The translations under genes and the position numbers were made by a program. From the NCBI GenBank assembly GCA_019058445.1, contig JAHPZA010000003.1, positions 32,001 through 96,000 of the forward strand: a DNA stretch of 64,000 nucleotides. The letters are read 5' to 3'. The stretch comes from Promethearchaeota archaeon. GTDB lineage: Archaea; Asgardarchaeota; Lokiarchaeia; Sigyniarchaeales; SOKP01. This document shows, piece after piece, positions 1 to 64,000 of the stretch (positions within the stretch are counted from its first letter, which is position 1; every line of letters starts with the position of its first letter). The notes under the pieces are model-generated. The model was not told the origin of the DNA. It made no database searches and saw only the letters and a program-made list of their open reading frames with translations.

Positions 1-696
1 ACCTCTTTAAAAAATTCACTTAAACTCATACAAGAAGGATTGGATATTGGGGTTGACGGATTTGTAGCTACGGTTCCACAATATTTCTTATTGGATAATA
101 GACAAATCAAGACATACTTTACATCTATTAATGAGCATTGTAATGGTAAGCCATTATTTGCCTATGATGTTAGCGAGGTAGTTCCGACGACAGCAAGTCT
201 ATCACCTAAACTGATTGTTGAACTATTAGATAATAAAATAATTAATGGAATGAAATATTCTGGAGTACTTTGGGAAGATTATGCAAAAATTGTTCTCGAA
301 GGAGTAAGTGACAGGGAATCTATAAAATTTTTTGCAGGTTCTGAGATTGTCAGTCGTAAAATTTATGAAGCGGGGTTTAAATTTGATGGCGGGATATACT
401 CTGCCTTGAATTTATTTCCTCGTTTATATGTCAACACGTTTAAAGCAATCACATCAAAAGATGAGGCTCTAATCTCAAAATGCTTACCCCTCTTTCTTAG
501 TGCAGGTGGGCTTATGGGAGCGATGGGAAGTGCGGGAACTCAAAGTGTAATGAAAGAAACATTAAAGGCAATTGGTCTCCCCATCTCCGCTAAAGTACGA
601 TCACCGTTGCCACCATTAAAAAAACATGTTCATAAAAAAATCAACAATGTAATTGAAATGTTATCTAAGGAGGGTTATGTAGATAAATATCAATAA
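1..696 (+). CDS. DapA/DHDPS-family class I aldolase (KDG/KDX aldolase-like), 5'-truncated by the window edge
   Basis: The frame is open from base 1 (TSLKNSLKLIQEGLDIGVDGFVATVPQYF). It has the DapA-type segment PLFAYD and the Schiff-base Lys motif GMKYS, plus the C-terminal VRSPLPPL. Confidence 0.75.
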   Translation, partial: TSLKNSLKLIQEGLDIGVDGFVATVPQYFLLDNRQIKTYFTSINEHCNGKPLFAYDVSEVVPTTASLSPKLIVELLDNKIINGMKYSGVLWEDYAKIVLEGVSDRESIKFFAGSEIVSRKIYEAGFKFDGGIYSALNLFPRLYVNTFKAITSKDEALISKCLPLFLSAGGLMGAMGSAGTQSVMKETLKAIGLPISAKVRSPLPPLKKHVHKKINNVIEMLSKEGYVDKYQ

Positions 697-730
697 CACA
701 TCAATATTGTACATATAATTTTAAAATTCT

Positions 731-2416
731 ATGAGGTTAAAACTTATGAATGAACATGAAAGAGATATGAAAGAAAGAAGTAAAAGTATATTTGAGCCTA
801 TTAAAGACACCCCTAATTATTATGGACCTTATGGCGTATGGAGAGGGGTGGGATTAGAAATTAAAGAGATTGATAAAAAACCGCTTATTGGGATAGCAAA
901 TACTTGGAATGAGTTTCATCCAGGGCATAAACATTTAAGGATATTAGCAGAGGGAGTAAAATGGGGTATTTTAGAATCAGGTGGAATTCCATTTGAATTT
1001 AACACTATTGCTCCCTGTGATGGAATTGCTCAAGGAAATGAAGGTATGAGGTATATTCTTCTTCAAAGGGAGATAATAGCAGATTCAATCGAGGCCATGA
1101 TGGAAGCGCAACGCTTGGATGCATTAGTCACGCTTTCTTCATGTGATAAAATAAACCCTGCTGTGTTAATGGCAGCAGCACGATTAAATATTCCTACTAT
1201 TTGCGTTCCAGGAGGACCTGGACATATGGAAATAGAATTTAAAGCAGGCTTTCAAGGACTGGACCACCATTTCTACGATGCAAGAGAAGACGTGTTTAGT
1301 TGTCATACTTGTGTTACTCATGGCGCATGTGCGTTTATGGGAACCGCTAATTCTGTTCAATGTCTTACTGAAGCATTGGGAATGACTCTCCCTAACGCTG
1401 CAACAGCTCCAGGTGTAAGCCAAATGAAATATATTATAGCCAAGCAATCAGGTCGCCAGATCATTCAACTTCTCAAGGATGGAATCACACCATCGCAAAT
1501 AATGACCCGAGAAGCATTTGAGAATGCAATTATGGTAGATATGGCAATTGGGGGATCGACTAATGTAGTGTTGCATTTACTAGCTATTGCACATGAGATG
1601 GGTATTGAATTGGAATTAGATTTATTTAATAAATTTAGTAAAATGATCCCAACCATTGTAGGAGTTCAACCAAACGGTGTTCATTCCGTATCGGAATTAT
1701 ATGGAGCAGGTGGAATACCCGCTGTAATGAAAAGGATTGAAGAATTTTTGCATCTGGACTGTTTGACTGTATCAGGAAAAACCTGGAAACGTCTACTTAA
1801 AAGAGTGAAGTTTAGAGAACAAGAAATTATTCGACCTCTCTCAAATCCATATTTTCCTGAAGGTGGGACCGTTATTTTAAAGGGTAACTTGGCTCCCGAA
1901 GGTGCAGTGATCAAAGAATCAGCTATAAAAGATAAGGATATGTTAACGTTTACTGGCAATGCCCGAGCTTTTAATTCGCAGTATGAGGCAATGCAAGCTC
2001 TCGCGGCGAATAAAATTAAAAGTGGAGAGATAGTAATAATAAGATATGAAGGACCTAAAGGGGCCCCTGGAATGCCTGAGAATCACAGTTTTACTGAATT
2101 ACTTTACGCTCGTCGAGATATTACTAAGGTAGCTATGTTGACTGACGGAAGATTTTCAGGAGCGTCAATGGGACCTTGTATAGGGCATGTATGTCCAGAA
2201 GCATATGTAGGAGGACCAATAGCTATTGTAGAAGATGGTGATCGCATCACAATAGATATTCCTAACCGGAGACTTGATATTGATCTTACAGAAGCTGAAA
2301 TCAAGGAACGATTAGCAAATTGGAAACCTATTGAGCATGAAGTAAAAAGCAAGGTCTTATCAAGATACAAAAAGTTGGTAACATCGGCAGCCAAGGGGGC
2401 TGTCTTGAAATATTAG
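731..2416 (+). CDS. ilvD: Dihydroxy-acid dehydratase / IlvD-Edd family dehydratase
   Basis: Motifs PGHKHL, PCDGIAQG, SCDK, GACAFMGTANS, GGSTN, GNLAPEGAVIK, RYEGPKGAPGM, TDGRFSG, GHVCPEA. Confidence 0.9.
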   Translation: MRLKLMNEHERDMKERSKSIFEPIKDTPNYYGPYGVWRGVGLEIKEIDKKPLIGIANTWNEFHPGHKHLRILAEGVKWGILESGGIPFEFNTIAPCDGIAQGNEGMRYILLQREIIADSIEAMMEAQRLDALVTLSSCDKINPAVLMAAARLNIPTICVPGGPGHMEIEFKAGFQGLDHHFYDAREDVFSCHTCVTHGACAFMGTANSVQCLTEALGMTLPNAATAPGVSQMKYIIAKQSGRQIIQLLKDGITPSQIMTREAFENAIMVDMAIGGSTNVVLHLLAIAHEMGIELELDLFNKFSKMIPTIVGVQPNGVHSVSELYGAGGIPAVMKRIEEFLHLDCLTVSGKTWKRLLKRVKFREQEIIRPLSNPYFPEGGTVILKGNLAPEGAVIKESAIKDKDMLTFTGNARAFNSQYEAMQALAANKIKSGEIVIIRYEGPKGAPGMPENHSFTELLYARRDITKVAMLTDGRFSGASMGPCIGHVCPEAYVGGPIAIVEDGDRITIDIPNRRLDIDLTEAEIKERLANWKPIEHEVKSKVLSRYKKLVTSAAKGAVLKY

Positions 2417-2489
2417 TTATGGTAACCACTTAATTTCATAAAAAATACAAACAAAAAAAATATACAAACAAAATGGAGATGTAAATTTA

Positions 2490-3899
2490 ATGAGCAAAGA
2501 ACAAATAGAACACGGAAGTTCTTTAGAAAATAAACAACCTAATACGATTATTACTTCATACGGAATAGGATATTTATTAATGGAAATTTGGAATGTAATC
2601 TTTGGAGCATACGTGTTCTTTTTCTATGAAACAGAAGTAGGTTTATATGTCTGGTTATTAGTACTAGGATATGTTATTTATGCGCTATGGAATTCGTTTA
2701 ATGATCCTCTTATAGGGTATATTTTTGATAGACCGAATTTTCTCTGGAAAAAATGGGGTAAACGGTTTCCAATAATATTAGGTGCGGCAATTCCTTGGTT
2801 TGTATCGATGTTTATGATACTAACCCCTCCCAATGTTGATCCAATAGAAGGAGCAATGTTTATCTTCGCATGGATGATTTTTGCCACTTGTTTATTCGAT
2901 ACATTTTATAGTATGTTTCAAAACAACCATTATTCCCTTTTTCCAGATAAATTCCGCTTAGACAGCGACAGGAGGAAAGCAGGAGGAATTGGATTAATAC
3001 TTGGAGTTGTTGGAACCACGATTGGCGGTTTAATTCCACCTATGTTTATAAGTTATGGAAATAAATCTTCTTATTCAATAATGGCTTTATTTATGGTCTT
3101 AATCGCGTCATTCTTTCTGATATTGATGATTCCAGGTATACGGGAAACTCAAGACATGAAAGATCGATATGTTACCACGGATATACATAAAGAAACAGAA
3201 GGCTTTTTCAAAACTATGAAAAAAGCAGTAAAACAGAGGAATTTCATGACATTAGTTTTCATTACATTTATTGGAGATGTAGCTTTTGCGTGTATAACCG
3301 CTTCAATACATTACTTAGTAAAATATAATTTACAAGAAGAGGCTTCATTTTCCATTATACTTTTTGCCGCATTTTTGCTTGGAGCCATTCTATCAATCCC
3401 GATATTCTTAAAGCTTATTCAGAAAATGAATGATAATAGAAAGATGCATATTATTGGAATTATCTTATTGATCGTGTTTCTCTTGAATCTAGGATTTTAT
3501 TGGAATCTATATTCATTGATAATTGGGGTTGTTCTATTAGGGGTGGGTCAGGCTGCCTTTAAAGTAGCTCGCTTTCCTTGTTTAGCAGATACCCTTGATG
3601 AGGCAACTGTGAAAACTGGAGTCCATCAGGAATCGGTTTATATGGGGGTTCAAACCTTTTTTATGCGCTTTTCTCTCATTGCGCAAGCAATAATCTTTGC
3701 TGTAGTACATGTGTTAACTGGATTTGATCCCAATAAAGGTAATCAATCTGAATTAGCTCTTATTGGGATTAGACTTCAATCTGCAATTGTTCCCGCGTTC
3801 GTCGTTTTGTTTGGACTCTTAATATTCCTAAAATATTACGATCTAACACCAGACAAAACTGCCATTAATAAACAAAAACTAAAAGAACTTAGATTGTAA
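2490..3899 (+). CDS. MFS transporter, GPH (MelB-like) glycoside:cation symporter family
   Basis: About 12 hydrophobic segments; motifs WNSFNDPLIGYIFDR, KWGKRFP, LADTLDE and the C-terminal KYYDLT. Confidence 0.85.
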   Translation: MSKEQIEHGSSLENKQPNTIITSYGIGYLLMEIWNVIFGAYVFFFYETEVGLYVWLLVLGYVIYALWNSFNDPLIGYIFDRPNFLWKKWGKRFPIILGAAIPWFVSMFMILTPPNVDPIEGAMFIFAWMIFATCLFDTFYSMFQNNHYSLFPDKFRLDSDRRKAGGIGLILGVVGTTIGGLIPPMFISYGNKSSYSIMALFMVLIASFFLILMIPGIRETQDMKDRYVTTDIHKETEGFFKTMKKAVKQRNFMTLVFITFIGDVAFACITASIHYLVKYNLQEEASFSIILFAAFLLGAILSIPIFLKLIQKMNDNRKMHIIGIILLIVFLLNLGFYWNLYSLIIGVVLLGVGQAAFKVARFPCLADTLDEATVKTGVHQESVYMGVQTFFMRFSLIAQAIIFAVVHVLTGFDPNKGNQSELALIGIRLQSAIVPAFVVLFGLLIFLKYYDLTPDKTAINKQKLKELRL

Positions 3900-4025
3900 T
3901 TGCTTATCTTCGTTTATTCAATTTATTTTTTTTCCTAATTTCTACTCCAAAGGTATCAAAATGTAATGATAAAATTAATTTATTTGTAACAATTTACCTA
4001 ATAAAATAATTTAGGGAATGTTATT

Positions 4026-5063
4026 ATGAGCATAGGTTTTAATTCACTAAATAATCTCGCAAAAATTAGAAAAGATGCCAAGAGGAAACGAATTTCGAGC
4101 TATGACCCAACTGGAGCGAATGCTGACTTTAATTTTGTAAAATCCAAACAAAAACATATCATTTTTGACGTTAAAGGGGCAGGTATAATCAAGCACATTT
4201 GGATGACATTAGCATGCTCAGATCCTCTTTATTTGCGGAAAGCAATAATTCGAATGTGGTGGGATGCTGAGATGGAACCTTCCGTTGAATGTCCGATTGG
4301 AGATTTCTTTGGAGTAGGCCATGCAAAAGCAGTCAATTATTGGAGCTTACCACTTTCTATGGGTCCACAGGATGGAAAAGGGTTCAATTGCTTTTTTCCA
4401 ATGCCCTTTTCTAAGGGAGCTAAAATCGAAGTTGAAAATGAGACTGACGTAGAAATAGTGTGGTATTATTATTTTGATTATGAGGAATATAAAGAGTTAG
4501 ACGATAATTTCGGCAGATTTCATGTCACATGGCATAGAGAAAATCCATGTAAAGGCAGTAATAGAGAACCTTTCTATAGAAAAAATCCAACACATGAAAA
4601 TGATTTTCTATTATTCGAAGCAGAAGGAGAAGGGCATTATATAGGCTGTCATGTAGATATTCATAATCTAAAAGTGACTCACAAACACAATTGGCCAGGA
4701 GAAGGAGATGACTATATTGAGATAGATGACGGAGAGACAATATTATATGGAACTGGAACCGAGGATTATTTTTGCACTTCTTGGTGTCCTTCTCAGTATT
4801 ATTGCTCACCGTATTTTGGAATTCCTATACCAGGAGGTAAAAATTGGAGTGGCAAAATAACATATTACAGATACCATATAGAAGACCCTATTATGTTTCA
4901 CAAAAATATTAAAGTTAAAATTGAGCATGGTCATGCTAACCAGCGTTCAGATGATTGGTCAACAACTGCGTACTGGTATCAAAATGAGCCTCATAAAAAA
5001 TTTAGACCTCTCTTACCTATGGAAGAAAGATTACCTCGAGATGAGCCTAAAGAAATAGAATAA
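4026..5063 (+). CDS. DUF2961 / glycoside hydrolase family 172 protein
   Basis: Motifs ISSYDPTGANAD, GIIKHIWMT, PSVECPIGDFFG, FNCFFPMPF, WPGEGDD, GTGTEDYF, YRYHIEDPI, EHGHAN. Confidence 0.88.
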   Translation: MSIGFNSLNNLAKIRKDAKRKRISSYDPTGANADFNFVKSKQKHIIFDVKGAGIIKHIWMTLACSDPLYLRKAIIRMWWDAEMEPSVECPIGDFFGVGHAKAVNYWSLPLSMGPQDGKGFNCFFPMPFSKGAKIEVENETDVEIVWYYYFDYEEYKELDDNFGRFHVTWHRENPCKGSNREPFYRKNPTHENDFLLFEAEGEGHYIGCHVDIHNLKVTHKHNWPGEGDDYIEIDDGETILYGTGTEDYFCTSWCPSQYYCSPYFGIPIPGGKNWSGKITYYRYHIEDPIMFHKNIKVKIEHGHANQRSDDWSTTAYWYQNEPHKKFRPLLPMEERLPRDEPKEIE

Positions 5064-5066
5064 ATA

Positions 5067-5093
5067 TTTTTTTTTCACTTTTTTTTATTTTTT
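5067..5093 (+). terminator. Archaeal oligo-T terminator after the GH172 gene
   Basis: T9, T8 and T6 runs directly after the stop codon at 5063. Confidence 0.5.
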
Positions 5094-5176
5094 CAGATTC
5101 CTACATTTATTTCATTTTTTTAATCAATAACTTTCATTTTCATTCAATTATGATTAATTTTCATTCAAAAATCGGA

Positions 5177-5236
5177 ATATTTAAATATGATTGATCATAC
5201 TATTCAGTATGATCCGAATAATCCGAATGATCGGAT
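5177..5236 (+). promoter_or_regulatory. TATA box plus two inverted repeats (probable operator) upstream of the AbrB-family gene
   Basis: TTTAAATA at 5180-5187. Perfect 9-bp inverted repeat GATCATACT-attc-AGTATGATC at 5193-5214. Second inverted repeat ATCCGA-atga-TCGGAT at 5221-5236. Confidence 0.6.
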
Positions 5237-5270
5237 CCCTTAATATTTTAAAAAACCAAGGTTTTGAGAG

Positions 5271-5531
5271 ATGAACAAACATAAGAAAAATAGATACTTT
5301 TTTGGATCTGTTAAAGTAGGAACAAGAGGTCAAATTGTGATTCCACAAGAGGCAAGAGAGGTATTTAATATTAAATCAGGGGATCAAATCCTGATATTTG
5401 GGGATATCAATAAAGGATTAGGTCTTATAAAAGCGTCAAAATTAAATCAGTTTGCGACGAGGTTTTTCAAATCTTTTGAATTGGAAGAAGAAAATAATCA
5501 AAATAAAAATGGAGGTAATAACAATGAGTAA
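5271..5531 (+). CDS. AbrB/MazE/SpoVT-family DNA-binding protein
   Basis: Signature SVKVGTRGQIVIPQEAREVFNIKSGDQILI. Confidence 0.9.
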   Translation: MNKHKKNRYFFGSVKVGTRGQIVIPQEAREVFNIKSGDQILIFGDINKGLGLIKASKLNQFATRFFKSFELEEENNQNKNGGNNNE

Positions 5532-6075
5532 TTTCGAGAAAAAAAAGAAGAAAAAACATCAATCAAATATTGATTTTAAATTCATGTCGTTTTTCTTTAA
5601 GGTACGTGACATGTTAAAATCACCGGTGATAAAAATTGAAAAAGCCAATATGAAACCAGGTGATAAAGTGCTTGATTATGGATGTGGTCCAGGCAGCTTT
5701 ACACTCGCTGCTGCGGAGGTTGTTGGTCCTTCTGGTAAAGTATATGCTGCCGATATCAATTCTCTCGCTGTAAAAAAAGTCAGAAAAGCATCATCAAAAA
5801 AAGGTTTTAAAAATATAGAAACCATTCAAACTGACTGCAAAACAGGATTAGGAAATAATTCTGTAAATATGGTAATGTGTTTCGATACATTTCATGATGT
5901 AGATGATAAGGAAAGTCTATTACGTGAATTTCATAGAGTATTAAAACCGAATTCTAGCCTTGCTTTTGATGATCATCATCTAAATGAAGATGAAATAATT
6001 TCAAAAGTTACAGAGAATGGTCTTTTTGCTTTAACAGAGAAAAAAGAGAAACTCTATCTTTTTGCAAAAAGATAA
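5524..6075 (+). CDS. Class I SAM-dependent methyltransferase
   Basis: Motif I VLDYGCGPG, then VYAADIN and REFHRVLKP. The likely start is ATG 5524 (GGAGGT upstream, overlapping the abrB 3' end) rather than TTG 5452. Confidence 0.85.
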   Translation: MSNFEKKKKKKHQSNIDFKFMSFFFKVRDMLKSPVIKIEKANMKPGDKVLDYGCGPGSFTLAAAEVVGPSGKVYAADINSLAVKKVRKASSKKGFKNIETIQTDCKTGLGNNSVNMVMCFDTFHDVDDKESLLREFHRVLKPNSSLAFDDHHLNEDEIISKVTENGLFALTEKKEKLYLFAKR

Positions 6076-6166
6076 GAACAAAATCTTTTTTTTACTTTTT
6101 TAATTAGAATAAGAATCGTAAGTTCGCTCTAAAATTTTAAATATTTTTATATAGATTCTAGATTAG

Positions 6167-6913
6167 ATGACTGAAAAACAATACCTTATTTGTGATGAGG
6201 ATCTACCTATAGTTGTTCCTAAAAGGATGATGGTATTTGCAGGACATCCCGATGATGAACTGATCTCATGTGGAGGGACTATTCTAAAATACCAAAAACT
6301 TGGCTGTGATATACGAGTAGTGGTAGCTACAACGGGTCTCGGAGGGTATGCCATAAAAGAACATAAGGAAACAATTTTAGATCAAAGAGAAAATGAATTA
6401 AAGCGGGTATCTGAGGTGTTAAAATGTGAATTTATCGAACTGGGATATTCGGATTTAGAGATAACAAGAAAAAAAATCTCTAAAATAACTAATTTAATAC
6501 GCAATCATCAGCCACAGGTTATTCTTATACCCCATTATACCGATTTTCATAGAGTTCACCGAAATTTATCATTAATTTGCCGGGAAGCTATATATCATTG
6601 TACTACTGGAAAAGCCTATGGAGGTCATGAACGGAGCTGGAGTCCTTTAGGGGTATATTATTATGAATCCCCTTCATGTAAATTTCAATATATCGAAGGC
6701 TCTGTATTTGTAGTGGTGGATATTGAGAATTATTGGGAGACCAAGAAAGAGATATTTGAACATGTCTATATCTCCCAAAAAGAAGTGTTAGAACGTGTTA
6801 TTGATTGGGCAGAAGATACTGCCATATTAAGGGGCAATGAGATTAATTCAAAGTATGGAGAAGCTTTTATTCCCGAGACGACGTACACTCCTTTACGTAT
6901 TTTATTAGTTTAA
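6167..6913 (+). CDS. PIG-L/LmbE family deacetylase (N-acetylhexosamine deacetylase-like)
   Basis: Motifs AGHPDDE, CGGTI, RENE, DFHRVH, YGEAF. Confidence 0.88.
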   Translation: MTEKQYLICDEDLPIVVPKRMMVFAGHPDDELISCGGTILKYQKLGCDIRVVVATTGLGGYAIKEHKETILDQRENELKRVSEVLKCEFIELGYSDLEITRKKISKITNLIRNHQPQVILIPHYTDFHRVHRNLSLICREAIYHCTTGKAYGGHERSWSPLGVYYYESPSCKFQYIEGSVFVVVDIENYWETKKEIFEHVYISQKEVLERVIDWAEDTAILRGNEINSKYGEAFIPETTYTPLRILLV

Positions 6914-6948
6914 AAAATCTAATTATATAAAAAATAAATTTTATTAAA

Positions 6949-7974
6949 GTGGATTATATGAATCAAAATCAAAAATTTATTATTGGAGTTGATATCGGAG
7001 GAACGTGGATTCGCGTGGCTATCTGCACACAAGAATTATATGAAGAGAATATTAAAACAAAAGTAGTCAATACCCCAAAAGAACACAAGTTTTCCATTAG
7101 CAATTCGGTCGTCACCATGATATCTGAATTATTATCGGAGAATAATTTAAATAAGGATCAAATTTTAGGAATAGGATTAGCTTGTGCTGGTCCTTTAGAT
7201 ATGGTTACAGGAGAAGTTTTTAATAATGCAAATCTCGGTTTCAGAGAAATTCCTATAAAGCAACCCATCCAAGAAAAATTTCCCGACATTCCCATTTACT
7301 TGATTAACGATTGTAATGCTGCGGTATTAGGTGTCCACTATTTTGAAGCAAGTGAAGATGAGAAGGAAAATTTAGTGTATATTACCGTTTCAACAGGAAT
7401 CGGTGGGGGAGCAATCGTTAACGGTCATTTATTAATTGGTAAAGACGGAAACGCAGCCGAAGTGGGTCATGGTTTAGTAGAACCAAGGAGTAACCTTCAA
7501 TGTAACTGTGGAGCCTACGGGTGTTGGGAGGTATATAGCTCAGGAACAGGCGTAATGAGGAGAACTTTAGAAGCAATCAATGAGGGCAACTTAAACGCTG
7601 ATATCTTAATGAAGTTAGTAGAGAATGATACTTCAAAAATTACAGCAAAGGAAGTATTTCAAGCAGCCAGAGAAGGAGATGAGCTTTCTGAAAAAATTGT
7701 TGATCAATTTATTTTTTATATGAAAGTAGGTATTGGCTTAGTAAACAACTTTTATGATTGCACAGCAGTTTATTTTGGTGGAGCGATGATGAAAGATAAA
7801 GCCCAAATTTTGCCTCCTATAATTGAGCAATTTGAAAAAAATCCGATTATCTTTACAGTTAATCATCCCCCAAAGCTGAAGGCAACAATCTATCGAGAAG
7901 ATATTGGTCTTAGAGGGGCTTTAGCCTTAATAAAATACAAAACAGAAAATAGTCCTATATTGGACATGTTATGA
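6949..7974 (+). CDS. ROK family sugar kinase (glucokinase-like)
   Basis: GVDIGGT, INDCNAA, STGIGGG, AAEVGH and the zinc motif CNCGAYGCWE; no N-terminal HTH. Confidence 0.9.
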   Translation: MDYMNQNQKFIIGVDIGGTWIRVAICTQELYEENIKTKVVNTPKEHKFSISNSVVTMISELLSENNLNKDQILGIGLACAGPLDMVTGEVFNNANLGFREIPIKQPIQEKFPDIPIYLINDCNAAVLGVHYFEASEDEKENLVYITVSTGIGGGAIVNGHLLIGKDGNAAEVGHGLVEPRSNLQCNCGAYGCWEVYSSGTGVMRRTLEAINEGNLNADILMKLVENDTSKITAKEVFQAAREGDELSEKIVDQFIFYMKVGIGLVNNFYDCTAVYFGGAMMKDKAQILPPIIEQFEKNPIIFTVNHPPKLKATIYREDIGLRGALALIKYKTENSPILDML

Positions 7975-8118
7975 TTTCCTTGTTCAGTTAATTACTTACT
8001 TGAGAAATAAATAGAAAAGAATATAATCCAAAAACATTAATTACTAGATTATTTTAGTAAATCATATCAGAAAATTAAAAATAATTAAATGAAATCTATA
8101 TATCAATTTGTCTAAAAA

Positions 8119-9192
8119 ATGAACCTAAATTGGACGATAGAAGTTATTATTATTTTTATCTCAATTATTCCAATTTCAATTAGTTTTATTTTATTATTTT
8201 ACAAATATACCAAGACTCGTGATTTGGTCTACTTTATCATGATGATCGGATGGGCATGTTTCCTTATTGGCAACTTTATAGAGGCAATTGCTTGCTTATT
8301 TTTATGGAAAGATTTATTTCGGATTCGGATGTATATTTATATTTTGCAAGGATATTGTGTATTGATTTTATTGGATATCGTTGCGAGAGAAGCTATTGAA
8401 CCAATTAAGTTGACTTTCTTTTCGCTTTTCGCAGGGATGGCAATTATTTTTTCATTCGACCCAACTGCTGTAATCATATATCAATTTCCAAATGGGGAAA
8501 TATCTGTCGGTTCAAGTGGATATTTTCGAATTACAATCTTTTTTATAGCTATATTTCAAGGAATCTTGCTTTTCTACTTTTTCTTCAAAATATTTTGGAA
8601 AGCTCCCAAAAGCTTGAAATTGTTTTCTCTTCTTAATTTAATTGGAGCAATTATTGTAAGTATTATTCCAAGTATTTTTTATATTGCAGGCTTGACAATG
8701 GTGGTGCCTGGATGTGCTATGCTTTTATTTGGAGTTGGAACTTTCTTAATTTCTATAGCCTTTGTGTTGCAACCTAAGTTATCATACATTTTACCATTTA
8801 GAGTATACCATCTTATAGTCATTGAAAAGAAATCTGGACTTCCTTTATATAAACATAGCTGGAGACAAGGAGATGACTTAATAAAAATAAATCCACAAGT
8901 TTTTTCGAGCCTGTTCCATGGCATAGAATTATTTGTTGAGGATACTGTTCATCGAGGAGTCATCCAAGAAATTAATGTCGAAAAGGCAATCCTAATTATG
9001 GGGCATTACAAATCAACATCTTGTGTTCTAATTACCTCTAAAACATCTTTAGTTCTTCGTAGGGCGTTGAATAGCTTTTGTTTAAAATTCTGGCATAAAT
9101 TTTCAGATATAATTAATGATCCTTCAAAGCTCAGTCAATTTGAGTCCACTAAAGTATTAGTTGAAGAATGTTTTGCATTTATTCCCGATTAA
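8119..9192 (+). CDS. 7-TM membrane protein with a C-terminal longin-like cytoplasmic domain
   Basis: Seven hydrophobic helices in residues ~5-217, then a longin-type pattern (VYHLIVIEKKSGLPLYKHSW...FSSLFHGIELFVEDTV...IQEINVE...F...F). Confidence 0.65.
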   Translation: MNLNWTIEVIIIFISIIPISISFILLFYKYTKTRDLVYFIMMIGWACFLIGNFIEAIACLFLWKDLFRIRMYIYILQGYCVLILLDIVAREAIEPIKLTFFSLFAGMAIIFSFDPTAVIIYQFPNGEISVGSSGYFRITIFFIAIFQGILLFYFFFKIFWKAPKSLKLFSLLNLIGAIIVSIIPSIFYIAGLTMVVPGCAMLLFGVGTFLISIAFVLQPKLSYILPFRVYHLIVIEKKSGLPLYKHSWRQGDDLIKINPQVFSSLFHGIELFVEDTVHRGVIQEINVEKAILIMGHYKSTSCVLITSKTSLVLRRALNSFCLKFWHKFSDIINDPSKLSQFESTKVLVEECFAFIPD

Positions 9193-9250
9193 CCTTCAAT
9201 TACAGAATAAAGTTTTCATACTTTTTTAGAAGATAAGGTTTAATTTTTCT

Positions 9251-10678
9251 TCACAAGTTTGAAATTAAAGATTTTATGCGCTCTGATGTTGAAATTAATT
9301 TTTTTTTGGCAAAACTTTCATTACTCGCCTCACTAATAACTCGAATTATTGGTTCTGTATTCGATGGATGAATTAAAGCAAACCAATCTTTTCCCTGGCC
9401 AAACCTCAAATCTTGGTCAATTTGATTTACAGTTTCGCCATTTGAGATTAAATCAGTTTTCAATTGGCTTATTAGTTTATCTAAATTTTTACCCTTTGTT
9501 TTGATATATTCTCTAAAAGCATAATATTTTGGAAGTTTCGAAACTAAACTCGAAATCTTTTTATTCGTTTCTACTAAAATTTCAACAATTTTAGAGGCAG
9601 CAAATATTCCGTCTCTTGTATTGTTAAATTGTGGGATCATTACCCCACCACAGGATCCTTCCCCTCCAAAAACTATGGATGAGGAATGTTCTTTTTTTAG
9701 TAAATTTTCCATTTTTTCAGCAAGGAATCGTTCACCGACAGGTGTTCGAATAACCTGTATGTTATATTTTTCTGCGAGCGCTTCAAATGCTAATGAGGAA
9801 GCAAGATTTGTTACAAAAACAACTTTTTTATTAGTTTGACTATATTGCTTAAATATAAAATCGCTTATTATAGCTAATCCTATATCTTCTGGATAACAAG
9901 TACCATCATCGCCAATAATTGCAATCCGATCAGCATCGCAATCATGTGCAAAACCAATGTTATATCCTTCATCTACAACCAAATTGATTAAATCTTTTAG
10001 ATTTTTCTCGATGGGTTCAATTTCTCGTGGAAATTTATTATTTTTAAAATCATTATTAATTAATTTTATGTTGCAACCAATTTCTTTTAAGATTCGTGGA
10101 GTTGCATTCTTTCCAGCTCCAGCTCCTGTGTCAAGAGCAACTTTTAAACTGTTTTTGCTCTTTATTCTTTCAAAATTAAGCATAGTTTTGAGGCCTTGAA
10201 TGTACTCATCAATAGCAGTTAGTTTTTCAGTAATCTGTGGTTGAGAAGGTTCCTTTTGAAAATAATGATCAATTATGTTTTTCTGAAGAATTTTAGAAAT
10301 TTCATTAACCTCAGAATTATTTAAAAATGTTTTTTTAGAAAGTAATTTTATTCCATTCCATTCAGGAGGATTATGTGAACCTGAGACGATAATTCCGCCG
10401 AGAGCATGAAGCTTATTTTTCATATATATAATAATAGGTGTAGGACAAATTCCCAGATTAATTATGTTACAATTAGCATAAGTCAATCCATCAATTATTG
10501 CTGTTTCAAGGCTCTGACCGCTTGGTCTAGTGTCTCTTCCAAGTACAATTGTTTTGTCATCACTCTTAAGCCATAATCCATATGCTAAAGCAATCCTCTT
10601 TACTATTTCAGCATTCAAATTTTTTCCTACAATTCCGCGGATTCCACTGATCGTAAATATTAATTCTTTTTCTCCCAT
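9251..10678 (-). CDS. Phosphohexomutase (phosphoglucosamine mutase / PMM-PGM family)
   Basis: ISGIRG, GRDTRPSG, the phospho-Ser motif SGSHNP, the metal loop DCDADR, GGEGSCG, PSNTEPIIRV. Confidence 0.9.
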   Translation of the reverse strand: MGEKELIFTISGIRGIVGKNLNAEIVKRIALAYGLWLKSDDKTIVLGRDTRPSGQSLETAIIDGLTYANCNIINLGICPTPIIIYMKNKLHALGGIIVSGSHNPPEWNGIKLLSKKTFLNNSEVNEISKILQKNIIDHYFQKEPSQPQITEKLTAIDEYIQGLKTMLNFERIKSKNSLKVALDTGAGAGKNATPRILKEIGCNIKLINNDFKNNKFPREIEPIEKNLKDLINLVVDEGYNIGFAHDCDADRIAIIGDDGTCYPEDIGLAIISDFIFKQYSQTNKKVVFVTNLASSLAFEALAEKYNIQVIRTPVGERFLAEKMENLLKKEHSSSIVFGGEGSCGGVMIPQFNNTRDGIFAASKIVEILVETNKKISSLVSKLPKYYAFREYIKTKGKNLDKLISQLKTDLISNGETVNQIDQDLRFGQGKDWFALIHPSNTEPIIRVISEASNESFAKKKLISTSERIKSLISNL

Positions 10679-10789
10679 ATTATTTTTAATTTAAACTCAC
10701 TCTGATATAAAAAGTAAATTTTGGCTGTTAAAAACTTTTAATTAAAATTTTGGTTATAAAAGGAACAATATTTTATTGAAATATCTCCA

Positions 10790-12322
10790 CTAAACACCTT
10801 TATCAGGAATACAAGTTTTAATAAATAAAGGAGTTGGGGGAGAATTATCAATACTGAAAACTTCAAGTTTAACGAGATAAAATGATATGCTTTCAAGAGA
10901 ATTGTCGTTCAACCAATTGATTATTCTTGTATGTTCATTTTTAGGATTCTCACAAATCCAGATTACTTTTTTCGCATTATAATAAGCCACAGATTTGAGA
11001 ATTTTTATTAGATTTGCTTGATCCGATTCACCATATTGCGTTTCAATTATAACCTTATTCTCATATTTATCTTGTGCTAAAATATCTATAGCTAAACCTT
11101 CAGAAACTGCATCTTTTTCGATTGGTATAAGTGAAATATCTAAAGTTTTATTTATTTGCTCCATGTTTTTTTCAAGCCAAGGATTAAAATCTTTCTTAAT
11201 ATCGGGCCAGATTTTATTAACCGGAATTACAGTATAATCCCCTAAATCCGGTTCCTTTAAAATGATCTTATCCTCTTTTTTGGTTTCGGTTGCGATGGTT
11301 TTATACTCCTCAATTTTCGAGATTTCGTCTGCTTCTAAAAACCTCTTTAGTAATTGAAGGGCGATCATCCTAAAAGCGTCGTTTATATTCTCACCGGTTA
11401 AAGCGGATGTTTCTATATAAGAGATTCCTAAATCTTCTGCTAATTTTTCTCCTTCTTCAGTTGATACAGCTCTTGTATCTCGCAAATCTGTTTTATTGGC
11501 ACATAATATTAAGATAATATTAGGTTTAGTCCCTTTCTTAATTTCATCATACCATTTTTTAATATTGTTAAAGGTATCTCTTCTTGTTATATCATAAACT
11601 AACAACCCGGCTTCGGCATTTACTAAATAGGAACTACGAATTCGTTCAAATTGAGGTTGGCCAGCTAAATCCCATATAGTAAATCGAACATTCGATTTCA
11701 GGCCCTCAAATTTACACTCTTTTTTTGTTATTGAAGTCCCTATAGTTGCCTTATAATCTGTCCGAAAGATTCCCTCTACAAATCTTTGAACCATACTTGT
11801 TTTACCTACAGCGCCATCTCCTCCAAGAATTAATTTATATACATAGTTAGACCCGGCAGCCCTGATTTTCTGCAGTGTGCTTTCTTTGCGTTGAATAGTT
11901 TGGCTTTTTTTGTCTGTATAAATTTTTGGGATGACAGGGGAAACTGGACGACCATCAAAAATCCGAGCAACTTTTTCTGCGGCTATGTATGCATATGGAA
12001 ATACTGGTTCTGACATTGCTAGCCCATCTAAAATGGTAACAAGAATATGATTTGGACCTGCTTCGCAAAAAATAAATCGATATCTCGCTGTATCAAAAGT
12101 TCCTAATCCAAAAGAGGTAATAGTAGAATCCTCTACTATTCGTTTTAAAATTAATCCCATTAATCCTCTAACAAAATCTTCAATGGCTTTTACTGCTGGA
12201 TTTAATAAGAAATTAATTATGGAACCATCTCTATTTAATACAAAGACGGCAACTAGATCCTTACCAACTTCTTGTCTATACCATTTTAATAAAGCTTCAA
12301 GTCGTTCCTTATCATATGACAT
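10790..12322 (-). CDS. Fusion protein: roadblock/longin-like domain + Rab-like small GTPase + PD-(D/E)xK (NucS/DUF4268-type) nuclease-like domain
   Basis: G1 GDGAVGKT, G2 YKATIG, G3 WDLAGQ, G4 NKTD, G5 ETSA. The N-terminal AVFVLNRDG resembles roadblock domains. The C-terminal IWP..KDFNPWL...IDILAQD...IIETQ...VIWI...WLN...FYLV...SPPTPLF resembles the N-terminal nuclease domain of DUF4268 proteins. Confidence 0.8.
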   Translation of the reverse strand: MSYDKERLEALLKWYRQEVGKDLVAVFVLNRDGSIINFLLNPAVKAIEDFVRGLMGLILKRIVEDSTITSFGLGTFDTARYRFIFCEAGPNHILVTILDGLAMSEPVFPYAYIAAEKVARIFDGRPVSPVIPKIYTDKKSQTIQRKESTLQKIRAAGSNYVYKLILGGDGAVGKTSMVQRFVEGIFRTDYKATIGTSITKKECKFEGLKSNVRFTIWDLAGQPQFERIRSSYLVNAEAGLLVYDITRRDTFNNIKKWYDEIKKGTKPNIILILCANKTDLRDTRAVSTEEGEKLAEDLGISYIETSALTGENINDAFRMIALQLLKRFLEADEISKIEEYKTIATETKKEDKIILKEPDLGDYTVIPVNKIWPDIKKDFNPWLEKNMEQINKTLDISLIPIEKDAVSEGLAIDILAQDKYENKVIIETQYGESDQANLIKILKSVAYYNAKKVIWICENPKNEHTRIINWLNDNSLESISFYLVKLEVFSIDNSPPTPLFIKTCIPDKGV

Positions 12323-12527
12323 ATTTATCTTCTTGTGAACCCTTATTTTTCTTAGTAGTAAAAAAATATCTAAAATGCTAACTTACATCAATAGTTGAAA
12401 TATGCTTATTTCAATATTTCTAAAAACAAAGAAAGAGCATATCCTTTTAAAAATATAAAAACTTATAATCAATGCATATAATCTTAATGAAATACAAAGT
12501 TGAGATTTAGTAAAATGAGGTTCAATA

Positions 12528-13310
12528 ATGGATATTATTGATTTGGATGAAAAATATAAAGAAACATTCATGGTATGTTTAGAAGATTGGTCTGATGAGA
12601 TGAAAGAGGCGGGAAACCATAAACACAAATGGTATAATGAAATGAAAAATAAAGGTCTGGGAGTGAAATTAGCAGTTGAAAATGAGAAAGTAGTTGGAAT
12701 GATTCAATATTTACCTATTGAATATTCATTCGCTGAAGGACAAAACCTCTTTGTAATCTTATGCATTTGGGTACACGGATATAAAGAAGGCGTAGGCAAT
12801 TTTCAAAAAAGGGGTATTGGAAAAGCATTGCTCCAAGCTGCTGAAAATGATGTCAAATCCAAAGGTGCTAATGGAATGGTGGCATGGGGCTTATCATTAC
12901 CTTTCTGGATGAGGGCAAAATGGTTCAAAAAGCATGGATACCTTAAAGTAGATAAGCAAAAAATGCAAGTTCTTTTATGGAAACCTTTCACTAATGATGC
13001 TATGCCTCCAAAATGGATTAAACAAAAGAAAGTTCCTGAATTAGTACCAGGAAAAGTAAAAGTAACAGCTTTTATTAATGGATGGTGCCCTGCTCAAAAT
13101 ATTGTATTCGAAAGGGCAAAAAAAGCAACAAAAGAGTTTGGAGATAATGTGATATTTGAGGAAATCCATACCAATAACCGTGAACATTATTTAGAGTGGG
13201 GTATTACTGATGCATTATTTATAGACAATAAAGAAATGAGAACAGGACCTCCTCCATCTTACGAAAAAATAAAAAACCGTATATCTAAGAGAGTTAAAAG
13301 ATTATCATAA
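12528..13310 (+). CDS. GNAT acetyltransferase with a C-terminal thioredoxin-like domain
   Basis: VGMIQY, LCIWV, the acetyl-CoA motif FQKRGIGKALL, FKKHGY; C-terminal GWCP...GITDALFID...GPPP. Confidence 0.8.
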   Translation: MDIIDLDEKYKETFMVCLEDWSDEMKEAGNHKHKWYNEMKNKGLGVKLAVENEKVVGMIQYLPIEYSFAEGQNLFVILCIWVHGYKEGVGNFQKRGIGKALLQAAENDVKSKGANGMVAWGLSLPFWMRAKWFKKHGYLKVDKQKMQVLLWKPFTNDAMPPKWIKQKKVPELVPGKVKVTAFINGWCPAQNIVFERAKKATKEFGDNVIFEEIHTNNREHYLEWGITDALFIDNKEMRTGPPPSYEKIKNRISKRVKRLS

Positions 13311-13446
13311 ATCAAGTAAAAATTTATACTAATATATACCTCAAAATCTAATATAAATTGGGTATTAAAAATCATTTAGAATTTTTGAATAAACTTTATT
13401 AGAATACAAGGACAATAAACAATTATTAGTCAATAGGTGGTAAACA

Positions 13447-14229
13447 ATAATCGATTGGTCTAAAGCCCAGTCAAACCCTAAATCAAAGCAAAAGGTATTA
13501 GGAAGAGATCTGTTGGATTTACGGGCTAAAATAAATGATTTAGAAAAGAATCTCGCTCAAAAAAGAAAAGAGATAAAGGACTTAAATGATAGAATAAGAT
13601 CTGCTGCAACTGACGTAGAACTTGGCTTAAGTAAGGTAGAAGAGAGGAAAAGAAAATTTGAAATTCGAGATAAAGCATTAAATGAGAAAATTACTTTTTT
13701 AGAAAAGACAATATTAAACAGGAATAAAGAAATAGAGATTCTTAAAGTGGATATAGAACAGAGAAATCGTCAAATTAGTAATCTTAAAAAATTAGAAGAT
13801 CAAATCGTAGAAAAAGACAAGGATATCAATCATTTAAAACAAATCATTGAACAAATGAATAGACAAAAAGATATTGATAAAAAAGATTTTACTCAACAAC
13901 TTTTAAACAAGGATTTAGAAGTTGAAAAGAGTAATGAAATCTTAAAACAAATCAAAAAACAACTGGAAACTAACGAAAACTTAATCCATCGAAAAGATGT
14001 AGAAATCGAGAAGCTTGAAATTGAATTTGAGAATAAAGCTAAACAAATAAACGAGATTACTCAAAAATTTAGGGATCTCGAATCGAAAATATCTGATGAG
14101 ATTCAATTATCTTCCAAACTCATCAAAAAAATTGAGAAGTTAATGCATCTTAAAGGATTTGTGAGCGACAAAGAACTTGAGGATCTAAAAGAAAAAATAG
14201 AAAAAAACCAATTCTCTATCAATTATTAA
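13447..14229 (+). CDS. Coiled-coil protein, paralog 1 of 3 (conserved IDW head, KGFxxD tail); probable ATA start
   Basis: The ORF track starts at TTG 13513. The frame is open back to 13444 and encodes the IDWSKAQSNPKSKQKVLGRDLLDLR head shared with the paralogs. GGTGG at 13436-13440 precedes ATA 13447. Confidence 0.75.
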   Translation: MIDWSKAQSNPKSKQKVLGRDLLDLRAKINDLEKNLAQKRKEIKDLNDRIRSAATDVELGLSKVEERKRKFEIRDKALNEKITFLEKTILNRNKEIEILKVDIEQRNRQISNLKKLEDQIVEKDKDINHLKQIIEQMNRQKDIDKKDFTQQLLNKDLEVEKSNEILKQIKKQLETNENLIHRKDVEIEKLEIEFENKAKQINEITQKFRDLESKISDEIQLSSKLIKKIEKLMHLKGFVSDKELEDLKEKIEKNQFSINY

Positions 14230-14385
14230 TCTATTGGGCACTGCTAAACTAAAATTATTGTATGCTTTTTCAGAGGAGAAAGAGGCGCAAGACTTCATTT
14301 TTTTGTGTGTAAAAATGTTAAGAAAGCGTAGTTAGAAGTAAAATTTTTATACGAACGTAAAAATTTCTAGTATATTAGAACAGAT

Positions 14386-14400
14386 ATATTTATAAAATTA
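14386..14400 (+). promoter_or_regulatory. TATA element ATATTTATAAAATTA upstream of coiled-coil paralog 2
   Basis: An identical 15-mer lies upstream of paralog 3 (15472-15486) at a similar distance (~70 bp) from the start. Confidence 0.55.
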
Positions 14401-14473
14401 ATGTGATAACCTAATAACAAGGGTTTATATTTATATTAATTTTTAGAGGAATACCTTAAGGAGATTATAGAGT

Positions 14474-15349
14474 ATGAGAATAGATTGGGAATTAGCAACT
14501 GTAAAGCCTAATAGAAGGCAAAAAATTGAAGGGAAATATCTTTTAGATCTAAGAACTAAAATACATGATTTAGAACATGAATTATCTCAAAGTAATAAAG
14601 AAATAGAACAAGCCAAAGAAAAGTTAACAATTACCGAACAAAGTTTTAACCAACTTACAGAAAAATTCATAGCTTCTGAGAAAAATATGGATGAGATTAT
14701 ATCAGATCTTAAAAAGAAATTGCGAATGGCTGAGACGAAATTTACGGAAAAAAATGACCGAGTTGATGTATCCTTGGACAGAATTACAGAGCTGGAACAA
14801 AAAATCTTAAATAAAGATAATGAATTAATGAGAGTAAAATTTAATTTAGAAAAGACAAATAAAGAAATCGAGAAATTGAGAAATCATTTCAGTCAAAATT
14901 CTACGGGGAAAGAAAGTCAAATTGAAGAACTGAGGTCTGATTTAGAAACAACCCGAAGAGAAGTTAATTTATTAAAACAGGAACTGGAGCAGTCTGTGTC
15001 GACAAAAAGTCTTGATGTAAACCGTTTTAAAACTGAATTAGAACAAAGGAACAACCAAATTGAACAACAAAACAAACAAATTGAAATCAATAAAAAGGAT
15101 TTAGATCACACAATTTTAACTAAGGATAGTATAATAGCTAAACTTGAAAAAGATCTTGAAGATAAAATTAATCAAATTGAAGACTTAAATAACAACATAA
15201 ATGAACTGTATAGTCAAATATCGAATGTTAAAGATACTGGATTAACCATCACAAATGTACCTAATGAAAGCAGTGTTTTGAAGAGAATTAAAGAATTAAT
15301 GGACCTGAAAGGTTTTGTCACTGATAAAGAGCTTGAACAGCTTATGTAA
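14474..15349 (+). CDS. Coiled-coil protein, paralog 2 of 3
   Basis: Head MRIDWELATVKPNRRQKIEGKYLLDLRTKIHDLE, a long E/K/Q-rich heptad rod, and tail IKELMDLKGFVTDKELEQL. Confidence 0.85.
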   Translation: MRIDWELATVKPNRRQKIEGKYLLDLRTKIHDLEHELSQSNKEIEQAKEKLTITEQSFNQLTEKFIASEKNMDEIISDLKKKLRMAETKFTEKNDRVDVSLDRITELEQKILNKDNELMRVKFNLEKTNKEIEKLRNHFSQNSTGKESQIEELRSDLETTRREVNLLKQELEQSVSTKSLDVNRFKTELEQRNNQIEQQNKQIEINKKDLDHTILTKDSIIAKLEKDLEDKINQIEDLNNNINELYSQISNVKDTGLTITNVPNESSVLKRIKELMDLKGFVTDKELEQLM

Positions 15350-15471
15350 GTTCCACTTAACCTTTTTTTCTAAATTCAGAAACTTTAAACATTTAAACTA
15401 GTTCTATACACAAATCAAACTTTGTTTTTATGAAATGGAAAGTTTCTTAAAATGTTAGGAAATTTAGAGAA

Positions 15472-15486
15472 ATATTTATAAAATTA
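15472..15486 (+). promoter_or_regulatory. TATA element ATATTTATAAAATTA upstream of coiled-coil paralog 3
   Basis: Identical to 14386-14400. Confidence 0.55.
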
Positions 15487-15554
15487 GTAATAGATATACT
15501 CATTATCAACAAATATGGATTTTTAAAAGTCTGAGAATTCTTAAGTGATATATT

Positions 15555-16262
15555 TTGAGTATTGATTGGTCGAAATTAGAGTCCAAACCTGAAATGAAAA
15601 TAAAGGTTGATGGGCAAATTTTATTAGATCTTAAAGCCAAAATTCACGATTTAGAACTGGAATTGATCCAACATAAAGAAGATCTAGAAACAACAAAAGA
15701 AATATTAAGCGAAAAAGAAACCTTAATAAAAAGTTTAACCGATAAATTATCATCTACGGAAAATGAGCTGAATGACTCTGAGAAAAAAATTCAGAGTGAT
15801 GCGGAAGAAATAAACTCATTAACAAACCAAAATGCTGAATTGACGGATCAGTTGGTAAAAATTAAAGAAGAATTATCTGATAAAATGAAGGAATTAGAAA
15901 CTCTAAAGAATGAAGTTGTAAGAGATGTTACTCAGAGAGACAATGAAGTAGAAAATCTAAAAAACATTACTATCCAAAAAAATAGAGAGATAGAAAGATT
16001 CAAAATCGATTTGGAGCAAAAAAATAAAGAGATTGAAGATTTAAGAGAGATTATCACACAAAAGGAGAAAGAAATTTCTAATCTTAATGGAGAATTAGAG
16101 ACAAAATTAAAGCTAATCGATGAGTTCAAAAATAAGATTAAATTGTTGGAAGTAACTATTTCAGAGGGGCAATCATCTCAATATATTGTTGATGAAATCA
16201 AAAGTATTATGCAGCAAAAAGGCTTTTTGTCTGACCGAGAATTTGAAAACCTAATTAAATAA
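15555..16262 (+). CDS. Coiled-coil protein, paralog 3 of 3
   Basis: Head MSIDWSKLESKPEMKIKVDGQILLDLKAKIHDLE, a heptad rod, and tail IKSIMQQKGFLSDREFENL. Confidence 0.85.
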   Translation: MSIDWSKLESKPEMKIKVDGQILLDLKAKIHDLELELIQHKEDLETTKEILSEKETLIKSLTDKLSSTENELNDSEKKIQSDAEEINSLTNQNAELTDQLVKIKEELSDKMKELETLKNEVVRDVTQRDNEVENLKNITIQKNREIERFKIDLEQKNKEIEDLREIITQKEKEISNLNGELETKLKLIDEFKNKIKLLEVTISEGQSSQYIVDEIKSIMQQKGFLSDREFENLIK

Positions 16263-16420
16263 GTTGAATGGAACAGTTTACATTATAAAAAATTAATACT
16301 ATGAAATTTTATCATCAAAATTCCAAATTTTCACAAAAGCAATTAAAAATAAATAGTAATTAGAATTAAAACTAATTTGATAAAAATCAAAAAACTCTAT
16401 ACTCAAGCAAATTCGATTAA

Positions 16421-17026
16421 TTAGAGAATTTTATCATAGTGAAAATTATAATGAGTCAAGACTGTTCTAACCAATTCTTTAAAGCTAAGTTCGATATTAT
16501 AATTTGTTTTTGAAGACGTTTTTATAAAGCTACTTTCATTGTGTCTTTTGAGAAATCGGTCAATAACTAAATCATCTATAAGGGTGCCGGCATCTGGAGT
16601 ATTTGTTAAATCACTTTTGGTACCAATAACAAATCTAGGGGTATTTTGATGGTTGTATTGAACAAGCTTATCATACCACCAATCCAACATAAGTAATGTC
16701 TGAATATTTACTAAACTAAAGACTAAGAAAATACCATTTGCACCACTAAGATAATAAAGAAAGAATTTTCTAAATTGTTCTTGACCACCAAAATCCCACA
16801 ATGAGAGTCTAATAAATTTTTCCTCTCCATCAATTAATATAGCCAAATCGTGTGTATAAAAATCAACTCCAATCGTCAATTGGGTGCTAGCTTCAAACGT
16901 ATTATAACATAACCTTCTACAAATGCAGGTTTTACCCACTCCCCCCTGACCTAAGATGCATATTTTTATGATATAATGGGGTTTAATCTCATTAGCATTG
17001 CTAATTATTGGCATAAATGAATACAA
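16421..17026 (-). CDS. Rab/Roc-like small GTPase
   Basis: GQGGVGKT, LTIGVDF, WDFGGQEQF, G4 variant GTKSD, KTSSK. The true start may be ATG 17014. Confidence 0.9.
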   Translation of the reverse strand: MYSFMPIISNANEIKPHYIIKICILGQGGVGKTCICRRLCYNTFEASTQLTIGVDFYTHDLAILIDGEEKFIRLSLWDFGGQEQFRKFFLYYLSGANGIFLVFSLVNIQTLLMLDWWYDKLVQYNHQNTPRFVIGTKSDLTNTPDAGTLIDDLVIDRFLKRHNESSFIKTSSKTNYNIELSFKELVRTVLTHYNFHYDKIL

Positions 17027-17243
17027 TACCTCAAAGTGACTTTATTATCTTTAGTCCTATATATAGGGCTTTAAATTCTATTCTTATCTTCAAGAAATTT
17101 TTGCTTAAAACATGACTTTTTGAACTATACATCTAATAAAAAAATTTATTAATAAGTTTAATTTTTTAAAAAAAGATTAAAGAATTTATAAAATAATTAA
17201 GAGAAGGATCAGACGTTTTTTGGATTTTTACTATTTATTATCG

Positions 17244-17963
17244 TTAAATTCCGCATTTTTTCAAAACTTCTGGAAGATTTTGAAGTGTCCCATTATCGCT
17301 AATAATCCCTCCGTAATTTTCAACAATTTCTTTTGTAATTGGTGTATCTTTTATCTTTAGTGTATAATTCCTTGCATTGTTAAGGGACTTTAAATTACAA
17401 ACTTTGGTTCTATTAAGTCCAAGCATCTCCAAATTTTTCGGTCCATTTATCTTAGGCACTTCGATAAGTGGGCAGTCATGAAGGTGGAGTTCTAATAAAT
17501 TTTCTAATGTTTCTAATCCAATCACTTTTGTAAGGTGATTACCTGAAAGAATTAAGGTTTTTAAATTTACAAGATTTTCAAGTCCCTTAATTTCATCAAT
17601 TTCATTATAGCATAGATTTAGATATTCTAAATTTGTAAGATTTTCAAGCCCTTTAATACTAAGGATTTTATTTGAATGCAAGTCTATAGATTTAAGATTT
17701 TTAAGCTTATCAAGGCCTTCAATTTGAACTATATAATTATGGGAAAGATCTAAGTTCTCGAGATTTATAAGGGATTCTAAGCCTTTAATATCAAAAATCT
17801 CATTTTGGGACAGTTCTAAACTTTTCAAATCCTTTAAGTTCTCAAGGCCTTCTATTTCTGTAATTTCTTCAATAGATTTTAGCCATAAATCTAGTACACC
17901 ATTTTCTACCGAAAATTTTCTTCCCCCATATACTACATAATCTTTAATATTATTCAATTCCAT
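17244..17963 (-). CDS. Leucine-rich repeat protein (SDS22-like 22-residue repeats)
   Basis: About 7 repeats of GLExLxNLxxLxLSxNxIxxIx. Confidence 0.92.
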   Translation of the reverse strand: MELNNIKDYVVYGGRKFSVENGVLDLWLKSIEEITEIEGLENLKDLKSLELSQNEIFDIKGLESLINLENLDLSHNYIVQIEGLDKLKNLKSIDLHSNKILSIKGLENLTNLEYLNLCYNEIDEIKGLENLVNLKTLILSGNHLTKVIGLETLENLLELHLHDCPLIEVPKINGPKNLEMLGLNRTKVCNLKSLNNARNYTLKIKDTPITKEIVENYGGIISDNGTLQNLPEVLKKCGI

Positions 17964-18177
17964 TTGCTAACTATTGAATTATATTTTCTGATATTTAAAA
18001 CTGTTTATTTTATCCAATTTATTTTAAGTTTTTATTGATTTAGTAAAAAGCGATTGAAATTTCAAATTTTCTTGGACATAAAGATTTATATCAATAGAAA
18101 AAAAATAGAATAATTATATCATTTTTTACAAAAATAAATGAAATTTTATTTAAAATTACAAACTTAAAGGAAAAATA

Positions 18178-20334
18178 ATGGTAAAAATAAAATCTATAGC
18201 ATTAGACACAGGTGGAACGATGACAGATAGTTTTATCATCGACGAGATGGGCACTTTTACTGTAGGAAAAGCACAAACTACGCCATACAACGAATCTGAA
18301 GGAATACTCAATTCGATAGCGGATTCTCTACAATATCGAGGGATTACTCTATCCGAATCAGGTGAATCTGTAGAAGCTCTGGTTTATTCGGGTACTGCTA
18401 TGTTAAATCGGCTTTTAGAACGAGAAGGGAACAGCAATATCGGCGTCATTGTAAATGCTGGATTTGAGGATCTCCTGAGATTAGGAAGAGCTCTTCAATG
18501 TTGGATTTGGCTGGATTATGGGGGTCGCTTGCATGCGAGAGAACACGAACATCCTGAACCGCTTATACCAAGGAAGCAAATTAAGGGTGTCAGAGGCAGA
18601 ATTAACTTCTGGGGAGAAGAACTAATACCACTATATAATGAAGATGTAAAAAAAGCGGTACGCGAACTGCTTGATAAGGGAGTAGAAAGTATTTGTGTCT
18701 GTTTGCTCTGTTCATACATGAATGCTAGTCATGAAATGCAAGTTGAAAGAATTGCCAAAGAAGTAATGAAGGAAATGGGCAAAGAAATTCCAATTATTTT
18801 GTCAAGCGAGCATAATCCAGTAAGAGGTGAAACACCACGTTTGAATGCTCTCATTATAGAACAATATGCTGCTGAACCTTCGAGGAAGCAATTAATTGAA
18901 ATTGCGGAACGAATGAAAGAAAAAGGAGTGCCGGCACCTCTTAGAATTTTAACAACATATGGAGGGACTATTTCTCCTTATCACAAAACCCTTATCCCTA
19001 CCATGGTTTCAGGTCCGATCGGTGGAATGATAGGTACCCAATTTATTGCTGAAAAATATGGCATAAAAAACTTAGTATCTTCAGATGTAGGGGGCACTAG
19101 TTTCGACGTTGGGCTCGTAATGGAGCGTTATGTTCCAGCAAAATGGGAAAGTTCTCTTGGAAAATTTATATTAAATATCCCTATGATTGCTTTAGATTCA
19201 ATAGGCGCTGGTACTGGAATGTATGTAAGATATAATGAAATCTCTGATAGATTAGAATTTGGTCCTGAAAGTGCTGGATACAAAATTGGAGTATGTAATG
19301 AGCAATCTGGAGTAGAGACGGTAACCATGACTGATTGCAGTATTATTTTAGGCTACCTTAATCCGGATTATTTTCTTGGAGGGAAGATAAAACTAAATAA
19401 AAATCGAGCTTTTAAATATATCGAAGAACAAATTGCTGATCCTTTGAAGGCAGATCCTTATAGCACTGCTAGAGGTGCTCTTGACCTCATAGAAATTAAT
19501 ATGAAGAACCACCTCAATGGAATGATTCAAGGTCTTGGATTCAGACCAGAAAATTATACTTTAATTTCTTTTGGAGGAGGAGGTCCCCTTCATGTTGCTG
19601 GATACGCCCAAGATTTAAAATTTCAAGACATTTTAATACCGGAATGGGCGCCCGCTTTCTCTGCTTTCGGTTGTGCATGTGCAGATCACTCATATCGGCA
19701 TGAAAAATCTGTTGATTTAGTTATGCCTCCTGATGGCGGAATGGATGGATTTGTAGCATCCATGATGAGCTCCACATGGACTGATTTAAAAATCGAAATT
19801 TCTAAAGAGTTTGAGAAAGAGGGAAGAGATGTTAGTGAGATGGAATTCAGACCTTCCCTGCGAATGCAGTATTTCGGAATGTTTGACGACTTGGAAGTAG
19901 AATCACCCGCAGAACAATTAATTAGTCAATATTCTACGGAAAAAGATCGCTATATTTCTGAAGATTTGACAGAAATCACCAGAAGATATAATAAACTATT
20001 TGAGGAAATATTCCGCAGAGGAACAACTAGCCCGGAACTCGGATATCATATAACCAAAGCAATAGGGACAGGTATTGTACCTGTACCAAAACCTAAATTA
20101 CCAGAACAACAGCTTACTAGTGAAAAGCCTGATGATGAAGCTACCAAGGGAAATAGAGATATTTTCTGGGGAAAAGGCTGGCATGAAGCCTCACTCTGGG
20201 AAATGAGTTTACTAAAGGCAGGGAATATCATTGATGGCCCAGCAGTGATTGAAGCTCCAGCAACTACTTTAGTGGTTCCACCAGGATATCGTGTTAAACT
20301 TGATAAGCATAGAATTTTCCATATGGAGGTGTAA
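18178..20334 (+). CDS. acxA: Acetone carboxylase beta subunit (hydantoinase A/oxoprolinase family)
   Basis: DTGGTMTD, VGKAQTTP, SGTAMLNRL, SGPIGG, SDVGGTSFD, FGGGGPLH, AFSAFGCACAD; first gene of a three-gene operon. Confidence 0.85.
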   Translation: MVKIKSIALDTGGTMTDSFIIDEMGTFTVGKAQTTPYNESEGILNSIADSLQYRGITLSESGESVEALVYSGTAMLNRLLEREGNSNIGVIVNAGFEDLLRLGRALQCWIWLDYGGRLHAREHEHPEPLIPRKQIKGVRGRINFWGEELIPLYNEDVKKAVRELLDKGVESICVCLLCSYMNASHEMQVERIAKEVMKEMGKEIPIILSSEHNPVRGETPRLNALIIEQYAAEPSRKQLIEIAERMKEKGVPAPLRILTTYGGTISPYHKTLIPTMVSGPIGGMIGTQFIAEKYGIKNLVSSDVGGTSFDVGLVMERYVPAKWESSLGKFILNIPMIALDSIGAGTGMYVRYNEISDRLEFGPESAGYKIGVCNEQSGVETVTMTDCSIILGYLNPDYFLGGKIKLNKNRAFKYIEEQIADPLKADPYSTARGALDLIEINMKNHLNGMIQGLGFRPENYTLISFGGGGPLHVAGYAQDLKFQDILIPEWAPAFSAFGCACADHSYRHEKSVDLVMPPDGGMDGFVASMMSSTWTDLKIEISKEFEKEGRDVSEMEFRPSLRMQYFGMFDDLEVESPAEQLISQYSTEKDRYISEDLTEITRRYNKLFEEIFRRGTTSPELGYHITKAIGTGIVPVPKPKLPEQQLTSEKPDDEATKGNRDIFWGKGWHEASLWEMSLLKAGNIIDGPAVIEAPATTLVVPPGYRVKLDKHRIFHMEV

Positions 20335-20337
20335 TAA

Positions 20338-22557
20338 ATGACGAAAAAACCAATAGGATGGAATGGTAAGTCTTTAATTGAAATGTTGGAAGAAAGTGAG
20401 AAACTTTTTGAAGAAACAAAGTATTATTATGGATTAGACAGACTTAGCTTAAAGGAACAAGATCCATTTAATTATGAACGTTGTTACGCCAGTTTAAGGG
20501 GTGCGATCGTATCGGCCAGAGAGACCGCATTACATGTTGCAGCCTCGCCAATAGTTAAAGAAATCGGGGAACTCTGTTTTGGATTATACACCCCAGAGGG
20601 AGACTCTATAGTCGTTTCAACCGGAATATTAGTCCATATTCACACCATGAGCGAAGGAGTTAAATTTATGATACGGGAAAACTATGAAGAGGATGTCGGA
20701 ATTAATCCTGGTGATATTTTTTTAAACAATGATCCTGAATGTGGGAATGTCCATACTACAGATGTGCAAACCCTAATCCCCTTATTCTGGGAAGATGAGC
20801 TTATAGGTTGGGCTGGTGGGGTTACCCATCAAATTGATACTGGTGGTATAACCCCGGGTCATGACTTGATTTCGGCCGTTCAACGATTTGACGATGGTGT
20901 CTATTATACTTGTCGCAAAATCGGTTCAAATGATAAGATCTGGAAAGACCACTTAATAAATGCTAGAAGATCCGTAAGAACTCCAATGTATTGGGAGTTA
21001 GACGAAAAATGTAGACTTGCAGGAAATTTGATGATTAGAGACGCGGTTCATGACTTTATTAAACGTGAAGGAATTGATTACTACAAAAAGTTTGTAAGGG
21101 AAGCAATAGAAGAAGGCAGAAGAATTCTCATTGAACGTGTAAAAGAACGCTTGATTCCTGGAAGGTATAGAGCCGCATCTTTTATGGATGTAGCTATGAA
21201 AAATGAGGCGTGGCAACCTATCGCTAAAATTGATAAAATTTCCAACCAACCGTTAGAAATAATTGTTAAAGAGAATGGCGGATTTTCACTTTCTTTTGAG
21301 GGGGCAAGTGGTCCCGGACCGAATTGTATGAATTGTGCGAAAGGTGCAATGGAAGGAGGACAATGGGTTCTTCTGACCCAAATTTTGATTTATGGCGATA
21401 AAGTTAATGATGGAGCATATTTTGCTGTAGAAAAAGAATATCCTCCTGGAACATGGGCCAATCCCGGTGATCCCTATCTTTCATACCAAGCGCCATGGGG
21501 GAACTTGATTCCAGCTTACACGGGAATGATGAAATGCATCTCTTATGGTTTATTTTCCCGGGGATATAGGGAAGAGGTTGTCCCAGGTTACGGATTTACT
21601 GGAGATGCGATTCAAGGTGGAGGGATCTATTCTTCTGGACCCCTTGAAGGTCAAAGGTGGTCTTTATCTACATTTGAGATAAGTGGTCAGGGTCTAGGAG
21701 CAAGTGCCGTAAAAGATGGCCTTGATCACGGATATGCGATGTGGAACCCAGAATCTGACCTTGGAGATGTAGAAACATGGGAATTATTTCAAGGAGGGAT
21801 ACCCTATTTAGCTAGGAAGATGAAACCAAACAATGCAGGGCACGGTAAATATCGCGGAGGCGCCAATTATGCTGGAATTGCAATGATTGCTTATTCCAGA
21901 GGTGTAGAATTTTTTGGAGCTCGAGATGGTTTATGTTTTCATGGAACTGGTGGTATGCACGGAGGTTATCCCAACCCAACAGGATATCGTCTTTATGCTA
22001 AAAATACAAATATGCAAGAACTTATTCAAAATCGAAAAGAATATCCTCTCGGTGACCCCGATCCTAGCAATGGTGAATTTGAGCGATTATTGACAGGAGA
22101 TATAACTAGAAAACCCAATTGCTCAACCTTCCCGATAACTTTAGACGATTATGATGTGGTCCATTATGCACTATCTGGAGGTCCTGGATATGGTGATCCA
22201 TTAGAGAGAAAATTAGAAAGCATTAGAAAAGATCTTAATGATGAAATCTATACGAAAGACTTTGTTTATAATATCTATGGTACAGTCGCCACTTATGATA
22301 AGAATAAAGAAGAATGGACTATAGATGAGAAAGCATCCGAAGAACGTCGAGAATCAATTAAGAGGGAAAGAATGGAAAAATCGATGACTTTTGAAGAGTT
22401 CTGGGAATATGAAAGGAAGAAAATAACTGAAGATAAGCTCTATGAGGCCGTTAAACGCATGTATTCGGAAAGCATTAAATTTTCTACCAAATATTGGGCG
22501 AAAGAGTTCCGGGAATTTTGGAAGCTTCCCGAAGATTTCGAGATGGAGGTGAAGTAA
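20338..22557 (+). CDS. acxB: Acetone carboxylase alpha subunit (hydantoinase B family)
   Basis: ARETALHVAASPIV, GELCF, STGILVHIHTM, metal-ligand segments GNVHTTD and GGVTHQID, WNPESDLGDVETWE, GGPGYGDPLER. Confidence 0.88.
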   Translation: MTKKPIGWNGKSLIEMLEESEKLFEETKYYYGLDRLSLKEQDPFNYERCYASLRGAIVSARETALHVAASPIVKEIGELCFGLYTPEGDSIVVSTGILVHIHTMSEGVKFMIRENYEEDVGINPGDIFLNNDPECGNVHTTDVQTLIPLFWEDELIGWAGGVTHQIDTGGITPGHDLISAVQRFDDGVYYTCRKIGSNDKIWKDHLINARRSVRTPMYWELDEKCRLAGNLMIRDAVHDFIKREGIDYYKKFVREAIEEGRRILIERVKERLIPGRYRAASFMDVAMKNEAWQPIAKIDKISNQPLEIIVKENGGFSLSFEGASGPGPNCMNCAKGAMEGGQWVLLTQILIYGDKVNDGAYFAVEKEYPPGTWANPGDPYLSYQAPWGNLIPAYTGMMKCISYGLFSRGYREEVVPGYGFTGDAIQGGGIYSSGPLEGQRWSLSTFEISGQGLGASAVKDGLDHGYAMWNPESDLGDVETWELFQGGIPYLARKMKPNNAGHGKYRGGANYAGIAMIAYSRGVEFFGARDGLCFHGTGGMHGGYPNPTGYRLYAKNTNMQELIQNRKEYPLGDPDPSNGEFERLLTGDITRKPNCSTFPITLDDYDVVHYALSGGPGYGDPLERKLESIRKDLNDEIYTKDFVYNIYGTVATYDKNKEEWTIDEKASEERRESIKRERMEKSMTFEEFWEYERKKITEDKLYEAVKRMYSESIKFSTKYWAKEFREFWKLPEDFEMEVK

Positions 22558-23055
22558 ATGGTTCAACATGATAAAAAAACATTAGAAAGAATGATAGACG
22601 GGGATTTACCTTGGGATGAGTTAAAGCCAATCATTAGTGGAAGAAAGGATCCTAACAGGTTTGATATTATTCTGGAAATTTTGCAGGAACGGGTTTCATG
22701 GAATGAAAAAATACTTCTGCCTCTTCATGAACATTTATATGTGGTATCAAAAGAAGGTCAAAGAATTGTTAAATGCGATTGCGGATATGAGTTTGGAGAT
22801 TATCGAGAAAACTGGAAACATAAATGTCGAGTTAGGGTAAGAGATACTGAAGAATCTATTGGAGAATTGTATCCGAAATATATGGGGAGCGATCCCGACT
22901 GGGAAGAACTTAGAGAATATATTTGTCCGGGATGTCTTTCGTTGTTAGATGTTGAGGCAGTTCCACCGGGATATCCCACCATTTTTAATTTTCTGCCTGA
23001 TATTGATGCATTCTATGAGAAATGGTTAGGAAGGAAAGCACCTGATAAAAAATAA
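22558..23055 (+). CDS. acxC: Acetone carboxylase gamma subunit
   Basis: KDPNRF, ILLPLHEHLYV, the zinc motif VKCDCG...REYICPGC, VEAVPPGYP, PDIDAFY..WLG. Confidence 0.9.
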   Translation: MVQHDKKTLERMIDGDLPWDELKPIISGRKDPNRFDIILEILQERVSWNEKILLPLHEHLYVVSKEGQRIVKCDCGYEFGDYRENWKHKCRVRVRDTEESIGELYPKYMGSDPDWEELREYICPGCLSLLDVEAVPPGYPTIFNFLPDIDAFYEKWLGRKAPDKK

Positions 23056-23066
23056 CGTGAATAGAG

Positions 23067-23095
23067 TTTTCTTTTATTATCTTTTTTTTTTATTT
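23067..23095 (+). terminator. Oligo-T terminator after acxC
   Basis: T-rich tract including T10 at 23082-23091 after the stop codon. Confidence 0.45.
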
Positions 23096-23173
23096 AGTAT
23101 TTTAATTAAAATTACTTAATTGGTTTTAGATTGATGAATTTTAAAAAATTCGTTAATATTAACTATTTTATTA

Positions 23174-24424
23174 TTATTTGACCACCCACAATTCTCTAGG
23201 AAAATCTTTTGTTAAAATCTCATTACCTCCTTTTTTTACTAAGATAATATCCTCTGGCATCCCACCGCAATTCTTCATTCTGAAATCCCATGCACCGACT
23301 TCAACACAAAAACACATATTTTCTTTAACAATTGTAGGTTCACCTTCTATAATCCATGGAGGTTCATGGTTCGAAAAACCCATTCCATGTCCTACAAAAT
23401 TAATGATATGTTCTTGTTTGGGATCCTTAGCTTTTAACACATCCAAAGAAGTCTGATATGCTTCTCCAACTGTAGTACCTGGTTTAAGGGCATCGATGGT
23501 CGACTGTTCAGCTTCATAGGCTAAATCATTCAGTTTAAGCAACTTTTTTGATGGTTCTCCTACATAAAAATTACGCTGAAAATCCATTTGATATCCTTTA
23601 TAGGATGGTCCACAGTCACTTAGCCCCATATCTCCTTCCTTGATAATTCTATCCATTGCTCCCGAAATCCATCTAAAAACACCACCTTCTTCATTAGAAT
23701 TGCTACTCCATAATAACCAAGTTGATTGATTTGGAGTCTCAAGTAAATCTAAATCAGCACAAGCCTTCCAAAACGCTCTATGAACATCAAGTTCATTTAC
23801 TCCAGGCATAATTTCCTCAAAGGCTCTCATTGTAGCCTTACATGCGCGTTTACATCCTTCTCTTATAATTTCAATCTCATAATCAGTTTTTACACTTCTT
23901 TGCTCCCATAGAACTGGGTCCGCGGCAACGATTTGAGCGTCTGGAAATCTTTTTGGCAGAAGATCGTATTCCTCGAATGATAGATACGTATCTATATCTG
24001 GGCCTTTTTCAATACCCAGAGTTCCCTTGTATAATTCAAGCTCTATGAGAGTATTAGTTAACAAATCCCAGAAATCATCGGCAGGTCTCTGATCCATTAT
24101 AACCTCACCTAAAACCTTCCCTAAACTTGTCTCAATCCAAAATCTCTTGTCTTTAATGTGAGTAGTAAGATCTGTTTGCCAAAAGAATGCGCCATGAGCA
24201 ACTAAGACAGGTTCGAGATCCCTAGAGATAATCATACATGATCGCCAGACCCAGTTATGCATTTGAGCAACGTCAGTCCAGCCTCCGTAATATCTCCAAT
24301 TAATAGGCGAAAATAATATCATCGCATCCATATTATGCTTTTCCAAAAGCTCTCGAGCTGTGTTTGTCCTCTTTTTATATTCAGAATAGGGAATAGTCTC
24401 CCATTTTTTCTTAGGTTCAGACAT
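23174..24424 (-). CDS. M24 family metallopeptidase (Xaa-Pro peptidase-like)
   Basis: Creatinase-like N-terminal domain and intact metal ligands D(CG)...D(FQR), GHGMG, VE, PED. The likely start is ATG 24424. Confidence 0.85.
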   Translation of the reverse strand: MSEPKKKWETIPYSEYKKRTNTARELLEKHNMDAMILFSPINWRYYGGWTDVAQMHNWVWRSCMIISRDLEPVLVAHGAFFWQTDLTTHIKDKRFWIETSLGKVLGEVIMDQRPADDFWDLLTNTLIELELYKGTLGIEKGPDIDTYLSFEEYDLLPKRFPDAQIVAADPVLWEQRSVKTDYEIEIIREGCKRACKATMRAFEEIMPGVNELDVHRAFWKACADLDLLETPNQSTWLLWSSNSNEEGGVFRWISGAMDRIIKEGDMGLSDCGPSYKGYQMDFQRNFYVGEPSKKLLKLNDLAYEAEQSTIDALKPGTTVGEAYQTSLDVLKAKDPKQEHIINFVGHGMGFSNHEPPWIIEGEPTIVKENMCFCVEVGAWDFRMKNCGGMPEDIILVKKGGNEILTKDFPRELWVVK

Positions 24425-24623
24425 TAAAATCACTTATTTAGATTATATATCTCAAATTAATTTAATTTGGTTTTCTAATTCTTATTATTTTATATTCCTA
24501 TATAAAATTTTTAATTTTAGTAAACCAAAACTAAATTAAAATCTAAATTGCAAAAAGATGTGAAAACCACAATTAATTTTTCATCGGAAAGTTAGTTAAT
24601 TTTAATGAGAACCGATAAAATAA

Positions 24624-25532
24624 TTATTTGCCTTTTTCTGCTTTTTCTTTTTTTTTTTTCTTCTTTCGCAATTTATTCTTCTTTTGCTGCTCTATAATTA
24701 CATTACTAATAAACTGGGTTGTTGAATATGCAGATTCTGCTTCTCCAAGCATTACATCTTTTAAGTCTTCTTCAAGTTCTTCTGCTTCCTTTGCTGAAAA
24801 TGCCATTTCCGACATCACATAGTCTTTAGCGCTCGTTTTATGCCGTTTAGTCCGAAGCTCTGCGCGCTGTAAATAGTAGTGGCTTGTCATATGTAATACG
24901 ATGCCCTCGGCGTATTCAAATAAAATTACAATAGGTGCTTCTCCATATTTTTTCTCCATCTCTCTACTTCTCACTAGCACCTTCACTTTTTTCTTATCCA
25001 AAATCTGTATAGGATAAGAAGACCCTTCCAACCACCAAATAGGGTCAGATTCTCCTTCAAATAACCCCTCTAGAAATTTGTTATCTTTACTGACGACTTC
25101 TACTCGAACGCAATCATCTCCCGTAGGTCTCTGATTATATTTAACTAATTCTGGAAATATTTTCTCTAATACAAAAAAAAGTGCCCAGTCAGTGGTAAAT
25201 AAAAAACCTCCATTCTCTACATATGTCTTTATTTTCCTTAAACTCTGCGGTGATATATCACTTCCCGGGCAGTTTACAATTAGCATTTGGTCAGGATCCA
25301 ATTCAATTTGATCTAATTCATAAGCATTTATAAGAACATACGGAACATTAATTAAATCTAGTACTAATTCTATTTTATCATACGATCCAGCAATAATTAT
25401 AATAGAGCTATCTTTCACTTTCTTTAAGATATCTAGGTCTTTTGGGCGTTCTTTTTCCATTCTTTTTTGCATAATTTTAGAGGACGCTTGATAGGCCTTT
25501 TTCATTTTTTCATAGTCAGTCATTTTTAACAC
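24624..25532 (-). CDS. Hypothetical protein, possibly with a class I glutamine-amidotransferase-like fold
   Basis: Long ORF with LIVNCPG and YVENGGFLFTTDW, plus a Lys-rich tail. The fold assignment is tentative. Confidence 0.55.
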   Translation of the reverse strand: MLKMTDYEKMKKAYQASSKIMQKRMEKERPKDLDILKKVKDSSIIIIAGSYDKIELVLDLINVPYVLINAYELDQIELDPDQMLIVNCPGSDISPQSLRKIKTYVENGGFLFTTDWALFFVLEKIFPELVKYNQRPTGDDCVRVEVVSKDNKFLEGLFEGESDPIWWLEGSSYPIQILDKKKVKVLVRSREMEKKYGEAPIVILFEYAEGIVLHMTSHYYLQRAELRTKRHKTSAKDYVMSEMAFSAKEAEELEEDLKDVMLGEAESAYSTTQFISNVIIEQQKKNKLRKKKKKKEKAEKGK

Positions 25533-25734
25533 TTTATCTTATATTTTTAGAATATAGAGAAAATTAGCTCTTATATATGAATCTAGTCCAATATTTAAAA
25601 AAAAAAGTTTTTTTAATTAATAGGATTATAATTTCTTTTTTATTTTTACTTTATTTTCCTTATCAATCTAATCTAAAAAAATTCAATACAATTTTAGATA
25701 TACGAGAATAAAATATAAATAAAAAAGAGAAAAA

Positions 25735-26457
25735 TTATTCTGAACTTTCTTTTTCTTTTATAAGAAATTTAGCTATCTTATCTGGCATAAGCCAACCAAT
25801 ATAACTACAAATATTTGCGAATAAATATAATAGTGTTATACCTGTAGCAGGTATAATAATGCTCACGAATGTAGTAAAAACAAAAACCGTCGCCGATAGA
25901 AATATAAATTTTCCTTTCCAACGAATTCTTGGATCACTAGATTTAAGACTGGTATCTAAAAAAAGTATTGCTGTACTTATATAAACTATAAGCGAAAAGA
26001 GCGAAAACATAACTATGTAAAGATAAAACTCAGCAAAAATTGTTCCCGTTTTACGGCCCAAACTTCCGGGATCAGTAAGTAAGAAATACAAAAAGATAAT
26101 TACATATATACTACAAATTATTCCAAATATCAGCATTATTTTTTTAAAAGATTTCGGATATATAAGAAGAGATATTGAATATACCCATAGTATCATTGAT
26201 AACGGTGTAAATAAATGAAATGCTAAAAGAAATGTTAGATTGGGCTCATAATTCAAAAAGATAACAGTTAGAAATGCAATAATAATTGCCCACCAGATGG
26301 CAGCAGTAAAAACCATACTTAATCCAACAGTCAATAATTCTTTGCGTTTGTATGCTATGTATTTGGAGGCAATTTTTAATCCTATAACGGTTGAAATGGT
26401 TACGTTTATTATTGTATATATCGTATATACAAATTCTGTTGAGCTAATTGTTGCCAT
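25735..26457 (-). CDS. Stand-alone 7-TM membrane protein
   Basis: About seven hydrophobic helices and no soluble domain; topology similar to the N-terminal half of 8119..9192. Confidence 0.7.
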   Translation of the reverse strand: MATISSTEFVYTIYTIINVTISTVIGLKIASKYIAYKRKELLTVGLSMVFTAAIWWAIIIAFLTVIFLNYEPNLTFLLAFHLFTPLSMILWVYSISLLIYPKSFKKIMLIFGIICSIYVIIFLYFLLTDPGSLGRKTGTIFAEFYLYIVMFSLFSLIVYISTAILFLDTSLKSSDPRIRWKGKFIFLSATVFVFTTFVSIIIPATGITLLYLFANICSYIGWLMPDKIAKFLIKEKESSE

Positions 26458-26645
26458 TATTATTCACTTTTTAGACTTTTAGAAAATTGTAATTATAATG
26501 AAAATATAAAAATATATAAATTTATTAAATATTTTATAAAAACTTTTATTTGAATTTTTTATAAGGAACATCAATCTTGAGCTATATGTGGCTGATTATT
26601 ATAAATACTACTCAATACATATTTTAGAAAAAAATAGGTTAATAC

Positions 26646-27170
26646 TTATTTGGTTTGTTTAGGTTCATCAGGTTCTTGAGTAATATATTCGCGAGCAGAG
26701 GATTCTATTTTTTGGAACTTAGGAAATCTTTTTTTCCTTAAGATTTTTGGTAAGGTACAATAGAATATAAAAGGGTAAAAAAGGGATAGCGCTTCTTTAC
26801 CAAAGTCCGTTAGCTCATATTGTACTCTTATAGGGCTTTCAGTTTTTACTGTTCTTTTAACGATTTTCTTTTGTTCAAGAAATCTTAATCTATCTGTCAA
26901 GGTTCTTGAATTGATTCCAGGCAACACTTCGTTTAGAAGTTCATTGAAACTGCATTTCTTTAGCATCATTATAGAATAAAATATTTCAAGCGTCCATCGT
27001 CCTTGAATAATTTTAAAAGTTTCCCTATATAAGTTAGCTTTCTTCCTGATTTGTTCAGCATTGTATACATATGTTTTTTGATCTCGCTTAAATCCTTTTA
27101 ACACACTGGATTGAATCGAAGGGATTAGATTTATGAGTTCTTTGTAATTACTAAGAGAGTTTTTTGCCAT
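26646..27170 (-). CDS. HxlR-family winged-helix transcriptional regulator
   Basis: IQGRWTLEI, FNEL, PGINSRTLTDRLRFLE, PIRVQYELTDFG. Divergent from the DUF362 gene. Confidence 0.88.
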   Translation of the reverse strand: MAKNSLSNYKELINLIPSIQSSVLKGFKRDQKTYVYNAEQIRKKANLYRETFKIIQGRWTLEIFYSIMMLKKCSFNELLNEVLPGINSRTLTDRLRFLEQKKIVKRTVKTESPIRVQYELTDFGKEALSLFYPFIFYCTLPKILRKKRFPKFQKIESSAREYITQEPDEPKQTK

Positions 27171-27332
27171 TTTATCTGACCTCAGTTAGTGTAAAAAATT
27201 TCGCTTAATGAGATAATTCTTTCTTTTTACTTTAAATATTGAGAATTGTTTCTATTATTTAAAGGTAAATGTAAAAAATACATCTACTGAAATAAATACA
27301 TTAAAATTAAATTTAGGTTTTATTAAAAAGAA

Positions 27333-28541
27333 ATGTCAAATAATAACAAATCTTTAGTTTACTGGGCATCACCTTATGAAATTCCAGATGCTTTTTTGCA
27401 TGCTACGAAAAATATGGTCACTAATAATTTAATACAAACAAGAATTATTGCTGATAAGATTTTAGATCATATTAATGAAGGAGAAAAAGTGGGGGTTAAG
27501 GTTCACGTTGGTGAAGCCTATAACACTCGATATTTACGCGCTGACTATGTGCGTGAGGTTGTAGATGTTATTAAATCAAAAGGAGGGATCCCTACTCTTA
27601 TTGAGACTCAAGGACTTGGAATGACCCATAACATCGTTGACATCCCAAATATCTGCACGTTCAGTTTAAGATGTCGAAACACTATTGAACATCAAAAAAT
27701 CGCCAATCTTCACGGATATTCTGAATTAGTAATCGGAGCTCCTTTAAAATTTATTGATGAAGGGAGAGAAAATAATGGCAGAATTATTGAAATTGGTGGA
27801 ATTCAACTCAAAAAAGTATCTGTTGCTTCTAGAATTTATGATTATGACAAACTCGTAGTCATTTCACACTTTAAAGGTCATGGATTTGGAGGTTTTGGAG
27901 GTGCATTAAAAAATTTGGGAATCGGTTGCGTAACCGACAGAAATAAATTTCTCGCTCACTTTAATGGTCCTTTAAGCGTCTCAAAGAAATGTAATTTTTC
28001 CAAATGCAATAAGGAGTGTATTGATGTTTGCCCTGTAAATGCGATTGATATTGAAAATGGATCTGCAGTGATTGATCCAAATAAATGCATTGATTGTTTC
28101 GATTGTAGAAGTGTGTGTCCCGTAAGAAACGCTATTAAATTCCCGGGATTTAATGATTTCAGTACATTTAACGAAATTTTGATAGACAATGCTACAGGCG
28201 TGATCAAGTCCTTTGGTCCTGAAAATATTCGTTATTTTAATTTTGCGCTTGATATCCCCTCTATATGTGATTGCCTTGTAAACGCAGGTATGCCTATAAT
28301 TCCTGATCTCGGAATCTTTGGTTCAGCTGACCCTCTTTCGATAGATAAAGCTTGTATAGACGCTGAAACAAAAGCCCCCGGACTTCCAATTTTAAATGCT
28401 AAAGGAGAATGGTTACCTCCTGTAGAAGCTGGAATTGAAAAGTTCAAAGCAGTGAATCAAAGTATGGATCCATCTTGGCAAATTAATGCTGCGCTAAAAA
28501 ATAAACTAGGAAATATAAATTATAAGTTAATAAAAATATAA
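27333..28541 (+). CDS. DUF362 domain protein with a 2x[4Fe-4S] ferredoxin domain
   Basis: VKVHVGE, SHFKGH..GFGGALKNLGIGC, CxxxCP and CxxCxxCxxxCP, CDC, DPLSIDKAC. Confidence 0.88.
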   Translation: MSNNNKSLVYWASPYEIPDAFLHATKNMVTNNLIQTRIIADKILDHINEGEKVGVKVHVGEAYNTRYLRADYVREVVDVIKSKGGIPTLIETQGLGMTHNIVDIPNICTFSLRCRNTIEHQKIANLHGYSELVIGAPLKFIDEGRENNGRIIEIGGIQLKKVSVASRIYDYDKLVVISHFKGHGFGGFGGALKNLGIGCVTDRNKFLAHFNGPLSVSKKCNFSKCNKECIDVCPVNAIDIENGSAVIDPNKCIDCFDCRSVCPVRNAIKFPGFNDFSTFNEILIDNATGVIKSFGPENIRYFNFALDIPSICDCLVNAGMPIIPDLGIFGSADPLSIDKACIDAETKAPGLPILNAKGEWLPPVEAGIEKFKAVNQSMDPSWQINAALKNKLGNINYKLIKI

Positions 28542-28550
28542 TTAGAATCC

Positions 28551-29129
28551 TCATAAAAGCTTATCATATGCTAATTGATGATCCTCTAATATCTTTTCAG
28601 TTATTTTTTTAAAACTCTGGAGAATATTTACATTGTTTTTAGCAGATGTTCTTATAAAATCTTTCTCATTATGTCGATTCATGAATTGTTTAATGACCAA
28701 GTCATCCACTCTACTATGTTTATCCAGTTTTTTAACAAGATCTTCTTTTGTGCCAAGTATTATTTTCGGACAGTTTATTACTTTCTCATCAGTTAGTCTT
28801 TCATACCACCAGTCTAAGCTCAAAAGACTCTGCATATTAGTGAGATCAAAAGTCATAAATATCCCATTTGCGCCATTAATGTAGTATGTAAATAACCGTT
28901 TAAATTGCTCTTGTCCTCCGAAATCCCAAACTGACAACCTTATAAAGGATTTTTTCTTTTCAATCAATACGGGTAATTCATATGTATAGAAATCAATTCC
29001 AATCGTTAGTTTAGTGTTCGCATCAAAAGTGTCATAGCATAATCTTCTTGCGATGCATGTCTTCCCGACTGCACCAGCACCTAATAAACATATCTTGAAA
29101 ATATATGCAGGTTGTGGTTTTTCTGGCAT
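28551..29129 (-). CDS. Rab/Roc-like small GTPase (paralog of 16421..17026)
   Basis: GAGAVGKT, LTIGIDF, WDFGGQEQF, GTKED, RTSAK; both paralogs end YDK(I/L)L. Confidence 0.9.
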   Translation of the reverse strand: MPEKPQPAYIFKICLLGAGAVGKTCIARRLCYDTFDANTKLTIGIDFYTYELPVLIEKKKSFIRLSVWDFGGQEQFKRLFTYYINGANGIFMTFDLTNMQSLLSLDWWYERLTDEKVINCPKIILGTKEDLVKKLDKHSRVDDLVIKQFMNRHNEKDFIRTSAKNNVNILQSFKKITEKILEDHQLAYDKLL

Positions 29130-29311
29130 TATTTTTACCGATTATAATAAATTAATTTGTTTTAGAAGAATAAAATCTTTAATTGGTCTTAATTAATTTA
29201 TTAAATTTCCAATTATATAGAATTAAAAAAATTCCCTTCTTTAAATTTAAGTTTTTTTATATTATTATAAATTTTAAAAAAGAAAAATTTTTTGAAATAT
29301 GCTAAATTCGT

Positions 29312-31309
29312 TTATTTTCCAAATTGTTCTCGAATTTTCGATCTTAAAACCTTTCCCACAGGCGAGATGGGAAATTCTTGGGTGAATACAACAGACCTTG
29401 GTTTTTTATAACTAGCAATTTTCCCCTCAACAAATTGTATGACCTCTTCTTGAGTCATTGCTTTGCCTTCCTTTAAAATGACGACAGCTCGTACTGTTTC
29501 ACCCCACTCTTCATCGGGAATTCCAATGACACAAACTTGATCTATCTTCGGGTGTTCAATTAGAACTTCTTCCACTTCAATAGGAAACACTTTTTCACCA
29601 CCAGTATTTATACACTCTTTCATTCGTTCCACAACGAAAAATTGTCCATTTTTTACGTAACCAAGATCGCCACTGTGGAGATACCCATCATCATCGATCG
29701 TTTGGGCGGTTTTATCGGGATCTTTATAATAACCTTTCATTACAGATGCACCTCGATAGCAAATTTCACCTATCTCACCATCTGGAACTGGATTATTATT
29801 CTCATCGACTACTTTCATTTCCAATCCCTCAAGAAGAGTGCCCACACATCTATCTTGCACATTATCGACATCTCCGTCCACTTTCATTGTAGTTACAGGA
29901 GCTGTTTCAGATTGGCCAAAAGCATCCACAATCACAGCATTGGGAAAATATTGTAAAATCTTTTTCTTATATTTTCCTTGCAGTACTGCTGCCCCAGATA
30001 AGCCGATAGAAAGGGATGATAAATCATACTCACTTCCTGATGTCTCTAAGGCATCTAAAACTCGCTTCCACATGGTAGGGACAAGAAATAGAGTTTTTAA
30101 CTTCTGTTGTTCAATCATTTCTAATAATTCTATAGGGTCAAATTTTTTACTGGTAAGAAAGACCACCGTGGAACCTCGAAACATCCAACTTATCAAAAAT
30201 ACGGCATATGACGCAAGATGAAAAAGGGGTGGAACCATTGTATTCTTTTCGATTTCTTCATGTTCAGGTCTGTTTCGCATTGCCTTTTTCAAAGCTTTAA
30301 CAACTTCCTTTTCTCCAGAAACTCTTATTTTCTTCTGCATCATTAATCTAATCATCTTGAACATTAATTTCACTTTTCCCCTTCGAGAATAGGACAGAGT
30401 GCTGATGTTTGCATATTCGCGTAGTCTACTTGCCAATTCCATATGTACTAATCCATGATACTTGCCTTCTGGGGGTTTCCCGAAAAAATGCTTCAATTTC
30501 CCTTCCCGTATTGTATATGTCATCTCTGCAAGAGAAGGTCCAATCTCACTTGGTGTTTCTATTACGATAACCTTATTCTCCCTCTCTGGATTCTCAAAAA
30601 ATACTTCGGGAATACCAGTTAATGATTCTGTATATTCTAAGAGCCGCCTTTGTAGCTCATTTTTTGCATAGACCGGTTCATCGAGTTCATCAACAGGAGG
30701 TAATAACCTCGAAAGAAAAGCTAATGCCATTTCTTCATTTGAAAGAATATTTTCATAGGTTAACATAACCCCCTTAGGACGTCCTGTAGTTCCGCCTGTA
30801 TATATAATTACAGCGATATCATGAATATCGATATCAACCTTAATCTCTTTATCTTTTGCTTCTTGAATAAATTTGGAATAATTTAACATACCAATGGGCG
30901 TATTCGGACCATCATGGATCAAATATTTGACATTTGGGATCCTATCATGGATTTTCTGAATCTCTAGAAGGGCATCATCATCAAATATAAATGCAATAGA
31001 GTCACTATTATTAAGTAAAAATTCCATTTCAGAAGCAACATACCGAAAGTTCATTGGTACTGGAATTGCTCCCAATTCTTGTATTCCTATATTCGTAATG
31101 ATAAATTGTGGAGAATTATAAAAAAGAAATGCAACCTTATCGCCTTTTTTAATTCCCAGATTTTTTAGAGCATTAGCCATTTTATTTATTAGCGAATTTA
31201 ATTCCTTCCAGGTGATTTGTTTGTCGCCATAAATAATTGCTAATCGATTTTTTGGATAATGCGTGGCTTTGATATATACTGCTTCTTTAAATTTTCCTAA
31301 ACGGACCAT
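29312..31309 (-). CDS. Long-chain acyl-CoA ligase (ANL family) with an internal ~150-aa SCP2-like insertion
   Basis: YTGGTTGRPKG, PPLFH, FGQSE, LHSGDLG, GGEKVFPIEVE, PVGKV. An extra segment lies between the P-loop and PPLFH. Confidence 0.88.
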   Translation of the reverse strand: MVRLGKFKEAVYIKATHYPKNRLAIIYGDKQITWKELNSLINKMANALKNLGIKKGDKVAFLFYNSPQFIITNIGIQELGAIPVPMNFRYVASEMEFLLNNSDSIAFIFDDDALLEIQKIHDRIPNVKYLIHDGPNTPIGMLNYSKFIQEAKDKEIKVDIDIHDIAVIIYTGGTTGRPKGVMLTYENILSNEEMALAFLSRLLPPVDELDEPVYAKNELQRRLLEYTESLTGIPEVFFENPERENKVIVIETPSEIGPSLAEMTYTIREGKLKHFFGKPPEGKYHGLVHMELASRLREYANISTLSYSRRGKVKLMFKMIRLMMQKKIRVSGEKEVVKALKKAMRNRPEHEEIEKNTMVPPLFHLASYAVFLISWMFRGSTVVFLTSKKFDPIELLEMIEQQKLKTLFLVPTMWKRVLDALETSGSEYDLSSLSIGLSGAAVLQGKYKKKILQYFPNAVIVDAFGQSETAPVTTMKVDGDVDNVQDRCVGTLLEGLEMKVVDENNNPVPDGEIGEICYRGASVMKGYYKDPDKTAQTIDDDGYLHSGDLGYVKNGQFFVVERMKECINTGGEKVFPIEVEEVLIEHPKIDQVCVIGIPDEEWGETVRAVVILKEGKAMTQEEVIQFVEGKIASYKKPRSVVFTQEFPISPVGKVLRSKIREQFGK

Positions 31310-31622
31310 ATTTAATTCCCTTGGATTTTAATTAACTTTTCATATTATTTCTTTTTTAATCAACATTTGAGAAAAAGTAATTTAAATGTTTTCTTATCAT
31401 TTTAAGCCGAAGTTAAATTTTCGCTCATCTAAAAAGCCAGTATAGTTCTTAAGGTGATATACGATAATTTACTTTTTTAAAAATTTTTACTGTCATTATG
31501 AAAAACTTGACAAAAAGATTAAATACTTTAGATTAAAAACATTAAACTATAAAATAAATCATTTCGAATATACTATCAAATTAAAATAAAAAAAACCAAT
31601 TGGGAATTTAGGAGATATTTAT

Positions 31623-32495
31623 ATGTGTCAATGGTGTATGAAACACGGCGCAGGTAAAAAATGGTATCTTAATTCAAAAAATTATTTTGCCGATCAGATT
31701 GCTCCCGAAAATGAAATGAGAGAATATTTAGAAGAACAATGGAAGAATATGGAAAATTTATTCATTCGAAAGATCAAGGGATTTAGTTCAGTTGGCTTAG
31801 GATATAAAATGAAGATGCCTATTATTGGACGGGTACTCCGGGCTGCTGCTGAAGGGATGATTCACAGTGAGAAACAACACAGAAATCCCGTAAGAGCTGA
31901 TGGTCATTTTGGGCAAGCAATTCCGTTAGAAGAAGCAAAATTAATTATGTCTGAATTGGCAGCAGAACCAATCATTGAAAATTATTGCTTATGCCGATAC
32001 ATGCAGCGCGGCACTAAAGAGTGCTGTTGCATTAATTTCGGGGTATTATCTGAAATAATTGAGAAAATTCCTCGATATATTCCAAAGGATCGCGTAGTGA
32101 GGATAGATCGGGAAACGGCTATGGAACGTTTGGAAGAGCATAATAAAAAAGGCTATATTGCCTCTGTATGGTTTCAACCAGTACCATATATCAATGCAAT
32201 ATGTTCTTGTGAAAGCCCTGAATGTGGAGGGCTCCGTTTGAGAACTAGTTTTGACTTAAATGCATTTTATAAAGCAGAATATATCATTCAATTAGATCAA
32301 GATAAATGTCAGGGATGTAAACAATGTGTGTCCATGTGCCAATTTGGTGCATTGCGCTATATACCCTCTCAAAAAAGAGTTATCGTGGATTACGATAAAT
32401 GCTTCGGATGTGGAGTTTGCAGACATGCGTGTAATAATGATGCGCTGAAACTAATCCCACGAGAAGAATTCCCTGGATGGGATGGAACATATTAG
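31623..32495 (+). CDS. Cys-rich 4Fe-4S dicluster (ferredoxin-domain) protein
   Basis: N-terminal MCQWC, CLCR, ICSC..PEC, and two C-terminal CxxCxxCxxxC motifs. Confidence 0.85.
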   Translation: MCQWCMKHGAGKKWYLNSKNYFADQIAPENEMREYLEEQWKNMENLFIRKIKGFSSVGLGYKMKMPIIGRVLRAAAEGMIHSEKQHRNPVRADGHFGQAIPLEEAKLIMSELAAEPIIENYCLCRYMQRGTKECCCINFGVLSEIIEKIPRYIPKDRVVRIDRETAMERLEEHNKKGYIASVWFQPVPYINAICSCESPECGGLRLRTSFDLNAFYKAEYIIQLDQDKCQGCKQCVSMCQFGALRYIPSQKRVIVDYDKCFGCGVCRHACNNDALKLIPREEFPGWDGTY

Positions 32496-32503
32496 GTGGT
32501 GAT

Positions 32504-32785
32504 ATGAGTAAAGCAAAAGGGAGATCAAAAATGAAAAAAACGAAAATTAAAATCGATTATACAAAGTGTGGGGATAAGGGAGGGATTGATCCTCGAGAAT
32601 GTACAATATGTCTGAAAGTATGTGATCCTTGTGTGTTTTTGATGCATAGTGTAATAGGAGCAGAAGAAGAAGATCCGAATGATCCCCAAGTATGGCGTAT
32701 AACAGCAGTCTGGCCTTCAGTTTGTATGAGATGTATGGCATGTGTTGAGGCTTGCCCTGAACAGGCCATAACTGTCAAATGGTAA
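32504..32785 (+). CDS. Small ferredoxin-like protein
   Basis: C..CTICLKVCDP and CMRCMACVEACP. ATG 32504 follows the ribosome-binding site AGGTGGTG. Confidence 0.8.
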   Translation: MSKAKGRSKMKKTKIKIDYTKCGDKGGIDPRECTICLKVCDPCVFLMHSVIGAEEEDPNDPQVWRITAVWPSVCMRCMACVEACPEQAITVKW

Positions 32786-32840
32786 TTCTAAATAATATTA
32801 TAATTTTTATATCTGCAGATCTCAGCCATAGCATGAAATT

Positions 32841-33359
32841 TTAAGCTGATGTGAAATGATCTATAAATTTTTTTTTGTCTTTTTTAAAATTTTCAATAAT
32901 TCTACTTTCATTATTCCTATTAGGACAAGAATCACATTCAGAATTTTCTCCGCAATTACCTTTAGCAATATTCTTTTCGATTAATATCTTTCCAAAATTT
33001 TTAAATTGACCTATATTGCCGTTAAAATGCTCAATTTTTTGAAAATATAGTTGAGAAAATAGATCTCCAATTTTCCGAATTTTATTACTTATAGTTTTTT
33101 GATTATCATCGATATCTGCCACAATTATATAAAATAATCCTGAAATTTTAGTATCTATATAAAAATGAAAAGCTATTTCATTAAAATTTATGCTTTTAAT
33201 GGAGGATCCTGTTATTTCTTCAGAAATCATCTGAAGTGCTGATATATAGCTAGTAATTAAGTTAACGTCATGAGTTAAAGAATGACACTCTCCAAAATTT
33301 TGATTTACCAATGCAATACCATCTTTGACAATAAATAAATTCTGAATCAATATACCCAA
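32841..33359 (-). CDS. Longin-like domain protein with a Cys-rich tail
   Basis: IQNLFIVKDGIALV...LITSYISALQMISEEITGSSIKSINF...FYIIVAD...F...FNGNIGQF; tail CGENSECDSCP. Confidence 0.7.
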   Translation of the reverse strand: MGILIQNLFIVKDGIALVNQNFGECHSLTHDVNLITSYISALQMISEEITGSSIKSINFNEIAFHFYIDTKISGLFYIIVADIDDNQKTISNKIRKIGDLFSQLYFQKIEHFNGNIGQFKNFGKILIEKNIAKGNCGENSECDSCPNRNNESRIIENFKKDKKKFIDHFTSA

Positions 33360-33570
33360 GGTTAACTTATTCGTGACTTATTTAGAGTTAAACAACTTCC
33401 AAGATATTAAAAAGTATTTCTTATGGAATATTATAGATTTTCTCATTTTATCTTCTTTAAATAAATCAATGATACAGAGATTCTATTCACAAAAAAGTCA
33501 CATGCTTAATAGACTCATTTAAAACAAGATTTTTAAAATTAAATTAACTATCCTTTAAATTATTTGAATC

Positions 33571-34611
33571 CTACTTAGACTTTTCATAGAGGTATTTTGC
33601 CATTTTATAAAAAGATTCTTTAACATTATCGCCCGTTAAAGCAGACGTTTCAATGTACTCCAAATTTAGTTCATTAGCCAAATTCATAGCTTCTTTTTTC
33701 GTTATTTTCCTTTCTTCAACTTTATCACTTTTATTTCCTAAGATGAACCCGACTAATTGCTCTTCTATGTCGACATGTCTCTTTATATCCTTGTGCCAAT
33801 TTCTAATGTCATTGAAACTCTTTGGATTAGTCAAATCAAACACCAAAAGAACTCCTCTGGCGCCTTTATAAAATGCGCTCCTCATAGTTTCAAATTTCGA
33901 TTGTCCCGCAATGTCCCAGAGTACTAGTTGTATGTTAGATTTTTTAAAGCGAATAATTTTATCTTTTACGTTTATCCCGATTGAGGGGATATATTTTCTA
34001 TCAAAAGCACTTTCAGTAAATCGAAGTATTGTGCTTGTCTTGCCAACCATTGGATCACCACAGACTATAATTTTGAATTGGTAATCTATTTTACCTTTAT
34101 CTTCGATATATTCTTCAGGAAATGCTTCTGATTCTTGGAGTGAAGATTCTTTAATTCGAAGTTCGTTTAAAATTTTTAAAACTTTTACACGAAGATTCTT
34201 TATTTCCTTTTGAATTTTTTTCCTTTCAGCTTTTGATTCTTCAATTTTAATAATATTTTGTGCGACTTCATTGAAGTCAGGATTAAAATATTCCATCCCC
34301 TTATAAAAAACGATATCATCAACCTCATTAAATAATAACGTAATTGCCGCTTGCCCAACCCCTCCACGACGGTCCTCATCTTTGTATTGGATATATTTAA
34401 TCAATCCCTTTAAACCAATAGAGGGAAAAGGAATAATGGCAATAGATTCTGGAATTAACCCTTGCTCAGCAGTCAAAAGAGTTATAGCTTTTATGCTAAC
34501 ATGAGTTAAGAGATCATCAGATAAATCAATAGGCTCCCAAATCTGCGGATCTGGTCCTATTTCCTCATCAACTTCAGTGTAAATAATACCATATACAAGA
34601 GATTCATCCAT
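33571..34611 (-). CDS. uDENN/longin-like domain fused to a Rab-like small GTPase
   Basis: N-terminal IIYTEVDEEIGP...P and KDEDRRGG motifs. C-terminal GDPMVGKT, YIPSIG, WDIAGQ, NKSD, ETSA. Confidence 0.82.
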   Translation of the reverse strand: MDESLVYGIIYTEVDEEIGPDPQIWEPIDLSDDLLTHVSIKAITLLTAEQGLIPESIAIIPFPSIGLKGLIKYIQYKDEDRRGGVGQAAITLLFNEVDDIVFYKGMEYFNPDFNEVAQNIIKIEESKAERKKIQKEIKNLRVKVLKILNELRIKESSLQESEAFPEEYIEDKGKIDYQFKIIVCGDPMVGKTSTILRFTESAFDRKYIPSIGINVKDKIIRFKKSNIQLVLWDIAGQSKFETMRSAFYKGARGVLLVFDLTNPKSFNDIRNWHKDIKRHVDIEEQLVGFILGNKSDKVEERKITKKEAMNLANELNLEYIETSALTGDNVKESFYKMAKYLYEKSK

Positions 34612-34898
34612 GTTAGTTCCTTTCGTTGGTTAATTCTCAATTCGTTGCATTAAATACTTTACAATAACTCCATTTAACAAGTATCATTATTATATAGCAA
34701 TAATAGTTTACGTTCTTTTAACTTCTTGTGTTTTTCCTTATGAGAATATTAACATTTATGTTACTTTTCTTTAAAAAATTTTTGACTCAGAATATCTCTC
34801 ATTTTTGTACAAGAATGCCTTTTTGAGTATATTAGAAAATCTTTCCAAAGGATAAGAAGAGGTATTTTTAATTTGAAAAATAACCTTTAGTGCTTAAG

Positions 34899-36044
34899 TT
34901 AAAGTGGTAAGGTAAAGTGGAAAGATGTTCCATGACCAACTTGGCTTAAAACCCCTATTTGACCATTGTGGCTTTCAATAATTTTTTTGGAAATAGCAAG
35001 TCCTAATCCAGTACCTTTCTCTCCATTTTTAGGTTTTATACTAGTAGTTTGGAACTCTTTAAATAATTTAGAGATCTCCTCTTCAGGAATTCCTGGTCCT
35101 TTGTCGATCACTCTAGTAATTACTTTATGGGGTTCTTGTTTAATTTTCACTAATATTTTTGATCCTTCCGGAGAGAATTTGATTGCATTGCCAATTAGAT
35201 TATTTATTACTTGCTGCATTTTATTCGAGTCAAATTCTAAAGTAAGAATTTCTCCATCATATTCCATTTCTATATCAATTGACTTCTCTTTTGAAATTAA
35301 TCTATTGTATATTAAGCATTCTTCAACGAATTCTTTATAGTTTCTTCTCCTTAAGTCTAAATGTAAATTTCCAGATTCGATTTTAGAAATGTCTAATAAG
35401 TCATTTACTAAATTGCCCATAAATTTGCTAGAATTTTGAATCATGGAGAGTAATTCAGATTTTCCTTGAATTGTAATACTATCTGGGTGTTCTAAAAGTA
35501 ATTGAGATGCAGATTTGACTACATTTATAGGATTTCTAAGATCATGGGCGGCAATTCCTAAGAATTCGTTTTTGAAATAATTTAACTCTTCAAGATGTTT
35601 TCTTTGGTTCTCTAATTCGGATATGTCTTGAATCATGACTAATGCATAATCAACCGCATTAAATTCAAGATAATTTGTTGTTACATAGAAATGCTTCATA
35701 ACGAACTCTTCTCCGATAAAAAACTCACGCGTAATAAGAGCATTTAGGTTTCCCTCTTTATCTTTAAGACATATAATTAGATTTTTCCTTATCTCACAAT
35801 TATTGCAATTCATTGTTTCTCCACAATCCGTTTGTTCTTTCACAGGAAAAATACACCCCAAAGCATTGCCACAAAGTTCATTATAGACTTCATCCCAAGA
35901 TTTATGAAAAAGTTTAGTAAAGGACTTATTTACATTTTGTACCCGTACATGTTCGTCAACGATAAACACAGCTGTTGGCATATTATCAAATAGTTTTCTT
36001 AAGAAATCATTTTTTCCTATTAACTCTTTTAAATGCTCTGACAT
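34899..36044 (-). CDS. Cytoplasmic PAS-domain sensor histidine kinase (HisKA + HATPase_c)
   Basis: AAHDLRNP, NNLIGNAIKFS, DKGPGI, GTGLGL. The PAS domain carries a Cys cluster. The likely start is ATG 36044, after GGGAG. Confidence 0.9.
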   Translation of the reverse strand: MSEHLKELIGKNDFLRKLFDNMPTAVFIVDEHVRVQNVNKSFTKLFHKSWDEVYNELCGNALGCIFPVKEQTDCGETMNCNNCEIRKNLIICLKDKEGNLNALITREFFIGEEFVMKHFYVTTNYLEFNAVDYALVMIQDISELENQRKHLEELNYFKNEFLGIAAHDLRNPINVVKSASQLLLEHPDSITIQGKSELLSMIQNSSKFMGNLVNDLLDISKIESGNLHLDLRRRNYKEFVEECLIYNRLISKEKSIDIEMEYDGEILTLEFDSNKMQQVINNLIGNAIKFSPEGSKILVKIKQEPHKVITRVIDKGPGIPEEEISKLFKEFQTTSIKPKNGEKGTGLGLAISKKIIESHNGQIGVLSQVGHGTSFHFTLPL

Positions 36045-36221
36045 AATGCTCCCTAATTCCACAAATTCTAATAAAGATTCAATTTTAATAAAATAACTCA
36101 AACATTTATAATTTTTATTTTTTTAAATTGATCGAGATTAAAGAACGAATTAATTATTTATAAGCCTATAATTTTAAAAACAGTAATGATTTAAACTCTC
36201 AAATAATCGTTAGAGAAAAGG

Positions 36222-36512
36222 TTAATCTTTTATAGTCTCTAAGAGTGAGATGATTCTGTAAATAACCGTCCTTGAATGGAAAGGAATGTTTGGATCTTGT
36301 GAAAGATCACCCACCAAATACATCACGTTTGATGCAAGAATTCCTGGAGAATCGTTGCTCTCATTAATAATATTAATTCCTTGTTGGGCAAGTCGCTTGA
36401 TATTTCGAGGCACAGATCTATCTTGCAACATTCCTTGTAAAAGAATAATTACATTTTTAAAAGCCTCTTCTTGTTCTTTGGTAAGTTTTTCTTTTGGCAC
36501 TATTGCAGACAC
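36222..36512 (-). CDS. UPF0147 family protein (archaeal)
   Basis: QDRSVPRNIKR and SQDPNIPFHSRTVIYRIISLLE. Confidence 0.88.
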   Translation of the reverse strand: MSAIVPKEKLTKEQEEAFKNVIILLQGMLQDRSVPRNIKRLAQQGINIINESNDSPGILASNVMYLVGDLSQDPNIPFHSRTVIYRIISLLETIKD

Positions 36513-36699
36513 CTTAACTGTATTTTAAGTATTAGAATGAATGTAAAAAAAATCGAGGAAAATTAATCTTTTAAATTAATAAATAAATATAATTTTTTTG
36601 ATTTGATCAAATCCCTTTTAAGAATAGGAAAGGTAATGATTAGTACTCGTAAAATGAGAGAGAATACAATCTTTTAAGTATTGATCAATTAATTCCTTA

Positions 36700-39609
36700 T
36701 CAATAAATTCCAAATTCTCGGATGTGTTTTCTTATTGCTGGGATTTTTTCTCCAAATTCCTTTATATAATTGTTATATTTGTCATAAATCGCATTGAAAT
36801 GAGAAATATCTTCATTATCTAATTCTTTTACAAACTCATAAGAGGCTTTTTGAATCCCATTGAAAATCTCATCAAATTTCCCCGAAAATTCTTGAAGGTT
36901 TGAATCCACATTTTGTCCTCTTTGTTTTCTTAGCATATTTCGTAATTTCCCACGAGGTACTCTAATTTTTTCAATCAACTCATCACAATCATGTAGGAAC
37001 TGATATGATTTATTCCTCGCATCATCTTTTAATTTAGCTTCAATAATTTCGGTTCTCCATGTATTAATCCTCCCCCGCGCATATGTATCAAAATTCAGTG
37101 AGATAGAGTCAATATCCTCTCTAACTAAAAATCTGAGGAATTCTGGATCATCTGATGGGGCTTGTCCACAAATTCCAACCTTTTTTCCATGCTCATGTGC
37201 GGTTTTAATTAGATGGGATACTGATCTTCTAATTGATTCACTATTGGTAATATAATTAAATTCCTTGGATAAGGGTATTAGTCTTTCATTATCCCTTCCA
37301 GCACCATAGATGAGTTGTGTAAGGTCATTCGATCCAATTGAGAAGCCGTCGAAATAGTTGCAAAAAATATCTGCGCAAATAATATTTGAGGGAATTTCTG
37401 CCATACAATAGATCTGTAATCCCTCCTCTCCACGAATTAAGCCCTCGGTCTTCATGATTTCTTCAATTTGTTTAGCTTCTTCAGGTGTTCTACAAAATGG
37501 TATCATAGGAATGATATTGGTTAAGCCCCATTCTCTTGCTTTCGCAATTGCTCGTAATTCTAAAATAAAGGCATTTTGAAAATCATCAGACACATATCGC
37601 GATGCTCCTCTAAATCCTAACATAGGATTATTCTCATCTCCTTCATAGATCCATCCTCCAATTAGATTTCGATATTCATTGGTTTTGAAATCTGAGAGTC
37701 TTACAACACAAGGACCAATAGTTCCATCTGGTAATTCCTTCCATACACCTGCGGCAATAGTAGCGATTCCCTCAGCTAGTTTTTCTACATAAAAATCCTC
37801 TTTATCATCATAACCCACTGTTAATTCTCTAATTTTATCCAAAGTGAGTTTTAATTTTTTAATTTCTTCGTTAAATGGGTCCTTATAATAAAGAACGCTC
37901 TTTTTAATCCCCTCTATTTTTTTTCTTTGATCAACTAATATATCATATCTCATTACCAAAGCTTCGTAATCGATGAGTGCGTTAGGATGCATTTGAATCT
38001 CATCATTTATTATGAATTCCAATCTCGCGAGTCCCGTTCCATCGGGATATTTCCCAGAAGATAAAGCACCCTTAGGAATCCCTAAATTAACTAAAACTTG
38101 AGTCTTAGTGTGAGGAAGTAGAGCAAATTCTATGGTATCAGAATCATATTCTACTGATTTAAGCCAAATTCTTGGCTCACCCTCACTACAATCTATAGTC
38201 ACATTTTCAAGACCATCACGTAGCTTTTCATTTATAATTTCAACGATATTATCAGCCCCTACAATAGATGCGATGTTTAATTCTCGTGAAACTATCGCAG
38301 CATGGCATGTAGGACCGCCTCTCTCTGTGATAACACCTCCCAAGTTTTGCATATAAGAGGTCCAATCGGGGTTGGTCTCTTCCGTTACTAAGATATCTCC
38401 TTCCGATAATAGATGAGCATCGTTAATCGATTCTATTACTTTAATTTTTCCATAATCAATCCTTCTCCCAATAGCTGTACCAGAATTTTCAACTAATAAA
38501 CCTTCTTTTTCGAGTTTGATAGGATCTTCAAGAAGATAGAAAATCTCCTCAGTATCTCCTTTCTGAGAATGTACTGTTTCAGGGCGTGCTTGAACAATAT
38601 AGATTTTATCATTATTACCGAGCGCCCATTCGATATCCATAGGTATGCCGTAATGTTTCCGTATTTTTATTGCATAATCCGCTAAAGTTAATACTTGCTC
38701 ATCGGATAAACAAAATTTTGATTGTTGTTTTTCAGGGATTGGTATTATAATGGTACCTACTTTTTTATCAGGATCGAAGATCATCATTTTTTCTTTCTTA
38801 ACCAATTCACGACGAATAATTCTGAGCGTTGGTGCATGTTTAAAGACAATAAATTCATCCCCTTTTTCCACTCCTTGAACGATTAATTCTCCTAAGCCCC
38901 AAGTTCCACGAATAGTGACCACATTTGGAGAGCCTGAGTCTGGGTCCTCTGTAAACATCACCCCTGAAGCCTTTACACCTCCTGTCCCTCCAGCCATCTC
39001 CTGAACACCTACGCTGAGTTTAACTGCAAAATGGTCAAATCCTGCTCTTTCACGATACATTGTGGCTCTAGTTGTAAAGACCGAAGCCATATCTTTAAGG
39101 ATATATTCTATAACATCATTCTCTCCGCTAATATTTAAATGGGTATCTTGTTGTCCGGCAAAAGAAGCATCCGGCAAATCCTCAGCAGTAGCAGATGATC
39201 GTATTGCAAAGGTGGTTTCTTCCCCGATACGCTTTACTAATTCTCGATACGTACTCAAAATCTCATCAGCTAAGCTATCAGGTATTTTTGCTTGCTCAAT
39301 ATGCGTTCTTATGTTCGAGCAAATCTTATCGACAGTTTGAATTGATTGGATATCTTCTTTTTGCAACTCTTCAGAAATGGTTTTAATTTGCTGATTAATA
39401 TATTCTTTTAATGAAATTAATTCTCGATTATACAAGATATCATTAGCTTCTAATACATAATCATAAGCACCAGCTACAACGGCAAAACCTAATGGCACGG
39501 GGATGCCGAAACTCAAAAGCTCACCTAAGCTGGCATTCTTGCCCCCTACTAAAGGTACATCTTCCTTTCTTAAGTCATCAAAAAATTTAATATAGCGATA
39601 ATCACTCAT
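36700..39609 (-). CDS. ppsA: Phosphoenolpyruvate synthase (pyruvate, water dikinase)
   Basis: VGGKNASLGE, RSSATAEDLPDASFAGQQDT, QARPETV, catalytic TCHAAIVSRE, RLSDFKTNEY, NPMLGFRGASRY, SIGSNDLTQ, GICGQAPSD. Confidence 0.95.
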   Translation of the reverse strand: MSDYRYIKFFDDLRKEDVPLVGGKNASLGELLSFGIPVPLGFAVVAGAYDYVLEANDILYNRELISLKEYINQQIKTISEELQKEDIQSIQTVDKICSNIRTHIEQAKIPDSLADEILSTYRELVKRIGEETTFAIRSSATAEDLPDASFAGQQDTHLNISGENDVIEYILKDMASVFTTRATMYRERAGFDHFAVKLSVGVQEMAGGTGGVKASGVMFTEDPDSGSPNVVTIRGTWGLGELIVQGVEKGDEFIVFKHAPTLRIIRRELVKKEKMMIFDPDKKVGTIIIPIPEKQQSKFCLSDEQVLTLADYAIKIRKHYGIPMDIEWALGNNDKIYIVQARPETVHSQKGDTEEIFYLLEDPIKLEKEGLLVENSGTAIGRRIDYGKIKVIESINDAHLLSEGDILVTEETNPDWTSYMQNLGGVITERGGPTCHAAIVSRELNIASIVGADNIVEIINEKLRDGLENVTIDCSEGEPRIWLKSVEYDSDTIEFALLPHTKTQVLVNLGIPKGALSSGKYPDGTGLARLEFIINDEIQMHPNALIDYEALVMRYDILVDQRKKIEGIKKSVLYYKDPFNEEIKKLKLTLDKIRELTVGYDDKEDFYVEKLAEGIATIAAGVWKELPDGTIGPCVVRLSDFKTNEYRNLIGGWIYEGDENNPMLGFRGASRYVSDDFQNAFILELRAIAKAREWGLTNIIPMIPFCRTPEEAKQIEEIMKTEGLIRGEEGLQIYCMAEIPSNIICADIFCNYFDGFSIGSNDLTQLIYGAGRDNERLIPLSKEFNYITNSESIRRSVSHLIKTAHEHGKKVGICGQAPSDDPEFLRFLVREDIDSISLNFDTYARGRINTWRTEIIEAKLKDDARNKSYQFLHDCDELIEKIRVPRGKLRNMLRKQRGQNVDSNLQEFSGKFDEIFNGIQKASYEFVKELDNEDISHFNAIYDKYNNYIKEFGEKIPAIRKHIREFGIY

Positions 39610-39803
39610 TCCAAGTCATTAATGAGGTATTTTTATTTTTAAATTTATGCGCAATTTAACTATTGTATATTAAATTTATGAATAATTAAAAGTATTACTT
39701 TTGCTCAGAAAATTTAGGTAAAACTGTCATTCTAATAAAAAAAAGGAAAAAAAAATTATTTAAATTTTTTCTTTAGGAATGAAGATATTGCTAAAAAGAA
39801 ATT

Positions 39804-40544
39804 TCAAGGAAGTAAGATTTTGAAATGTTTCTTATAAAAGTAAGTAAAAATAGCTGTAAGAATGAAAATGTAGAAAACCTGAACCACTACACTCAATTCC
39901 GTAAATATAGCTCCCATATCGGTTATCTCTATTAATCTTGAATAATTATCATAATTGCTTAGGAAGATTATATAAAAAAGGAATCCAATTAAGAGAAATC
40001 GTTTGCTTATATAAATTCTTTTATTAAAAACGATATATAATTGAAAAGCAGCCATAATGCCATGTAATATAGGTCCACCAATCCATAAGTAAATATCTTT
40101 TGAGCTATTAATGAGAAATAAAGAGATCAACAAAAATCCTACAGAAGACACAGAGACAAATGAATTTAACAGAGCTGATTCAAATTTATTAATACAGGTT
40201 AAGCTTATTAAAATCAATGTGAGGTATGTGGTATGCGTTAAGGGTACATAATCGTGAACTATAAAGAAAAAATAAATCCAATATCCAACACAAAAGCCAA
40301 GTAAAATGTAACCAAAAACCTTAACCCCAACCGAATATTCTTTTTGCTCTATTACCTTATTTTTTGGTTCTAATAATTTCAAGTAATCCTCGGAATTTTT
40401 CCTTGAGAATTCTCTGTTTTTTAAGTTCTTGTTAATTCTTTTAATAATCTGGTCTGTAATAAGTTCAAGATCGGCATCCGTAAATTTTAGGGGATTTTCG
40501 TTGTGTTGGGATAATAAATTTCCAAGATCCTTATTTTTTTTTAT
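39804..40544 (-). CDS. Multi-pass membrane protein (paralog of 42241..43017); start uncertain
   Basis: The ORF track gives TTG 40382. The frame stays open to 40568 and encodes KFTDADLELITDQIIKRINK, similar to HLSEEQIQQIAEYALAKLNE in the paralog. ATA at 40544 is in frame. Confidence 0.65.
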   Translation of the reverse strand: MKKNKDLGNLLSQHNENPLKFTDADLELITDQIIKRINKNLKNREFSRKNSEDYLKLLEPKNKVIEQKEYSVGVKVFGYILLGFCVGYWIYFFFIVHDYVPLTHTTYLTLILISLTCINKFESALLNSFVSVSSVGFLLISLFLINSSKDIYLWIGGPILHGIMAAFQLYIVFNKRIYISKRFLLIGFLFYIIFLSNYDNYSRLIEITDMGAIFTELSVVVQVFYIFILTAIFTYFYKKHFKILLP

Positions 40545-41142
40545 TAATCCAACATCTTCTGTAATTTTTTACATCAACCCCGACAAGGAACTAAATAAAA
40601 ACTTATAAAAAAAAAAAATAATAATAATACTAATAAGAATATGTAAGATAAGGTATTTAAATGTTTTGTTGTAAAATTTTTGATTCATTTAAATATAACA
40701 TTTTCAAGATTCTCAAAATTTGTACAATTTTGCATTTTTTTACCACAAAATGTGGTTTTTTTTTCTGATATATTAATTAAAGCAACCAGCGTAATCCTGC
40801 TAAAGAGTCTACCTATGATTTAATTGCTAAGATGAATTTTTAAAAAATTAAATTAAAATAATTAAAATTCTCTAATTATACTCAAAGATTAATTTATTAA
40901 ATTTTTTTTCTTACAAAATACAAACAATCCATCGGAGATAATATCAAAGGGGTATAAATTTGGGAAAAAAGTTAACTCCAGAAAAAATATATGAAGGAAA
41001 ATTTTTTTCCTTCTTTCTTCTTGAAATGTTTCGATATCGAAAGACGCCAAAAATGAATTTTTATCATTAAAATGATAATTACTTCTTTTTAATACTCTCT
41101 CCTCGAGTATAGTTTATCTTTTTTAATTAAAATTTCTTAATT

Positions 41143-41182
41143 ATTATTATTGAAAAATTCAAATTATTATTGAAAAATTCAA
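41143..41182 (+). repeat. Perfect 20-bp tandem duplication ATTATTATTGAAAAATTCAA x2
   Basis: 41143-41162 and 41163-41182 are identical and end at the GTG of the next ORF. Confidence 0.85.
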
Positions 41183-41392
41183 GTGAGGAATATGGGAGAA
41201 GAAATTAAAGGTTTTGAGAAAATAGAAAAGATAATAGGAACTATTTGGGTCATTATTTTAGTGTTTTTATGGATCAGCTATCCTTTTCTTCCTGGGGATA
41301 TATTTTTCTGGATGTGGGTTGCAATAATCTGGTCGATTGCTGGAGGTATTATGGGATTAATCTTTTATTTAATTAAAAGATCAAAAAAGTAA
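41183..41392 (+). CDS. Small 2-TM membrane protein
   Basis: Two hydrophobic helices and a basic tail. The start may be ATG 41192, after GAGGA. Confidence 0.6.
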   Translation: MRNMGEEIKGFEKIEKIIGTIWVIILVFLWISYPFLPGDIFFWMWVAIIWSIAGGIMGLIFYLIKRSKK

Positions 41393-41394
41393 AA

Positions 41395-42129
41395 TTAATT
41401 CTTCTTTTTTCTCTTTTTCTTTGAAGGTATTACTACACCCTGTTTGCGTACCATTCGCAACCGTTCGATCCGTATTTTCATGCTATGAACAATTACACCA
41501 ATAAAGAGGAACGATAAAAGAATTGTAGCCCATTCCATAATAGGGATAATAAAAAACCATAAAACGAGATTAACTGCTGCTGCTGAAAAGCCAAATTTTG
41601 CTACATTTCGAGTAAATTTATATTTATAGAGTGCGATGGATGGGAATAGAAAAGTCAAAACACTAACAACAAAAAGGCTCATAGACCAGAATATATGTAT
41701 GAGGAAATTATTCTCTGGGAATATTCCACACATAATCATAGCGAATGCGCAATACAATCCCGATAACTGAGTCAACATCGTAAGCCTTTTATTCCTTCTA
41801 CCACCAATGTACCACTCATATAAACCAATAAAGAACGGAATGAGGGCAATTCCAGCGGCAATTATACCGATATTAAAATAAATTGCCCCTTCTGGATTTA
41901 GATTAGAGTTCCCTAGGTTACTCATCCAGTTCATAAACGGATTATATGTCCCAGGAAAGAATGCCATTGAAATAAACGCAAAACTCCAAAAAATTATGAT
42001 AGCAAAAAGCCCGGACACAACACTAATTGGCCATTTAGAGGGAATCGGAAATGTTTCAATTGCTTTTTTTATTTTCTCTGACTCAATTATCTTTTTTATT
42101 TTCTCTGATTTCAATAATAACCTCTCCAT
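41395..42129 (-). CDS. DUF998-like multi-pass membrane protein
   Basis: YNPFMNWMSNLG, GAIYFNIG, GIFPEN...IH; about six TM helices; Lys-rich tail. Confidence 0.75.
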   Translation of the reverse strand: MERLLLKSEKIKKIIESEKIKKAIETFPIPSKWPISVVSGLFAIIIFWSFAFISMAFFPGTYNPFMNWMSNLGNSNLNPEGAIYFNIGIIAAGIALIPFFIGLYEWYIGGRRNKRLTMLTQLSGLYCAFAMIMCGIFPENNFLIHIFWSMSLFVVSVLTFLFPSIALYKYKFTRNVAKFGFSAAAVNLVLWFFIIPIMEWATILLSFLFIGVIVHSMKIRIERLRMVRKQGVVIPSKKKRKKKN

Positions 42130-42240
42130 TTATTATAAGAACTATGAAGCAAAAAACGATGGACGAAAAAAATTTAGAAAATTTTGAGTTTATTAAATAC
42201 AATATCTATAAAAAAATTTTGTTTAATAATTCATTGCATT

Positions 42241-43017
42241 CTAGGGAAGTAGAATTCCGAATTTTTTCTTGTAGAAATATATAACGATAAAAGTTATACC
42301 CAGAATGTAGAAAGACAAGACTGCTGTGGCAAGCTCGGGAAAGATATCTTCCGTTCCTATTATTACATTGATATGTGAGAATGACTCAAAGCTGCTTATA
42401 AAAAGCAAATAAAACAAAAACCCCCAAAACATATACCTTTTAGAAACAGCGATTTTACGGTGAAAAACAAGAAATAATTGGAAACTAGCCACAAGTCCAT
42501 ATAAAACAGGACCTGTAAAAAAGCTATATATATCTGTAGCTACTCGAATTGAACCAATCGAAATCATAATAAATCCATATACCGTAATAGATGTAATAGA
42601 ATTAAGTAATACTGACTCAAATTTATTAATGAGCGTTAAAGCAACTAGAATCATTGTTATATATACCGAATATGTCAAGGGTTCGAGCTGTTGTACTATG
42701 AAGAAAAACCATATCCAATACCAAATACATATTCCTAAAAGAGCAATTCCTCCGATGCGCACTCCAGTAGAAAATTCTTTTTGTTCAAGAACTTTTTTCT
42801 TAGGTTCTAAAACATCAGAGTCAAGTGTGCCATAATAACCGTTTAAACCATTAAGAACTGGTTTTTTATCGCCAAACTTTTCATTTAATTTAGCCAATGC
42901 ATACTCTGCAATTTGTTGAATTTGTTCTTCGCTTAAATGTATGTGATCTTCTTCAAATGACGACTTTTTACTTTTAAATTCTATTTTCCTAAGGATATGT
43001 TTTACTCTCTCAATCAA
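42241..43017 (-). CDS. Multi-pass membrane protein (paralog of the gene ending at 39804)
   Basis: Shares LEPKxKVxEQKExSxGV, PLT, INKFESxLLNS, GP, ISKR and the C-terminal YKKxFxILLP with the paralog. Confidence 0.75.
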   Translation of the reverse strand: MIERVKHILRKIEFKSKKSSFEEDHIHLSEEQIQQIAEYALAKLNEKFGDKKPVLNGLNGYYGTLDSDVLEPKKKVLEQKEFSTGVRIGGIALLGICIWYWIWFFFIVQQLEPLTYSVYITMILVALTLINKFESVLLNSITSITVYGFIMISIGSIRVATDIYSFFTGPVLYGLVASFQLFLVFHRKIAVSKRYMFWGFLFYLLFISSFESFSHINVIIGTEDIFPELATAVLSFYILGITFIVIYFYKKKFGILLP

Positions 43018-43123
43018 TTTTTATTCTTGACTATCTTTATATGAATCTAACAAATCAATTAATGCTCTATTAAAACTATAAAACCGGAATTTAAAAATTT
43101 AAGTAAAAAGAAAATTAGAGATT

Positions 43124-43906
43124 TTATTTTTTAGCACTGATAAACAGTCTATCCAATTTAAGCTGTAATGGATTAGGTTGGTTTATTTCAAAAAGTAATG
43201 CTTTATATCTTTGAATAAACTCATCATGAAGGGATTTAGGCAATACAGCCGCAAATGGTACAAATCCGGCAGCTTTAAAATAATTAATCAAATCTGCATC
43301 ACTTTCAAATTCTACAGTGTACGGGTAGACTTCTACAAAGATTTCCTTAAATTTAACCCCCTTGAGTATTTTTTCAGTTTCTCTCTCAGTAAGGAAACGC
43401 CATGGAGGTTTAAAATTTTTTAAATAGTCCTTAAATTCTATGCCGACTTTGATTAACGCTTGGGAATATGCTGAAATCCGCTTTAAACCCGTCTGAATCA
43501 TGATTCTCCCGTTATTTTTAAGAGATTTGTAGATTAACTTATAAAGTAATTCTTGCTTTCTTATCCAATGAATAGCGCTATTAGAAAATACAGCATCAAA
43601 TTGGTTTTCATAATTCATTTTGATCGCATCTATGTTAACCACCTCAACATTTGTAATTCCGTGATCGTTAAGATTTTCTTTTGCTTGTTTGGTCATTTCT
43701 TTAGAGGATTCAAGTGCAATAATTTTCCCGTATGGTATTCTTTTTGCAAGTAACATAGTGAGAATTCCATTTCCACATCCGATTTCTAAAATATCCTCAT
43801 TATCTTCAGGAAGTAATTTTTCGATTACCCGTAGACCCAGCTCATATTGAACAGGAGAGTGTTTTTGATAGAATTTTGCGTCCCATTTAAGATCAATATC
43901 CTTCAT
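43124..43906 (-). CDS. Class I SAM-dependent methyltransferase (Tam-like)
   Basis: WDAKFY...Q, ILEIGCGNG, FDAVFSNSAIHW. The likely start is ATG 43906. Confidence 0.85.
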   Translation of the reverse strand: MKDIDLKWDAKFYQKHSPVQYELGLRVIEKLLPEDNEDILEIGCGNGILTMLLAKRIPYGKIIALESSKEMTKQAKENLNDHGITNVEVVNIDAIKMNYENQFDAVFSNSAIHWIRKQELLYKLIYKSLKNNGRIMIQTGLKRISAYSQALIKVGIEFKDYLKNFKPPWRFLTERETEKILKGVKFKEIFVEVYPYTVEFESDADLINYFKAAGFVPFAAVLPKSLHDEFIQRYKALLFEINQPNPLQLKLDRLFISAKK

Positions 43907-44015
43907 AATAATATTAAATACCCGAATTTCTATAAATTTTATATAATTAAACAAAAATAGAAAAAGATTACAAAATTTAATAACCCACAATTTTAATTAT
44001 ATTAACAACATATCA

Positions 44016-44792
44016 ATGGTGAAAAAAGAAGTGGCAATAGATTACGAACAAGCAGTTAAAGATTTAAAAACGGAATCTGATATAAAGTCTGTAGCGGTTA
44101 TTGAAGGAAAATACAAAATCGTATATTCAACGGAAGATTGGGATATAAGTGGAGATATTAAGAAGCTTGTTGGAATTTGGGACTCAATGCATGGAAAGTC
44201 TTTAACGGTTTCTGAAAATAAATATTCAATCCTTCAAGCTACGCCGGAAAGATTAGTGGCAACTTCAATTAAAGGAAAAGGGCATATTTTGGGAGCTAAG
44301 GATGATGAAAGAAAGGTTATCGTTTATGCAAAACCAAAAGGGAATATGCTGACTGCTTATACTGCTGCTGCCAGAGCATTAGAAGCAATGAGCTCGAAAG
44401 AGCCTTATATGGATGAAAAGACAGAATTAGGAAATGTAGAAAAATTTCCTTCGGAATGGGATACTCCAAGATTAAGAGAAGAAATGATGAAAGGTCTCAT
44501 AGAGTTCTTTACAAAAGGCGGAAAACTTGAAAGAGTTGATGAGACTGATTTAAAGCGCAGAGAAAAAGAAAGAGGACAGAGAATGGAAGAATTAAGTAAA
44601 GTATTACATGCATTAGAAATAACCAAGGAAGAAAAAGATAAACTGGTAAGTATCACAATAAAATCGAAATTTGTTACTGATTACATCTATGATGATTTCC
44701 AACTGTTAAGAGTGAAACATAAAATTGAGAAACTCATTGAGAAAGAGTTTCAAGTGCATGATATTGAGACGAGAATTGTGAAAAAAATATAA
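44016..44792 (+). CDS. Asgard profilin-like protein with a ~130-aa C-terminal extension
   Basis: Residues ~8-125 (SVAVIEG..IVYSTEDWDISGDI...SLTV...KYSILQATPERLVATSIKGKGHILG...IVY) match the pattern I recall for Lokiarchaeal profilins (TxxWD, KY, TxER, GKGHI). Confidence 0.72.
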   Translation: MVKKEVAIDYEQAVKDLKTESDIKSVAVIEGKYKIVYSTEDWDISGDIKKLVGIWDSMHGKSLTVSENKYSILQATPERLVATSIKGKGHILGAKDDERKVIVYAKPKGNMLTAYTAAARALEAMSSKEPYMDEKTELGNVEKFPSEWDTPRLREEMMKGLIEFFTKGGKLERVDETDLKRREKERGQRMEELSKVLHALEITKEEKDKLVSITIKSKFVTDYIYDDFQLLRVKHKIEKLIEKEFQVHDIETRIVKKI

Positions 44793-44834
44793 GGTTACTA
44801 GTTTTTAAGTTAAAATTAAAGCCGAAACAGCAGA

Positions 44835-46268
44835 CTATTTTATTTTTTTAAGATTAGCAAAGTCTACAATATGTTTCGGTATTCTATAACTTGGACTTTT
44901 AATTTGAGCGGCACCACTTTCAATAGCTAATCTTGGCATGCCATACAAAATACATGTTTCTTGGGATTCGGCAATTGTTTTTCCTCCGATTCGTTTAATT
45001 GCCTCTAATCCATCGACACCATCCTCTCCCATACCGGTCAGTAAAATTCCCAAGGTTTTTTTTCGAAAGACTTTACAAGCAGAAAAGAATAACACGTCAA
45101 TTGAGGGAATACAATAATGCACTGGGTCACCTGAAAATATGTGGATACAAGGCTTATTATTTTTAACAAAAATTGACATGTGTCTGCCACCTGGTGCAAA
45201 ATAGACAATTCCTGGTTGAAGATACTCTCCTTCAATGCCTACCTTAATATGAATGGGACAAGTCTCATTTAAACTGCTAATGAAAGAATGAATAAATGGA
45301 TCGCTTAAATGTTGGACTACTAAAATTGGACATGAGATATTAGGAGGAATCTCCTTTAATACGGTTTTTAATGTTCGTGGACCGCCTACACTCGCTCCAA
45401 TAACAATTACATTAGATCCTAAATGAACCCCTTTTAATGGGGTTAGATCGGTTCTTTCTAATACTTTATTTCTTTTTATTTCTTTCTTTAAAATAGATTT
45501 TGATTTATGCGTTAAAGGATGAATTGCGTTTTCTGGTTTTTTGACTGAAATTTTTATCGAATGCTTTGCTTTTTCAGCTTTTGTTTCTTTAACTTCTTTT
45601 TGTTTGATTGATTCTTTAATTCCTTCCTTTTGTATCGACTTTTGCGCCTCAACTTTCTTAGTTTTTGGCTTTATTTTAACTTCTGTTGTTTCATTGGATT
45701 TTTTCACGCTGGTCAAGTCTAATTTATTGGTCTCCTCTGTTTCTAGTATAGGTTTTAATTCATTTATGTATTTACCAAATTTAAAAATCTCACTCACTAG
45801 CTCTTGTCGAATATAGGTCTTTTTAATTATGCTATTTTCTTTTTCAAATATTCTTTTAATTTGGGACTTCGAGGCTAGAAGAACTTTAGCAAGCAGTTCT
45901 TCTTTAAACCTTGGTAAATTTTTTGCTCCTAATCCTCCCGGTTTAATTACATAATCAAAGGCTCCCATTAATAACGCTTGGATTGAAGTATCCATAGTTT
46001 GAGGATTAACTGCTGATAAGATAATTGTCGGAGTAGGATTATAGTCCATTATTTTTTTAAAGGCATCAAGACCGTTCATTTCGGGCATAATTAAATCAAG
46101 GATTAATACATCTGGATGATGTTTTTTTACTAAATTTATTGCCTCTACTCCATTTTTTGCATAATCAGCAATTTTAATTGTTTCATCAATTGAAAGAATA
46201 TTTGTAATCGATTTTCTTAAAAACTCTGAATCATCAGCGATTATAACGCTTATTGTCTCACTACTCAT
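44835..46268 (-). CDS. cheB: Chemotaxis methylesterase CheB (REC + long Lys-rich linker + esterase)
   Basis: REC domain ADDS..LDLIMP..KP; esterase triad GASVGGP, VQHL, TGMGEDG; YGMP. Confidence 0.93.
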   Translation of the reverse strand: MSSETISVIIADDSEFLRKSITNILSIDETIKIADYAKNGVEAINLVKKHHPDVLILDLIMPEMNGLDAFKKIMDYNPTPTIILSAVNPQTMDTSIQALLMGAFDYVIKPGGLGAKNLPRFKEELLAKVLLASKSQIKRIFEKENSIIKKTYIRQELVSEIFKFGKYINELKPILETEETNKLDLTSVKKSNETTEVKIKPKTKKVEAQKSIQKEGIKESIKQKEVKETKAEKAKHSIKISVKKPENAIHPLTHKSKSILKKEIKRNKVLERTDLTPLKGVHLGSNVIVIGASVGGPRTLKTVLKEIPPNISCPILVVQHLSDPFIHSFISSLNETCPIHIKVGIEGEYLQPGIVYFAPGGRHMSIFVKNNKPCIHIFSGDPVHYCIPSIDVLFFSACKVFRKKTLGILLTGMGEDGVDGLEAIKRIGGKTIAESQETCILYGMPRLAIESGAAQIKSPSYRIPKHIVDFANLKKIK

Positions 46269-46333
46269 ATTTTAGAAAACCTCTTTGTTCTTTATTTTTT
46301 TTCTTAATATTTTGTCCCTTACTTTAATGATAT

Positions 46334-47299
46334 TTATATCCCTAAATTTGATGTTAAACACATAAAAAGTTCATCTAAACCCTCTCCTGTCAAAGCGGAA
46401 GTTTCAAAAAATTGAAAGTTATATCGGTCAGCAAATTTGTAGGCATTGCTTCTGATTTCTTCTCTATTCTCTACTTTATCAATTTTATTCCCTACAATTA
46501 TGTAAAGGATCGAAGAATTTTTGATGAAATGGCGGGCTTCTTCAATCCACTCGTTAATCATTCCTAATGTTTCTTGTTTAGAATAATCGAATACAATTAG
46601 AACTGCCTTTGAGTGGTTATAGAAATGCCTACGTATCTTTGCAAAACTTTTTTTGCCTCCTAAGTCAAACAGTGAAAATGTTATTTTCATATCTTTCAAA
46701 ATTTGAAGTTCTTTTTCAATTATTGAAAGACCTATAGTAGGTTTATATTGCTCAATAAATTCACCATTAACAAACATGTTTGCTATGGCACTTTTGCCCA
46801 CATTATCTGGTCCAATTAGTACAATCTTATTTATTGAATTTTTACTATTAGAATGGTTGTTGGATTCTAGTTCTACGTTTCCGCCATTAACAAGATTAGG
46901 AAGTTTCGTCGAAATTTTTCGATCATTTAGAATTTGTGATGCTTTTTCTGCCACAATGTATGAATACGGGATAAATTTGTCAATATCAGAGTAAGCATCT
47001 GCTACTAATACAAATAATGCTCTAGTTGGTCCAACATTTCCCAGTTCTAAATAGAACAAACGATAGTCATTAGTATCAAATGTACCACTGCCATAAGATG
47101 TATCGGCGAATCTTTTAATTTTATTAAGAGCCCCTTCAAGGATGCTCATAATCGCTCCAATAATCTCTTCATTAAAATTTTTTACTGATTGGCGAGCAAT
47201 AATTAATCCATCCAAATCTACAATTAACGTAGCAATTAATTCATCAACTTTTTTCAAAAAATTGGCTAACAATTCTTCTAATAGCGTGACGCGCAACAT
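46334..47299 (-). CDS. Roadblock (MglB-like) domain fused to a Rab-like small GTPase, inside the che cluster
   Basis: N-terminal LIATLIVDLDGLIIA...IIGAIMS. GTPase motifs GPDNVGKS, YKPTIG, FDLGGK, NKID, ETSA. Confidence 0.85.
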   Translation of the reverse strand: MLRVTLLEELLANFLKKVDELIATLIVDLDGLIIARQSVKNFNEEIIGAIMSILEGALNKIKRFADTSYGSGTFDTNDYRLFYLELGNVGPTRALFVLVADAYSDIDKFIPYSYIVAEKASQILNDRKISTKLPNLVNGGNVELESNNHSNSKNSINKIVLIGPDNVGKSAIANMFVNGEFIEQYKPTIGLSIIEKELQILKDMKITFSLFDLGGKKSFAKIRRHFYNHSKAVLIVFDYSKQETLGMINEWIEEARHFIKNSSILYIIVGNKIDKVENREEIRSNAYKFADRYNFQFFETSALTGEGLDELFMCLTSNLGI

Positions 47300-47428
47300 T
47301 TTTAATTTATTCTAACTTTAAGTTAGAGAATTTATACTCAAAATCTTAATATTTTAGCTATTTTTAAACTCAATGATAAACAAAAATTTTTATAGCGATA
47401 GAACAACAATAAATTCCTTTCAAATCTA

Positions 47429-48610
47429 TTAAGCTCTAGAAAATTTTGACGCATATCTTACTATATAATCCTTAATGTGGTAATTTGGACTTATTATTTC
47501 GGCAAAACCATATTTGGCTGCAAATTTTGGCATTCCGTAGAGAATAGCTGTTTCTTCAGATTCTGCAATTGTAACCCCTCCCGATTTTTGAATTGCCCCC
47601 AATCCTTGAACTCCATCCTTACCCATTCCAGTTAACAAAATACCTAAAGTATTTTTATTGAATGCTTTTGCTGCCGAATAGAATAACACATCAATAGAAG
47701 GTTTACAAAAATTAACCGGTTCCCCATTAAAGATTCTGATTGTTGGAGATCTTAAGTTCCTATTTTTTACCATAATTTCCATGTGTTTGTCCCCTGGAGC
47801 AATATAAATATATCCAGATTTAATTATTTCACCATTATTTGGAATTTTTACTTTTAACTTGCACAAATCATTCATTGATTCAGCAAATTGATTCATAAAA
47901 AAGAGATTTAGATGTTGTACAATGAATATAGATCCTGGAAAATTTGAGGGAATTCCCTTCAAGATTGATTTTAAGGTTTTGGGACCACCTACACTGGATC
48001 CCATGACTATGATGCATGGTACCTCAGATCCACTCTTAACTTGCGGGATTTTAGATGCTTTTTCTTGAACAACTACTTTTAAATCATGATGATTTGTGAT
48101 TTTAATAGGGACTATTTTCTCTGAATTTAATTTTTTCTCTAAAATTTCTTTTTTAACCTTAATTTCTGAAGCTAAAAGCACTTTATTTATTAACTGCGTT
48201 TTAAATTTAGGAAATTCCTCTTTCCATACTCCAGTAGGTTTAATAATATAATCAAAAGCTCCCAATAGGAGGGTTTGAATCGAATCATTTAATGTTTTTG
48301 ACGCTTCAGAGGGATTGAGAGCAGAAAAAACGATTGTTGGCACGGGATAATGCTTTGAAAGATATCGATATAACGTAATTCCATCCATTTTAGGCATAAT
48401 TAGATCTAAAAGCAAAACATCTGGATTTGTTTTTTCAATTTTTTCGATGGCTTCTTCTCCATTTCTTGCGATATCAACTACTTCGATTTGAGGGTGTTCC
48501 GAAAGCATATCTGATAATATTTTTCTCTGATAAGAAGAGTCTTCTGCTATGAGGACTTTGACCTTCTTATGTGAACTATCCTCAGTTTTCATGTTCTTGA
48601 GAGCACTCAT
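47429..48610 (-). CDS. cheB: Chemotaxis methylesterase CheB (second copy)
   Basis: REC domain AEDS..LDLIMP..KP; GSSVGGP, VQHL, TGMGKDG; YGMP. Confidence 0.93.
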   Translation of the reverse strand: MSALKNMKTEDSSHKKVKVLIAEDSSYQRKILSDMLSEHPQIEVVDIARNGEEAIEKIEKTNPDVLLLDLIMPKMDGITLYRYLSKHYPVPTIVFSALNPSEASKTLNDSIQTLLLGAFDYIIKPTGVWKEEFPKFKTQLINKVLLASEIKVKKEILEKKLNSEKIVPIKITNHHDLKVVVQEKASKIPQVKSGSEVPCIIVMGSSVGGPKTLKSILKGIPSNFPGSIFIVQHLNLFFMNQFAESMNDLCKLKVKIPNNGEIIKSGYIYIAPGDKHMEIMVKNRNLRSPTIRIFNGEPVNFCKPSIDVLFYSAAKAFNKNTLGILLTGMGKDGVQGLGAIQKSGGVTIAESEETAILYGMPKFAAKYGFAEIISPNYHIKDYIVRYASKFSRA

Positions 48611-48677
48611 AAATGATTCTACTTTAGTCCTTTGAATACCTTAAAATTGATTAAAATAAATAGTTTTAAAACTATTT

Positions 48678-49067
48678 CTAGGCTTTGGCCATAGTGTGCC
48701 TTGTTAGAATTTGTTCCACTTGGTCCTTCTTGAAGGGTTTACGAATAAAATCCTTTGCGCCTAGTTGAGTCGCTTCAAGTATTAAATCCTGTTGGCCAAT
48801 TGCAGACACTACAATAATTGATGCTGTTTTATCAAAGTTTAGAATACCTTTAATGGCATCTAGTCCTCCTAGCTGTGGCATGATAAGATCCATAGTAACC
48901 AAATCTGGCTTTAATTTTTTATATAGTTCAATTGCTTCATTTCCATTTTTCGCTTCTGCAATGACTTCAGCAAAATTAGTGCCGTTTATAATGTTCTTAA
49001 GCATGGCTCTAGTGAATCCAGCATCATCAACAATTAATACCTTTTTTTTGTGATTCTCTTTAGACAT
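48678..49067 (-). CDS. cheY: Chemotaxis response regulator CheY
   Basis: Single REC domain: IVDDAGFTR, VTMDLIMP, VSAIGQ, FIRKPF. Confidence 0.92.
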   Translation of the reverse strand: MSKENHKKKVLIVDDAGFTRAMLKNIINGTNFAEVIAEAKNGNEAIELYKKLKPDLVTMDLIMPQLGGLDAIKGILNFDKTASIIVVSAIGQQDLILEATQLGAKDFIRKPFKKDQVEQILTRHTMAKA

Positions 49068-49159
49068 GTTAACATTCCCCTAATTTTTCATAAAATTTAT
49101 GATAGGTTAATTTGAAAAATTTTCGTACTTTTTGTGAGTTTAACTAAGACGTACTTTTA

Positions 49160-49256
49160 TATAATTTTGATAAAGTAAGTATTTAAAAAATTAATGAAAT
49201 GCAAAATAGTTGCCCAGAATAACACAAAAAATTTGAAAAAAATTTGATTTAAATAT
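49160..49256 (-). promoter_or_regulatory. Duplicated promoter, copy 1 (upstream of cheY-cheB-GTPase-cheB)
   Basis: 34-bp exact match TTGATAAAGTAAGTATTTAAAAAATTAATGAAAT (49167-49200) to 61019-61052, with similarity over ~100 bp. Contains a minus-strand TATA box TTTAAATA. Confidence 0.8.
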
Positions 49257-49313
49257 TAATTCTATTTTGGATTTTGAGAGTTTAAGATCAGTAATCTTAT
49301 CTAAATTACTTAT

Positions 49314-49964
49314 CTATTTAATTTTAAGAAGGTCAAATATTATTTTAATAGTATCTATACTTGGAATAAAACAAATTATCCCATCTATACTTAATTCTTC
49401 AATTTTTATATTTGTGTTAATTATTATTATAGAATCTGTGAGCTCTGAATAATTTGCAGCCACTGAATTACATATTGCGCCAATTGAATCTAAAGCTAAA
49501 ACAGGAACATTAGGAATTAGTTTGATGCCCATTAAATTTGCTAATGAGCTTGCATAATGTCCCGCTAATATATTGCCGATTTCAGAAATGATACTCCTCG
49601 TCAAATCATCTAATTCCTCGATTTCGTGTATATCATCAATAGATATCTCAGAAATCGAATTGATCATGTTAATCATGGATTCTTTAGTAAAGATTTGTAG
49701 TACAGTTAAGTTATGCTTTCCTGTTATATTTGAACAAATTCCAAAGATATTAGTTTCTTGATCGGGAAAAATATTATTTAACTCCCAAAAAGGAATGATT
49801 TTAATGCCAGTTAAAGAAACTTCAACTCGCTTATTAACAAGTTCTGATAACGCAACAACAGCATTACCGGACCCAATATTTCCTAATTCTTTTAACGAAT
49901 CTAACTGCTCAGGACTCAATTTTATTGAGTTATTTACCCCTTCAAGACCTTCATTTAATTTCAT
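49314..49964 (-). CDS. cheC: CheY-P phosphatase CheC
   Basis: Two active-site motifs, DSLKELGNIGSGNA and SIISEIGNILAGHY. Confidence 0.92.
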   Translation of the reverse strand: MKLNEGLEGVNNSIKLSPEQLDSLKELGNIGSGNAVVALSELVNKRVEVSLTGIKIIPFWELNNIFPDQETNIFGICSNITGKHNLTVLQIFTKESMINMINSISEISIDDIHEIEELDDLTRSIISEIGNILAGHYASSLANLMGIKLIPNVPVLALDSIGAICNSVAANYSELTDSIIIINTNIKIEELSIDGIICFIPSIDTIKIIFDLLKIK

Positions 49965-49984
49965 ATTCTTTAAACCTCTAAATT

Positions 49985-50530
49985 TTAATTAATTTTTTTA
50001 GTAATTGTATCTTTGCTTGTTTTTATTTGGATTATATCATCGCCTATATTATATATGATTGTTCTCCCTTTTTTTCCTCCAACTTCCTCAAATAGAATTT
50101 TAATATTTAATGAGCTTAATACTTCTCTTGCGATTTTAATATTTTGCTTACCGATACAGTTAAATTCATTATCAAAAATAGTTGCACCTCCAATCATAAC
50201 TGCTTTTAAATTCTTTAATTTTGCTCCGCTCTGTATCATTTTGTCCACTAAATCTTTTATAGAAGTATTTACAAATTTATGAGGTAATTTTATCTGGGAA
50301 GCTTCTTTATTTTCAGAGGTCGGAAGTAAGACATGGGACATAGCATGTATATGATTTATCGAATCTGTTAACAGAATTGCGATACATGAGCCCAATCCAT
50401 ATATAGAAATCGTTTTGTAGTTTTTATATTTCTTACTCGAGTTTACTAATGCATAATGTGCGATGGGTAAAAAAATCTCTCCGTTTTGATTAGGTTTGAT
50501 TATGCGATCAATTCGTTCTTCATAAACCAT
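49985..50530 (-). CDS. cheD: Chemoreceptor glutamine deamidase CheD
   Basis: GLGSCIAI, SHVLLP, KF, MIGGA, IGKQN, EEVGGKKGRTI. Confidence 0.92.
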   Translation of the reverse strand: MVYEERIDRIIKPNQNGEIFLPIAHYALVNSSKKYKNYKTISIYGLGSCIAILLTDSINHIHAMSHVLLPTSENKEASQIKLPHKFVNTSIKDLVDKMIQSGAKLKNLKAVMIGGATIFDNEFNCIGKQNIKIAREVLSSLNIKILFEEVGGKKGRTIIYNIGDDIIQIKTSKDTITKKIN

Positions 50531-50544
50531 AATGAATTAACTTT

Positions 50545-51444
50545 TTAACTTTTAATATAAAAATGATTCCTTCCATCAAGTAACTTGAGATTGAGATTGG
50601 AATTTAAAAGAGTTTCAGTTTTTCCAAGGACCAATAATCCGCCATTCGTTAATTTATCTTTTAAAATCTTTAATAGTTTCTCTCTAAAACCTCTATTTAT
50701 ATATATCAATAAATATCTACAAAAAATAACATCATACTTTTGAGATCTTTGATGTCCCTTTGTGACATCCTCTATGATAAAATCTACTTTTTTTTTAATA
50801 TCATTGCAAATTAAATATTTGGGTCCTAATCGATCATGAAATTTAGTAAAATATGCTAATTTATATCTCTCAGGAGTTTCTTTTAAAGCCTCTTCACTAT
50901 AGAATCCCATTCGTGCCATTTTAATAATATTACTATCAACATCAGAAGCAACTAGATCATAGGTAGGAAAATCATTGATTTCTTCCCTTAATTGCTCAAG
51001 CATCATAGCTAGAGAATAAGGTTCCTCGCCTGAGGCACATGCACATGACCAAATTTTCAACCCCTCCTCTTTATAAGCATAATCTCTGCGAATTTTGTCA
51101 TAAATAGAAAGCTTAGAGACATCAATATTATCAGAATAATTTTGAAATTTTCCATTTTTACAAGCAAGAATAATCTGACGAAGTTTTTCATAAATTTCGA
51201 TGTTTCTAAAGAAATAAGTATAATTTATAGTAAACCTGTCCAAAAACAATTCAATTTCTTGGGGATTTGATGAAATATAATCAAGATAACTTTGGTCGGT
51301 TGTCAAACCGACTCGAATCATTCGAGCTTTAATCCTTCTTTCAAGAAAATTCCTTCGATAACATTCAAACTCTATACCGGTTGAATCTTTCAATTTTTCT
51401 ATCAAATTGTTGATGGATTTAGGGTTAAATGCTATACTTTCCAT
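50545..51444 (-). CDS. cheR: Chemotaxis methyltransferase CheR
   Basis: RRIKARM, TINYTYFFRN, IWSCACASGEEPYSLAM, ASDVD, DVIFCRYLLIY, LGKTE. Confidence 0.94.
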   Translation of the reverse strand: MESIAFNPKSINNLIEKLKDSTGIEFECYRRNFLERRIKARMIRVGLTTDQSYLDYISSNPQEIELFLDRFTINYTYFFRNIEIYEKLRQIILACKNGKFQNYSDNIDVSKLSIYDKIRRDYAYKEEGLKIWSCACASGEEPYSLAMMLEQLREEINDFPTYDLVASDVDSNIIKMARMGFYSEEALKETPERYKLAYFTKFHDRLGPKYLICNDIKKKVDFIIEDVTKGHQRSQKYDVIFCRYLLIYINRGFREKLLKILKDKLTNGGLLVLGKTETLLNSNLNLKLLDGRNHFYIKS

Positions 51445-51467
51445 TGAATTCTCTTCCTTTAAGAATT

Positions 51468-52037
51468 TTAAAGATTTTTCAATAACTCCTCGAGTTGGCT
51501 AATCCTTTTATCTATATGTTGAATTGAATATTTCACATGAGAATGAATTTCTTTAATTTCATTTACGATATGTGAAATTTTAATATGAACACTTCTGTTT
51601 ATTTGGGGTTTTAAAGTGCTCATAGCTTTTGATTGTTGAACTTGAAGTAATTGAGAACCTAAATTATTTGAAGCGGTTGTTTTTGCGATCTGAGCTGAGT
51701 TGTTTTTTTGTCTAGATTCGCCAGGAAAACCATATCTTTCAGGACCTCTCTTGATTTCGCTTGATATATATTGAAATTCAATAGGTTCTCTTCCCTCTTT
51801 TATAACCTCATATTTAAAACCATTAAATTCTTTATTATTTTTGAGTTTGCCTGCCCAATTTGCGGCAATATATCTATGAAATAAACGAGATTGTAACCCT
51901 GCCCAAATCCAAATTAAATTTAATGGTTTATCTACAAACAAATATACACTATTAGTTTCAAAGAGCTTATCGGGATTTTTTGTGAGATTTTCACCGTTGA
52001 TTTTATATACATAATTAAAGTATTCGTTTTGTTGCAT
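51468..52037 (-). CDS. Gelsolin-like domain protein with a C-terminal coiled coil, inside the che operon
   Basis: FETNSVYLFVD...LIWIWAG..S....RYIA...A..L.......YEVIKEGREPIEF matches the gelsolin/villin repeat consensus. A Q/S/N-rich linker and the heptad tail IDKRISQLEELLKNL follow. Confidence 0.75.
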   Translation of the reverse strand: MQQNEYFNYVYKINGENLTKNPDKLFETNSVYLFVDKPLNLIWIWAGLQSRLFHRYIAANWAGKLKNNKEFNGFKYEVIKEGREPIEFQYISSEIKRGPERYGFPGESRQKNNSAQIAKTTASNNLGSQLLQVQQSKAMSTLKPQINRSVHIKISHIVNEIKEIHSHVKYSIQHIDKRISQLEELLKNL

Positions 52038-52114
52038 ATCCCTTAGCCATTTTGATATTTTTTGTAAAAATTTGGATTATGTGGGAATTAAAAAAATATT
52101 CCCCATGTTTTTTT

Positions 52115-54025
52115 TTAAACTTCGTAAAATGTGGAGAGTGTATCTAATAATTCTTGTAAAGTCTCGAGTTCTGGAATAAAGAGAAAAGTGCCCTGAATCT
52201 CAAATTCTTTAATAATAACATTTGTAGTGATTACTAAAGAAAGTTCTTTCATCAATCCAATTTCTTCATTTAGGATTTTAAACAATTTCATGCCGGTATC
52301 TAAACTTATGTCCGGCGGCTCAGTCATCAATCTTATACTTAATAAATTCCCTAAAGCTGTAGTATAATGACTGGCTAATATATGACCGAGTTCTTTCATT
52401 GCATCAATATAAATTTCAGGAAAATCATTGATAGATTTCACGCTTCTTAAATCTATTTTTGCTTTTCCGTTATCACCTATTATGATAGAAGTCAAATTAG
52501 TGATGTCTGGTACTTTAAATAAAGTTAGAACTGTTGCTCTGGTTTTTCCTTGAACTCCACTCCAGGAGACAAATAATTTCATATTTTTCTTGCTCATTTT
52601 TTTGGCAAACTGATCAATAGAAACGACCTCTACTGAGGGAATATTGATATCTACTCGCTTATTTATCATTTTTGCTAAGGCGTTAGCAGCATTACCAGCA
52701 CCAATGTTTCCAACTTCTCTTAAAGCATCTTTCTGAATATCTGTAAGTTCTAAGTCAATGAATTTATCGAGCGCTCCTCCCGGTTTAACAGGTTCAACCT
52801 TATCATAGATATCTAATTTATTGAATAGACTTTTTATAGCTTTTAAGTCTGGTATATAGAAAAAGATACCATTCATCTGTAAATCAGTAACTTTAATTGC
52901 TGTTTTTATAATTACCACATATTCAGATTGCTCTTGAAGCTCTTTAGCTAAGAAATTTCCTAAATTGCCCGCATTGCTCATAGCAAATTCAGGAACATCA
53001 AAAATCATTTTTGTATTTAATAAATCTGCTAATGCTGAAGCATAATGTCCCGCGAGAATATTTCCAAATTCCGTGACTGTAGAAATAGCAAAATCATCTA
53101 AATCTTTTTTAGTTTTTACTTTATCCGGATTAATCTTTGACTTTTTGCCCGCTAGATCTGCTATTAATTTCATTAATGGAGTTAATTCAAACACTTGAAG
53201 TATTGTAGATAATGAAGGCTTTCTTATATGCGAAAATATTCCACAGACAACTTCTGACTCATTACCAAATTGACGAGGTAACTGTTCTAGAGAAATAATA
53301 CCAACATCCGTAAGATCTACATCTATTCGTTTATTTATTAATCTTGAAAGAGCTGTGACTGCATTTCCACTTCCAATGTTCCCTACCTCCTGTAGTGTAT
53401 CTTTTTGCATTTTGGTAAGCTTCACTATATCGTGAACTATCGGCTGATGTGGTTTATCACTTGAAGGGATTATAATATCTTCAGTTCTTATTCTAGCAGG
53501 AAGCTTTTCTGGGATATAACGCTCTGGTAATTGATTGATATCTTGAGAATTTCTCATTAATTGTTGATCAGGAGCTAATGGAACTATTAATGACTCAAGA
53601 TCTAAAACAACATATGTTTCCTCATCTAAGACTCCTACAGATCTAATGTATTTCATATCAATTTCAGTCTTGATAATCGCAGATTTATTCTGAAAAATTG
53701 AAATTGGGACTTCTCTCATGCTAATAACTGAATCCACATAGAGTGCAATATTAATATCCTGTAATTCTAATAAAACTAAGCGAGTATTTTTTGATAACTT
53801 TAAATGATCTCCATTTGAGTGAATCCTTTGTCCCATGGCTATTATTGTATAAATCTCCCCTCTAACATCAGCAATTCCCACAATTGATCTTTCTGCTAAA
53901 GGGATTGGAATAATTAATTCTGGAACATAAATTTCTCTTACATCTGTTATTTCAAGAAAATATATTCGATCATCTACATTAATTTCTACTAATTTTATTG
54001 TTTGTACATATTCGTTTTCTAACAT
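52115..54025 (-). CDS. CheW-CheC-CheC fusion protein
   Basis: N-terminal CheW (VREI..P..IIPIP....IVGIADVRGEI, ALYVDSV, VVLDL), then two CheC domains (DTLQEVGNIGSGNA / TEFGNILAGHY and DALREVGNIGAGNA / KELGHILASHY). Confidence 0.88.
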   Translation of the reverse strand: MLENEYVQTIKLVEINVDDRIYFLEITDVREIYVPELIIPIPLAERSIVGIADVRGEIYTIIAMGQRIHSNGDHLKLSKNTRLVLLELQDINIALYVDSVISMREVPISIFQNKSAIIKTEIDMKYIRSVGVLDEETYVVLDLESLIVPLAPDQQLMRNSQDINQLPERYIPEKLPARIRTEDIIIPSSDKPHQPIVHDIVKLTKMQKDTLQEVGNIGSGNAVTALSRLINKRIDVDLTDVGIISLEQLPRQFGNESEVVCGIFSHIRKPSLSTILQVFELTPLMKLIADLAGKKSKINPDKVKTKKDLDDFAISTVTEFGNILAGHYASALADLLNTKMIFDVPEFAMSNAGNLGNFLAKELQEQSEYVVIIKTAIKVTDLQMNGIFFYIPDLKAIKSLFNKLDIYDKVEPVKPGGALDKFIDLELTDIQKDALREVGNIGAGNAANALAKMINKRVDINIPSVEVVSIDQFAKKMSKKNMKLFVSWSGVQGKTRATVLTLFKVPDITNLTSIIIGDNGKAKIDLRSVKSINDFPEIYIDAMKELGHILASHYTTALGNLLSIRLMTEPPDISLDTGMKLFKILNEEIGLMKELSLVITTNVIIKEFEIQGTFLFIPELETLQELLDTLSTFYEV

Positions 54026-54050
54026 AGTAAATACTCTACCTCTTTAATTT

Positions 54051-54887
54051 TCAAATGTCATTTTTAATGATAATTCCTTTCCAAATGAGTTCTTTTTCCC
54101 TTTCTTCTTTAGAATGTTCAGAAAAAAAATCGGGTTGTTTAAATATTGAAATTTGACCCCCATTCGAGAATTCATACACATAATCTAGCATATCATCCAT
54201 ACTTGTGAAGTTAAAGCCTGCTATGCTCAATTCGGAATTGTTAACTATTAATAAATCCTCACTATTGAATAGGGTATATTCATCGTTAATTTCTAACCAT
54301 AATTCAGGAATTATCTCTTTTTTATCAATTGTAATTATATCATCCAGGGGTATATCCCGATACGTTTTATTTGTAGCAAAAATTATCTGGTCTGGAATAG
54401 TTTTAAGGAGTTTAGCAGTTTTATTAATCCCCTCTATTGCTTGAGTATATTTTTGTGAATCGAAGACATCATAGCACAAAACAAAAATAACTCCGCCTCC
54501 ATCTAATTTAGCTATTAAATCTACCACGTTTTCTGCATCTGAAGTTGGATTAATTTGTATATTCTCTACAAAAATATCACGAATATACTTAAAATATTGA
54601 TAAAATCTCCATTTCACTGCAGATTTATCATTTATCTCTCGACTAATGAAAGTCTGATAGAGATTTTGTAACTGCTTCTCTGATAGTTTTGAATAATCAG
54701 CGCTCGTGTCATAGTCATCCCCAATATTAACAAATTCATTTGATTTATTTGATTTTGATTTTTTCGCAACTTCATCTACATAAATCTTAAGTTCCTCTAT
54801 AGTAAATCCAGGCGCAATATATTCTACTAAATAAAGCAATCTCTTTTTGGATTTATCCTGTAATAAATCATAATATTGTATTGTCAT
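54051..54887 (-). CDS. Hypothetical cytoplasmic protein in the che operon
   Basis: 278-aa ORF with a GGAG ribosome-binding site and 25-31 bp gaps to its neighbours. No family recognised. Confidence 0.7.
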   Translation of the reverse strand: MTIQYYDLLQDKSKKRLLYLVEYIAPGFTIEELKIYVDEVAKKSKSNKSNEFVNIGDDYDTSADYSKLSEKQLQNLYQTFISREINDKSAVKWRFYQYFKYIRDIFVENIQINPTSDAENVVDLIAKLDGGGVIFVLCYDVFDSQKYTQAIEGINKTAKLLKTIPDQIIFATNKTYRDIPLDDIITIDKKEIIPELWLEINDEYTLFNSEDLLIVNNSELSIAGFNFTSMDDMLDYVYEFSNGGQISIFKQPDFFSEHSKEEREKELIWKGIIIKNDI

Positions 54888-54918
54888 TTTTTTTCTCCTT
54901 TATTTATTTAATATACAT

Positions 54919-56940
54919 TTAACCAAAGAAATATGATTCTAAATCAGAAATACTCATTTTTTCTTCTCCTTTATTTTTCAGATAGTACATAATTTCTTTT
55001 TCTTGATATGCTAACACATTTTTAATAGAGAATGAGATTATATACTCATTTTCTTCTTTAGATTTTGAAACTTTATTTTCGGTATTTGAAGATACTAATT
55101 CAAAGGTATCTGGTATTGTGTCTGTTATTAATACATCCTTTATTTCCACATTCGAATTATTTCTCATTGTAATACTTATCGCAAATTCATCTGCATCACG
55201 TCCAGGAAAGATTTCTTTTCCAATTGTCAGATTACGACGCTTATGTGTGACCTTTATCTTAGGTTTTTTCATGTCTGATAAGATATTTTTCACTACATAA
55301 TATTCAGGTATTTCGATTTCTGCCAGATTCTTGTTTTTTATATAATAACAGCTGACTTCTAACGGAAATTCATATGCTTTATTATAATCTGGAGTCATTG
55401 CCCGAATTGGATATGTCAGTTCTAATTGTCCATTTATCCCTATTAAATCCCTTATTTGATTATTCGTTAAATTTATAATTAATTCTAAAGCATGTTCCTT
55501 AGATGGATCATCATCTTGAGGTGTAATTTTGAGGGTAATATCATCTATTTTCATGTCTCCTGAAGAGTTTTTAAGCTTAATTTGTGCAAGATCAATAGGA
55601 GGCTTAAAATCTTCTGGAATTGTCTCATTAATTATAATACCTTTAATAGGAACAATGCCCGTATTATGAATAATAATTTTATTAAATAATTCTGATTCTT
55701 CAAATGACTTGATTTCTTTTTGAGAGATATCTTTTTCAAAATAAAATCCTATCACTTCAATTGTTGTATCTTCCACTTGTAAGCTTACATTAGTGTTTCT
55801 CTCAATAGCATAATCCAATGAATAAGTTAGCTTTCTTGAAAATTTAGGTTCATTCTCCTCATGAAGTTCCCATTTATTAGTATTAAATGTTTCACCAGGT
55901 CGTAAAATAACTTTATTTCCTTCCTTAGTCATATCTAAATCTACATATTTTGTAGATCTCGTTTTATCGGTAATTAAAACGTTTTTCAATTGCATAGTAA
56001 AATCACTATGATTCGCAAAGATAAATGAGCATTCCCATTGATTTGGTTCTGTTTCTTTCTCTTCCACATCTATGACATGCTTTGCGTGGGAATATGCTGA
56101 GAATTCTTTAATATCAGTTTCTGAGACAATATAATTTTCTAATTCATATGTCATAGTAATAATCCCCGTCCTAATCTGCTTATTTTTTTCTGGAATTATT
56201 TTAGCTATAATAATTACCTGTCTCTGTTCTCCAGGTTTTAATTCTCCTAAATTCCAAGATAATTTATTGTTTTTAATTTTTATATCTGCTTTCGAGTCGC
56301 TTGAACATTCTAAATCATAAAAATCCTTAGGAATTTCTTTTTCAGCATGAATATTTTTAATGATATAATTTGATTGATTATGTAAATCAATTAAAAATTT
56401 AACTGTATTTTCTTGACCAAATAACAAAATATATCGATCATCTTGACCAATCATAGGAATTTCTGTAAAATCCTTTACTGCTTTTATATCCTTATTAAGA
56501 ATCTCTATTGATTCATAAATCTTAAGAGGATCTGATAGATCATCTAAACTACTAATGTTGTATCTAATATTCTTATTAGTTTGTGGTTCAAATATCCCAA
56601 GACTCAACTCATTTTGAATATCTAAATTGGTATATTGAGAGCCTAAGATTTGAATGCGAGTATCCCACATTCGATCTTTATATGAATTATTTATTATTGA
56701 TACATTGCCATAGCCATTAGCAGATTTTCTTTGCATAGTATGATCATACTGAAATTCTAAAGTTTCCTCATTAACTATTGTAATTTCAGATATACTTTCT
56801 GCTGTTTTTGAAATTTGAACCTCATTTGTTTCATATTTTCCTAAGTGCTTTGTTTCTTCCATAAATTTGAGAGGTACTCCCAAAAAATTTGGACCGATTT
56901 TGGTCCTTAATTCAGTTTGATTAATGCATTTAAATCCCAT
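54919..56940 (-). CDS. Multi-beta-sandwich (DUF11/Ig-like repeat) protein with no signal peptide or TM helix
   Basis: Recurring motifs: IDLHNQSNYIIKNIHAEKEIP..F, IIIHNTGIVPIKGIIINETIP..F, ITMRNNSNVEIKDVLITDTIP..F, and SWNLGELKPGE. Confidence 0.65.
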   Translation of the reverse strand: MGFKCINQTELRTKIGPNFLGVPLKFMEETKHLGKYETNEVQISKTAESISEITIVNEETLEFQYDHTMQRKSANGYGNVSIINNSYKDRMWDTRIQILGSQYTNLDIQNELSLGIFEPQTNKNIRYNISSLDDLSDPLKIYESIEILNKDIKAVKDFTEIPMIGQDDRYILLFGQENTVKFLIDLHNQSNYIIKNIHAEKEIPKDFYDLECSSDSKADIKIKNNKLSWNLGELKPGEQRQVIIIAKIIPEKNKQIRTGIITMTYELENYIVSETDIKEFSAYSHAKHVIDVEEKETEPNQWECSFIFANHSDFTMQLKNVLITDKTRSTKYVDLDMTKEGNKVILRPGETFNTNKWELHEENEPKFSRKLTYSLDYAIERNTNVSLQVEDTTIEVIGFYFEKDISQKEIKSFEESELFNKIIIHNTGIVPIKGIIINETIPEDFKPPIDLAQIKLKNSSGDMKIDDITLKITPQDDDPSKEHALELIINLTNNQIRDLIGINGQLELTYPIRAMTPDYNKAYEFPLEVSCYYIKNKNLAEIEIPEYYVVKNILSDMKKPKIKVTHKRRNLTIGKEIFPGRDADEFAISITMRNNSNVEIKDVLITDTIPDTFELVSSNTENKVSKSKEENEYIISFSIKNVLAYQEKEIMYYLKNKGEEKMSISDLESYFFG

Positions 56941-56998
56941 GTTTATTTTGCTCCATTTGATTTATCTTTTATTTTTTATTACATATTTTTGACTAATT

Positions 56999-59089
56999 TT
57001 AATAAATATCATTTAATTGTGAGTATTGCAATTCGTTTAATTTAGAGTTTATAATATTAAAAACATCAAGTATTAAACAAATAGAACCGTCGCTCAGGAT
57101 TGTTGAGCCTGAAATATAGTTGGTAATAGAATATTCTGATTGAAATGGTTTCACCACCGCATCAATTTGTTCAAGAAGCTCATCTGCAATTAATATTGCT
57201 GATGAATTCTCATCTTTCTGACATAAAACTGCCAATTTAGTGTGTGAATTTTTCTTTACTTTACCATTACTATTTAGTTTCAAAAGTTTATCCAATTTAA
57301 TTATGGGTAGAAGACTTGAGTTGATTTTATAATATTTTGACTCTCCAACATACTCCAGAGAATCGGGACTATAAAAATAAATTTGTTTTATGTTTTCCGT
57401 AGGAATCGCGAAGATATCACCTGCGATTTTTAATAATTGTGCCTTAATAATTGCCCTACTAAAGGGTACAATTACTGAGAATTTCGTTCCGATTCCTTTT
57501 TCTGTGAAAATTTGAAAAGAACCTCCAAGTTTTTTAACCTTTTCATCAACAATAGCTAAACCCATTCCTCGTCCAGAGATCATATCTGCATCCGTAAGGG
57601 TTGAAAAGCCAGGCATCAAAAGAAATTTATTCAAAACTTCATTTGAAAGAAGTTCTACCTCGTTGGGAGTGTAATATCCCTTAGCAATGATATTTTCTCT
57701 TATTTTATCATAATTAATCCCTTTTCCATCATCAGAGATTTCAATATAGATTAATCCTGCTCTTCGATATGTCTTTAGTTTTAAGACTCCTGTTTCATTC
57801 TTATTTTTAGAAATCCTTTCTTTTGGTGATTCAATTCCATGATAAATTGCATTTCTAAGAAGATGGACTAATGGTGAATTAAGTTCTTCTAAAATTTTTC
57901 TGTCCATCTCCACATTAATGCCTTCTAGGATGAATTTTATTTTTTTACCTGTTTCTACCGCAACATCACGTACCAATCTTTTATATTTCCTAAAAGTTGA
58001 TTCTACTCTGACAAGTTTTAAGTCAAAAATGATTTCTTGAATATCAAGGAGGGATTTATCAATATTATCAAAAAGGATACTTATCTCCTGATCTTGTCTC
58101 TCCTTGAGTATTTGACTAATTTGATTTTTAATTATGATTAATTCTCCAAAGTAATCCATTAATTTTTCCAATGTATCAATATCAACTTTTATTCTTGAAA
58201 TTGTCGCTCTTTCATTCTGGAAATTGTCTATTATCTTAGACACCGGTTCAATTTCTCCATCAATGATTTCTTCTTCGTAAGTGTTTTCTTTTTCACTTTC
58301 CAGGCTACTTTCAAATGTGTTCTCATCCTGCATCTTTATACTAAAGTTAGTCAGAAGAGCTTCAAATTTGTCATGATTTAACTCTGTTATAACTTTATTA
58401 TCAATTTCAAGGATTTCTTCCAAAATTTGAGAAATTTGGGCTGAATTTTTTTGAGTAATATAGTAAATTTCAAAATCTCTATCAAAATTTCCAATTTCTA
58501 ATAATCGAGGTTCAGGATTACTATAACAAATTTGACCAACTTCATTGAGCGCTCTAAAAATAATAAATAAGCGTACTTTTTTAAATACACAAGTGGCCTG
58601 TAATCTGAGATATATCTTATAATATTTATTATTTTTAACGCTTAGTGTTTGTTTAATTTTATCCTGAGGAATTGGTTTAATAAAGGTAATTTCATATTCA
58701 TTCTCGAAATCATCAAAGGTATCTTTAATTTCGTCTAAAAATTTAACATCAATATCAGTATTATCCCCTTTTTTAAGTCTGCTCACTACTGTTCGAAGAA
58801 CATCAAGACTTTCAAAAAAGATTGAAGTAAATTTACTGATTTTTTCGGTTGAAACTTTATTATCTTTAGCCTTGTTCAAAAAATCTTCTAAAAAATGGCA
58901 GAATTTTGAAACGTTTTCAAAACCTGCCATGGCAGTCAATCCTTTTAAAGTATGGAATGCGAAAAAAAGTTCTTGAACTGGTTTTTTATTGCGAGGATTT
59001 TCTTCTAGCTTGAGAACTTCATCTTCTACTTTTTGGATAAGATCTTCGGATTCATTTATAAAAAGCTGAATATCTTCTTTAGATGCCAT
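56999..59089 (-). CDS. cheA: Chemotaxis histidine kinase CheA
   Basis: Hpt FHTLKG, a P2 domain, dimerization IKVDIDTLEKLMDYFGELII, HATPase HLLRNA.HGIE / DDGKGI / PGFST / SGRGMGL, and a C-terminal CheW-like P5. Confidence 0.95.
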   Translation of the reverse strand: MASKEDIQLFINESEDLIQKVEDEVLKLEENPRNKKPVQELFFAFHTLKGLTAMAGFENVSKFCHFLEDFLNKAKDNKVSTEKISKFTSIFFESLDVLRTVVSRLKKGDNTDIDVKFLDEIKDTFDDFENEYEITFIKPIPQDKIKQTLSVKNNKYYKIYLRLQATCVFKKVRLFIIFRALNEVGQICYSNPEPRLLEIGNFDRDFEIYYITQKNSAQISQILEEILEIDNKVITELNHDKFEALLTNFSIKMQDENTFESSLESEKENTYEEEIIDGEIEPVSKIIDNFQNERATISRIKVDIDTLEKLMDYFGELIIIKNQISQILKERQDQEISILFDNIDKSLLDIQEIIFDLKLVRVESTFRKYKRLVRDVAVETGKKIKFILEGINVEMDRKILEELNSPLVHLLRNAIYHGIESPKERISKNKNETGVLKLKTYRRAGLIYIEISDDGKGINYDKIRENIIAKGYYTPNEVELLSNEVLNKFLLMPGFSTLTDADMISGRGMGLAIVDEKVKKLGGSFQIFTEKGIGTKFSVIVPFSRAIIKAQLLKIAGDIFAIPTENIKQIYFYSPDSLEYVGESKYYKINSSLLPIIKLDKLLKLNSNGKVKKNSHTKLAVLCQKDENSSAILIADELLEQIDAVVKPFQSEYSITNYISGSTILSDGSICLILDVFNIINSKLNELQYSQLNDIY

Positions 59090-59121
59090 ATAATCCCCTT
59101 TATCATTCTTTTTCCATATAT

Positions 59122-59511
59122 TTATTTCTTATCTTTAATTTTTAGAATACGCTCCATAACTTCTACAATCTGTTCAGTTTTGAAAGGCTTTTGAATAAAA
59201 TCTTTAGCTCCTTTTTTTGCCGCTTCAAGTACTAAAGCTTCTTGACCTAAAGCAGATACAACCACGATGATCGCCTTTGGATCAACCTTTAAAAGATCTT
59301 CAATAGTTTCAATGCCTCCCTTTTCAGGCATTACAAGATCCATCGTGACCATATCTGGTTTTAATTTTTTGTATAGGGCAATCGCTTCTTTTCCATTTTT
59401 CGCTTCACCGACGACTTCACCGTAATTAGTTTTTGAAATTATATTCTTCAGAATATTTCGTGTAAATTGGGCGTCATCAACTACCAATATTTTACTTTTA
59501 TTATTTGACAT
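59122..59511 (-). CDS. cheY: Chemotaxis response regulator CheY
   Basis: VVDDAQFTR, VTMDLVMP, VSALGQ, FIQKPF. Confidence 0.92.
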   Translation of the reverse strand: MSNNKSKILVVDDAQFTRNILKNIISKTNYGEVVGEAKNGKEAIALYKKLKPDMVTMDLVMPEKGGIETIEDLLKVDPKAIIVVVSALGQEALVLEAAKKGAKDFIQKPFKTEQIVEVMERILKIKDKK

Positions 59512-59538
59512 TTTTCTAACTCCTATTTTTGGTTAATA

Positions 59539-60063
59539 TTATTTTGTTATTGTTTGTTCTTTTTCTATAATGGTTTGTTCTACTTCAGTTAATATTCTAC
59601 TCAAATCGAGTAAAATTCTAGGTCTATCTTTAAACTTTATAATTCCTTTGATATATTCAATTCCAACACTAGTTTGGAATATTGGACTTAAACCTTCAAC
59701 TAAATCAATATCAATATTGGCTATATCCAAAATACGATCAACTAAAAATCCTGTGTTCACATTATTAACACTAACAATGATGATGTATTTTTTCTCTGAA
59801 CTATATTTTTCTTCATTTTTCTTAGAATCTTGTATTCTATATTCGTTCAGATTTAATTTCTTGCTCAAATTTACAATATGTATAATTTCTCCTCTGTAAT
59901 TATAAATTCCATCAATAAAATCATAACTTTGAGGCAATTTTCTAATTTGGCCTGCCAATATTATTTCTTTAGTATCATAAATATTAATAGCAAATTGTTC
60001 GCCTTCTGTTTCAAATAAAATAACTGAAAGCTTATTTCCTTGAGTATAATATTCTTCTTGCAT
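59539..60063 (-). CDS. cheW: Chemotaxis coupling protein CheW
   Basis: FAINI..TKEII, LPQSYDFIDGIYNYRGEII, GFLVDRI, YIKGI, ILLDL. Confidence 0.9.
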   Translation of the reverse strand: MQEEYYTQGNKLSVILFETEGEQFAINIYDTKEIILAGQIRKLPQSYDFIDGIYNYRGEIIHIVNLSKKLNLNEYRIQDSKKNEEKYSSEKKYIIIVSVNNVNTGFLVDRILDIANIDIDLVEGLSPIFQTSVGIEYIKGIIKFKDRPRILLDLSRILTEVEQTIIEKEQTITK

Positions 60064-60121
60064 ATTTTTTTCTCCTAATCTTTTTTTTACGCATTACAAA
60101 CTTTTTTTTATCTAAATTTTC

Positions 60122-60949
60122 TTACAAATTAAAATATCTGTTAATATTTTTCTCAAATTCGTAAAATGCCGTAATATCTCCATTAAAATTTTCAAGATGG
60201 GTTTTATATTTCTCCAGAAATTCATCAGCCATAAGATACATATATCTTTTAATAAGCGGAGTTATCTTTTCAACTAAGAAAGCAAAAATTACATTTTTCT
60301 TAGTAATCGTGTAAAATAGCTGATTTCCGAAATTTATCTCTTTTAATTTCCCCCCTGTCTCTTTACCGATGACAAATTGTGAAAATGAAAAAAGTGCTGA
60401 AATAAAACCTCCTATTTGAACTTCTCCATCAATAATGTCAGTCCGTTTTCCCATAATTTTTGTAAAAAGTGGACATCCAGCAGTATCAATAATAAAAATA
60501 CCAATTATTCCCTCTATTACAGGTATTTCGATTGAGTTTTTAATAGTATTCTTAATCTCATCGATAGTATGATTATCAGTACAATATTTAATAATACTCT
60601 TAGAGTGTAAATATAATTCAGAATATTGGAGAGTACTTTCTTTTTCATAAAGATAAATTAGAATTAGTTTCTCTAACTCTTTTTTATTCTTGAAAAAGTT
60701 AAGAAATACAGAGAAATCATCTAAAGGAATAATGGAATTTCCACTATCTTTTTTGATTATTTCCATCTTGAAAAGATGTAATATATTTTGTATCATGGGC
60801 ATTCCAATACCAATTTGGTAAAGTACTTCAGAACTAAAATCTTCTGACTCAATGTTTTTGAAAGTAATTTTGATCAAACCAATGCCTAGCACTTCCAACA
60901 TTCTTGGATTATTAACACGTCTGTCCATGCTTATCATCGAGACTACCAA
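60122..60949 (-). CDS. Longin-domain protein, first gene of the che operon
   Basis: The C-terminal half has a longin pattern (GIFIIDTAGCPLF...IGGFISALFSFSQFV...LKEINFGN...IFAFLV...EFLEKY...FNGDITAF..F). The exact start is uncertain. Confidence 0.72.
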   Translation of the reverse strand: MVVSMISMDRRVNNPRMLEVLGIGLIKITFKNIESEDFSSEVLYQIGIGMPMIQNILHLFKMEIIKKDSGNSIIPLDDFSVFLNFFKNKKELEKLILIYLYEKESTLQYSELYLHSKSIIKYCTDNHTIDEIKNTIKNSIEIPVIEGIIGIFIIDTAGCPLFTKIMGKRTDIIDGEVQIGGFISALFSFSQFVIGKETGGKLKEINFGNQLFYTITKKNVIFAFLVEKITPLIKRYMYLMADEFLEKYKTHLENFNGDITAFYEFEKNINRYFNL

Positions 60950-61011
60950 ATTAGCTTTCTATAAATATATCCCCTAAATATACAATAATTCATTTATTGA
61001 TACTTATATTT

Positions 61012-61108
61012 TATAATCTTGATAAAGTAAGTATTTAAAAAATTAATGAAATACAAAATATTACGCTTTAACGATACAAAAAACTCTGAAAAAAAATAAT
61101 TTAAATAT
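61012..61108 (-). promoter_or_regulatory. Duplicated promoter, copy 2 (upstream of longin-cheW-cheY-cheA...cheC)
   Basis: Exact 34-bp match (61019-61052) to 49167-49200; minus-strand TTTAAATA. Confidence 0.8.
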
Positions 61109-61162
61109 AAAACGTTTTCAATAGGATTTTAAAAATTTGAGAGACACGACAAAATAATGATT

Positions 61163-61681
61163 TTATTTCAATTCTTCCTCAAATACTTGAAAATCAGAAG
61201 AAGTGAATAAACAAAAAATTACTTCTTTAATCTGAGTATCTTTTGATAAATACTCTTTAGCGGTTGCAATCATTATTTTTGCACATCTCTCAATAGGATA
61301 CCCAAAAATCCCTGTAGAAATTGCTGGAAATGCAATCGATTTTAGCTCATGTTCATCCATTAATTTTAGACTATTTAGAGTGGCATTTTTCAATTTTTCA
61401 TCTTCATTCCCTTCCCCCATCCGTGGCCCTACCGCATGAATAACATGTTTCGCTTTTAATTCTCCCCCTGTAGTAATCACTGCTCCTCCAACAAATGTAG
61501 GGGATTTCTTATTACATTCTTCTTGAATTTTAGGGCCGCCTTTCCGGCGAATTGCTCCGGCTACACCGCCCCCCAAGATTAATTGCGCATTAGCCGCATT
61601 GACAATAGCATCAGTAGCCAATTCAGTAATATCTCCTTGGACCAACTTAATTTTTGAACTTTTTATTATTAATTCTTTCAT
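61163..61681 (-). CDS. Macro domain protein (ADP-ribose-binding / O-acetyl-ADP-ribose deacetylase, YmdB-like)
   Basis: QGDIT, DAIVNAAN, GGGVAGAI, VIHAVGP, AFPAISTGIFGYP. Confidence 0.95.
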   Translation of the reverse strand: MKELIIKSSKIKLVQGDITELATDAIVNAANAQLILGGGVAGAIRRKGGPKIQEECNKKSPTFVGGAVITTGGELKAKHVIHAVGPRMGEGNEDEKLKNATLNSLKLMDEHELKSIAFPAISTGIFGYPIERCAKIMIATAKEYLSKDTQIKEVIFCLFTSSDFQVFEEELK

Positions 61682-61829
61682 ATTAAAACCTTAAATATTA
61701 TCAATTTCAAATATATTTACTAGTATCTGGTATAATAGTATATAATAACAGTTTAAGTAACCATAATAATAATATATTTTCTAAGATAATCATTTCATAT
61801 TATAAGCTTATATTTGAAGGCGGGAATTA

Positions 61830-63035
61830 ATGAGCATACATTTTCGTAAAAAAGAAGCATCGATTGTCTTATTTTTATTCTTAAGCTTATTTGTTTCACT
61901 CCTTCTCATCAATACAGAGATTTCTGGGGCTAATTCCGAAAAGAATGAAGCGATAAATGAGAATAATAATAGAGAATCTCATCTCGAAGAATCCGGATTC
62001 TGGAATCTTACCGAATCTCCCATAGTTATTGATGATTATCAACCCAATTGTAATTGGAAAAAAACCGCCTCTAAGCATGAGTGGTGTTTTGGTAGTGGGA
62101 CTTTGGATGATCCTTACATTATAGAAAATGTTATTATAAATGGACAGGAGTCTACAAGTTGTATTACTATTAGAAATTCTAATGTGTATTTTATTATTAG
62201 GAATTGTATTCTCTATAATTCTGGTTGGTCCTTATTTAACTGGGACTCCGGGATTAAATTAATTAATACAAATAACGGGAACATATTAAATAACAACTGT
62301 TCATATAATAATGGTTTTGGGATTCTACAAATTGGATGTTCTAATAACAATTTTTCTGGAAACATTGTAAATCATAATTCTCATCATGGAATTTATAGCT
62401 GGAGTATCGATAAAATCAATATTTTTGAAAATGAAATTAATTATAACCAAATAACTGGGATATATTTTTGGTTTAGTTATAAAAACAACATTTCGGATAA
62501 CATCATAAATTCCAATCAAAATGGAATATACTTAATTATGAGTAGTAATAACTTTATCACGTCCAATTATTTAGTCGATAATAATGTGAGTATATATCAA
62601 TTCTGGTCTGGGGGGAATTTTATTAGTGAAAATAAATATGAATATGACCTGCCACCTCCTGCAATACCTGATGAGAACGCTAAAATAGATGGTGATGACA
62701 ATGATGACGATGACGACGATACTGAAGAAATTGAAGCTAAAGAGATCCCCTATATTAGTTTAATATTAATTGGTACTTCTATAGGATTTGTAAGCGGAGG
62801 AATTATTGGTTACCTCATTCAAAAAAAAAGAATCGAAAAAAAAAGCCTTTTTCTATTCAGTAAACCCATGAAAGAAAAATCTAAAGCGGAATCATCTTTA
62901 AATTTAGAGGAGAAGGTTGTTCCTGAACCAGAGTTAGAATTTGTACCAAAAGGAGCAATTATGAAATTTGGAGATATGAAAAAATTGATTGAGGAACAAG
63001 AAGATTTGAAAAAAAATGAAAATGAAAAAAAATAA
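61830..63035 (+). CDS. Membrane-anchored cell-surface protein with a NosD/pectin-lyase-like parallel beta-helix
   Basis: N-terminal signal-like helix, GSGTLDDPYIIEN, repeated GIxLxxSxNNxIxxNxxxxN, an acidic linker, a TM helix and a cytoplasmic tail. Confidence 0.82.
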   Translation: MSIHFRKKEASIVLFLFLSLFVSLLLINTEISGANSEKNEAINENNNRESHLEESGFWNLTESPIVIDDYQPNCNWKKTASKHEWCFGSGTLDDPYIIENVIINGQESTSCITIRNSNVYFIIRNCILYNSGWSLFNWDSGIKLINTNNGNILNNNCSYNNGFGILQIGCSNNNFSGNIVNHNSHHGIYSWSIDKINIFENEINYNQITGIYFWFSYKNNISDNIINSNQNGIYLIMSSNNFITSNYLVDNNVSIYQFWSGGNFISENKYEYDLPPPAIPDENAKIDGDDNDDDDDDTEEIEAKEIPYISLILIGTSIGFVSGGIIGYLIQKKRIEKKSLFLFSKPMKEKSKAESSLNLEEKVVPEPELEFVPKGAIMKFGDMKKLIEEQEDLKKNENEKK

Positions 63036-63055
63036 TAATATCAATAAAAGAAAAA

Positions 63056-63790
63056 TTAGCCTTGCTCTTGGTCTTTTTTGAAAATTTCATCTAATTTGGC
63101 TTTATCTTCGTCAGACATCTTACTCATTGCTTCCATTTGCTGCTGCATTAGGATCCTCATGAAGTTATTACTTATGATTTGGTTTAAAACGGGCAATGCT
63201 ATCCGCATTCGAGTTAGTTCATAATTCATAAGTTTTGCAGTCTCCCTCATCTCTTTCAGTTCCTCTTTTGTCATCCCCTCCTGTCCTATTCCTGGACATT
63301 CTACATCCACAACTGTAAAATTTTTTCCATCGAACTCTAACGGGTATGTTCGACAGCTTAAAGGACGATTCTCATAGATTAAACATTTTTTTTGCTCAGC
63401 ATTGTATAAAGGGCATTTCTCCTCTAGTAATTCCTCTACAGGAGTTCCTGTAAGCATTTGTGTTGGTGATTTTTCATCATCTTCTTTTTGTGGAGGTAAT
63501 GGTTTTAAGATTAGGTCAAATACACCGTCAGGCTTACTATAGACATCCAAATAAGGAAGGAAATTGGCTACTACTCCATTTCGAGCCCACATCTCTAAAT
63601 CCCAAAGTGTAATGGGGATAGGTCCTCTAGCAAGACAGCATTTATCACATCTCGTACATTTAAATGTAAATTTTGCTTTTTCTTTTTCAGGTTCAGCCTG
63701 ATCATCTACAGGTTCTTCATTTTTAATTTCTTCTTTCTTTTCAGAATTTTGATTTTCTTGGTTATTTTCAGTCAATTCACATCTTTCCAT
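63056..63790 (-). CDS. YkgJ/FliB-family cysteine-cluster protein
   Basis: FKCTRCDKCC, CPLY...CLIYENRPLSCRTYP, CPGIG. Confidence 0.88.
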   Translation of the reverse strand: MERCELTENNQENQNSEKKEEIKNEEPVDDQAEPEKEKAKFTFKCTRCDKCCLARGPIPITLWDLEMWARNGVVANFLPYLDVYSKPDGVFDLILKPLPPQKEDDEKSPTQMLTGTPVEELLEEKCPLYNAEQKKCLIYENRPLSCRTYPLEFDGKNFTVVDVECPGIGQEGMTKEELKEMRETAKLMNYELTRMRIALPVLNQIISNNFMRILMQQQMEAMSKMSDEDKAKLDEIFKKDQEQG

Positions 63791-63941
63791 TTAGTTTTTT
63801 TGGATATTTTCTAATGAGTAGATTTATTAAAAATTCAAAATTAATCCTAGAAAAAAAATTTTATCTTTATCTATGATAAATGATTTAACATTATATCCAA
63901 ATAATAGATAAATTACAATAGACATGGAGTTTGTATATAAT

Positions 63942-64000
63942 ATGACATTTGAATCAGATTTCCAAATAATTAAAAATCTTACTGAAATTCAAGCGTGCTC
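63942..64000 (+). CDS. 5' end of a gene running off the window (possibly an M42-family peptidase)
   Basis: The open frame MTFESDFQIIKNLTEIQAC(S) resembles the M42 N-terminus (LKxLxExxGxSG). Only ~19 codons are visible. Confidence 0.35.
   Translation, partial: MTFESDFQIIKNLTEIQAC

Follow-up and report, generated by a model that had tools for sequence, protein, structure and literature searches.

The gene analysed here, on the minus strand of the window (the whole 64,000-nucleotide stretch of Promethearchaeota archaeon DNA), codes for a real Asgard archaeal protein of three domains, in which a Roadblock domain, a Rab-like small GTPase and a degenerate PD-(D/E)xK nuclease-like domain follow one another in a single chain. 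The protein arose by a single fusion and a later truncation, and we consider it probable that a Rab-like GTPase switch has here put to new use a nuclease fold that is catalytically dead. The C-terminal domain most likely serves as an adaptor that does not cut DNA, and not as a nuclease under GTP control. This architecture was not described in the literature on Asgard GTPases, NucS and Asgard defence that we searched, the coverage of which was incomplete.

Architecture of the fused protein

The fusion of a Roadblock-Rab GTPase to a nuclease-like domain, as proposed in a first-pass annotation of this DNA, proved to be real, with the domains recognised by profile, homology and fold (Table 1). The ATG start of the ORF lines up with the N-termini of 13 homologues. 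A search for the same three-domain architecture recovered the fusion in 20 of the 71 genomes of the same family, distributed over 7 of its 13 genera. The closest labelled relative carries the NCBI name Candidatus Hermodarchaeota. A misassembly had been named as a possible source of the fusion, and this was refuted: the architecture is present in 20 independent genomes and several metagenome contigs, a 24-kb contig at a depth of 24 spans the gene and its junction with 0 differences, and three further samples yielded identical short contigs that run across the domain junction (11052-11306) and the stop (10637-10912). We thus give practically no credence to an assembly chimera of a GTPase gene and a nuclease gene.

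Table 1. Features of the fused gene and its surroundings in the window.
Feature	Position	Strand	Remarks
Whole gene: Roadblock, Rab-like GTPase, degenerate PD-(D/E)xK	10790..12322	-	510 aa
Stop codon	10790-10792	-	same ORF
MglB-type Roadblock, aa 1-126	11945..12322	-	AF2 model m76bb7ec82fb0, pLDDT 73.6
Linker, aa 127-160, with S-P-V-I-P-K (aa 128-133) and R145/K146	11843..11944	-	motif and both residues invariant in 14 fused proteins
Rab-like small GTPase, aa 163-324, G1-G5 intact	11351..11836	-	Pfam Ras 1.7e-50; TIGR00231
End of GTPase helix and charged, poorly conserved linker, aa 325-361	11240..11350	-	low conservation in alignment of fused proteins
NucS-like PD-(D/E)xK domain, aa 362-508	10799..11239	-	PADLOC PDLC04914 1.2e-41; phmmer; AF2; NucS fold
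D413 ... E427-T-Q429, D-x13-E-x-Q core kept; family N428 replaced by T	11036..11086	-	aa 413-429
Degenerate D-Q-A-N-L-I-K-I-L-K-S in place of family D-H-x-H-L-G-(K/Q)-x-L-T-Y	10991..11023	-	aa 434-444; H435, H437, G439, Y444 lost
Spacer of 111 bp before the phosphohexomutase gene, where relatives encode ~170-aa DUF4268	10679..10789	-	no remnant

The Roadblock assignment of the N-terminal domain stood by fold and failed by sequence. In the AF2 model (the N-domain and the C-domain were each modelled as single domains) the secondary structure elements follow the alpha-beta-beta-alpha-beta-beta-beta-alpha order of the Roadblock/LC7 fold. The best fold match was MglB (3t1r_A; Z 15.6, rmsd 3.0, 124 residues aligned), and the Asgard Roadblock3 (9jue_D) gave Z 15.2; Foldseek returned E 2e-7 and 106 matches at E<=1e-3, with the Roadblock fold accounting for 49 of the best 50. 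By sequence, Pfam PF03259 (Robl_LC7) gave no match on aa 1-150 at E<=1, and the locus is absent from the 26 PF03259 matches of its genome; a search of PDB sequences with an N-domain profile gave nothing meaningful, and the protein atlas yielded weak leads alone (0.84-0.87). The Roadblock is the most conserved of the three domains (dN/dS 0.04-0.05). In the MglA/MglB system of Thermus and Myxococcus, MglB is a Roadblock-type GAP for a Ras-like GTPase, and since it is the best fold match of our N-domain, the latter is suggested to be a regulator of the GTPase in cis, with a GAP role predicted by analogy. MglB is, however, a separate protein that sits as a dimer on MglA, whereas in the window protein the Roadblock is joined in cis to a Rab-like GTPase that has a catalytic Gln.

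The middle domain is the canonical Rab-like GTPase that had been annotated. Its G motifs comprise the P-loop (G168-S176), T193 of switch I, D218-x-x-G221-Q222, N276-K277-x-D279 and S306-A307, and all of these residues, the switch II Gln included, are invariant in 14 fused proteins. In the search of PDB sequences the best solved relative was the Thorarchaeota Rab 7ezb (2.3e-49), followed by the eukaryotic Rab11, Rab6, Rab5, Rab14 and Rab1; the assignment to Rab over other Ras branches follows these best matches and not a phylogeny of the GTPase domain. The domain evolves at dN/dS 0.07-0.10. The prenylatable C-terminal Cys motif of eukaryotic Rabs is missing; instead the GTPase continues into a linker (aa identity 0.63-0.77 among close relatives) and the nuclease-like domain, and the chain ends in -IPDKGV. 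A complex prediction for the Rab domain (aa 155-340) with the C-domain, run as a single comparison free of controls, scored 0.00 and 0.00 and speaks neither for nor against contact between them.

A Roadblock covalently linked to a small GTPase is also found in the Asgard Roadblock-GTPase and GTPase-Roadblock/longin fusions (Tran et al. 2024, PMC10933270; LokiRag 8yl2, 9m28), and the solved Asgard Roadblocks have a fold near that of our N-domain. The fusions described in that study combine Rag/Arf-like GTPases with a Roadblock or a longin domain, and the word 'nuclease' is absent from it, whereas the GTPase studied here is Rab-like and is joined to a third, nuclease-derived domain.

Homology and fold of the C-terminal domain

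The C-terminal domain had been likened to the NucS-like N-terminal domain of DUF4268 proteins, and both homology and fold agreed with this. The last ~150 aa correspond to the first 150 aa of proteins of ~310 aa whose C-half contains PF14088 (DUF4268) (E about 1e-33 to 1e-41). The match to the PADLOC model PDC-S11 covers profile positions 7-151 of 314, and an exhaustive phmmer search gave 2569 matches at E<=1e-3, the best stand-alone ones at 4e-33 to 1e-30. The AF2 model (ma361ab852d7f, pLDDT 92.8) has a PD-(D/E)xK restriction-endonuclease fold: NucS/EndoMS were the top Foldseek matches, and NucS 2vld_B residues 126-233 was the best structural match (Z 11.4, rmsd 2.2 over 101 aligned residues), while McrC was a weak one (Z 5.3) and the Rpb5 N-domain was also among the fold matches. 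A phmmer search of PDB sequences gave nothing meaningful, and a word-indexed protein search with the C-domain alone returned fragments of the same fusion and nothing else. Pfam and NCBIfam, applied to the C-domain alone, listed Pox_A22 (0.0023), blaTMB and MauD, which we rejected as sub-threshold chance matches.

The likeness to NucS/EndoMS (P. abyssi 2vld; T. kodakarensis 5gke) is one of catalytic-domain fold. Sequence identity is 15-16%, the N-terminal DNA-binding/dimerisation domain is absent from the window protein, and Q429 occupies the position of the catalytic K in the D-E-K triad of NucS; unlike NucS/EndoMS, the window protein is not a mismatch-repair enzyme. The closer comparison is with PDC-S11, a PADLOC candidate recently characterised as Madara, a modification-dependent antiphage nuclease of E. 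coli ECOR34 (bioRxiv 10.64898/2026.09.05.749240). Residues 362-508 are homologous to its N-terminal NucS-like domain and the D-x13-E-x-Q core is present, and longer relatives of the window protein match the whole PDC-S11 profile, DUF4268 included. The window protein differs in that the domain is fused behind Roadblock-Rab, without the DUF4268 (EVE-like) sensing domain, and has lost several family residues (see below). MdgA, which carries DUF4268 (Cell Host Microbe 2025, PMC12366544), has a similar architecture, and its link to the present family rests on that domain and on the D63/E77 spacing, not on the sequence of the nuclease domain.

Taken alone, the C-domain is acidic (net charge -7, pI 4.8), like the nuclease domains of the stand-alone proteins, which argues against strong DNA binding by this domain on its own. 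Net charge did not separate fused from stand-alone nuclease domains (median -10 versus -11).

Decay of the active site

To describe the state of the active site, we compared 17 fused sequences with 154 stand-alone representatives. The motifs quoted in the first-pass annotation were found as given: IDILAQD (with D413) and IIETQ (with E427 and Q429) are present, and DQANLIK replaces D-H-x-H-L-G-K. The core residues are nearly invariant in the stand-alone proteins (D in 153/154, E in 154/154, Q in 153/154), and so are those of the second motif (first H 146/154, second H 154/154, G 150/154, Y 99%). The window protein has lost H435, H437, G439, Y444, E375, E404 and N428, each of them 94-100% conserved in the stand-alone set. 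The loss extends to the whole fused clade: E375 and Y444 are missing from all 17 sequences, the first His is gone from most and the second from 10/17, and 7/17 have T, Q, I, M or Y at the position of the catalytic E427. At least one near-invariant residue of the stand-alone proteins is missing in each of the 17. Altogether, 13 of the 27 columns that are at least 90% conserved in the stand-alone family are lost in the fused clade, mostly polar motif residues, with A450 and I491 as exceptions, while W372, W382, W455 and L471-N472 are invariant and the hydrophobic core is kept. When the fused clade was set against its stand-alone sisters, no column had become fixed anew, and nothing thus points positively to a new function.

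From their invariance, the H-x-H residues, E375 and Y444 probably have catalytic roles; Y444 is presumably comparable to the RecB-type QxxxY motif. For the two acidic core residues there are experimental counterparts, as D63A abolishes defence by Madara (10.64898/2026.09.05.749240) and E77A abolishes both DNA cleavage and defence by MdgA (PMC12366544). The modal D-E spacing of 14 in the stand-alone proteins fits this D63/E77 pair, and the mapping to D413/E427 is by spacing and position only.

The first-pass annotation had offered two readings of this domain. In one of them, the C-domain cuts DNA and is gated by the Rab domain, as a Ras-family analogue of McrBC or of another NTP-dependent type IV restriction system. 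The subclade of the window protein retains D413, E427 and Q429, the minimal PD-(D/E)xK metal-binding core, so residual cleavage or metal-dependent binding may persist there; the parent family comprises real modification-dependent nucleases (10.64898/2026.09.05.749240; PMC12366544), and four conserved DUF4268 positions are intact in the long relatives. Against this stand the seven lost near-invariant residues, the missing sensing domain and the position outside a defence island, with no defence genes beside the fusion in the six loci that we inspected. Moreover, the catalytic E or D itself is gone in other fused members, and cleavage therefore cannot be a function shared by the clade. The comparison with McrBC, a modification-dependent restriction system that also joins a GTPase to a PD-(D/E)xK nuclease, is conceptual: in McrBC two separate chains supply the AAA+ GTPase (McrB) and an active nuclease (McrC), whereas the window protein combines a Ras-family GTPase with a degenerate nuclease site, and its GTPase, being of the Ras family by Pfam, is not the AAA+ motor of McrBC-type restriction. 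We consider an active GTP-switched nuclease quite unlikely.

The comparative data favour the other reading, in which a nuclease fold has lost its activity and been taken over as an effector. We infer from the residue losses that the C-domain is catalytically inactive, and its proposed use is that of an adaptor. Pseudo-nuclease scaffolds such as ERCC1, EME1 and FAAP24 have a restriction-endonuclease-like fold without catalytic residues and make protein or nucleic-acid contacts. What the window protein has in common with these, and with the Rpb5 N-domain, is a fold kept without catalytic residues; the lineages are unrelated and the likeness is an analogy.

Selection, origin and truncation

The C-domain is under purifying selection, with dN/dS of 0.14-0.25, far below neutrality. 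This value bears on the possibility that Roadblock-Rab alone is the working unit and that the nuclease-derived part is a functionless relic, an appendage decaying after the DUF4268 tail. Such a relic would fit the evolution of the C-domain, 2-5 times faster than that of the other two domains, the patchy occurrence of the fusion beside a ~340-aa Roadblock-Rab form found in 71/71 family genomes, and the stepwise loss of the tail described below. It is opposed, apart from the selection, by an ORF that is intact in 17/17 fused sequences across 7 genera, by the invariant structural core and by the high confidence with which AF2 folds the domain. We leave this explanation a small but real probability.

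The usual fused form, which is also the ancestral one, is ~680 aa long and has the DUF4268 sensor domain as well. Identical domain order is seen in the long forms P0005 and P0013 and at nine genome loci with ORFs of 676-682 aa (L002, L003, L006, L007, L009-L012, L020); P0005 covers PDC-S11 profile positions 6-311 of 314, and PF14088 was detected in both P0005 and P0013. In the tree the fusion has a single origin in a resident stand-alone gene: the fused sequences form one clade (support 0.876) that is sister (0.989) to the stand-alone P0010 and L004, the latter from a genome of the same family (G270).

The copy in the window is a derived, truncated ortholog of the long form. It has GNAT / fusion / phosphohexomutase synteny in common with L033 and L034, and the long form of the genus-mate G258 lies in the same neighbourhood, with the phosphohexomutase gene, the fusion, a coiled-coil gene and acetone-carboxylase-sized ORFs. 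The series of tail loss runs from P0003, an intact long form, through L034, where the tail is still present with one in-frame stop and one frameshift, to the clean deletion in the window and L033. When the DUF4268 tails of P0003 and P0005 were compared by tblastn with the spacer downstream of the stop, we obtained chance-level matches only, and all three frames of the spacer are closed. PF14088 is absent from the window protein and from its whole genome (92.6% complete).

A further possibility is that the dead domain heterodimerises with a live stand-alone Madara-type paralogue and thereby places it under GTPase control. Dead-live nuclease heterodimers of this kind are formed by ERCC1 with XPF and by EME1 with MUS81, and G270 does possess both a fusion (L020) and the stand-alone L004, the closest sister of the fused clade. 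However, the genome of the window has a single copy of the C-domain and no PF14088, and among the 20 family genomes that carry the domain, a second copy occurs in G270 alone. We regard this pairing as very improbable.

Proposed history and function

The explanation that we prefer, in which a GTPase switch makes new use of a dead nuclease fold, would have the following history. A lineage-specific duplicate of the ubiquitous ~340-aa Roadblock-Rab gene would have joined, in one event, with a resident defence nuclease of the PDC-S11/Madara type, encoded by a single gene and consisting of a NucS-like PD-(D/E)xK domain and then DUF4268, which is EVE-like and senses modifications. Once the fusion had formed, the active site of the nuclease would have decayed with the fold retained, and the DUF4268 domain was subsequently lost in the lineage of the window. 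The present protein would most likely be a Rab-like GTP/GDP switch, in which the MglB-like Roadblock could act as a regulator built into the chain and as a platform for dimerisation, and the C-domain as a non-catalytic pseudo-nuclease adaptor for self-association or partner binding, its nucleic-acid binding being weak at most.

More speculatively, the ~680-aa ancestral form could be an innate-immune sensor of Asgard archaea, built on a disarmed type IV restriction module: DUF4268 would recognise modified viral nucleic acid, the dead nuclease would clamp or dimerise on it, and a signal would pass to the Rab-like GTPase instead of a cut being made. The window protein would in that case be a derivative without the sensor, constitutive or under the control of a partner. 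We think this unlikely.

The genome of the window contains 59 loci with small-GTPase matches and 26 Roadblock loci, and, to our knowledge, an effector or input is known for almost none of the dozens of small GTPases of Asgard archaea. In the window protein, such a domain, effector or input, is part of the same chain, and where it came from can be traced. A single-gene antiviral nuclease seems to have been captured once, disarmed, maintained by selection in seven genera and further trimmed, which would make it a clean natural case in which a GTPase switch has exapted a defence enzyme. Together, the short form, the long form and their stand-alone sister offer a tractable set for asking what a primordial Rab-like protein couples to. 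If the long form does sense modified DNA, antiviral sensing would be tied to Rab-type signalling in the prokaryotes most closely related to eukaryotes, and the sensor, if real, would provide a prokaryotic link from nucleic-acid sensing to Rab-type switching.

Domain architecture of the fusion protein

The coordinates of the fusion gene and of the other features discussed are collected in the table below. The only Pfam domain in the protein was Ras at aa 163-324 (E 1.7e-50); no match in aa 1-150 or 340-510 passed the Pfam threshold, and the NCBIfam scan contributed just a generic small-GTPase domain. Among solved structures the GTPase was nearest to Thorarchaeota Rab 7ezb (2.3e-49), followed by eukaryotic Rab11, Rab6, Rab5, Rab14 and Rab1, and its P-loop, switch I Thr, DxxGQ, NKxD and SA motifs did not vary among 14 full-length relatives. 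We also noticed a short motif in the Roadblock-GTPase linker; it could serve as a hinge or as a docking peptide.

Coordinates of the fusion gene and of related features (plain numbers are window positions)
Feature	Position	Strand	Basis or remark
Fusion ORF, 510 aa	10790-12322	-	translation
Linker motif S-P-V-I-P-K, aa 128-133	11924-11941		invariant in 14/14 fused proteins
Coiled-coil 'head-rod-tail' paralogues	13513-16262	+	adjoin the fusion, GNAT gene in between
ORFs of 718, 739 and 165 aa	18178-23055		
Second Roadblock + small-GTPase fusion, 321 aa	46334-47299	-	Pfam Robl_LC7 3.6e-5; Roadblock-Rab query 3e-39
Roadblock-Rab paralogue, 339 aa, same genome, outside the window	G000:C1:128697-129713		60% identical to the fusion over aa 2-336
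Coiled-coil counterpart, 233 aa, directly upstream of the G258 fusion	L041:10954-11655		only coiled-coil Pfam hits
Close relative of the fusion (ena:ERZ27251131:k141_243081)	L034:2790-3339		C-domain 82% identical

The first-pass annotation had named the N-terminal domain (aa 1-126) Roadblock, which sequence methods did not bear out: a PF03259 profile search of the same genome matched 26 other loci and not the fusion locus, and a profile search of the domain against PDB sequences came back empty. The fold did. Modelled by AF2 from 14 relatives (pLDDT 73.6), the domain had its elements in Roadblock order and matched MglB (3t1r_A; Z 15.6, rmsd 3.0, 124 aligned) and Roadblock3 of Prometheoarchaeum (9jue; Z 15.2), with Roadblock domains of Loki Rag-like GTPases and LAMTOR/Ragulator subunits among the other matches, so the name is justified by fold. 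It was also the slowest-evolving domain of the protein (dN/dS 0.04-0.05).

For the C-terminal domain (C-domain, aa 362-508), aa 350-510 served as the query of an exhaustive phmmer search, which reached 2569 proteins at E<=1e-3, of which 1283 scored <=1e-10. Nearly every one of them was ~310 aa in length and aligned across its first ~150 residues; PF14088 (DUF4268) occupied the second half of the homologues sampled. The PADLOC profile PDC-S11 matched our protein over positions 7-151 of 314 (1.2e-41), and stand-alone members over its full length (1e-95 to 1e-122). The AF2 model of the domain (55-sequence alignment, pLDDT 92.8) found the catalytic domain of P. abyssi NucS as its top match in an all-against-all structural search (2vld_B residues 126-233; Z 11.4, rmsd 2.2, 101 aligned), and almost all of the 30 matches listed after NucS were restriction-endonuclease-fold proteins; Foldseek also reached NucS/EndoMS at 1e-4. 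The first-pass annotation had likened the domain to the NucS-like N-terminal part of DUF4268 proteins; these homology and fold matches show that description to be correct, and the domain does have a restriction-endonuclease fold. Other unusual architectures of this nuclease domain were seen in P0011 (648 aa), P0021 (549 aa), P0026 (736 aa) and P0016 (520 aa), with either two matched stretches (tandem module duplications) or an internal domain at residues ~186-342; a Pfam scan found a GTPase in none of these four proteins.

Distribution and origin of the fusion

A word-indexed search recovered relatives of 513-681 aa with the same domain order; NCBI lists one of these as a Rab family GTPase from a Candidatus Hermodarchaeota archaeon. 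We then surveyed 71 genomes of the window's own family with a profile of the C-domain, which was present in 20 of them, in 7 of 13 genera. The loci comprised 17 open frames of 643-710 aa, one frame interrupted by a contig start, two short fusion forms (in the window's genome and in G319) and one stand-alone gene of 314 aa, whose genome, G270, holds a fusion too. The long fusions matched the entire PDC-S11 profile plus PF14088. Asgard genomes outside the family had only stand-alone genes of ~290-340 aa or contig-end fragments. A 24-kb contig from one sediment run spanned the fusion locus with 0 differences, and the Rab/nuclease junction and the stop codon were both bridged by short contigs of identical sequence, assembled from three additional samples of that study. 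An assembly chimera is excluded by these contigs and by the shared domain order, and the fusion predates the window's genome. That the fused domain serves as the dead partner of a live stand-alone paralogue is very improbable, since a second copy occurred in only 1 of the 20 genomes and not in the window's own.

A Roadblock-Rab gene of ~340 aa was found with the N-domain in all 71 family genomes, 53-60% identical to aa 1-150 of our protein, and the fused gene probably derives from this conserved gene; forms of ~400 aa occur in many genomes as well. In a tree of 171 nuclease domains all 17 fused sequences fell into one clade (support 0.876), with two stand-alone proteins as sisters (0.989), one of them from a genome of the window's family. 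The simplest history is a duplication of the core Roadblock-Rab gene followed by a single fusion of the copy to an already resident Madara-type gene. The small-GTPase and Roadblock complement of the window's genome is very large even by Asgard standards: 59 loci matched the Roadblock-Rab query at E<=1e-5, many being multidomain frames of 580-990 aa, and 26 matched Pfam Robl_LC7.

Decay of the nuclease site

The parent nuclease is already known. Recent work on PDC-S11, now called Madara, showed that it protects E. coli ECOR34 from T-even phages whose cytosines are modified. The protein was described there as a NucS-like PD-(D/E)XK nuclease at the N-terminus joined to an EVE-like domain at the C-terminus, and D63A abolished defence (bioRxiv 10.64898/2026.09.05.749240). 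In an independent study MdgA, a nuclease with a DUF4268 domain that was recovered by metagenomic selection, degraded T4 DNA, cut unmodified T4-GT7 DNA far less and was inactivated by E77A (PMC12366544). The commonest spacing of the conserved D and E among the collected stand-alone proteins was 14 residues, and in two representatives the pair fell precisely at positions 63 and 77; as a check by spacing and position only, this is consistent with both mutations striking the pair equivalent to D413/E427.

Among 154 stand-alone representatives the motif D-x13-E-N-Q-x5-D-H-x-H-L-G-(K/Q)-x-x-x-Y was near-invariant (D 153/154, E 154/154, Q 153/154, the two H 146/154 and 154/154, G 150/154, Y 99%), and it was intact in the stand-alone sisters of the fused clade. 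The fused subclades (n=17) each lacked different members of it: seven sequences had T, Q, I, M or Y in place of E427, D413 was absent or substituted in four, the first His was gone from most and the second from ten, and E375 and Y444 were lost in all 17. Thirteen of the 27 columns at least 90% conserved in the stand-alone family were lost, mostly polar ones (the exceptions being A450 and I491). Those retained were mainly of the hydrophobic core (W372, F379, W382, L383, I426, L438, W455, W470, L471), together with N386, N472, P506 and, in part, D413 and Q429. In the window's subclade D413, E427 and Q429 are kept and Q435, N437, I439 and S444 stand in place of the family residues, in agreement with the first-pass annotation of the window's protein, which had seen IDILAQD...IIETQ retained and DQANL in place of DHxHL. 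Loss of the polar motif with retention of the core is the usual signature of a pseudo-enzyme, and the site decayed after fusion; the ancestral nuclease activity has probably been lost. Four well-conserved DUF4268 positions were all kept in the 12 long fusions, so the sensor half of the long form may still be working.

Secondary truncation of the window's copy

The gene order GNAT, fusion, phosphohexomutase was common to the window, L033 (GCA_048885945.1) and L034. In the genus-mate G258 a long form sits in the same neighbourhood: phosphohexomutase, fusion, coiled-coil protein and ORFs of 724, 738 and 164 aa, matching in size the three window ORFs of the table. Given the coiled-coil counterpart upstream of the G258 fusion, the fusion and the coiled-coil family are neighbours in two genomes of the genus. 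The entire DUF4268 tail was still present in L034, sharing 72-74% identity with its equivalent in the long relative P0003. One in-frame stop just past the nuclease domain and one frameshift interrupted it, the result of either fresh pseudogenisation or assembly error. From this tail the gene caller had separated a 102-aa ORF (P0157). In the window and L033 no remnants of the tail were detectable in the 111 bp and ~100 bp, respectively, before the next gene. L034 documents an intermediate stage, and the window's copy is a secondary truncation of the long form.

Purifying selection still acts on the remaining C-domain, for which three pairwise comparisons gave dN/dS of 0.14-0.25. A functionless relic would agree with the stepwise trimming and with the faster rate of this domain; however, the low dN/dS and the retention across seven genera do not fit it, and we regard it as unlikely. 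An active GTP-gated nuclease, as the first-pass annotation had offered, is more doubtful still, being contradicted by the pattern of motif losses and by the missing sensor in the window's copy.

Proposed mode of action

The protein is a multidomain Asgard small GTPase, with an intact, strongly constrained Rab-like domain between an MglB-like Roadblock and a well-folded, selected, motif-degenerate nuclease fold. We propose that it would act as a GTP/GDP switch. By analogy to MglB and Ragulator/Rag, the Roadblock domain would mediate dimerisation and possibly GAP-like regulation in cis. The C-domain would no longer cut DNA and would serve instead as an adaptor, through self-association like that of restriction-fold dimers, partner binding or weak nucleic-acid contact; such a role, as against a relic or an unanticipated alternative, is suggested tentatively. 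Stable DNA binding by the truncated protein is unlikely because the C-domain is acidic (pI 4.8), as are the stand-alone nuclease domains, and because DNA recognition in the PDC-S11/Madara family has been proposed to lie in the DUF4268 half.

Fusions of Asgard small GTPases to Roadblock or longin domains have already been described (PMC10933270). In the literature searched we found no description of a Rab-like GTPase joined to a Madara/PDC-S11 module, or of its conversion to a pseudo-nuclease. The interest of the finding would rise sharply if the long form were a nucleic-acid sensor feeding a Rab-type switch.

Follow-up and report, generated by a model that had tools for sequence, protein, structure and literature searches.

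A head-and-rod coiled-coil protein family of one Asgard archaeal class, with a tandem gene trio and exchangeable C-terminal modules

Three adjacent same-strand genes in the 64,000-nucleotide stretch of Promethearchaeota archaeon DNA analysed here (the window) encode paralogous coiled-coil rods, about 30-38 nm long, that carry a common N-terminal head and a common C-terminal tail and in all likelihood form parallel dimers. Their family is confined to a single class of Asgard archaea, probably Lokiarchaeia, in which the same head and rod are also joined to other, globular C-terminal modules. The reading that we favour, tentatively and at a little under an even chance, is that the trio proteins act as modular linkers, with a docking head common to all and an end module that differs between versions; any link of the trio to the actin cytoskeleton would come from its relatives with other end modules. 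Asgard cell biology has so far comprised Lokiactin, profilins, gelsolins, ESCRT, tubulin-like proteins and small GTPases, and coiled-coil organisers are, to our knowledge, largely uncharted in these organisms.

Anatomy of the gene trio

The head and tail that a first-pass annotation of the window had recognized in three neighbouring genes (Table 1) are confirmed by alignments and by the E-values of genome-wide profile searches. Invariant residues of the head are I, D, W, P, K, G, LLDL, K, I, L and E; those of the tail are M..KGF..D.E, within a consensus M..KGF[LV][ST]D[KR]E[FL]E.L. With all six frames of the 4.6 Mb genome searched, a 40-column head profile found exactly five copies (E-values of 4e-24 to 4e-22 per copy), and the tail profile matched the same five genes and nothing else (8e-20 to 5e-14), its matches in the trio (3e-19, 2.5e-18 and 5.5e-14) falling within the last 35 residues of each protein. 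The two copies that bring the trio to five are the paralogues G000:C3:19138 and C9:404799. The stretch is also present in DNA runs from sediment and soil metagenomes, and metagenomic orthologues of gene 2 have 67-83% identity.

Table 1. Features of the gene trio and its surroundings (positions in the window).
Feature	Position	Strand	Remarks
Shine-Dalgarno-like AGGTGG	13435..13440	+	6 nt 5' of gene 1 ATA; invariant in five orthologous loci
Gene 1	13447..14229	+	260 aa, pI 9.1; start probably ATA (or ATC)
Gene 1 head	aa 1-33, nt 13447-13545	+	head profile match
Gene 1, program-listed ORF	13513..14229	+	begins inside the conserved head
Gene 1 tail IKKIEKLMHLKGFVSDKELEDL	nt about 14122-14187	+	followed by 13-aa extension; tail profile match
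T7 run	14298..14304	+	3' of gene 1; likely archaeal oligo-T terminator
TATA-box-like 15-bp element ATATTTATAAAATTA	14386..14400	+	73 nt 5' of gene 2 start
Gene 2	14474..15349	+	291 aa, pI 5.5, ATG start
Gene 2 head	nt 14474-14575	+	head profile match
Gene 2 tail LKRIKELMDLKGFVTDKELEQLM	nt 15278-15346	+	preceded by short non-helical linker
Oligo-T run	15363-15369	+	3' of gene 2
TATA-box-like 15-bp element ATATTTATAAAATTA	15472..15486	+	68 nt 5' of gene 3 start
Gene 3	15555..16262	+	235 aa, pI 4.8, TTG start
Gene 3 head	nt 15555-15656	+	head profile match
Gene 3 tail IVDEIKSIMQQKGFLSDREFENLIK	nt 16185-16259	+	tail profile match
Ras/Rab-like small GTPase	16421..17026	-	convergent, 3' of gene 3; PF00071, E 8.7e-33

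The rods are true heptad coiled coils, divergent and of differing lengths as the first reading had it. Core hydrophobic residues take up a fraction of 0.67-0.69 of a and d positions but only 0.12-0.15 of the remaining ones. Against shuffled sequences, the periodicity of 3.5 residues stands at z = 18.6, 3.0 and 18.6 for the three rods, and each rod contains one to four shifts of heptad register. Within the trio, 201 to 257 residues of rod lie between head and tail motifs; rod length ranges from 179 to 291 aa among the five paralogues, and up to 415 aa in relatives, one of which (L024) has a rod with repeats of about 28 residues. Approximately 200 residues of rod separate head and tail in gene 1 and approximately 230, with four register shifts, in gene 2; gene 3 is modelled by AF2 as a single unbroken helix over residues 20-222. 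That model (mean pLDDT 88.8) places helices at residues 5-10, 20-222 and 227-234, with low confidence in the first 20 residues (pLDDT 56-59), and resolves the tail as the end of the long helix at 222, a break at K-G-F, and the short helix 227-234.

Neither a transmembrane segment (maximum 19-residue Kyte-Doolittle mean 0.48), nor an amphipathic membrane anchor, nor a DNA-binding domain was found in the trio, and a Pfam scan returned no family above its cut-off and no ATPase, in agreement with the initial description. Profile searches of the PDB and Pfam returned nothing related to the head; PDB sequence searches with profiles of the head, the tail and genuine SHOCT domains yielded no meaningful match; and look-alikes in the ESM Atlas were of low recognition, the nearest clusters being unrelated and unnamed. 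Two labels attached to homologues or to the trio were considered and set aside. The JGI name "chromosome segregation ATPase" (SMC), carried by two homologues, reflects coiled-coil similarity only, the Pfam scan having revealed no ATPase family such as the Walker A/B head domains by which SMC proteins are recognised on either side of their coiled coil. A precomputed PF28422.1 tag on gene 2, absent from the literature searched, was treated as coiled-coil noise because a homologue carries it alongside a string of generic coiled-coil families and because a similar tag, PF24161, denotes CCDC39.

The probable start of gene 1 is an ATA (or ATC) codon, since an in-frame TAA at 13441 directly precedes the ATA at 13447, from which alone the head can be read, and no ATG, GTG or TTG occurs between that stop and the head. 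The arrangement AGGTGGT-N5-ATAATCGATTGG is kept in gene 1 orthologues of five genomes.

Transcription signals and neighbouring genes

The 15-bp TATA element reported to be common to two of the genes proved to be exact: ATATTTATAAAATTA has two perfect matches in the whole window, at 14386 and 15472, upstream of genes 2 and 3, and its core, TTTATAAAA, also lies 5' of the paralogue C3:19138. Oligo-T runs that may act as terminators follow genes 1 and 2, suggesting that the trio comprises three separate transcription units.

A convergent Ras-family gene does lie immediately downstream, as had been pointed out, but it does not qualify as a partner of the family at large: small GTPases adjoin family genes in no more than two genera, of which the window's is one. 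With 78 Ras-family matches in the genome, adjacency by chance is not rare. At 16 loci in two large sister genera the neighbours are unrelated housekeeping genes, those conserved being a DNA methylase, a fucose-isomerase-like gene, DUF72, an enoyl-CoA hydratase and MgtC, and no functional partner emerged from synteny in these genera.

Phyletic distribution of head and tail

A survey of Asgard genomes with head and tail profiles, proposed in the first-pass annotation, gave a sharply bounded distribution. Of 160 genomes belonging to the window's class, 158 have the head, whereas 240 Asgard genomes from outside that class have none. Among 1.84 billion representative proteins it yielded only 196 matches, and the genuine ones all lie at residues 1-45 of proteins no longer than 470 aa. 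Of 134 genomes in the window's family, 122 have the tail; of 26 from the six sister families, none does. Within the family the tail-bearing form is usually a tandem gene pair; such paralogue pairs are maintained throughout the family, and the trio throughout the genus. In one sister genus the tandem partners differ in length mostly by eight residues or fewer. Obligate hetero-oligomers, or a polymer, could likewise account for conserved pairs whose partners are of similar length.

Orthologues of each trio gene are present in further species of the genus, and the rods are under purifying selection (dN/dS 0.1-0.4). Homologues in the databases are named merely "hypothetical protein [Promethearchaeota archaeon]", and no description of the IDW-head family was found in the literature on Asgard coiled-coil or intermediate filament-like proteins; the early surmise of an undescribed Asgard coiled-coil family is to this extent supported.

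Judged by these distributions, the tail is the younger element, and the head predates it and is independent of it. The conserved positions of the head are moreover unchanged in proteins without the tail, namely the versions bearing a Zn domain, a gelsolin domain or a GTPase. A head that is class-wide, set against a tail confined to one family, and conserved where the tail is missing, cannot have evolved to bind the KGFLSD tail.

Relatives with other end modules

The class-wide form of the family consists of the head, the rod and, at the C terminus, the Zn domain of the Loki 2DGel gelsolin. A profile of this domain has as its best PDB match residues 285-332 of Loki 2DGel (7WHG, chain 7WHG_G; E 1.9e-6), and the domain includes the conserved loop tyrosine (Y-A-K-K) noted by Akil et al. 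(2022, Commun Biol; PMC9433394). Those authors found the domain at the C terminus of Loki2DGel, of MKD1-2DGel and of Loki proteins that they term "unrelated multi-domain proteins", suggested some cellular feature or complex as its binding target, and saw no F-actin binding by it in vitro (PMC9433394). A Zn-ended orthologue is also encoded by cultured strains. In the trio the CPxC...Y-A-K-K...CxxC domain is absent, genes 1-3 having no Cys motif, and the seven other genes of the genome that match the Zn profile are not head-bearing.

In at least seven sequence clusters the head and rod are fused to a zinc ribbon and a gelsolin domain, the gelsolin-ended relatives matching villin (4e-13), gelsolin (1e-11) and Loki 2DGel (3.5e-9) in the PDB. 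In another relative (P0146) they are joined to a Ras/Roc GTPase, and the remaining ends comprise a TrmB_C-like domain in one relative and two unknown domains. Through such relatives, the cytoskeletal or tethering context first envisaged for the trio becomes plausible, by way of the Zn-domain and gelsolin fusions; none of this evidence comes from the tail-bearing trio itself.

The tail and SHOCT motifs

The tail had been likened to SHOCT oligomerisation motifs, for which we know of no established function. In sequence comparisons the likeness emerges only between profiles: hhalign of the tail against genuine Asgard SHOCT domains gave 64-88% probability over 20 columns. In the AF2 model of gene 3 the tail has the SHOCT architecture of two amphipathic helices, a Gly loop and a helix-2 Glu, the Gly and Glu being invariant in 63 sequences. 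Like SHOCT, the tail is short and C-terminal, with two helices split by a conserved Gly and followed by (I/L)(T/S)x(E/D)EF, and it adjoins the rod much as SHOCT often overlaps predicted coiled coils. Unlike SHOCT, its second helix is cut short, most proteins stopping 3-5 residues past EFExL, and Lys-Gly-Phe is invariant.

Membership of the SHOCT family does not follow. The trio tails fall below the threshold for it (at least 27 bits with Pfam PF09851); isolated tails gave no match to PF09851 at E-values up to 10, and none of the five tails was matched when the genome was searched in six frames at E up to 1. At E <= 1e-5, PF09851 matched in two of 25 same-family genomes, once in each (G178:C59 and G233:C62), and neither match is among the listed tail loci. 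The imputed oligomerisation is likewise not supported by the experiment reported with the motif, which was proposed to bind other proteins or nucleic acid (Eberhardt et al. 2013; PMC3581485). Derivation of the tail from the "GGFxS(D/E)ER" linker that precedes the Zn domain was considered and rejected (hhalign probability 1.7%).

Interpretation

The head is a flexible peptide of about 20 residues (x-S-I-D-W...P...K-x-K-V-x-G), followed by the helix start LLDLRxKIxxLE. In the modular-linker reading, it would dock every member of the family either to a single common partner or to one another. The heptad rod, which evolves fast and varies in length, would set a distance, and the C-terminal module would bind a second target specific to each version. 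In the window's family that module is the short two-helix SHOCT-like tail, and the tail-bearing version has duplicated into a conserved tandem pair and, in this genus, into the trio and two dispersed copies.

Conservation at both rod ends is also expected of an end-to-end polymer, and the first-pass annotation had taken it as such. Trio dimers, joined end-to-end or staggered by head-tail contacts, would then form homo- or heteropolymers resembling intermediate filaments, crescentin or tropomyosin. Long heptad rods with stutter-like register shifts, conservation highest exactly at the two rod ends, the upkeep of tandem pairs across the family and of the trio across the genus, and a trio made up of a basic member (pI 9.1) and two acidic ones (pI 5.5 and 4.8) are consistent with such filaments. 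We nonetheless regard them as unlikely, and the argument from rod ends to polymer is not supported, the head being class-wide, the tail confined to one family and rod length unconserved, varying by tens of residues even inside the trio. The age and independence of the head, with the same conserved positions in tail-less Zn-domain, gelsolin and GTPase versions, argue against a co-evolved head-to-tail polymer; Pfam scores lie far below cut-off (Filament 16 bits against 40, Rod_CreS 16 against 100); and the oligomerisation once attributed to SHOCT lacks experimental support (PMC3581485). A complex prediction with two heads (residues 1-60) and two tails (last 60 residues), based on 63-row alignments and run without controls, returned a score of 0.00, which weighs on neither side of the question of head-tail binding.

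The fusions raise a different prospect, in which the head peptide binds Lokiactin in the manner of WH2 and the dimeric rod bridges two actins or filaments, as an actin cross-linker or nucleation factor. Head-rod fusions to gelsolin domains and the sharing of the 2DGel Zn domain speak for it, as does the shape of the head (short amphipathic helix 5-10, loop, basic K.KV motif), whose resemblance to WH2 we take as a lead only. PF02205 (WH2), however, found no match on the heads at E up to 10, and the K-x-K-V of the head differs from L-basic-basic-V/T, the signature quoted for Asgard gelsolin WH2-like motifs (PMC9433394); we consider this prospect quite improbable. The rods could instead organise membrane, small-GTPase signalling platforms or nucleic acid, so that gelsolin fusions would be one use of a generic dimerising spacer. 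Flanking GTPases in two genera, the single head-rod-GTPase fusion, the binding to proteins or nucleic acid suggested for SHOCT (PMC3581485), the TrmB_C-like end of one relative and the failure of the Zn domain to bind F-actin in vitro (PMC9433394) all accord with a scaffold of this kind. Against it, the trio has neither a transmembrane or amphipathic anchor nor a DNA-binding domain, its sister-genus neighbours are unrelated housekeeping genes, and with 78 Ras-family genes a chance GTPase neighbour would not be unusual; we assign it, too, a low probability.

A bolder reading, which we consider quite improbable, is that heads or rods bring all head-bearing paralogues together in a single coiled-coil lattice or filament specific to Lokiarchaeia, a scaffold bearing varied end modules and coupling regulators of Lokiactin to itself, with the trio as expanded structural subunits. 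Were this true, the closest cultured relatives of eukaryotes would possess a third cytoskeletal element peculiar to their lineage; were the proteins plain spacers, the result would be a useful annotation and no new principle. In either case the family is compact, searchable with a single profile, near-universal in one class (158/160) and absent from the 240 other genomes searched. The reuse of head and rod with the Zn domain, gelsolin and GTPase offers a handle on the docking target of the 2DGel Zn domain and on the positioning of actin regulators in these cells, and the trio, a derived genus-level expansion, could offer a tractable case for the function of a SHOCT-like motif.

Comparison with known systems

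Like intermediate filament proteins and crescentin, the trio proteins have a head, a heptad rod with stutters and a tail, with conservation peaking at the rod ends, and like these and the bacterial coiled-coil-rich proteins they have no nucleotide-binding domain. Unlike intermediate filament proteins, which are recognised by a rod of constant length with the IF helix-initiation and termination motifs, the family has rods of variable length, and its head is a peptide of 20 residues where theirs is a low-complexity domain; unlike both these proteins and crescentin, its C-terminal end can be exchanged for globular domains. PF00038 scored 16.1 and 16.4 bits on the trio, in mid-rod, against a cut-off of 40. 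For crescentin and the bacterial coiled-coil-rich filament proteins, which self-assemble in vitro without cofactors, Rod_CreS (PF19220) scored 10.8-15.8 bits against 100. With tropomyosin the trio has in common a coiled-coil rod, predicted to be parallel in the trio, and the conservation of approximately ten residues at either terminus; it differs in its Pfam score (PF00261, 14.8 and 10.1 bits against a cut-off of 38.6) and in that a head-tail overlap is unsupported in the trio.

Golgins and similar eukaryotic tethers and adaptors provide a functional analogy only, with no sequence relationship. They resemble the family in a long, predicted dimeric rod with a short conserved motif at one end and a targeting module at the other, in rod sequence and length that evolve freely, and in genomic or fusion links to small GTPases; the family differs in having no GRIP, GRAB or transmembrane anchor. 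The nearest comparison is with the Zn-domain proteins of Loki, among which Akil et al. (2022; PMC9433394) did not describe the IDW head and coiled-coil proteins: head and rod are homologous in the class-wide Zn-ended form and in the trio, and the trio carries, in place of the Zn domain, the 25-residue KGFLSD tail.

Three adjacent genes encoding rods with conserved ends

The proteins of genes 1, 2 and 3 (table below) share 32-36% overall identity, and their alignment reveals a common head (I-D-W, P, K, G, L-L-D-L, K-I and L-E invariant) and a common tail (M..K-G-F..D.E invariant) around divergent rods, as the first-pass annotation had described. The heptad coiled-coil character of the rods, also claimed there, is genuine: hydrophobic core residues occupy 0.67-0.69 of a/d positions versus 0.12-0.15 of others, and genes 1 and 3 show a 3.5-residue periodicity 18.6 sd above shuffles, against 3 sd for gene 2, whose rod has four register shifts. 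Likewise upheld was the lack of a transmembrane helix or ATPase domain: a search for transmembrane segments found none in the trio, and a Pfam scan gave nothing above cut-off, only sub-threshold coiled-coil noise. The charge contrast within the trio is strong, gene 1 being basic versus acidic genes 2 and 3.

An AF2 model of gene 3 (63-row alignment; mean pLDDT 88.8) begins with a short helix (residues 5-10) and a low-confidence loop (11-19; pLDDT 56-59), followed by a single unbroken helix at 20-222 (~30 nm at 0.15 nm per residue) and, after a break at K-G-F, a helix at 227-234. The head is therefore modelled as what looks like a flexible peptide motif ahead of the coiled-coil start, and the tail is a predicted helix-turn-helix.

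Features of the trio and related loci (window coordinates unless a genome, G, or contig, C, is named)
Feature	Position	Strand	Length	Remarks
GNAT acetyltransferase	12528-13310		260 aa	directly upstream of gene 1; adjoins it also in loci L048 and L049 (same genus)
AGGTGG	13435-13440	+		precedes ATA-ATC-GAT-TGG of gene 1
Gene 1	13447-14229	+	260 aa	pI 9.1
Gene 2	14474-15349	+	291 aa	pI 5.5
Gene 3	15555-16262	+	235 aa	pI 4.8
15-mer ATATTTATAAAATTA	73 nt upstream of gene 2; 68 nt upstream of gene 3	+		exact match
Ras-family GTPase	16421-17026	convergent to trio		Pfam
Paralogue	C3:19138		179 aa	GTG start
Paralogue	C9:404799		247 aa	ATT start right after TGA within GGTGA Shine-Dalgarno
Interrupted zinc domains	G277:C17:13030-13212; G273:C56:10456-10638; G257:C18:14993-15172; G180:C183:29458-29640

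The mechanical ORF of gene 1 starts at TTG 13513, with the conserved head lying upstream of this codon and limited on its far side by the in-frame stop TAA at 13441. Because orthologous gene 1 loci in five genomes keep AGGTGGT-N5-ATAATCGATTGG without a canonical start, the start is most likely ATA 13447; the boundary drawn there at first pass agrees with the conserved Shine-Dalgarno-like AGGTGG and head context. Near-cognate starts are frequent among 58 distinct family gene starts (ATT 16, the commonest; ATG 15; TTG 10; GTG 4), for example at window 13435-13458, at 1485-1515 of locus L005 and at many further loci. Gene 1 orthologues have ATA or ATC at the start position, and many ATT starts are unambiguous since an in-frame TGA or TAA sits 2-3 codons upstream, in or beside a GGTGA Shine-Dalgarno. 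The 15-bp TATA element attributed to two of the genes proved exact before genes 2 and 3; together with T7 runs downstream of genes 1 and 2, it suggests that the trio genes are probably separate transcription units.

Distribution and expansion of the family

The window's genome (4.6 Mb, 10 contigs, 92.6% complete) encodes two paralogues beyond the trio. Profile surveys of the kind proposed in the first-pass annotation proved the head to be class-restricted: a 40-column profile run against 400 Asgard genomes found it in 158 of 160 from the window's own class, at 1-6 copies per genome, and in 0 of 240 from other classes, always N-terminal in open frames of 170-415 aa. Within the window's own family the tail profile matched 122 of 134 genomes, against 0 of 26 from six sister families of the class. 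By these distributions the tail is young and the head old. A broader head profile (69 sequences) drew just 196 matches from 1.84 billion representative proteins (E <= 1e-3); genuine ones begin within the first 25 residues of proteins no longer than 470 aa, and a handful of proteins longer than 700 aa match solely through generic coiled-coil columns. Homologues are named 'hypothetical protein [Promethearchaeota archaeon]' at NCBI, in support of an Asgard origin; these names and the 2DGel literature point to Lokiarchaeia as the probable class.

In a FastTree phylogeny of 66 tail-bearing proteins, two large sister genera have two paralogue clades, each present once per genome and arranged as a tandem pair; the window's genus forms its own well-supported clade, split into three orthologue groups corresponding to genes 1, 2 and 3. 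These groups, the recurrence of the order GNAT acetyltransferase, gene 1, gene 2, gene 3 in two other assemblies, and rod dN/dS of 0.1-0.4 between species (rough, dS being near saturation) show the trio to be an expansion at genus level that has been maintained, not a recent accident. Tandem-pair partners are nearly equal in length in one sister genus (differences mostly <=8 residues) and 9-23 residues apart in the other. Among the trio, rod lengths are up to 56 residues apart, which argues against in-register heterodimers among the members.

The convergent GTPase gene reported downstream of the trio is indeed of the Ras family. Among the family loci, only those of the window's genus and of one other have small GTPases as neighbours; in the two large sister genera, 16 loci show the tandem pair amid unrelated genes (DNA methylase, fucose-isomerase-like gene, DUF72, enoyl-CoA hydratase, MgtC). 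Since the genome has 78 Ras-family matches, adjacency by itself is weak evidence.

Alternative C-terminal modules

In six sister families the same head and rod carry a 50-residue C-terminal zinc domain (CPxCG..EDKxKVLSYVGHxPxYAKKxxCKKCGYEF) in place of the tail, and most genomes of the window's family have one additional gene of this design. Among solved structures it best matches the C-terminal end of Lokiarchaeota gelsolin (2DGel; PDB 7WHG residues 285-332, E 1.9e-6). This 'Zn domain' is described as always C-terminal, with a conserved loop tyrosine, and showed no association with F-actin (Akil et al. 2022, PMC9433394). The canonical head-rod-zinc gene is absent from the window's assembly but present in congeners, perhaps because 7% of the genome was left unassembled. 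In at least seven sequence clusters (alignment A14) head and rod precede a zinc ribbon and gelsolin domain; the A14 profile matches villin (4e-13), gelsolin (~1e-11) and Loki 2DGel (3.5e-9), and Pfam Gelsolin touches 7/7 members. In the metagenomic representative P0146, head and short coiled-coil rod lead straight into a small GTPase domain of Ras/Roc type (PF00071, E 3e-11); at 178 aa it stops inside that domain and is thus probably cut by a contig end. A GTPase link is possible through this single fusion. One further head-bearing protein has a TrmB_C-like end, and two architectures have C-terminal domains of no recognised kind. The head's conserved positions are identical across all these architectures.

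In locus L024 (550-1626, - strand, genome G166) the rod of a head-rod-zinc protein contains four near-identical repeats of ~28 residues (SRISELEGELESAESKASELEDQLQTAN), by which the coiled coil was recently lengthened in phase. In four genomes the zinc domain of such a gene is broken by a ~30-nt insert with in-frame TAA or TAG, and at loci L012 and L022 the frame stops within the domain; pseudogene, small insertion and recoding are candidate causes.

The 2DGel-type zinc domain occurs in 245/400 Asgard genomes, among them members of many families of other classes, where a single copy is usual; genomes of the window's class have 1-13 copies, and all but one have at least two. As consistent detection beyond Loki had not been achieved (Akil et al. 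2022, PMC9433394), the domain appears older and wider than reported. The window's genome also encodes L109 (C10:509819-509965, outside the window), 332 aa with two gelsolin-like domains, an acidic linker and C-terminal zinc domain, evidently the orthologue of published Loki2DGel (335 aa, PDB 7WHG). Its C4:173276-174331 holds a second tandem coiled-coil and zinc-domain pair (L103 and L104; 229 and ~240 aa) with a different conserved head, MD..E(Y)EFN(D/E)(K/R)I(M/L)(K/R)ALMK(K/Q)V, and C6:1160894 a Pro-rich, coiled-coil and zinc protein (L105); the head-rod-zinc design has thus arisen with more than one head.

Linker or filament, and comparison with known systems

Being older than the tail, unaltered without it and joined to six or more different C-terminal modules, the head must have a function of its own. 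It would dock to a common partner or associate head-to-head, the rod would serve as a spacer free in length, and the C-terminal module would confer specificity; from this anatomy we tentatively favour a modular linker or scaffold. Domain sharing links the family to the actin-regulator repertoire in two independent ways, through the zinc domain also present in 2DGel and through the direct gelsolin-domain fusions, and by them the tail-bearing trio would be tied to actin through guilt by association. That the trio rods instead build a filament system, as the first-pass annotation proposed from their conserved ends, seems unlikely to us, even though conserved tandem paralogues and the mixture of basic and acidic members would also fit it: its specific premise, co-evolved head-tail contacts in an end-to-end polymer, is weakened by a head that is older than the tail and kept without it, and in the Pfam scan none of the intermediate filament, crescentin and tropomyosin models reached its cut-off on the trio.

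To our knowledge, the function of SHOCT (PF09851) is not established. Of the proposal that the tail resembles a SHOCT oligomerisation motif, the likeness stood and the oligomerisation did not, experiments in the paper describing SHOCT having given it no support (PMC3581485). The Pfam model left isolated tails unmatched at E <= 10, matched no tail in a six-frame genome search, and found two loci only in 25 same-family genomes, neither among the listed tail loci. Profile-profile comparison with an alignment of fifteen bona fide SHOCT domains of other Asgard genomes gave a probability of 64% with the 63-row tail profile and 88% with a 5-row profile over 20 columns (P 7e-5 to 3e-6), aligning tail M..KGFLSDKEFE with SHOCT L..kGeITxEEFe. 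Thus, although below the SHOCT family threshold, the tail is SHOCT-like in both pattern and predicted secondary structure.

Follow-up and report, generated by a model that had tools for sequence, protein, structure and literature searches.

The window analyzed was a 64,000-nt stretch of DNA from a Promethearchaeota archaeon (assembly GCA_019058445.1, contig JAHPZA010000003.1, positions 32,001–96,000 of the forward strand); coordinates given below are positions within this window. A 16.3-kb unit of 15 co-oriented genes, 10 Che and 5 non-Che, was found on the minus strand at 44835–60949 in the order P1, CheW, CheY, CheA, P6, P2, CheW-CheC-CheC, P3, CheR, CheD, CheC, (CheY2), CheB, P5, CheB2. The non-Che genes encode a tandem-longin protein (P1), a DUF11/CLIPPER protein (P6), an orphan with a nuclease-like fold (P2), a gelsolin-domain protein (P3), and a Roadblock-Rab-like GTPase (P5); all five products were predicted to be soluble, without hydrophobic segments. 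An earlier note had described here a complete CheA/W/Y/B/R/C/D core with tight gaps and, among the Che genes on the same strand, gelsolin, longin, Roadblock-Rab, Ig-like (DUF11), and unknown genes. Every named gene was indeed in its place, and the gaps within the first transcription unit were 14–77 bp; a 246-bp gap separates CheC from CheY2.

The Che genes, all on the minus strand, were assigned by Pfam matches. CheA (56999–59089), the only one in the genome (a single H-kinase_dim match), had the Hpt-P2-dimerisation-HATPase-CheW architecture, with matches to Hpt, P2, H-kinase_dim, HATPase_c, and CheW. CheW (59539–60063; E 4.5e-27) and the single-domain response regulator CheY1 (59122–59511; Response_reg, E 1.5e-27) were encoded upstream; residues D12, D13, D58, S86, and K108 of CheY1 were invariant across 20 orthologues. 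The CheW-CheC-CheC fusion (52115–54025) matched CheW (E 1.4e-18) and, in three stretches, CheC (E 1.3e-39). Further genes encoded CheR (50545–51444; CheR, E 2.4e-42, and CheR_N), CheD (49985–50530; E 1e-24), CheC (49314–49964; E 2.3e-18), and two proteins with Response_reg and CheB_methylest domains: CheB1 (47429–48610; CheB_methylest, E 1.9e-54) and CheB2 (44835–46268; E 4.8e-52), the latter being the last gene of the unit and coding for 477 aa with a long linker. CheY2 (48678–49067; Response_reg, E 2.3e-26), a CheY1 paralogue forming a direct repeat with it (71% nucleotide identity), was restricted to the source genus among the loci read. A repeat search also revealed a 103-nt direct repeat on the minus strand, with copy 2 (61009–61111) upstream of P1 and copy 1 (49157–49259) upstream of CheY2. 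The copies share 80% identity, and in their alignment the TATA-like box TTTAAATA falls within a near-identical stretch of 40–50 nt; the same promoter-like element is predicted to precede both transcription units of the che cluster.

P6 (54919–56940, minus strand; 673 aa) contained DUF11/CLIPPER repeats, an Ig-like beta-sandwich (Pfam DUF11, E 4.1e-10), and a sub-threshold Pfam match to DUF7507. No hydrophobic segment was found in it (KD19 hydropathy maximum of 1.15), and its Atlas neighbours were DUF11 proteins from Promethearchaeota and Thorarchaeota. The adjacent P2 (54051–54887, minus strand), an orphan of 278 aa, matched no Pfam family. Its AlphaFold2 model (pLDDT 79) showed a PD-(D/E)xK nuclease-like core (approximately residues 47–201) followed by a beta domain at the C terminus; the family alignment revealed no conservation of the E-x-K catalytic motif. 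VIA-align gave Z 7.5 with the nuclease domain of Card1 and Z 5–6.8 with other restriction-endonuclease-fold proteins, all in the range (Z < 8) that the tool itself calls common. The P2 family comprised only 62 clusters among 1.84 billion proteins, and its members sat within che clusters on every contig long enough to show neighbours.

In P3 (51468–52037, minus strand), a gelsolin-homology domain (approximately residues 1–105) is joined by a variable linker to a C-terminal amphipathic helix that is conserved. The Pfam Gelsolin model missed it as too divergent; the closest solved relative by phmmer against the PDB was Thorarchaeota ProGel (7c2f, E 6.7e-5), and the family profile matched ProGel (E 1.8e-7), followed by 2DGel, villin, and CapG, which upholds the gelsolin assignment.

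P1 (60122–60949, minus strand; probable start at ATG 60937, giving 271 aa) also matched no Pfam family. Its AlphaFold2 model (pLDDT 81) comprised two beta-beta-alpha-beta-beta-beta-alpha domains, i.e., tandem longins, and the best Foldseek matches were Fuzzy-Inturned, Mon1-Ccz1, the longins of Sec22b and VAMP7, AP2 sigma, and LAMTOR. P5 (46334–47299, minus strand) carried an N-terminal Roadblock domain (Robl_LC7, E 5.4e-5) fused to a Rab-like GTPase (Ras, E 1.7e-35), with Rab39B, Rab30, Rab21, and a Thorarchaeota Rab as the best PDB matches. Its G3 motif was DLGGK, lacking the catalytic Gln; among 12 orthologues, the residue after DxGG was K, L, A, F, or I and never Q, while the G1, G4, and G5 motifs were intact. 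About 75 Ras-family genes were found across the genome, five of them inside the window, so one GTPase within a 16-kb stretch of this genome is compatible with chance, and GTPase adjacency at single distant loci may be chance as well.

The unit is flanked by a Macro-domain gene (61163–61681, minus strand; Pfam Macro, E 6.6e-41) and, at its 3' end, by P4 (44016–44792, plus strand), a profilin domain (residues 1–127) with a C-terminal extension of about 130 aa. The profilin assignment and the convergent position claimed for this gene were confirmed: P4 matched the solved Asgard profilins 5zza (E 1e-10) and 7pbh (E 4.8e-9), and its stop codon lies 42 bp from that of cheB2. Its membership in the chemosensory system, however, was rejected, since full-length orthologues were kept by the CheA-less congeners G170, G173, and G171 and none was found within 20 related che loci. 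The Macro gene is 92% identical to a gene of G170 that abuts the profilin gene, with about 30 nt of the 3' end of cheB2 left between the two; this congener cleanly lost the entire 16-kb che unit.

We analyzed synteny at 20 loci around CheA orthologues (50–91% identity) from six genera of the source family, a second family, and a second order, and the presence or absence of the genes across 161 Lokiarchaeia genomes. The che cluster was patchy (48/161 genomes), related genomes keeping or losing the unit as a whole. P6–P2 was kept after cheA in 20/20 loci, P6 following cheA or cheD, also in distant che clusters; P1 orthologues lay upstream of cheW in 17, and P3 was kept in 17. P5 was kept in 11 within the stretch fetched, and other loci had it farther along the same contig. 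The CheW-CheC gene was kept at all loci, at one of them as two ORFs, apart from a closed genome whose cluster lies in two separate parts and a contig that stops early. Lineage G128 kept P6–P2 and had no P1 orthologue and no P3 in the cluster. Distant P2 relatives occurred in MCP-CheW-CheY-(CheB)-CheA-CheD-DUF11-P2-CheW.CheC clusters, one of which ends with two Rag-like GTPases. P6–P2 are the most deeply conserved non-Che genes of che clusters. P2 was single-copy and found only together with CheA, and top-tier P5 orthologues were restricted to CheA-positive genomes. P3 orthologues (E <= 1e-29) were present in 41 genomes, 41/41 CheA-positive, and in none of approximately 113 genomes without Loki-type CheA. 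Close relatives of P1 also occurred outside che clusters and in four genomes without detected CheA.

Finding these orthologue groups conserved in one order from genus to genus exceeds chance. The synteny expected by the earlier note for the gelsolin, longin, Roadblock-Rab, DUF11, and unknown genes with cheA extends across genera, families, and one further order. The recurring gene order, the restriction of the gelsolin, orphan, and GTPase groups to genomes with CheA, and the loss of the whole unit in a congener show that the cluster is real and conserved: a chemosensory system specific to this lineage, with eukaryote-like accessory genes built into it. We found no paper describing it. Small GTPases and other eukaryote-like genes are dense in Asgard genomes, which would favor regarding the embedded genes as passengers without a functional tie to Che, but their shared order in at least two orders, strict co-occurrence, and loss as a unit make this very unlikely, almost negligibly so.

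As to the output, the genome encoded 15 MCP genes and six actin-family genes, with lokiactin-type actins among them. T2SSE, T2SSF, archaellin, and CheF matches were absent from the window, as the earlier note had reported of cheF, archaellum, and type IV pilus genes; in the whole genome, CheF, archaellin, and T2SSF were likewise absent (0 each), and ArlJ, ArlH, and ArlF/G of the related closed, L. ossiferum-like genome G138 had no homologue. Little can be concluded from the absence of CheF, however: 399/400 Asgard genomes, archaellum-bearing ones included, lack a Pfam CheF match. The argument from a missing archaellum or pilus was further weakened by a divergent type-IV-filament-like locus elsewhere in the source genome (G000 contig C7:67561–74454), whose products are a T2SSE-like ATPase of 732 aa, a pilin-like protein, a polytopic platform-like protein of 507 aa, and an A24 peptidase. 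An orthologous ATPase adjoins a T2SSF-matching gene in genomes G129 and G127, which indicates a real filament-type machine. By analogy with bacterial Pil-Chp or Tax systems, Che might control this machine, but we consider this rather improbable: the locus is outside the window and unlinked to the che genes, and its distribution is independent of Che. ATPase orthologues occurred in 117/161 genomes irrespective of CheA, including 5/5 genomes of genus g2 and 4/4 of g6, all without CheA, and none was detected in several genomes that do have CheA, single-contig G188 included.

Our own proposal, offered tentatively as one possibility, is a lineage-specific Lokiarchaeia Che system whose operon recruited five soluble partners and whose output passes through accessory proteins that bias protrusion dynamics or polarity. 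Receptors encoded elsewhere would control CheA, and CheY-P would act on the built-in accessory proteins instead of an archaellum, since none is encoded in the genome. P6–P2 may serve as an array-associated adaptor or scaffold in the role that CheF has elsewhere. In the source family, the signal would then reach two proteins: P5, as a Rab-like switch without Gln under the control of the double-longin P1, and the gelsolin-domain P3, acting on Lokiactin filaments; the net effect would be biased protrusion dynamics or cell polarity. Of the earlier claim that the pathway steers actin or polarity, the synteny and CheA-confinement of the embedded genes and the gelsolin and profilin folds held, whereas the profilin fell outside the system and the CheF argument lost weight; judged from sequence, such an output is plausible, though less likely than not. 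Counting against it are the presence of the cluster in a minority of genomes, whereas actin and protrusions are general, the lack of P2, P3, and P6 in the genome (G138) representing the cultured crawling species, the abundance of small GTPases in the source genome, the filament-like machine as a potential true target, the P1 relatives outside che clusters together with the G128 cluster without P1 and P3, and the divergence of P3 from the Pfam Gelsolin model.

Alternatively, the accessory proteins might build or position the chemoreceptor array, as bacterial ParC/ParP-type systems do, with the output being something else. Arrays would then contain the DUF11 rod and P2 as structural components, and their anchoring or placement, along actin filaments or at a cell pole, would fall to the gelsolin, longin, and GTPase proteins. 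This possibility is in line with the location of P6–P2 in every cluster, with cheA on one side and cheW-cheC on the other, and their deep conservation, with the CheW-CheC-CheC fusion, through which a phosphatase (CheC) or CheY-binding module would be tethered to arrays, and with the solubility of all five proteins; strict co-occurrence, however, fits array and output roles alike, and to our knowledge gelsolin or Rab-like proteins have no precedent in array placement, so we find it doubtful. In bacteria, Che-like systems often regulate processes other than motility, and P1 and P5 are closest to trafficking regulators (Mon1-Ccz1 and Fuzzy-Inturned Rab GEFs; Rab GTPases); the P5/P1 switch could accordingly govern membrane or vesicle traffic, cell–cell contact, or surface-protein display. 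This is unlikely, as a complete set of adaptation proteins (CheR, two CheB, CheD, CheC) together with 15 MCPs typically belongs to systems that sense gradients for taxis, and the gelsolin-domain gene points to actin rather than trafficking.

Because related genomes keep or lose the genes for the gelsolin-like, double-longin, and Rab-like GTPase proteins together with the che cluster, these three are concrete candidates for a link between chemical sensing and actin-based behaviour in the closest relatives of eukaryotes.

Archaeal F1-type chemotaxis (Halobacterium, Haloferax) has the same CheA, CheW, CheY, CheB, CheR, CheC, and CheD core and operon layout, with receptors likewise encoded elsewhere. 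There, the CheF adaptor acts on the archaellum ArlCDE, whereas the source genome lacks CheF, archaellin, ArlJ, and ArlH and has five extra conserved non-Che genes inside the operon and the CheW-CheC-CheC fusion. The Frz pathway of Myxococcus xanthus acts on the polarity module of MglA (Ras-like GTPase) and MglB (Roadblock). As in the present cluster, a Che-type pathway goes with a GTPase of the Ras superfamily and a regulator of the Roadblock/longin type, and motility is not flagellar in either case; however, the GTPase here is Rab-like, Roadblock-fused, Gln-less, and encoded inside the che operon, neither a FrzZ-type double receiver nor RomR is present, and the link is genomic, while that of Frz was shown genetically. 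P1 as modelled resembles the multi-longin subunits of tri-longin Rab GEFs (Mon1-Ccz1, Fuzzy-Inturned), but has two longin domains instead of three in one small protein.

The Roadblock-GTPase arrangement of P5 has been described in MK-D1. As a rule, Asgard GTPases do not share operons with Roadblock or longin genes (PMC10933270), so the che cluster is an exception. The gelsolins of Asgard archaea, ProGel and 2DGel among them, regulate actin; they bind it, and five were co-purified with Lokiactin (PMC13716822). P3 carries one gelsolin-homology domain; it adds the conserved C-terminal helix, is confined to che operons, and is a candidate actin binder. Che genes and chemoreceptor arrays were reported for Ca. 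L. ossiferum and 27/97 Loki/Heimdall MAGs, as che gene lists only (PMC9834061); cheA/B/C/D/R/W/Y, along with 15 MCP genes, are present here too, in a Lokiarchaeia genome. The L. ossiferum-like G138, in contrast, has two other che clusters (CheA 31–33% identical), is without P2, P3, and P6, and has an archaellum locus. Lokiactin-dependent crawling was filmed in L. ossiferum, in work where chemotaxis goes unmentioned (PMC13716822); since this crawling organism lacks the present cluster and has an archaellum locus, crawling does not need the che cluster described here.

Fifteen co-oriented genes were found on the minus strand at window positions 44835-60949 by ORF listing and Pfam scans. Their order was P1, CheW, CheY1, CheA, P6, P2, CheW-CheC-CheC fusion, P3, CheR, CheD, CheC, CheY2, CheB1, P5, and CheB2. 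All Pfam matches for the core (CheA, CheW, CheY, CheB, CheR, and CheC/CheD) were above the cut-off, and CheA had the architecture Hpt-P2-dimerisation-HATPase-CheW. The intergenic gaps in the first unit were 14-77 bp, while 246 bp precede CheY2; thus, the complete CheA/W/Y/B/R/C/D core reported in an earlier note was confirmed, as were its tight gaps for the first unit. The genes interspersed among the core encode P1 (60122-60949; no Pfam family), P6 (673 aa; DUF11), P2 (278 aa; no Pfam family), P3 (189 aa; a gelsolin-homology domain), and P5 (Robl_LC7 and Ras). Both units are preceded by a copy of a 103-nt element that contains a TTTAAATA box (49157-49259 and 61009-61111, 80% identical); such duplication of a promoter-like element of ~100 nt at both unit heads fits two co-regulated transcription units. 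CheY2 was a nucleotide duplicate of CheY1 (48708-48980 and 59158-59430, respectively; 71% identical), seen only in the genus of the window genome. A search for sequencing runs that contain this DNA listed 12 DNA sets from sediment and soil metagenomes and no RNA dataset.

We analyzed CheA orthologues among 161 genomes of the class Lokiarchaeia. Orthologues sharing 50-91% identity along the entire protein were present in 48 genomes: 45 in the family of the window genome (itself counted), 1 in a second family, and 2 in another order. The CheAs of the L. ossiferum-like family, of another family in the same order, and of Heimdall-type lineages were all distant (~25-36% identity). Twenty loci around close CheA orthologues were fetched, and the window proteins were mapped onto them. 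P6 and P2 directly followed cheA in all 20 loci. The CheW-CheC gene came after P2 except on an early-ending contig and in the closed genome G188, and was represented by two ORFs in the genome G128. The cluster of G188 was in two parts, the second half (CheW-CheC-CheC, P3, CheR, CheB, CheD, CheC, P5, CheB2) being intact elsewhere. P1 was located upstream of cheW in 17 loci and P3 was kept in 17, while P5 lay within the fetched stretch in 11 and, in others, farther off on the same contig; the synteny of the gelsolin, Roadblock-GTPase, and longin genes with cheA therefore held in relatives, as the earlier note had proposed to check.

The P2 profile retrieved only 62 clusters among 1.84 billion proteins. 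On contigs showing neighbours, sister families of the same order included, every member stood in the arrangement MCP-CheW-CheY-(CheB)-CheA-CheD-DUF11 protein-P2-CheW.CheC.CheC. Thus, P6-P2-CheW.CheC is the part that never varies in a Loki-type Che class, and P1, P3, and P5 are additions to this core in the family of the window genome, in one other family (f4), and in the genome G129. None of P1, P2, P3, P5, and P6 was found in Heimdall-type che clusters.

Pfam Gelsolin did not match P3; however, the single sequence matched Thorarchaeota ProGel (7c2f) with an E value of 6.7e-5, and the family profile built from 17 orthologues matched it with an E value of 1.8e-7, followed by 2DGel, villin, and CapG. 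In the alignment, the gelsolin domain (~residues 1-105) was strongly conserved, the linker was variable, and the C-terminal amphipathic helix was conserved. On sequence similarity, P3 can be assigned to the gelsolin-homology domain proteins. Its orthologues (E <= 1e-29) were present in 41 genomes, all of them CheA-positive; all other matches were weak paralogues with E > 1e-14, and tblastn revealed no match to P3 on plasmids.

The AlphaFold2 model of P1 (pLDDT 81) consisted of two tandem domains of the beta-beta-alpha-beta-beta-beta-alpha(-alpha) longin fold. Its best Foldseek matches were Fuzzy-Inturned and Mon1-Ccz1, which are Rab GEF subunits with several longin domains, and single longin domains including Sec22b, VAMP7, AP2 sigma, and LAMTOR, with a Foldseek probability of 1.0 to Sec22b, VAMP7, AP2 sigma, LAMTOR, Mon1-Ccz1, and Fuzzy. 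P1 followed CheA less strictly: its best tier of matches was mostly beside cheA and was also present in four genomes where no CheA was found; a paralogue of 35-44% identity was widespread. In another Asgard family, a 193-aa ORF right after cheD (L044:12180-12761) gave a weak match to the P1 longin profile (E 2e-4) and had no Pfam family.

P5, a fusion of a Roadblock domain and a Rab-like GTPase, had intact G1, G4, and G5 motifs in 12 orthologues; the residue after DxGG was K, L, A, F, or I, never the catalytic Gln. The best solved relatives were eukaryotic and Thorarchaeota Rabs. The top tier of P5 (E <= 1e-88, ~320 aa) was confined to CheA-positive genomes, and its paralogues elsewhere were a close one of ~440 aa and a universal one of ~340 aa.

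P2 was single-copy and restricted to CheA-positive genomes. Its model (pLDDT 79) contained a PD-(D/E)xK nuclease-like core at ~residues 47-201 and then a C-terminal beta domain. VIA-align of the core with Card1 gave Z 7.5, and restriction-endonuclease-fold proteins ranked below. Foldseek against the PDB yielded no match at E <= 0.001. VIA-align and Atlas gave middling nuclease-fold matches (Z <= 7.5, TM <= 0.46), and the Atlas feature search produced the same weak lead (0.86). With Z values this middling, the nuclease fold should be read as a lead and not as a settled assignment, and P2 is probably not a nuclease, since the E-x-K motif is not conserved. The fold assignments of both P1 and P2 derive from predicted models built on shallow alignments.

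P6 was a DUF11/CLIPPER repeat protein. None of the five non-Che proteins (P1, P2, P3, P5, P6) contained a hydrophobic segment exceeding that of soluble CheY, so all of them are probably cytoplasmic. Prediction of a complex of CheY1 with P1, P2, and P3 from alignments scored 0.00 and gave no answer, which speaks neither for nor against binding. The embedded genes named in the earlier note are thus recognizable: the longin gene as P1, with two longin domains in its model; the roadblock-Rab fusion as P5, with Robl_LC7 and Ras domains and Rab-like matches; the Ig-like repeat protein as P6, with its DUF11/CLIPPER repeats; and the gelsolin-domain gene as P3, by the ProGel matches of both its sequence and its profile.

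The profilin-like gene P4 (44016-44792, plus strand) is convergent with the cluster and ends 42 bp from cheB2. Its product is a genuine homologue of profilin (5zza, E 1e-10) that is extended by ~130 residues at the C-terminus. We failed to find P4 homologues in the 20 related loci; full-length orthologues were present only in the genus of the window genome, including the CheA-less genomes G170, G173, and G171. In G170, the profilin gene (91% identical) has as its immediate neighbour a Macro-domain gene (92% identical to window 61163-61681), and ~30 nt matching the last cheB2 codons remain at the junction (L051, G170:C34, 5354-6755, against window 44016-44868 and 61163-61681). This junction indicates a clean deletion in G170, not an insertion in the window genome, and the whole 16.3-kb unit was therefore lost there in one event. 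The unit thus behaves as one block of which the profilin is no part: the profilin homology and the convergent 3' position claimed earlier were upheld, while membership in the system was contradicted by the 20 loci, the CheA-less congeners, and G170. In other genera, profilin-domain ORFs of ~205 aa and ~420 aa were present in nearly every genome, which, set against the genus-confined 258-aa P4, suggests that extended profilins form several families.

Because the gene order is conserved, the genes strictly co-occur, and the unit is lost as a whole, the Che core is very likely tied functionally to P2, P3, P5, and P6, and likely so to P1. That the embedded genes are there by chance is accordingly extremely improbable.

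Regarding GTPases, a distant Loki-type che cluster (GCA_054386715.1) closes with a pair of neighbouring Rag-like (Gtr1_RagA) genes coding for 345 and 330 aa (L059:13080-15166), preceded by two small unknown ORFs; here GTPases may have become associated with a che cluster a second time, independently. A recurrent link was not deduced from the Ras gene (216 aa) in the neighbourhood of the G128 cluster or from an Arf-like gene at another locus (L061), which lie 5-7 kb off, past opposite-strand genes, and may be there by chance. Other nearby GTPases were not counted because the window genome (G000) alone has ~75 Ras-family genes. Four more Ras-family genes occur in the window at 11351, 16457, 28587, and 33589 (C3:43351, 48457, 60587, and 65589 of G000), of which two are part of long ORFs (530 and 352 aa), and GTPase genes are several times denser here than on average in the genome.

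The G000 assembly was 4.61 Mb in length, consisted of 10 contigs, and was 92.6% complete. It encoded one CheA and 15 MCPs; the actin family was represented by six genes, and four gelsolin genes were detectable with Pfam. CheF (PF04283) had no match at this completeness, while control genomes were detected; its absence alone is uninformative, since the Pfam model matched only 1/400 Asgard genomes, though archaella are present in some Asgards (PMC13705601). Archaellin (PF01917) and T2SSF (PF00482) gave zero matches. The related closed L. ossiferum-like genome G138 (6,035,313 bp) has an ArlF/G-ArlH-ArlI-ArlJ locus; tblastn of its ArlJ, ArlH, and ArlF/G against G000 retrieved nothing, and its ArlI matched only a 24%-identical ATPase. 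Thus, the genome search for cheF, archaellum genes, and MCPs proposed earlier returned 15 MCPs and no CheF, archaellin, ArlJ, or ArlH, and the absence of archaellum genes is probable, not proven, because the assembly is 92.6% complete. In G138, the archaellum locus (ArlF/G x2, ArlH, ArlI, ArlJ; L066, G138:C1:851000-870900) is flanked by a tubulin gene, with a Rag-like GTPase gene nearby.

The 24%-identical ATPase is encoded outside the window, in a distinct and divergent type-IV-filament-like locus (G000 C7:67561-74454, L058:7562-14454). This locus encodes a T2SSE-like ATPase (732 aa), a protein of 140 aa whose N-terminus is hydrophobic and pilin-like, a polytopic platform-like protein (507 aa) missed by the Pfam T2SSF model, and Peptidase_A24; it adjoins a Cdc6 gene and the genes for ribosomal proteins L3 and L4. 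The two T2SSE matches were rejected as archaellum ATPases, one being a PIN-domain ATPase and the other lying in this locus. The presence of such a machine in G000 would allow control of a type-IV-filament-like target of the Pil-Chp/Tax type; however, the locus is unlinked to the che genes, and orthologues of its ATPase occurred in 117/161 genomes of the class irrespective of CheA and were not found in several CheA-positive genomes, the single-contig G188 included. The locus is therefore a possible but not favoured target, and we consider Che control of it very unlikely.

Regarding the nature of the tie, we tentatively favour an output role for the accessory proteins. CheY-P would act through a P6-P2 adaptor; in the family of the window genome, the signal would also pass via the Gln-less Rab-like switch P5, regulated by the double-longin protein P1, and via the gelsolin-helix protein P3 to Lokiactin. 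It is unlikely that CheY-P directly controls the gelsolin-domain protein and/or the Rab-like switch, thereby steering Lokiactin-driven protrusions or crawling. The accessory proteins might instead build or place arrays, which we regard as rather doubtful, and a non-motility Che-like function exerted via the GTPase seems improbable as well.

Che genes and chemoreceptor arrays of L. ossiferum have been published (PMC9834061), as have Asgard gelsolins and the Roadblock-GTPase fusions of Asgards, whose genes are generally outside operons (PMC10933270). Crawling of Asgard archaea by means of Lokiactin-dependent protrusions was demonstrated recently, in a paper that does not mention chemotaxis (PMC13716822). 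Full-text literature searches retrieved no published description of the che cluster, and no link of sensing to the cytoskeleton was found in searchable papers. The cluster provides a shortlist of conserved, co-inherited candidates (the gelsolin-helix protein, the Gln-less Roadblock-Rab-like GTPase, the double-longin protein, the DUF11 rod, and the nuclease-fold orphan). It places one of the ~75 small GTPases in such a genome in a functional context, which is rare, and also defines a Che class with an adaptor other than CheF, for which we propose P6-P2. If direct control of the actin and GTPase proteins were true, a prokaryotic two-component pathway would be wired to eukaryote-type actin and small-GTPase machinery, between bacterial and amoeboid chemotaxis.

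Among known systems, the Pil-Chp/Tax type would call for filament machinery co-distributed or linked with che; the divergent machine of G000 is unlinked, and its ATPase is distributed independently of CheA. Archaeal Che systems with archaellar output share the core genes with the cluster, whereas G000, at 92.6% completeness, has no CheF, archaellin, ArlJ, or ArlH matches. P5 is no member of the MglA family, the switch of Frz-type pathways: its best solved relatives are Rabs, and its G3 motif lacks Gln. A functional tie of the Frz type would be a candidate here; at the genomic level, the GTPase P5 and the longin protein P1 are conserved in the operon, and the P5 orthologue group occurs only together with CheA.

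Follow-up and report, generated by a model that had tools for sequence, protein, structure and literature searches.

A Rab-like GTPase with a fused Roadblock domain and no catalytic glutamine, encoded in a Lokiarchaeial chemosensory gene cluster, as a candidate accessory switch

Fusions of a Roadblock domain to a small GTPase (RB-GTPases) have been catalogued in the Asgard archaeon Prometheoarchaeum MK-D1, with no function given and no mention of chemotaxis (Tran et al. 2024, PMC10933270). MK-D1 was reported to be without che genes, while chemoreceptor arrays and che genes were described in a cultured Lokiarchaeon (PMC9834061). Asgard archaea crawl in an actin-dependent manner, according to a study in which chemotaxis is unmentioned (PMC13716822). 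The cultured crawling species may be without an ortholog of the GTPase described here. In Myxococcus xanthus, the chemosensory system Frz acts via a response regulator on MglA/MglB, thereby linking Che-like signalling with a GTPase of the Ras superfamily and a Roadblock protein (PMC3441718; PDB 3t12 and 6h5b). Rag/Gtr proteins and a Lokiarchaeal RagA-like GTPase (PDB 8yl2) carry a G domain and a Roadblock domain in one chain.

The protein studied here resembles the MK-D1 proteins in that the Roadblock domain precedes the small GTPase in an Asgard archaeon. It is encoded in a window of 64,000 nucleotides (contig JAHPZA010000003.1, positions 32,001 to 96,000), whose own numbering is used throughout. 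The gene, domains, and motifs were located as follows.

46334..47299 (−), stop codon included: Roadblock–Rab-like GTPase gene (P0001), 321 aa; from the ORF call, Pfam, relatives, and dN/dS
46928..47299 (−): MglB-type Roadblock/LC7 domain, residues 1-124; from Pfam PF03259, AF2 topology, and Foldseek
46844..46927 (−): interdomain linker, residues 125-152 (~28 residues); from its low-pLDDT core and variable columns
46337..46843 (−): Rab-like G domain, residues 153-321; from Pfam Ras, PDB sequence match, Foldseek, and VIA
46790..46813 (−): P-loop GPDNVGKS (G1), residues 163-170, with Asp165 at the Ras Gly12 position; from the motif census
46652..46666 (−): G3 and start of switch II, DLGGK, residues 212-216, with Lys216 at the Ras Gln61 position; from motif comparison
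46478..46489 (−): G4 NKID (guanine specificity), residues 271-274; from the motif census

The first-pass annotation had read this gene as a Roadblock-like domain joined to a GTPase with the G3 motif DLGGK, lying between two cheB genes in a window whose other four GTPases all have DxxGQ. Pfam, fold matches, and motifs bore out the domains; both flanking genes encode a receiver and a CheB_methylest domain, and the other four G3 motifs are DLAGQ, DFGGQ, DFGGQ, and DIAGQ. A further Roadblock-GTPase in the window (510 aa, 10790-12322) has DLAGQ. The codon for Lys216 is AAA (46652-46654), and the lysine is not an assembly slip, since DLGGKKS recurs in a protein of 91% identity from a different sample. 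More than 115 relatives were found at 50-91% identity, and a dN/dS of 0.09 (0.068/0.77) against the same-genus ortholog indicates that the gene is under purifying selection. The sequencing runs listed were of sediment and soil DNA only, with no RNA runs among them.

The Robl_LC7 match (PF03259) covers only residues 9-63 and, taken alone, is marginal (23.3 bits against a cut-off of 23, E = 5.4e-5); the same match is precomputed for many orthologs. As a profile of the N-domain retrieved nothing from PDB sequences but CvnB5 (3leq, E = 0.41), the Roadblock identity was settled by fold comparison. Modelled by itself in AF2, the segment 1-130 (pLDDT 83.7) folds as a-b-b-a-b-b-b-a and is superposable on solved Roadblock proteins. 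Its best Foldseek matches in the PDB were MglB of Thermus and Myxococcus, the Roadblock proteins of MK-D1 and Thor, LAMTOR, and Rag C-terminal domains (TM 0.65-0.77, E ~1e-6), and the top 50 comprised MglB (PDB 3t12 was among the matches), Asgard Roadblock, LAMTOR, and Rag CRD entries (TM 0.58-0.77, E 6e-7 to 4e-5); MglB is the structurally closest. The linker is poorly conserved across the alignment of relatives, and its block 141-150 has a mean pLDDT of 61, with residues 147-149 below 50. The two-domain AF2 model (pTM 0.87) suggests a defined mutual arrangement of the Roadblock and G domains. Full-length Foldseek and VIA searches returned no solved chain matching both domains, with alignments covering the G domain only.

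The G domain is Rab-like, neither MglA-like nor Rag-like. The Pfam Ras model matched residues 158-317 (E = 1.7e-35, 122.4 bits, against 26.9 bits for Gtr1_RagA), and TIGR00231 small_GTP scored 82.7 bits; Era, Der, and other NCBIfam matches were far under their cut-offs. The PDB sequence search gave Ypt51 as the best match (E = 6.8e-25), followed by Rabs, and DnaJC27/Rbj (DMAGH; PDB 6jmg) ranked third. Foldseek aligned the domain to Rabs with TMt 0.82-0.90, and VIA gave Z of 24-25 for Rab3C, Rab9A, Rab32, and Rab28, compared with 18.5-18.8 for Rag and 17.6 for M. xanthus MglA, which scored lower than Rab, Ras, Rho, and Rag. The G1 motif, the switch I threonine (T188), the G3 DxxG, the G4 NKxD, and the G5 SA (in ETSA) of the Ras superfamily are all present, while its catalytic Gln and Ras-12 Gly are replaced by Lys216 and Asp165. 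Thus, the proposal of a single-chain MglB/MglA-like or Rag-like protein held for the fusion itself and for the MglB-like Roadblock fold, but not for the G domain, and the two domains run in the opposite order to those of Rag/Gtr, with which the protein shares probable Roadblock dimerisation. Rabs (Rab5/Ypt51, Rab11, Rab8, and the Thorarchaeota Rab of PDB 7ezb) are its best G-domain matches in sequence and fold, with Ras/Rab-type G1, G4, and G5; unlike them, it lacks the catalytic Gln, the Ras-12 Gly, and a C-terminal prenylation Cys (the tail reads ...TSNLGI, and the tails of orthologs are likewise Cys-free) and adds an N-terminal Roadblock domain. We saw neither a membrane anchor nor a prenylation signal in the protein. 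Relative to MglA, the G3 Asp is kept and the Gln targeted by MglB is absent.

The two substitutions were followed through an alignment of 115 relatives. The first-pass annotation had proposed checking whether the Gln-to-Lys change is conserved in che-linked orthologs, and it is not: at position 216, Gln occurs in none of the 115, and Leu (78) and Ile (20) prevail, with Lys (2) confined to the studied protein and one near relative. The local change probably replaced Leu or Ile by Lys after Gln had already been lost. Position 165 is acidic in 96 of 115 (79 Glu and 17 Asp). By this alignment, both hallmarks of Ras-type catalysis, the Gln61 equivalent and Gly12, are absent, whereas the residues for GTP and Mg binding and gamma-phosphate sensing (GK[ST], Thr188, Asp212, Gly215, NKxD, and SA) are all kept: G163, G168, K169, T188, G215, K272, D274, and S301 are invariant (115/115), and D212 and N271 nearly so (114/115). 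The invariance of the gamma-phosphate sensors Thr188 and Gly215, and the full or nearly full conservation of the guanine-specificity residues, are what a protein with a nucleotide-dependent conformation would be expected to show. Other GTPases carry a residue other than Gln at the catalytic position, namely Rap (Thr61), the HAS-GTPases (Era, FeoB, and MnmE), and DnaJC27/Rbj (DMAGH), and both the hydrophobic-at-Gln enzymes and Rap hydrolyse GTP by other means. The likeness is one of kind only, implying another catalytic route or slow turnover; the studied clade belongs to none of these families, and the protein here has Lys rather than a hydrophobic residue.

The che genes of the window are arranged around the GTPase gene as follows.

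44835..46268 (−): CheB2, 477 aa, receiver, K/E-rich linker, and methylesterase, the conserved downstream partner; from Pfam and comparison
47429..48610 (−): CheB1, 393 aa, receiver and methylesterase, directly upstream of the GTPase; from Pfam
48678..49067 (−): CheY-type receiver, first gene of the sub-operon cheY-cheB1-GTPase-cheB2; from Pfam
49157..49259 (no strand): 103-nt element upstream of the sub-operon; from repeat comparison
61009..61111 (no strand): repeat of that 103-nt element, preceding the main che unit; from repeat comparison
49314..60063 (−): remaining che unit, from its downstream end CheC, CheD, CheR, gelsolin-domain protein, CheW-CheC-CheC, unknown protein of 278 aa, DUF11-repeat protein, CheA, CheY, and CheW; from Pfam and comparison
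51468-52037 (−): gelsolin-domain protein, 189 aa; from hhalign
60122..60949 (−): first gene of the cluster, 275 aa, with residues 179-271 longin-like; from homology to N-terminal extensions

The two 103-nt copies are 80% identical and form a candidate shared promoter or operator. CheB2 is set apart from CheB1 by its long linker, which contains an invariant motif (RQ-x6-F-x-FG-x-Y-x-N) occurring once in the genome. Co-variation of this motif with the GTPase was considered and rejected, as L087-L089, clusters from which the GTPase was lost, still carry the motif. A complex prediction for the GTPase (with GTP and Mg) and full-length CheB2, made without controls, gave no answer for or against binding (score 0.00). 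A profilin-like neighbour was also rejected as a part of the system, since it adjoins the cluster only within its own genus.

Pfam and NCBIfam searches gave nothing significant for the cluster genes of 275, 278, and 189 aa. Even at E <= 10, the Gelsolin Pfam model does not recover the 189-aa gene, and homologs of this gene are likewise without a Pfam match; the relationship was detected only by profile-profile comparison of its family with the Pfam-validated gelsolin domains of the same genome (hhalign 96.2%, E = 2.6e-9). The first cluster gene is present in the clusters of all 10 relatives compared. An N-terminal extension found in four clade members has 40% identity to a longin-like ORF in the window and 27-31% identity (E = 8e-8) to the C-terminal part of this first gene. 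The Pfam Longin model matched relatives of the first gene at E = 0.027 and 0.058 (atlas scores 0.82-0.89), and its longin assignment is weak.

In a phylogenetic tree, the Gln-less proteins formed a monophyletic clade (support 100/100, stem branch 0.93) distinct from the Gln-bearing Roadblock-GTPases of the genome. The studied clade differs from Gln-bearing RB-GTPases in its separate position, in the loss of Gln61 and Gly12, and in being embedded among che genes. A locus search of genome contigs yielded true orthologs at two of 20 loci, and the census was instead based on a search of phylum genomes, in which 41 of 400 had a match at E <= 1e-60 and ~33 of these represented true orthologs. They are spread over eight other genera and the genus of the studied genome. 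The postulated tie to chemosensing would have been undermined by orthologs apart from che genes, but every ortholog locus examined lay in or beside them. The usual order is unk275-CheW-CheY-CheA-DUF11-unk278-CheW/CheC-gelsolin-(CheR)-CheB1-CheD-CheC-GTPase-CheB2, and the membership of the GTPase is conserved across genera. Of its neighbours, the best conserved is a methylesterase, which serves adaptation and is not an output protein. The GTPase gene is missing from the otherwise identical clusters L087 and L089, and L088 retains only its start, a remnant of ~51-53 codons; the GTPase is therefore accessory rather than an indispensable core component, and the Che pathway can function in its absence. 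Some genomes and loci that have no che genes encode clade members bearing extra domains, so the basic activity of the clade is independent of Che proteins. Our literature search, of incomplete coverage, found no description of a che-embedded GTPase in Asgard archaea.

The genome contains one CheA, which sits in the studied cluster, about 15 MCP loci, and 55 small GTPases. A six-frame search with two Pfam models gave no match to CheF or archaellin in this genome (92.6% complete), and CheB, CheF, and archaellin were found in 105, 1, and 3 of the 400 phylum genomes, respectively. The output of the pathway is thus probably non-archaellar.

With about even confidence, we read the protein as a GTP-binding switch that is accessory to chemosensory signalling in Lokiarchaeia. 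Its control by the Che pathway is what we infer from gene order, the upstream element common to both che units, and the domain fusions, and gene order is likewise what points to an input, output, or adaptation direction. As such a switch, the protein would hydrolyse GTP slowly on its own and would not respond to GAPs of the arginine-finger/Gln type. It would dimerise via the Roadblock platform, like MglB, LAMTOR, and Rag proteins, and a partner would set its nucleotide state, the best candidate being the longin-like product of the cluster's first gene. The GTPase would then relay or gate the output of the single CheA toward a target other than an archaellum, likely the machinery of cell polarity or actin-based protrusion. 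The action of Frz on MglA/MglB in Myxococcus is a parallel to this output; here, both domains are in one chain encoded inside the che operon, and the coupling to Che proteins is a putative one. A more speculative extension, which we hold to be less likely than not, is that a bacterial-type chemoreceptor/CheA pathway in Lokiarchaeia is wired through the Gln-less Roadblock-GTPase, a longin-like partner, and the gelsolin-domain protein to actin-based protrusion or crawling.

A GTPase acting on the adaptation branch would recruit, activate, or inhibit CheB2 according to its nucleotide state, tuning receptor demethylation rather than carrying output, and it might report the GTP/GDP or energy state of the cell to the adaptation system. 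The GTPase–CheB2 adjacency is the most conserved of all, with a gap of 70-74 bp in 17 of 21 complete pairs, and in three genera the pair is found by itself, remote from other che genes. The invariant linker motif of CheB2, absent from CheB1, and the suitability of a GTPase without catalytic residues as a nucleotide-level sensor also favour such a role. However, the motif is retained where the GTPase was lost, the GTPase directly follows the gelsolin-domain gene with the long CheB ~19 kb away at four loci of one genus, and co-transcription alone can explain the adjacency, so that we consider this explanation somewhat unlikely. Loss from some clusters fits a non-core role in positioning as well, in which the GTPase on its Roadblock dimer platform would place or segregate the chemoreceptor array. 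The NTPases of bacterial che operons provide a precedent, as the ParA-like ATPases PpfA and ParC position arrays. Roadblock and longin platforms bring small GTPases to specific sites (PMC10933270). We regard array positioning or assembly as unlikely, because the protein has no homology to ParA-type systems and no visible membrane anchor or prenylation signal, and because such a role would account neither for the conserved gelsolin-domain gene nor for the CheB2 pairing.

The loss of both canonical catalytic positions in every member would also suit a non-cycling pseudo-GTPase, constitutively bound to GTP or without nucleotide and serving as a static scaffold instead of a switch; the GTPase-deficient Rnd and RhoH have comparable substitutions. 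The retention of Thr188 and Gly215 in 115/115 and of the guanine-specificity residues, together with the ability of Era, FeoB, MnmE, and Rap to hydrolyse GTP without Gln, makes this decidedly improbable. We give still less credence to the strict single-chain MglB/MglA interpretation, in which the fused Roadblock domain is an intramolecular GAP for its own G domain. MglB proteins are the best structural matches of the N-domain, and the two-domain model has a pTM of 0.87, but MglB acts by repositioning the Gln and Arg of MglA itself. The canonical MglB mechanism is unable to operate in a clade where Gln is present in 0/115 members, and the G domain is Rab-like (Z 24-25, against 17.6 for MglA).

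Dozens of small GTPases are encoded per Asgard genome, none with an assigned cellular role, and the studied clade is exceptional for its clear and conserved pathway context. This context bears on what chemosensing controls in an archaeon whose crawling relies on actin-filled protrusions, on how a Ras-like protein switches without Gln61 and Gly12, and on whether Roadblock and longin platforms regulated signalling GTPases before eukaryotes. With the protein as an accessory switch of the pathway, chemical sensing may act through a small GTPase rather than a flagellum-like motor. If the tentative wiring to actin were true, it would represent a prokaryotic forerunner of the eukaryotic logic of directed cell migration, from receptor to small GTPase to actin.

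The gene between the two cheB genes is an open reading frame of 321 residues at 46334-47299 on the minus strand. Pfam assigned a Ras-family G domain to residues 158-317 (E = 1.7e-35), and its Roadblock/LC7 match to residues 9-63 was marginal (23.3 bits against a cut-off of 23). The AlphaFold2 model of the full protein, built on 115 relatives, was confident (pLDDT 87.7, pTM 0.87): residues 1-124 form an a-b-b-a-b-b-b-a domain and residues 153-319 a classical G domain, with a linker of partly low confidence between them. For the N-domain modelled alone (pLDDT 83.7), the best structural matches were MglB of Thermus and Myxococcus, followed by solved structures of Roadblock proteins from Prometheoarchaeum MK-D1 and a Thorarchaeon, and then by LAMTOR subunits and Rag C-terminal domains (TM 0.58-0.77, E 6e-7 to 4e-5 overall). 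As these matches are to solved Roadblock folds, the Roadblock assignment holds. The motifs read GPDNVGKS (G1), ..YKPT (switch I), DLGGK (G3), NKID (G4), and ETSA (G5), and the protein's own sequence has no C-terminal cysteine. The first-pass annotation had described a Roadblock-like N-domain and a GTPase with a DLGGK G3 motif, lying between two cheB genes in a window whose four other GTPases all have DxxGQ. Every element of this observation was confirmed: both flanking genes encode CheB with receiver and methylesterase domains (393 and 477 aa, Pfam), and the four other motifs are DLAGQ, DFGGQ, DFGGQ, and DIAGQ. A second Roadblock-GTPase fusion in the window (10790-12322, minus strand, 510 aa) has a canonical DLAGQ and a C-terminal extension of ~190 aa.

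The G domain is Rab-like. Its sequence matches were led by Ypt51, Rab39B, Rab30, Rab22, Rab5, and a Thorarchaeal Rab, and Rabs were the top Foldseek matches (TMt 0.82-0.90). In an exhaustive structural comparison, Z was 24-25 for Rabs, compared with 18.8 for a Lokiarchaeal RagA-like GTPase, 18.5 for RagD, and 17.6 for MglA; the proposed MglA-like or Rag-like switch was therefore not upheld. We placed the protein outside the MglA and Rag families because defining features of these families were tested and not found in it. It resembles the Rabs in sequence and fold but lacks their prenylation and catalytic Gln.

Among 5.8 billion proteins searched, relatives formed more than 120 clusters (50-91% identity, ~318 aa), exclusively from Asgard archaea. 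When 115 of these were aligned, the column equivalent to Ras Gln61 held Leu in 78, Ile in 20, Ser in seven, Phe in three, Lys, Val, and Ala in two each, Thr in one, and Gln in none; a Q-to-K change is therefore not conserved. The Gly12-equivalent column was occupied by Glu (79) or Asp (17). G163, G168, K169, T188, G215, K272, D274, and S301 were conserved in all 115 relatives and D212 and N271 in 114; these near-invariant residues serve nucleotide and Mg binding and gamma-phosphate sensing. The nucleotide pocket is intact, and the two canonical catalytic positions are missing. The only relative sharing Lys216 was a protein of 91% identity from a separate sample, and the residue is therefore real but lineage-specific. 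Loss of Gln is a family trait and Lys the exception; the substitution was probably from Leu/Ile to Lys, in a clade whose Gln vanished at its origin. Compared with the ortholog of the same genus, dN was 0.068 and dS was 0.77, and the gene is under strong purifying selection.

The maximum-likelihood tree of G domains united all Gln-less proteins in one clade (support 100/100, long stem of 0.93), apart from the eight other Roadblock-GTPases and the plain Rab-like proteins of this genome. Among the 55 Ras-like ORFs of the genome, 31 have DxxGQ and 14 have DxxGE, and one other large protein has DTGGL. Several members of the group in which Glu replaces the catalytic Gln (DFAGE/DFGGE, 14 of 55) lie in tandem at about 589-592 kb of contig C10.

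Matches to the Roadblock-GTPase (E<=1e-60) were found in 41 of 400 genomes of the phylum, nearly all from one family. Sequence surrounding each match (20 kb at most) was retrieved, and the cluster proteins of the window were mapped onto it. True orthologs occupied about 33 loci, spread over the genus of this genome and eight others, and every one lay within or beside che genes. Linkage of orthologs to che genes, on which the first-pass annotation had staked its proposal beforehand, thus withstood the comparison. The recurrent order was 275-aa gene-CheW-CheY-CheA-DUF11 repeat protein-unknown (278 aa)-CheW/CheC/CheC, followed by 189-aa protein-(CheR)-CheB1-CheD-CheC-GTPase-CheB2. The final segment is rearranged in this genome and in its congener (CheR-CheD-CheC | CheY-CheB1-GTPase-CheB2). 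Two features of the clusters were as follows:

49157-49259 and 61009-61111: 103-nt element, copies 80% identical, one upstream of each che transcription unit
L088:9650-9802 (G206:C16), a relative's locus: decayed GTPase remnant, codons 3-53 only, between cheC and cheB2

The most conserved adjacency was GTPase-CheB2 (21 complete pairs, with a gap of 70-74 bp in 17). Lone pairs, with other che genes absent within 10 kb, occurred in three genera (L053, L054, and L066), closely following genes for subunits B, D, and I of the A-type ATP synthase. Another MAG (L090) encodes a longin-Roadblock-GTPase upstream of its ATP synthase operon. These arrangements may reflect ancestral synteny or coincidence. 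One genus has four loci at which the 189-aa gene is instead followed directly by the GTPase. The GTPase gene was cleanly lost from the otherwise identical clusters L087 and L089. It is dispensable to the cluster, because these two lack it and a third keeps a fragment; the Roadblock-GTPase is a conserved though accessory che-cluster member with an MglB-like Roadblock domain.

The 189-aa gene (51468-52037, minus strand) had no Pfam match. Its family profile matched a profile of the Pfam-validated gelsolin domains of this genome (hhalign, 96.2% probability, E 2.6e-9, 71 columns). The gene encodes one gelsolin domain, divergent in sequence and followed by a helical tail at the C-terminus; it was found in nearly every relative's che cluster. 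All 10 relatives checked have the 275-aa first gene (60122-60949, minus strand). Residues 179-271, towards the C-terminus of its product, are homologous to a 172-aa ORF of the window (32841-33359, minus strand; E 1e-6) and to an N-terminal extension of ~150 aa (E 8e-8 for P0027) in four Gln-less clade proteins (P0027, P0054, P0084, and P0107). The 172-aa ORF adjoins a 346-aa GTPase. Longin signals for the shared domain were weak, with Pfam E values of 0.027 and 0.058 and atlas scores of 0.82-0.89 against a cluster annotated Fuz_longin/Roadblock. As the domain is separate in the che cluster and fused to the GTPase elsewhere, a classical fusion clue, it hints at a physical partnership between the GTPase and the longin-like protein. 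Other long forms of the clade are extended at the C-terminus:

L081:9234-10535 and L086:9117-10421: clade members of 433-434 aa, C-terminal extension of ~125 aa, preceded by two small unannotated genes

The loci of both long forms lack che linkage, and the clade's basic activity is therefore independent of Che proteins.

CheB2 (44835-46268, minus strand) carries an invariant linker motif, RQ-x6-F-x-FG-x-Y-x-N (residues 154-169), which is absent from CheB1 and has no second occurrence in the genome. It was kept in all CheB2 orthologs, also where the cluster had lost the GTPase. A profilin-like 258-aa gene (44016-44792, plus strand; Pfam Profilin E 0.0085) is convergent with cheB2; it adjoins the cluster in the same genus only and has three paralogs elsewhere in the genome.

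The only CheA of this genome, which is 92.6% complete, is encoded in this cluster; there are about 15 MCP loci, and extra CheR, CheD, and CheB genes lie elsewhere. CheF and archaellin had no match in it, and in the 400 phylum genomes CheB was counted in 105, CheF in one, and archaellin in three, with positive controls matched in these searches. A cultured Lokiarchaeon was reported to form chemoreceptor arrays and to carry a set of che genes (PMC9834061). Asgard cells crawl by means of protrusions that depend on Lokiactin and are regulated by both gelsolins and profilins, according to a report silent on chemotaxis (PMC13716822). Polarity reversal by the Frz chemosensory system of Myxococcus runs through the MglA/MglB GTPase/Roadblock module (PMC3441718).

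We propose a slow switch, to which, as a whole scheme, we give an even chance. Intrinsic hydrolysis would be slow, and the GTPase would be insensitive to GAPs of the Arg-finger/Gln type. The Roadblock platform would mediate dimerization, and a partner, for which the longin-like protein is the best candidate, would set the nucleotide state. The GTPase would then relay or gate Che output to the polarity or actin machinery. Its chief rival, a role in adaptation exerted via CheB2, draws on CheB2 being the most faithful neighbour of the GTPase, and we consider it rather unlikely. We regard as improbable that the GTPase positions the arrays, and as a little more doubtful again that it is a static pseudo-GTPase. 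A strict intramolecular mechanism, in which the Roadblock domain would act on its own G domain as MglB does on MglA, seems the least probable.

The Roadblock-GTPase fusions of MK-D1 were catalogued with no function assigned (PMC10933270), and MK-D1 was reported to be without che genes (PMC9834061). In the literature, of which our coverage was incomplete, we found no Asgard che operon described as containing a GTPase. The interpretation offered in the first-pass annotation was partly supported, and a small GTPase from the large Asgard repertoire gains a concrete, testable pathway context.
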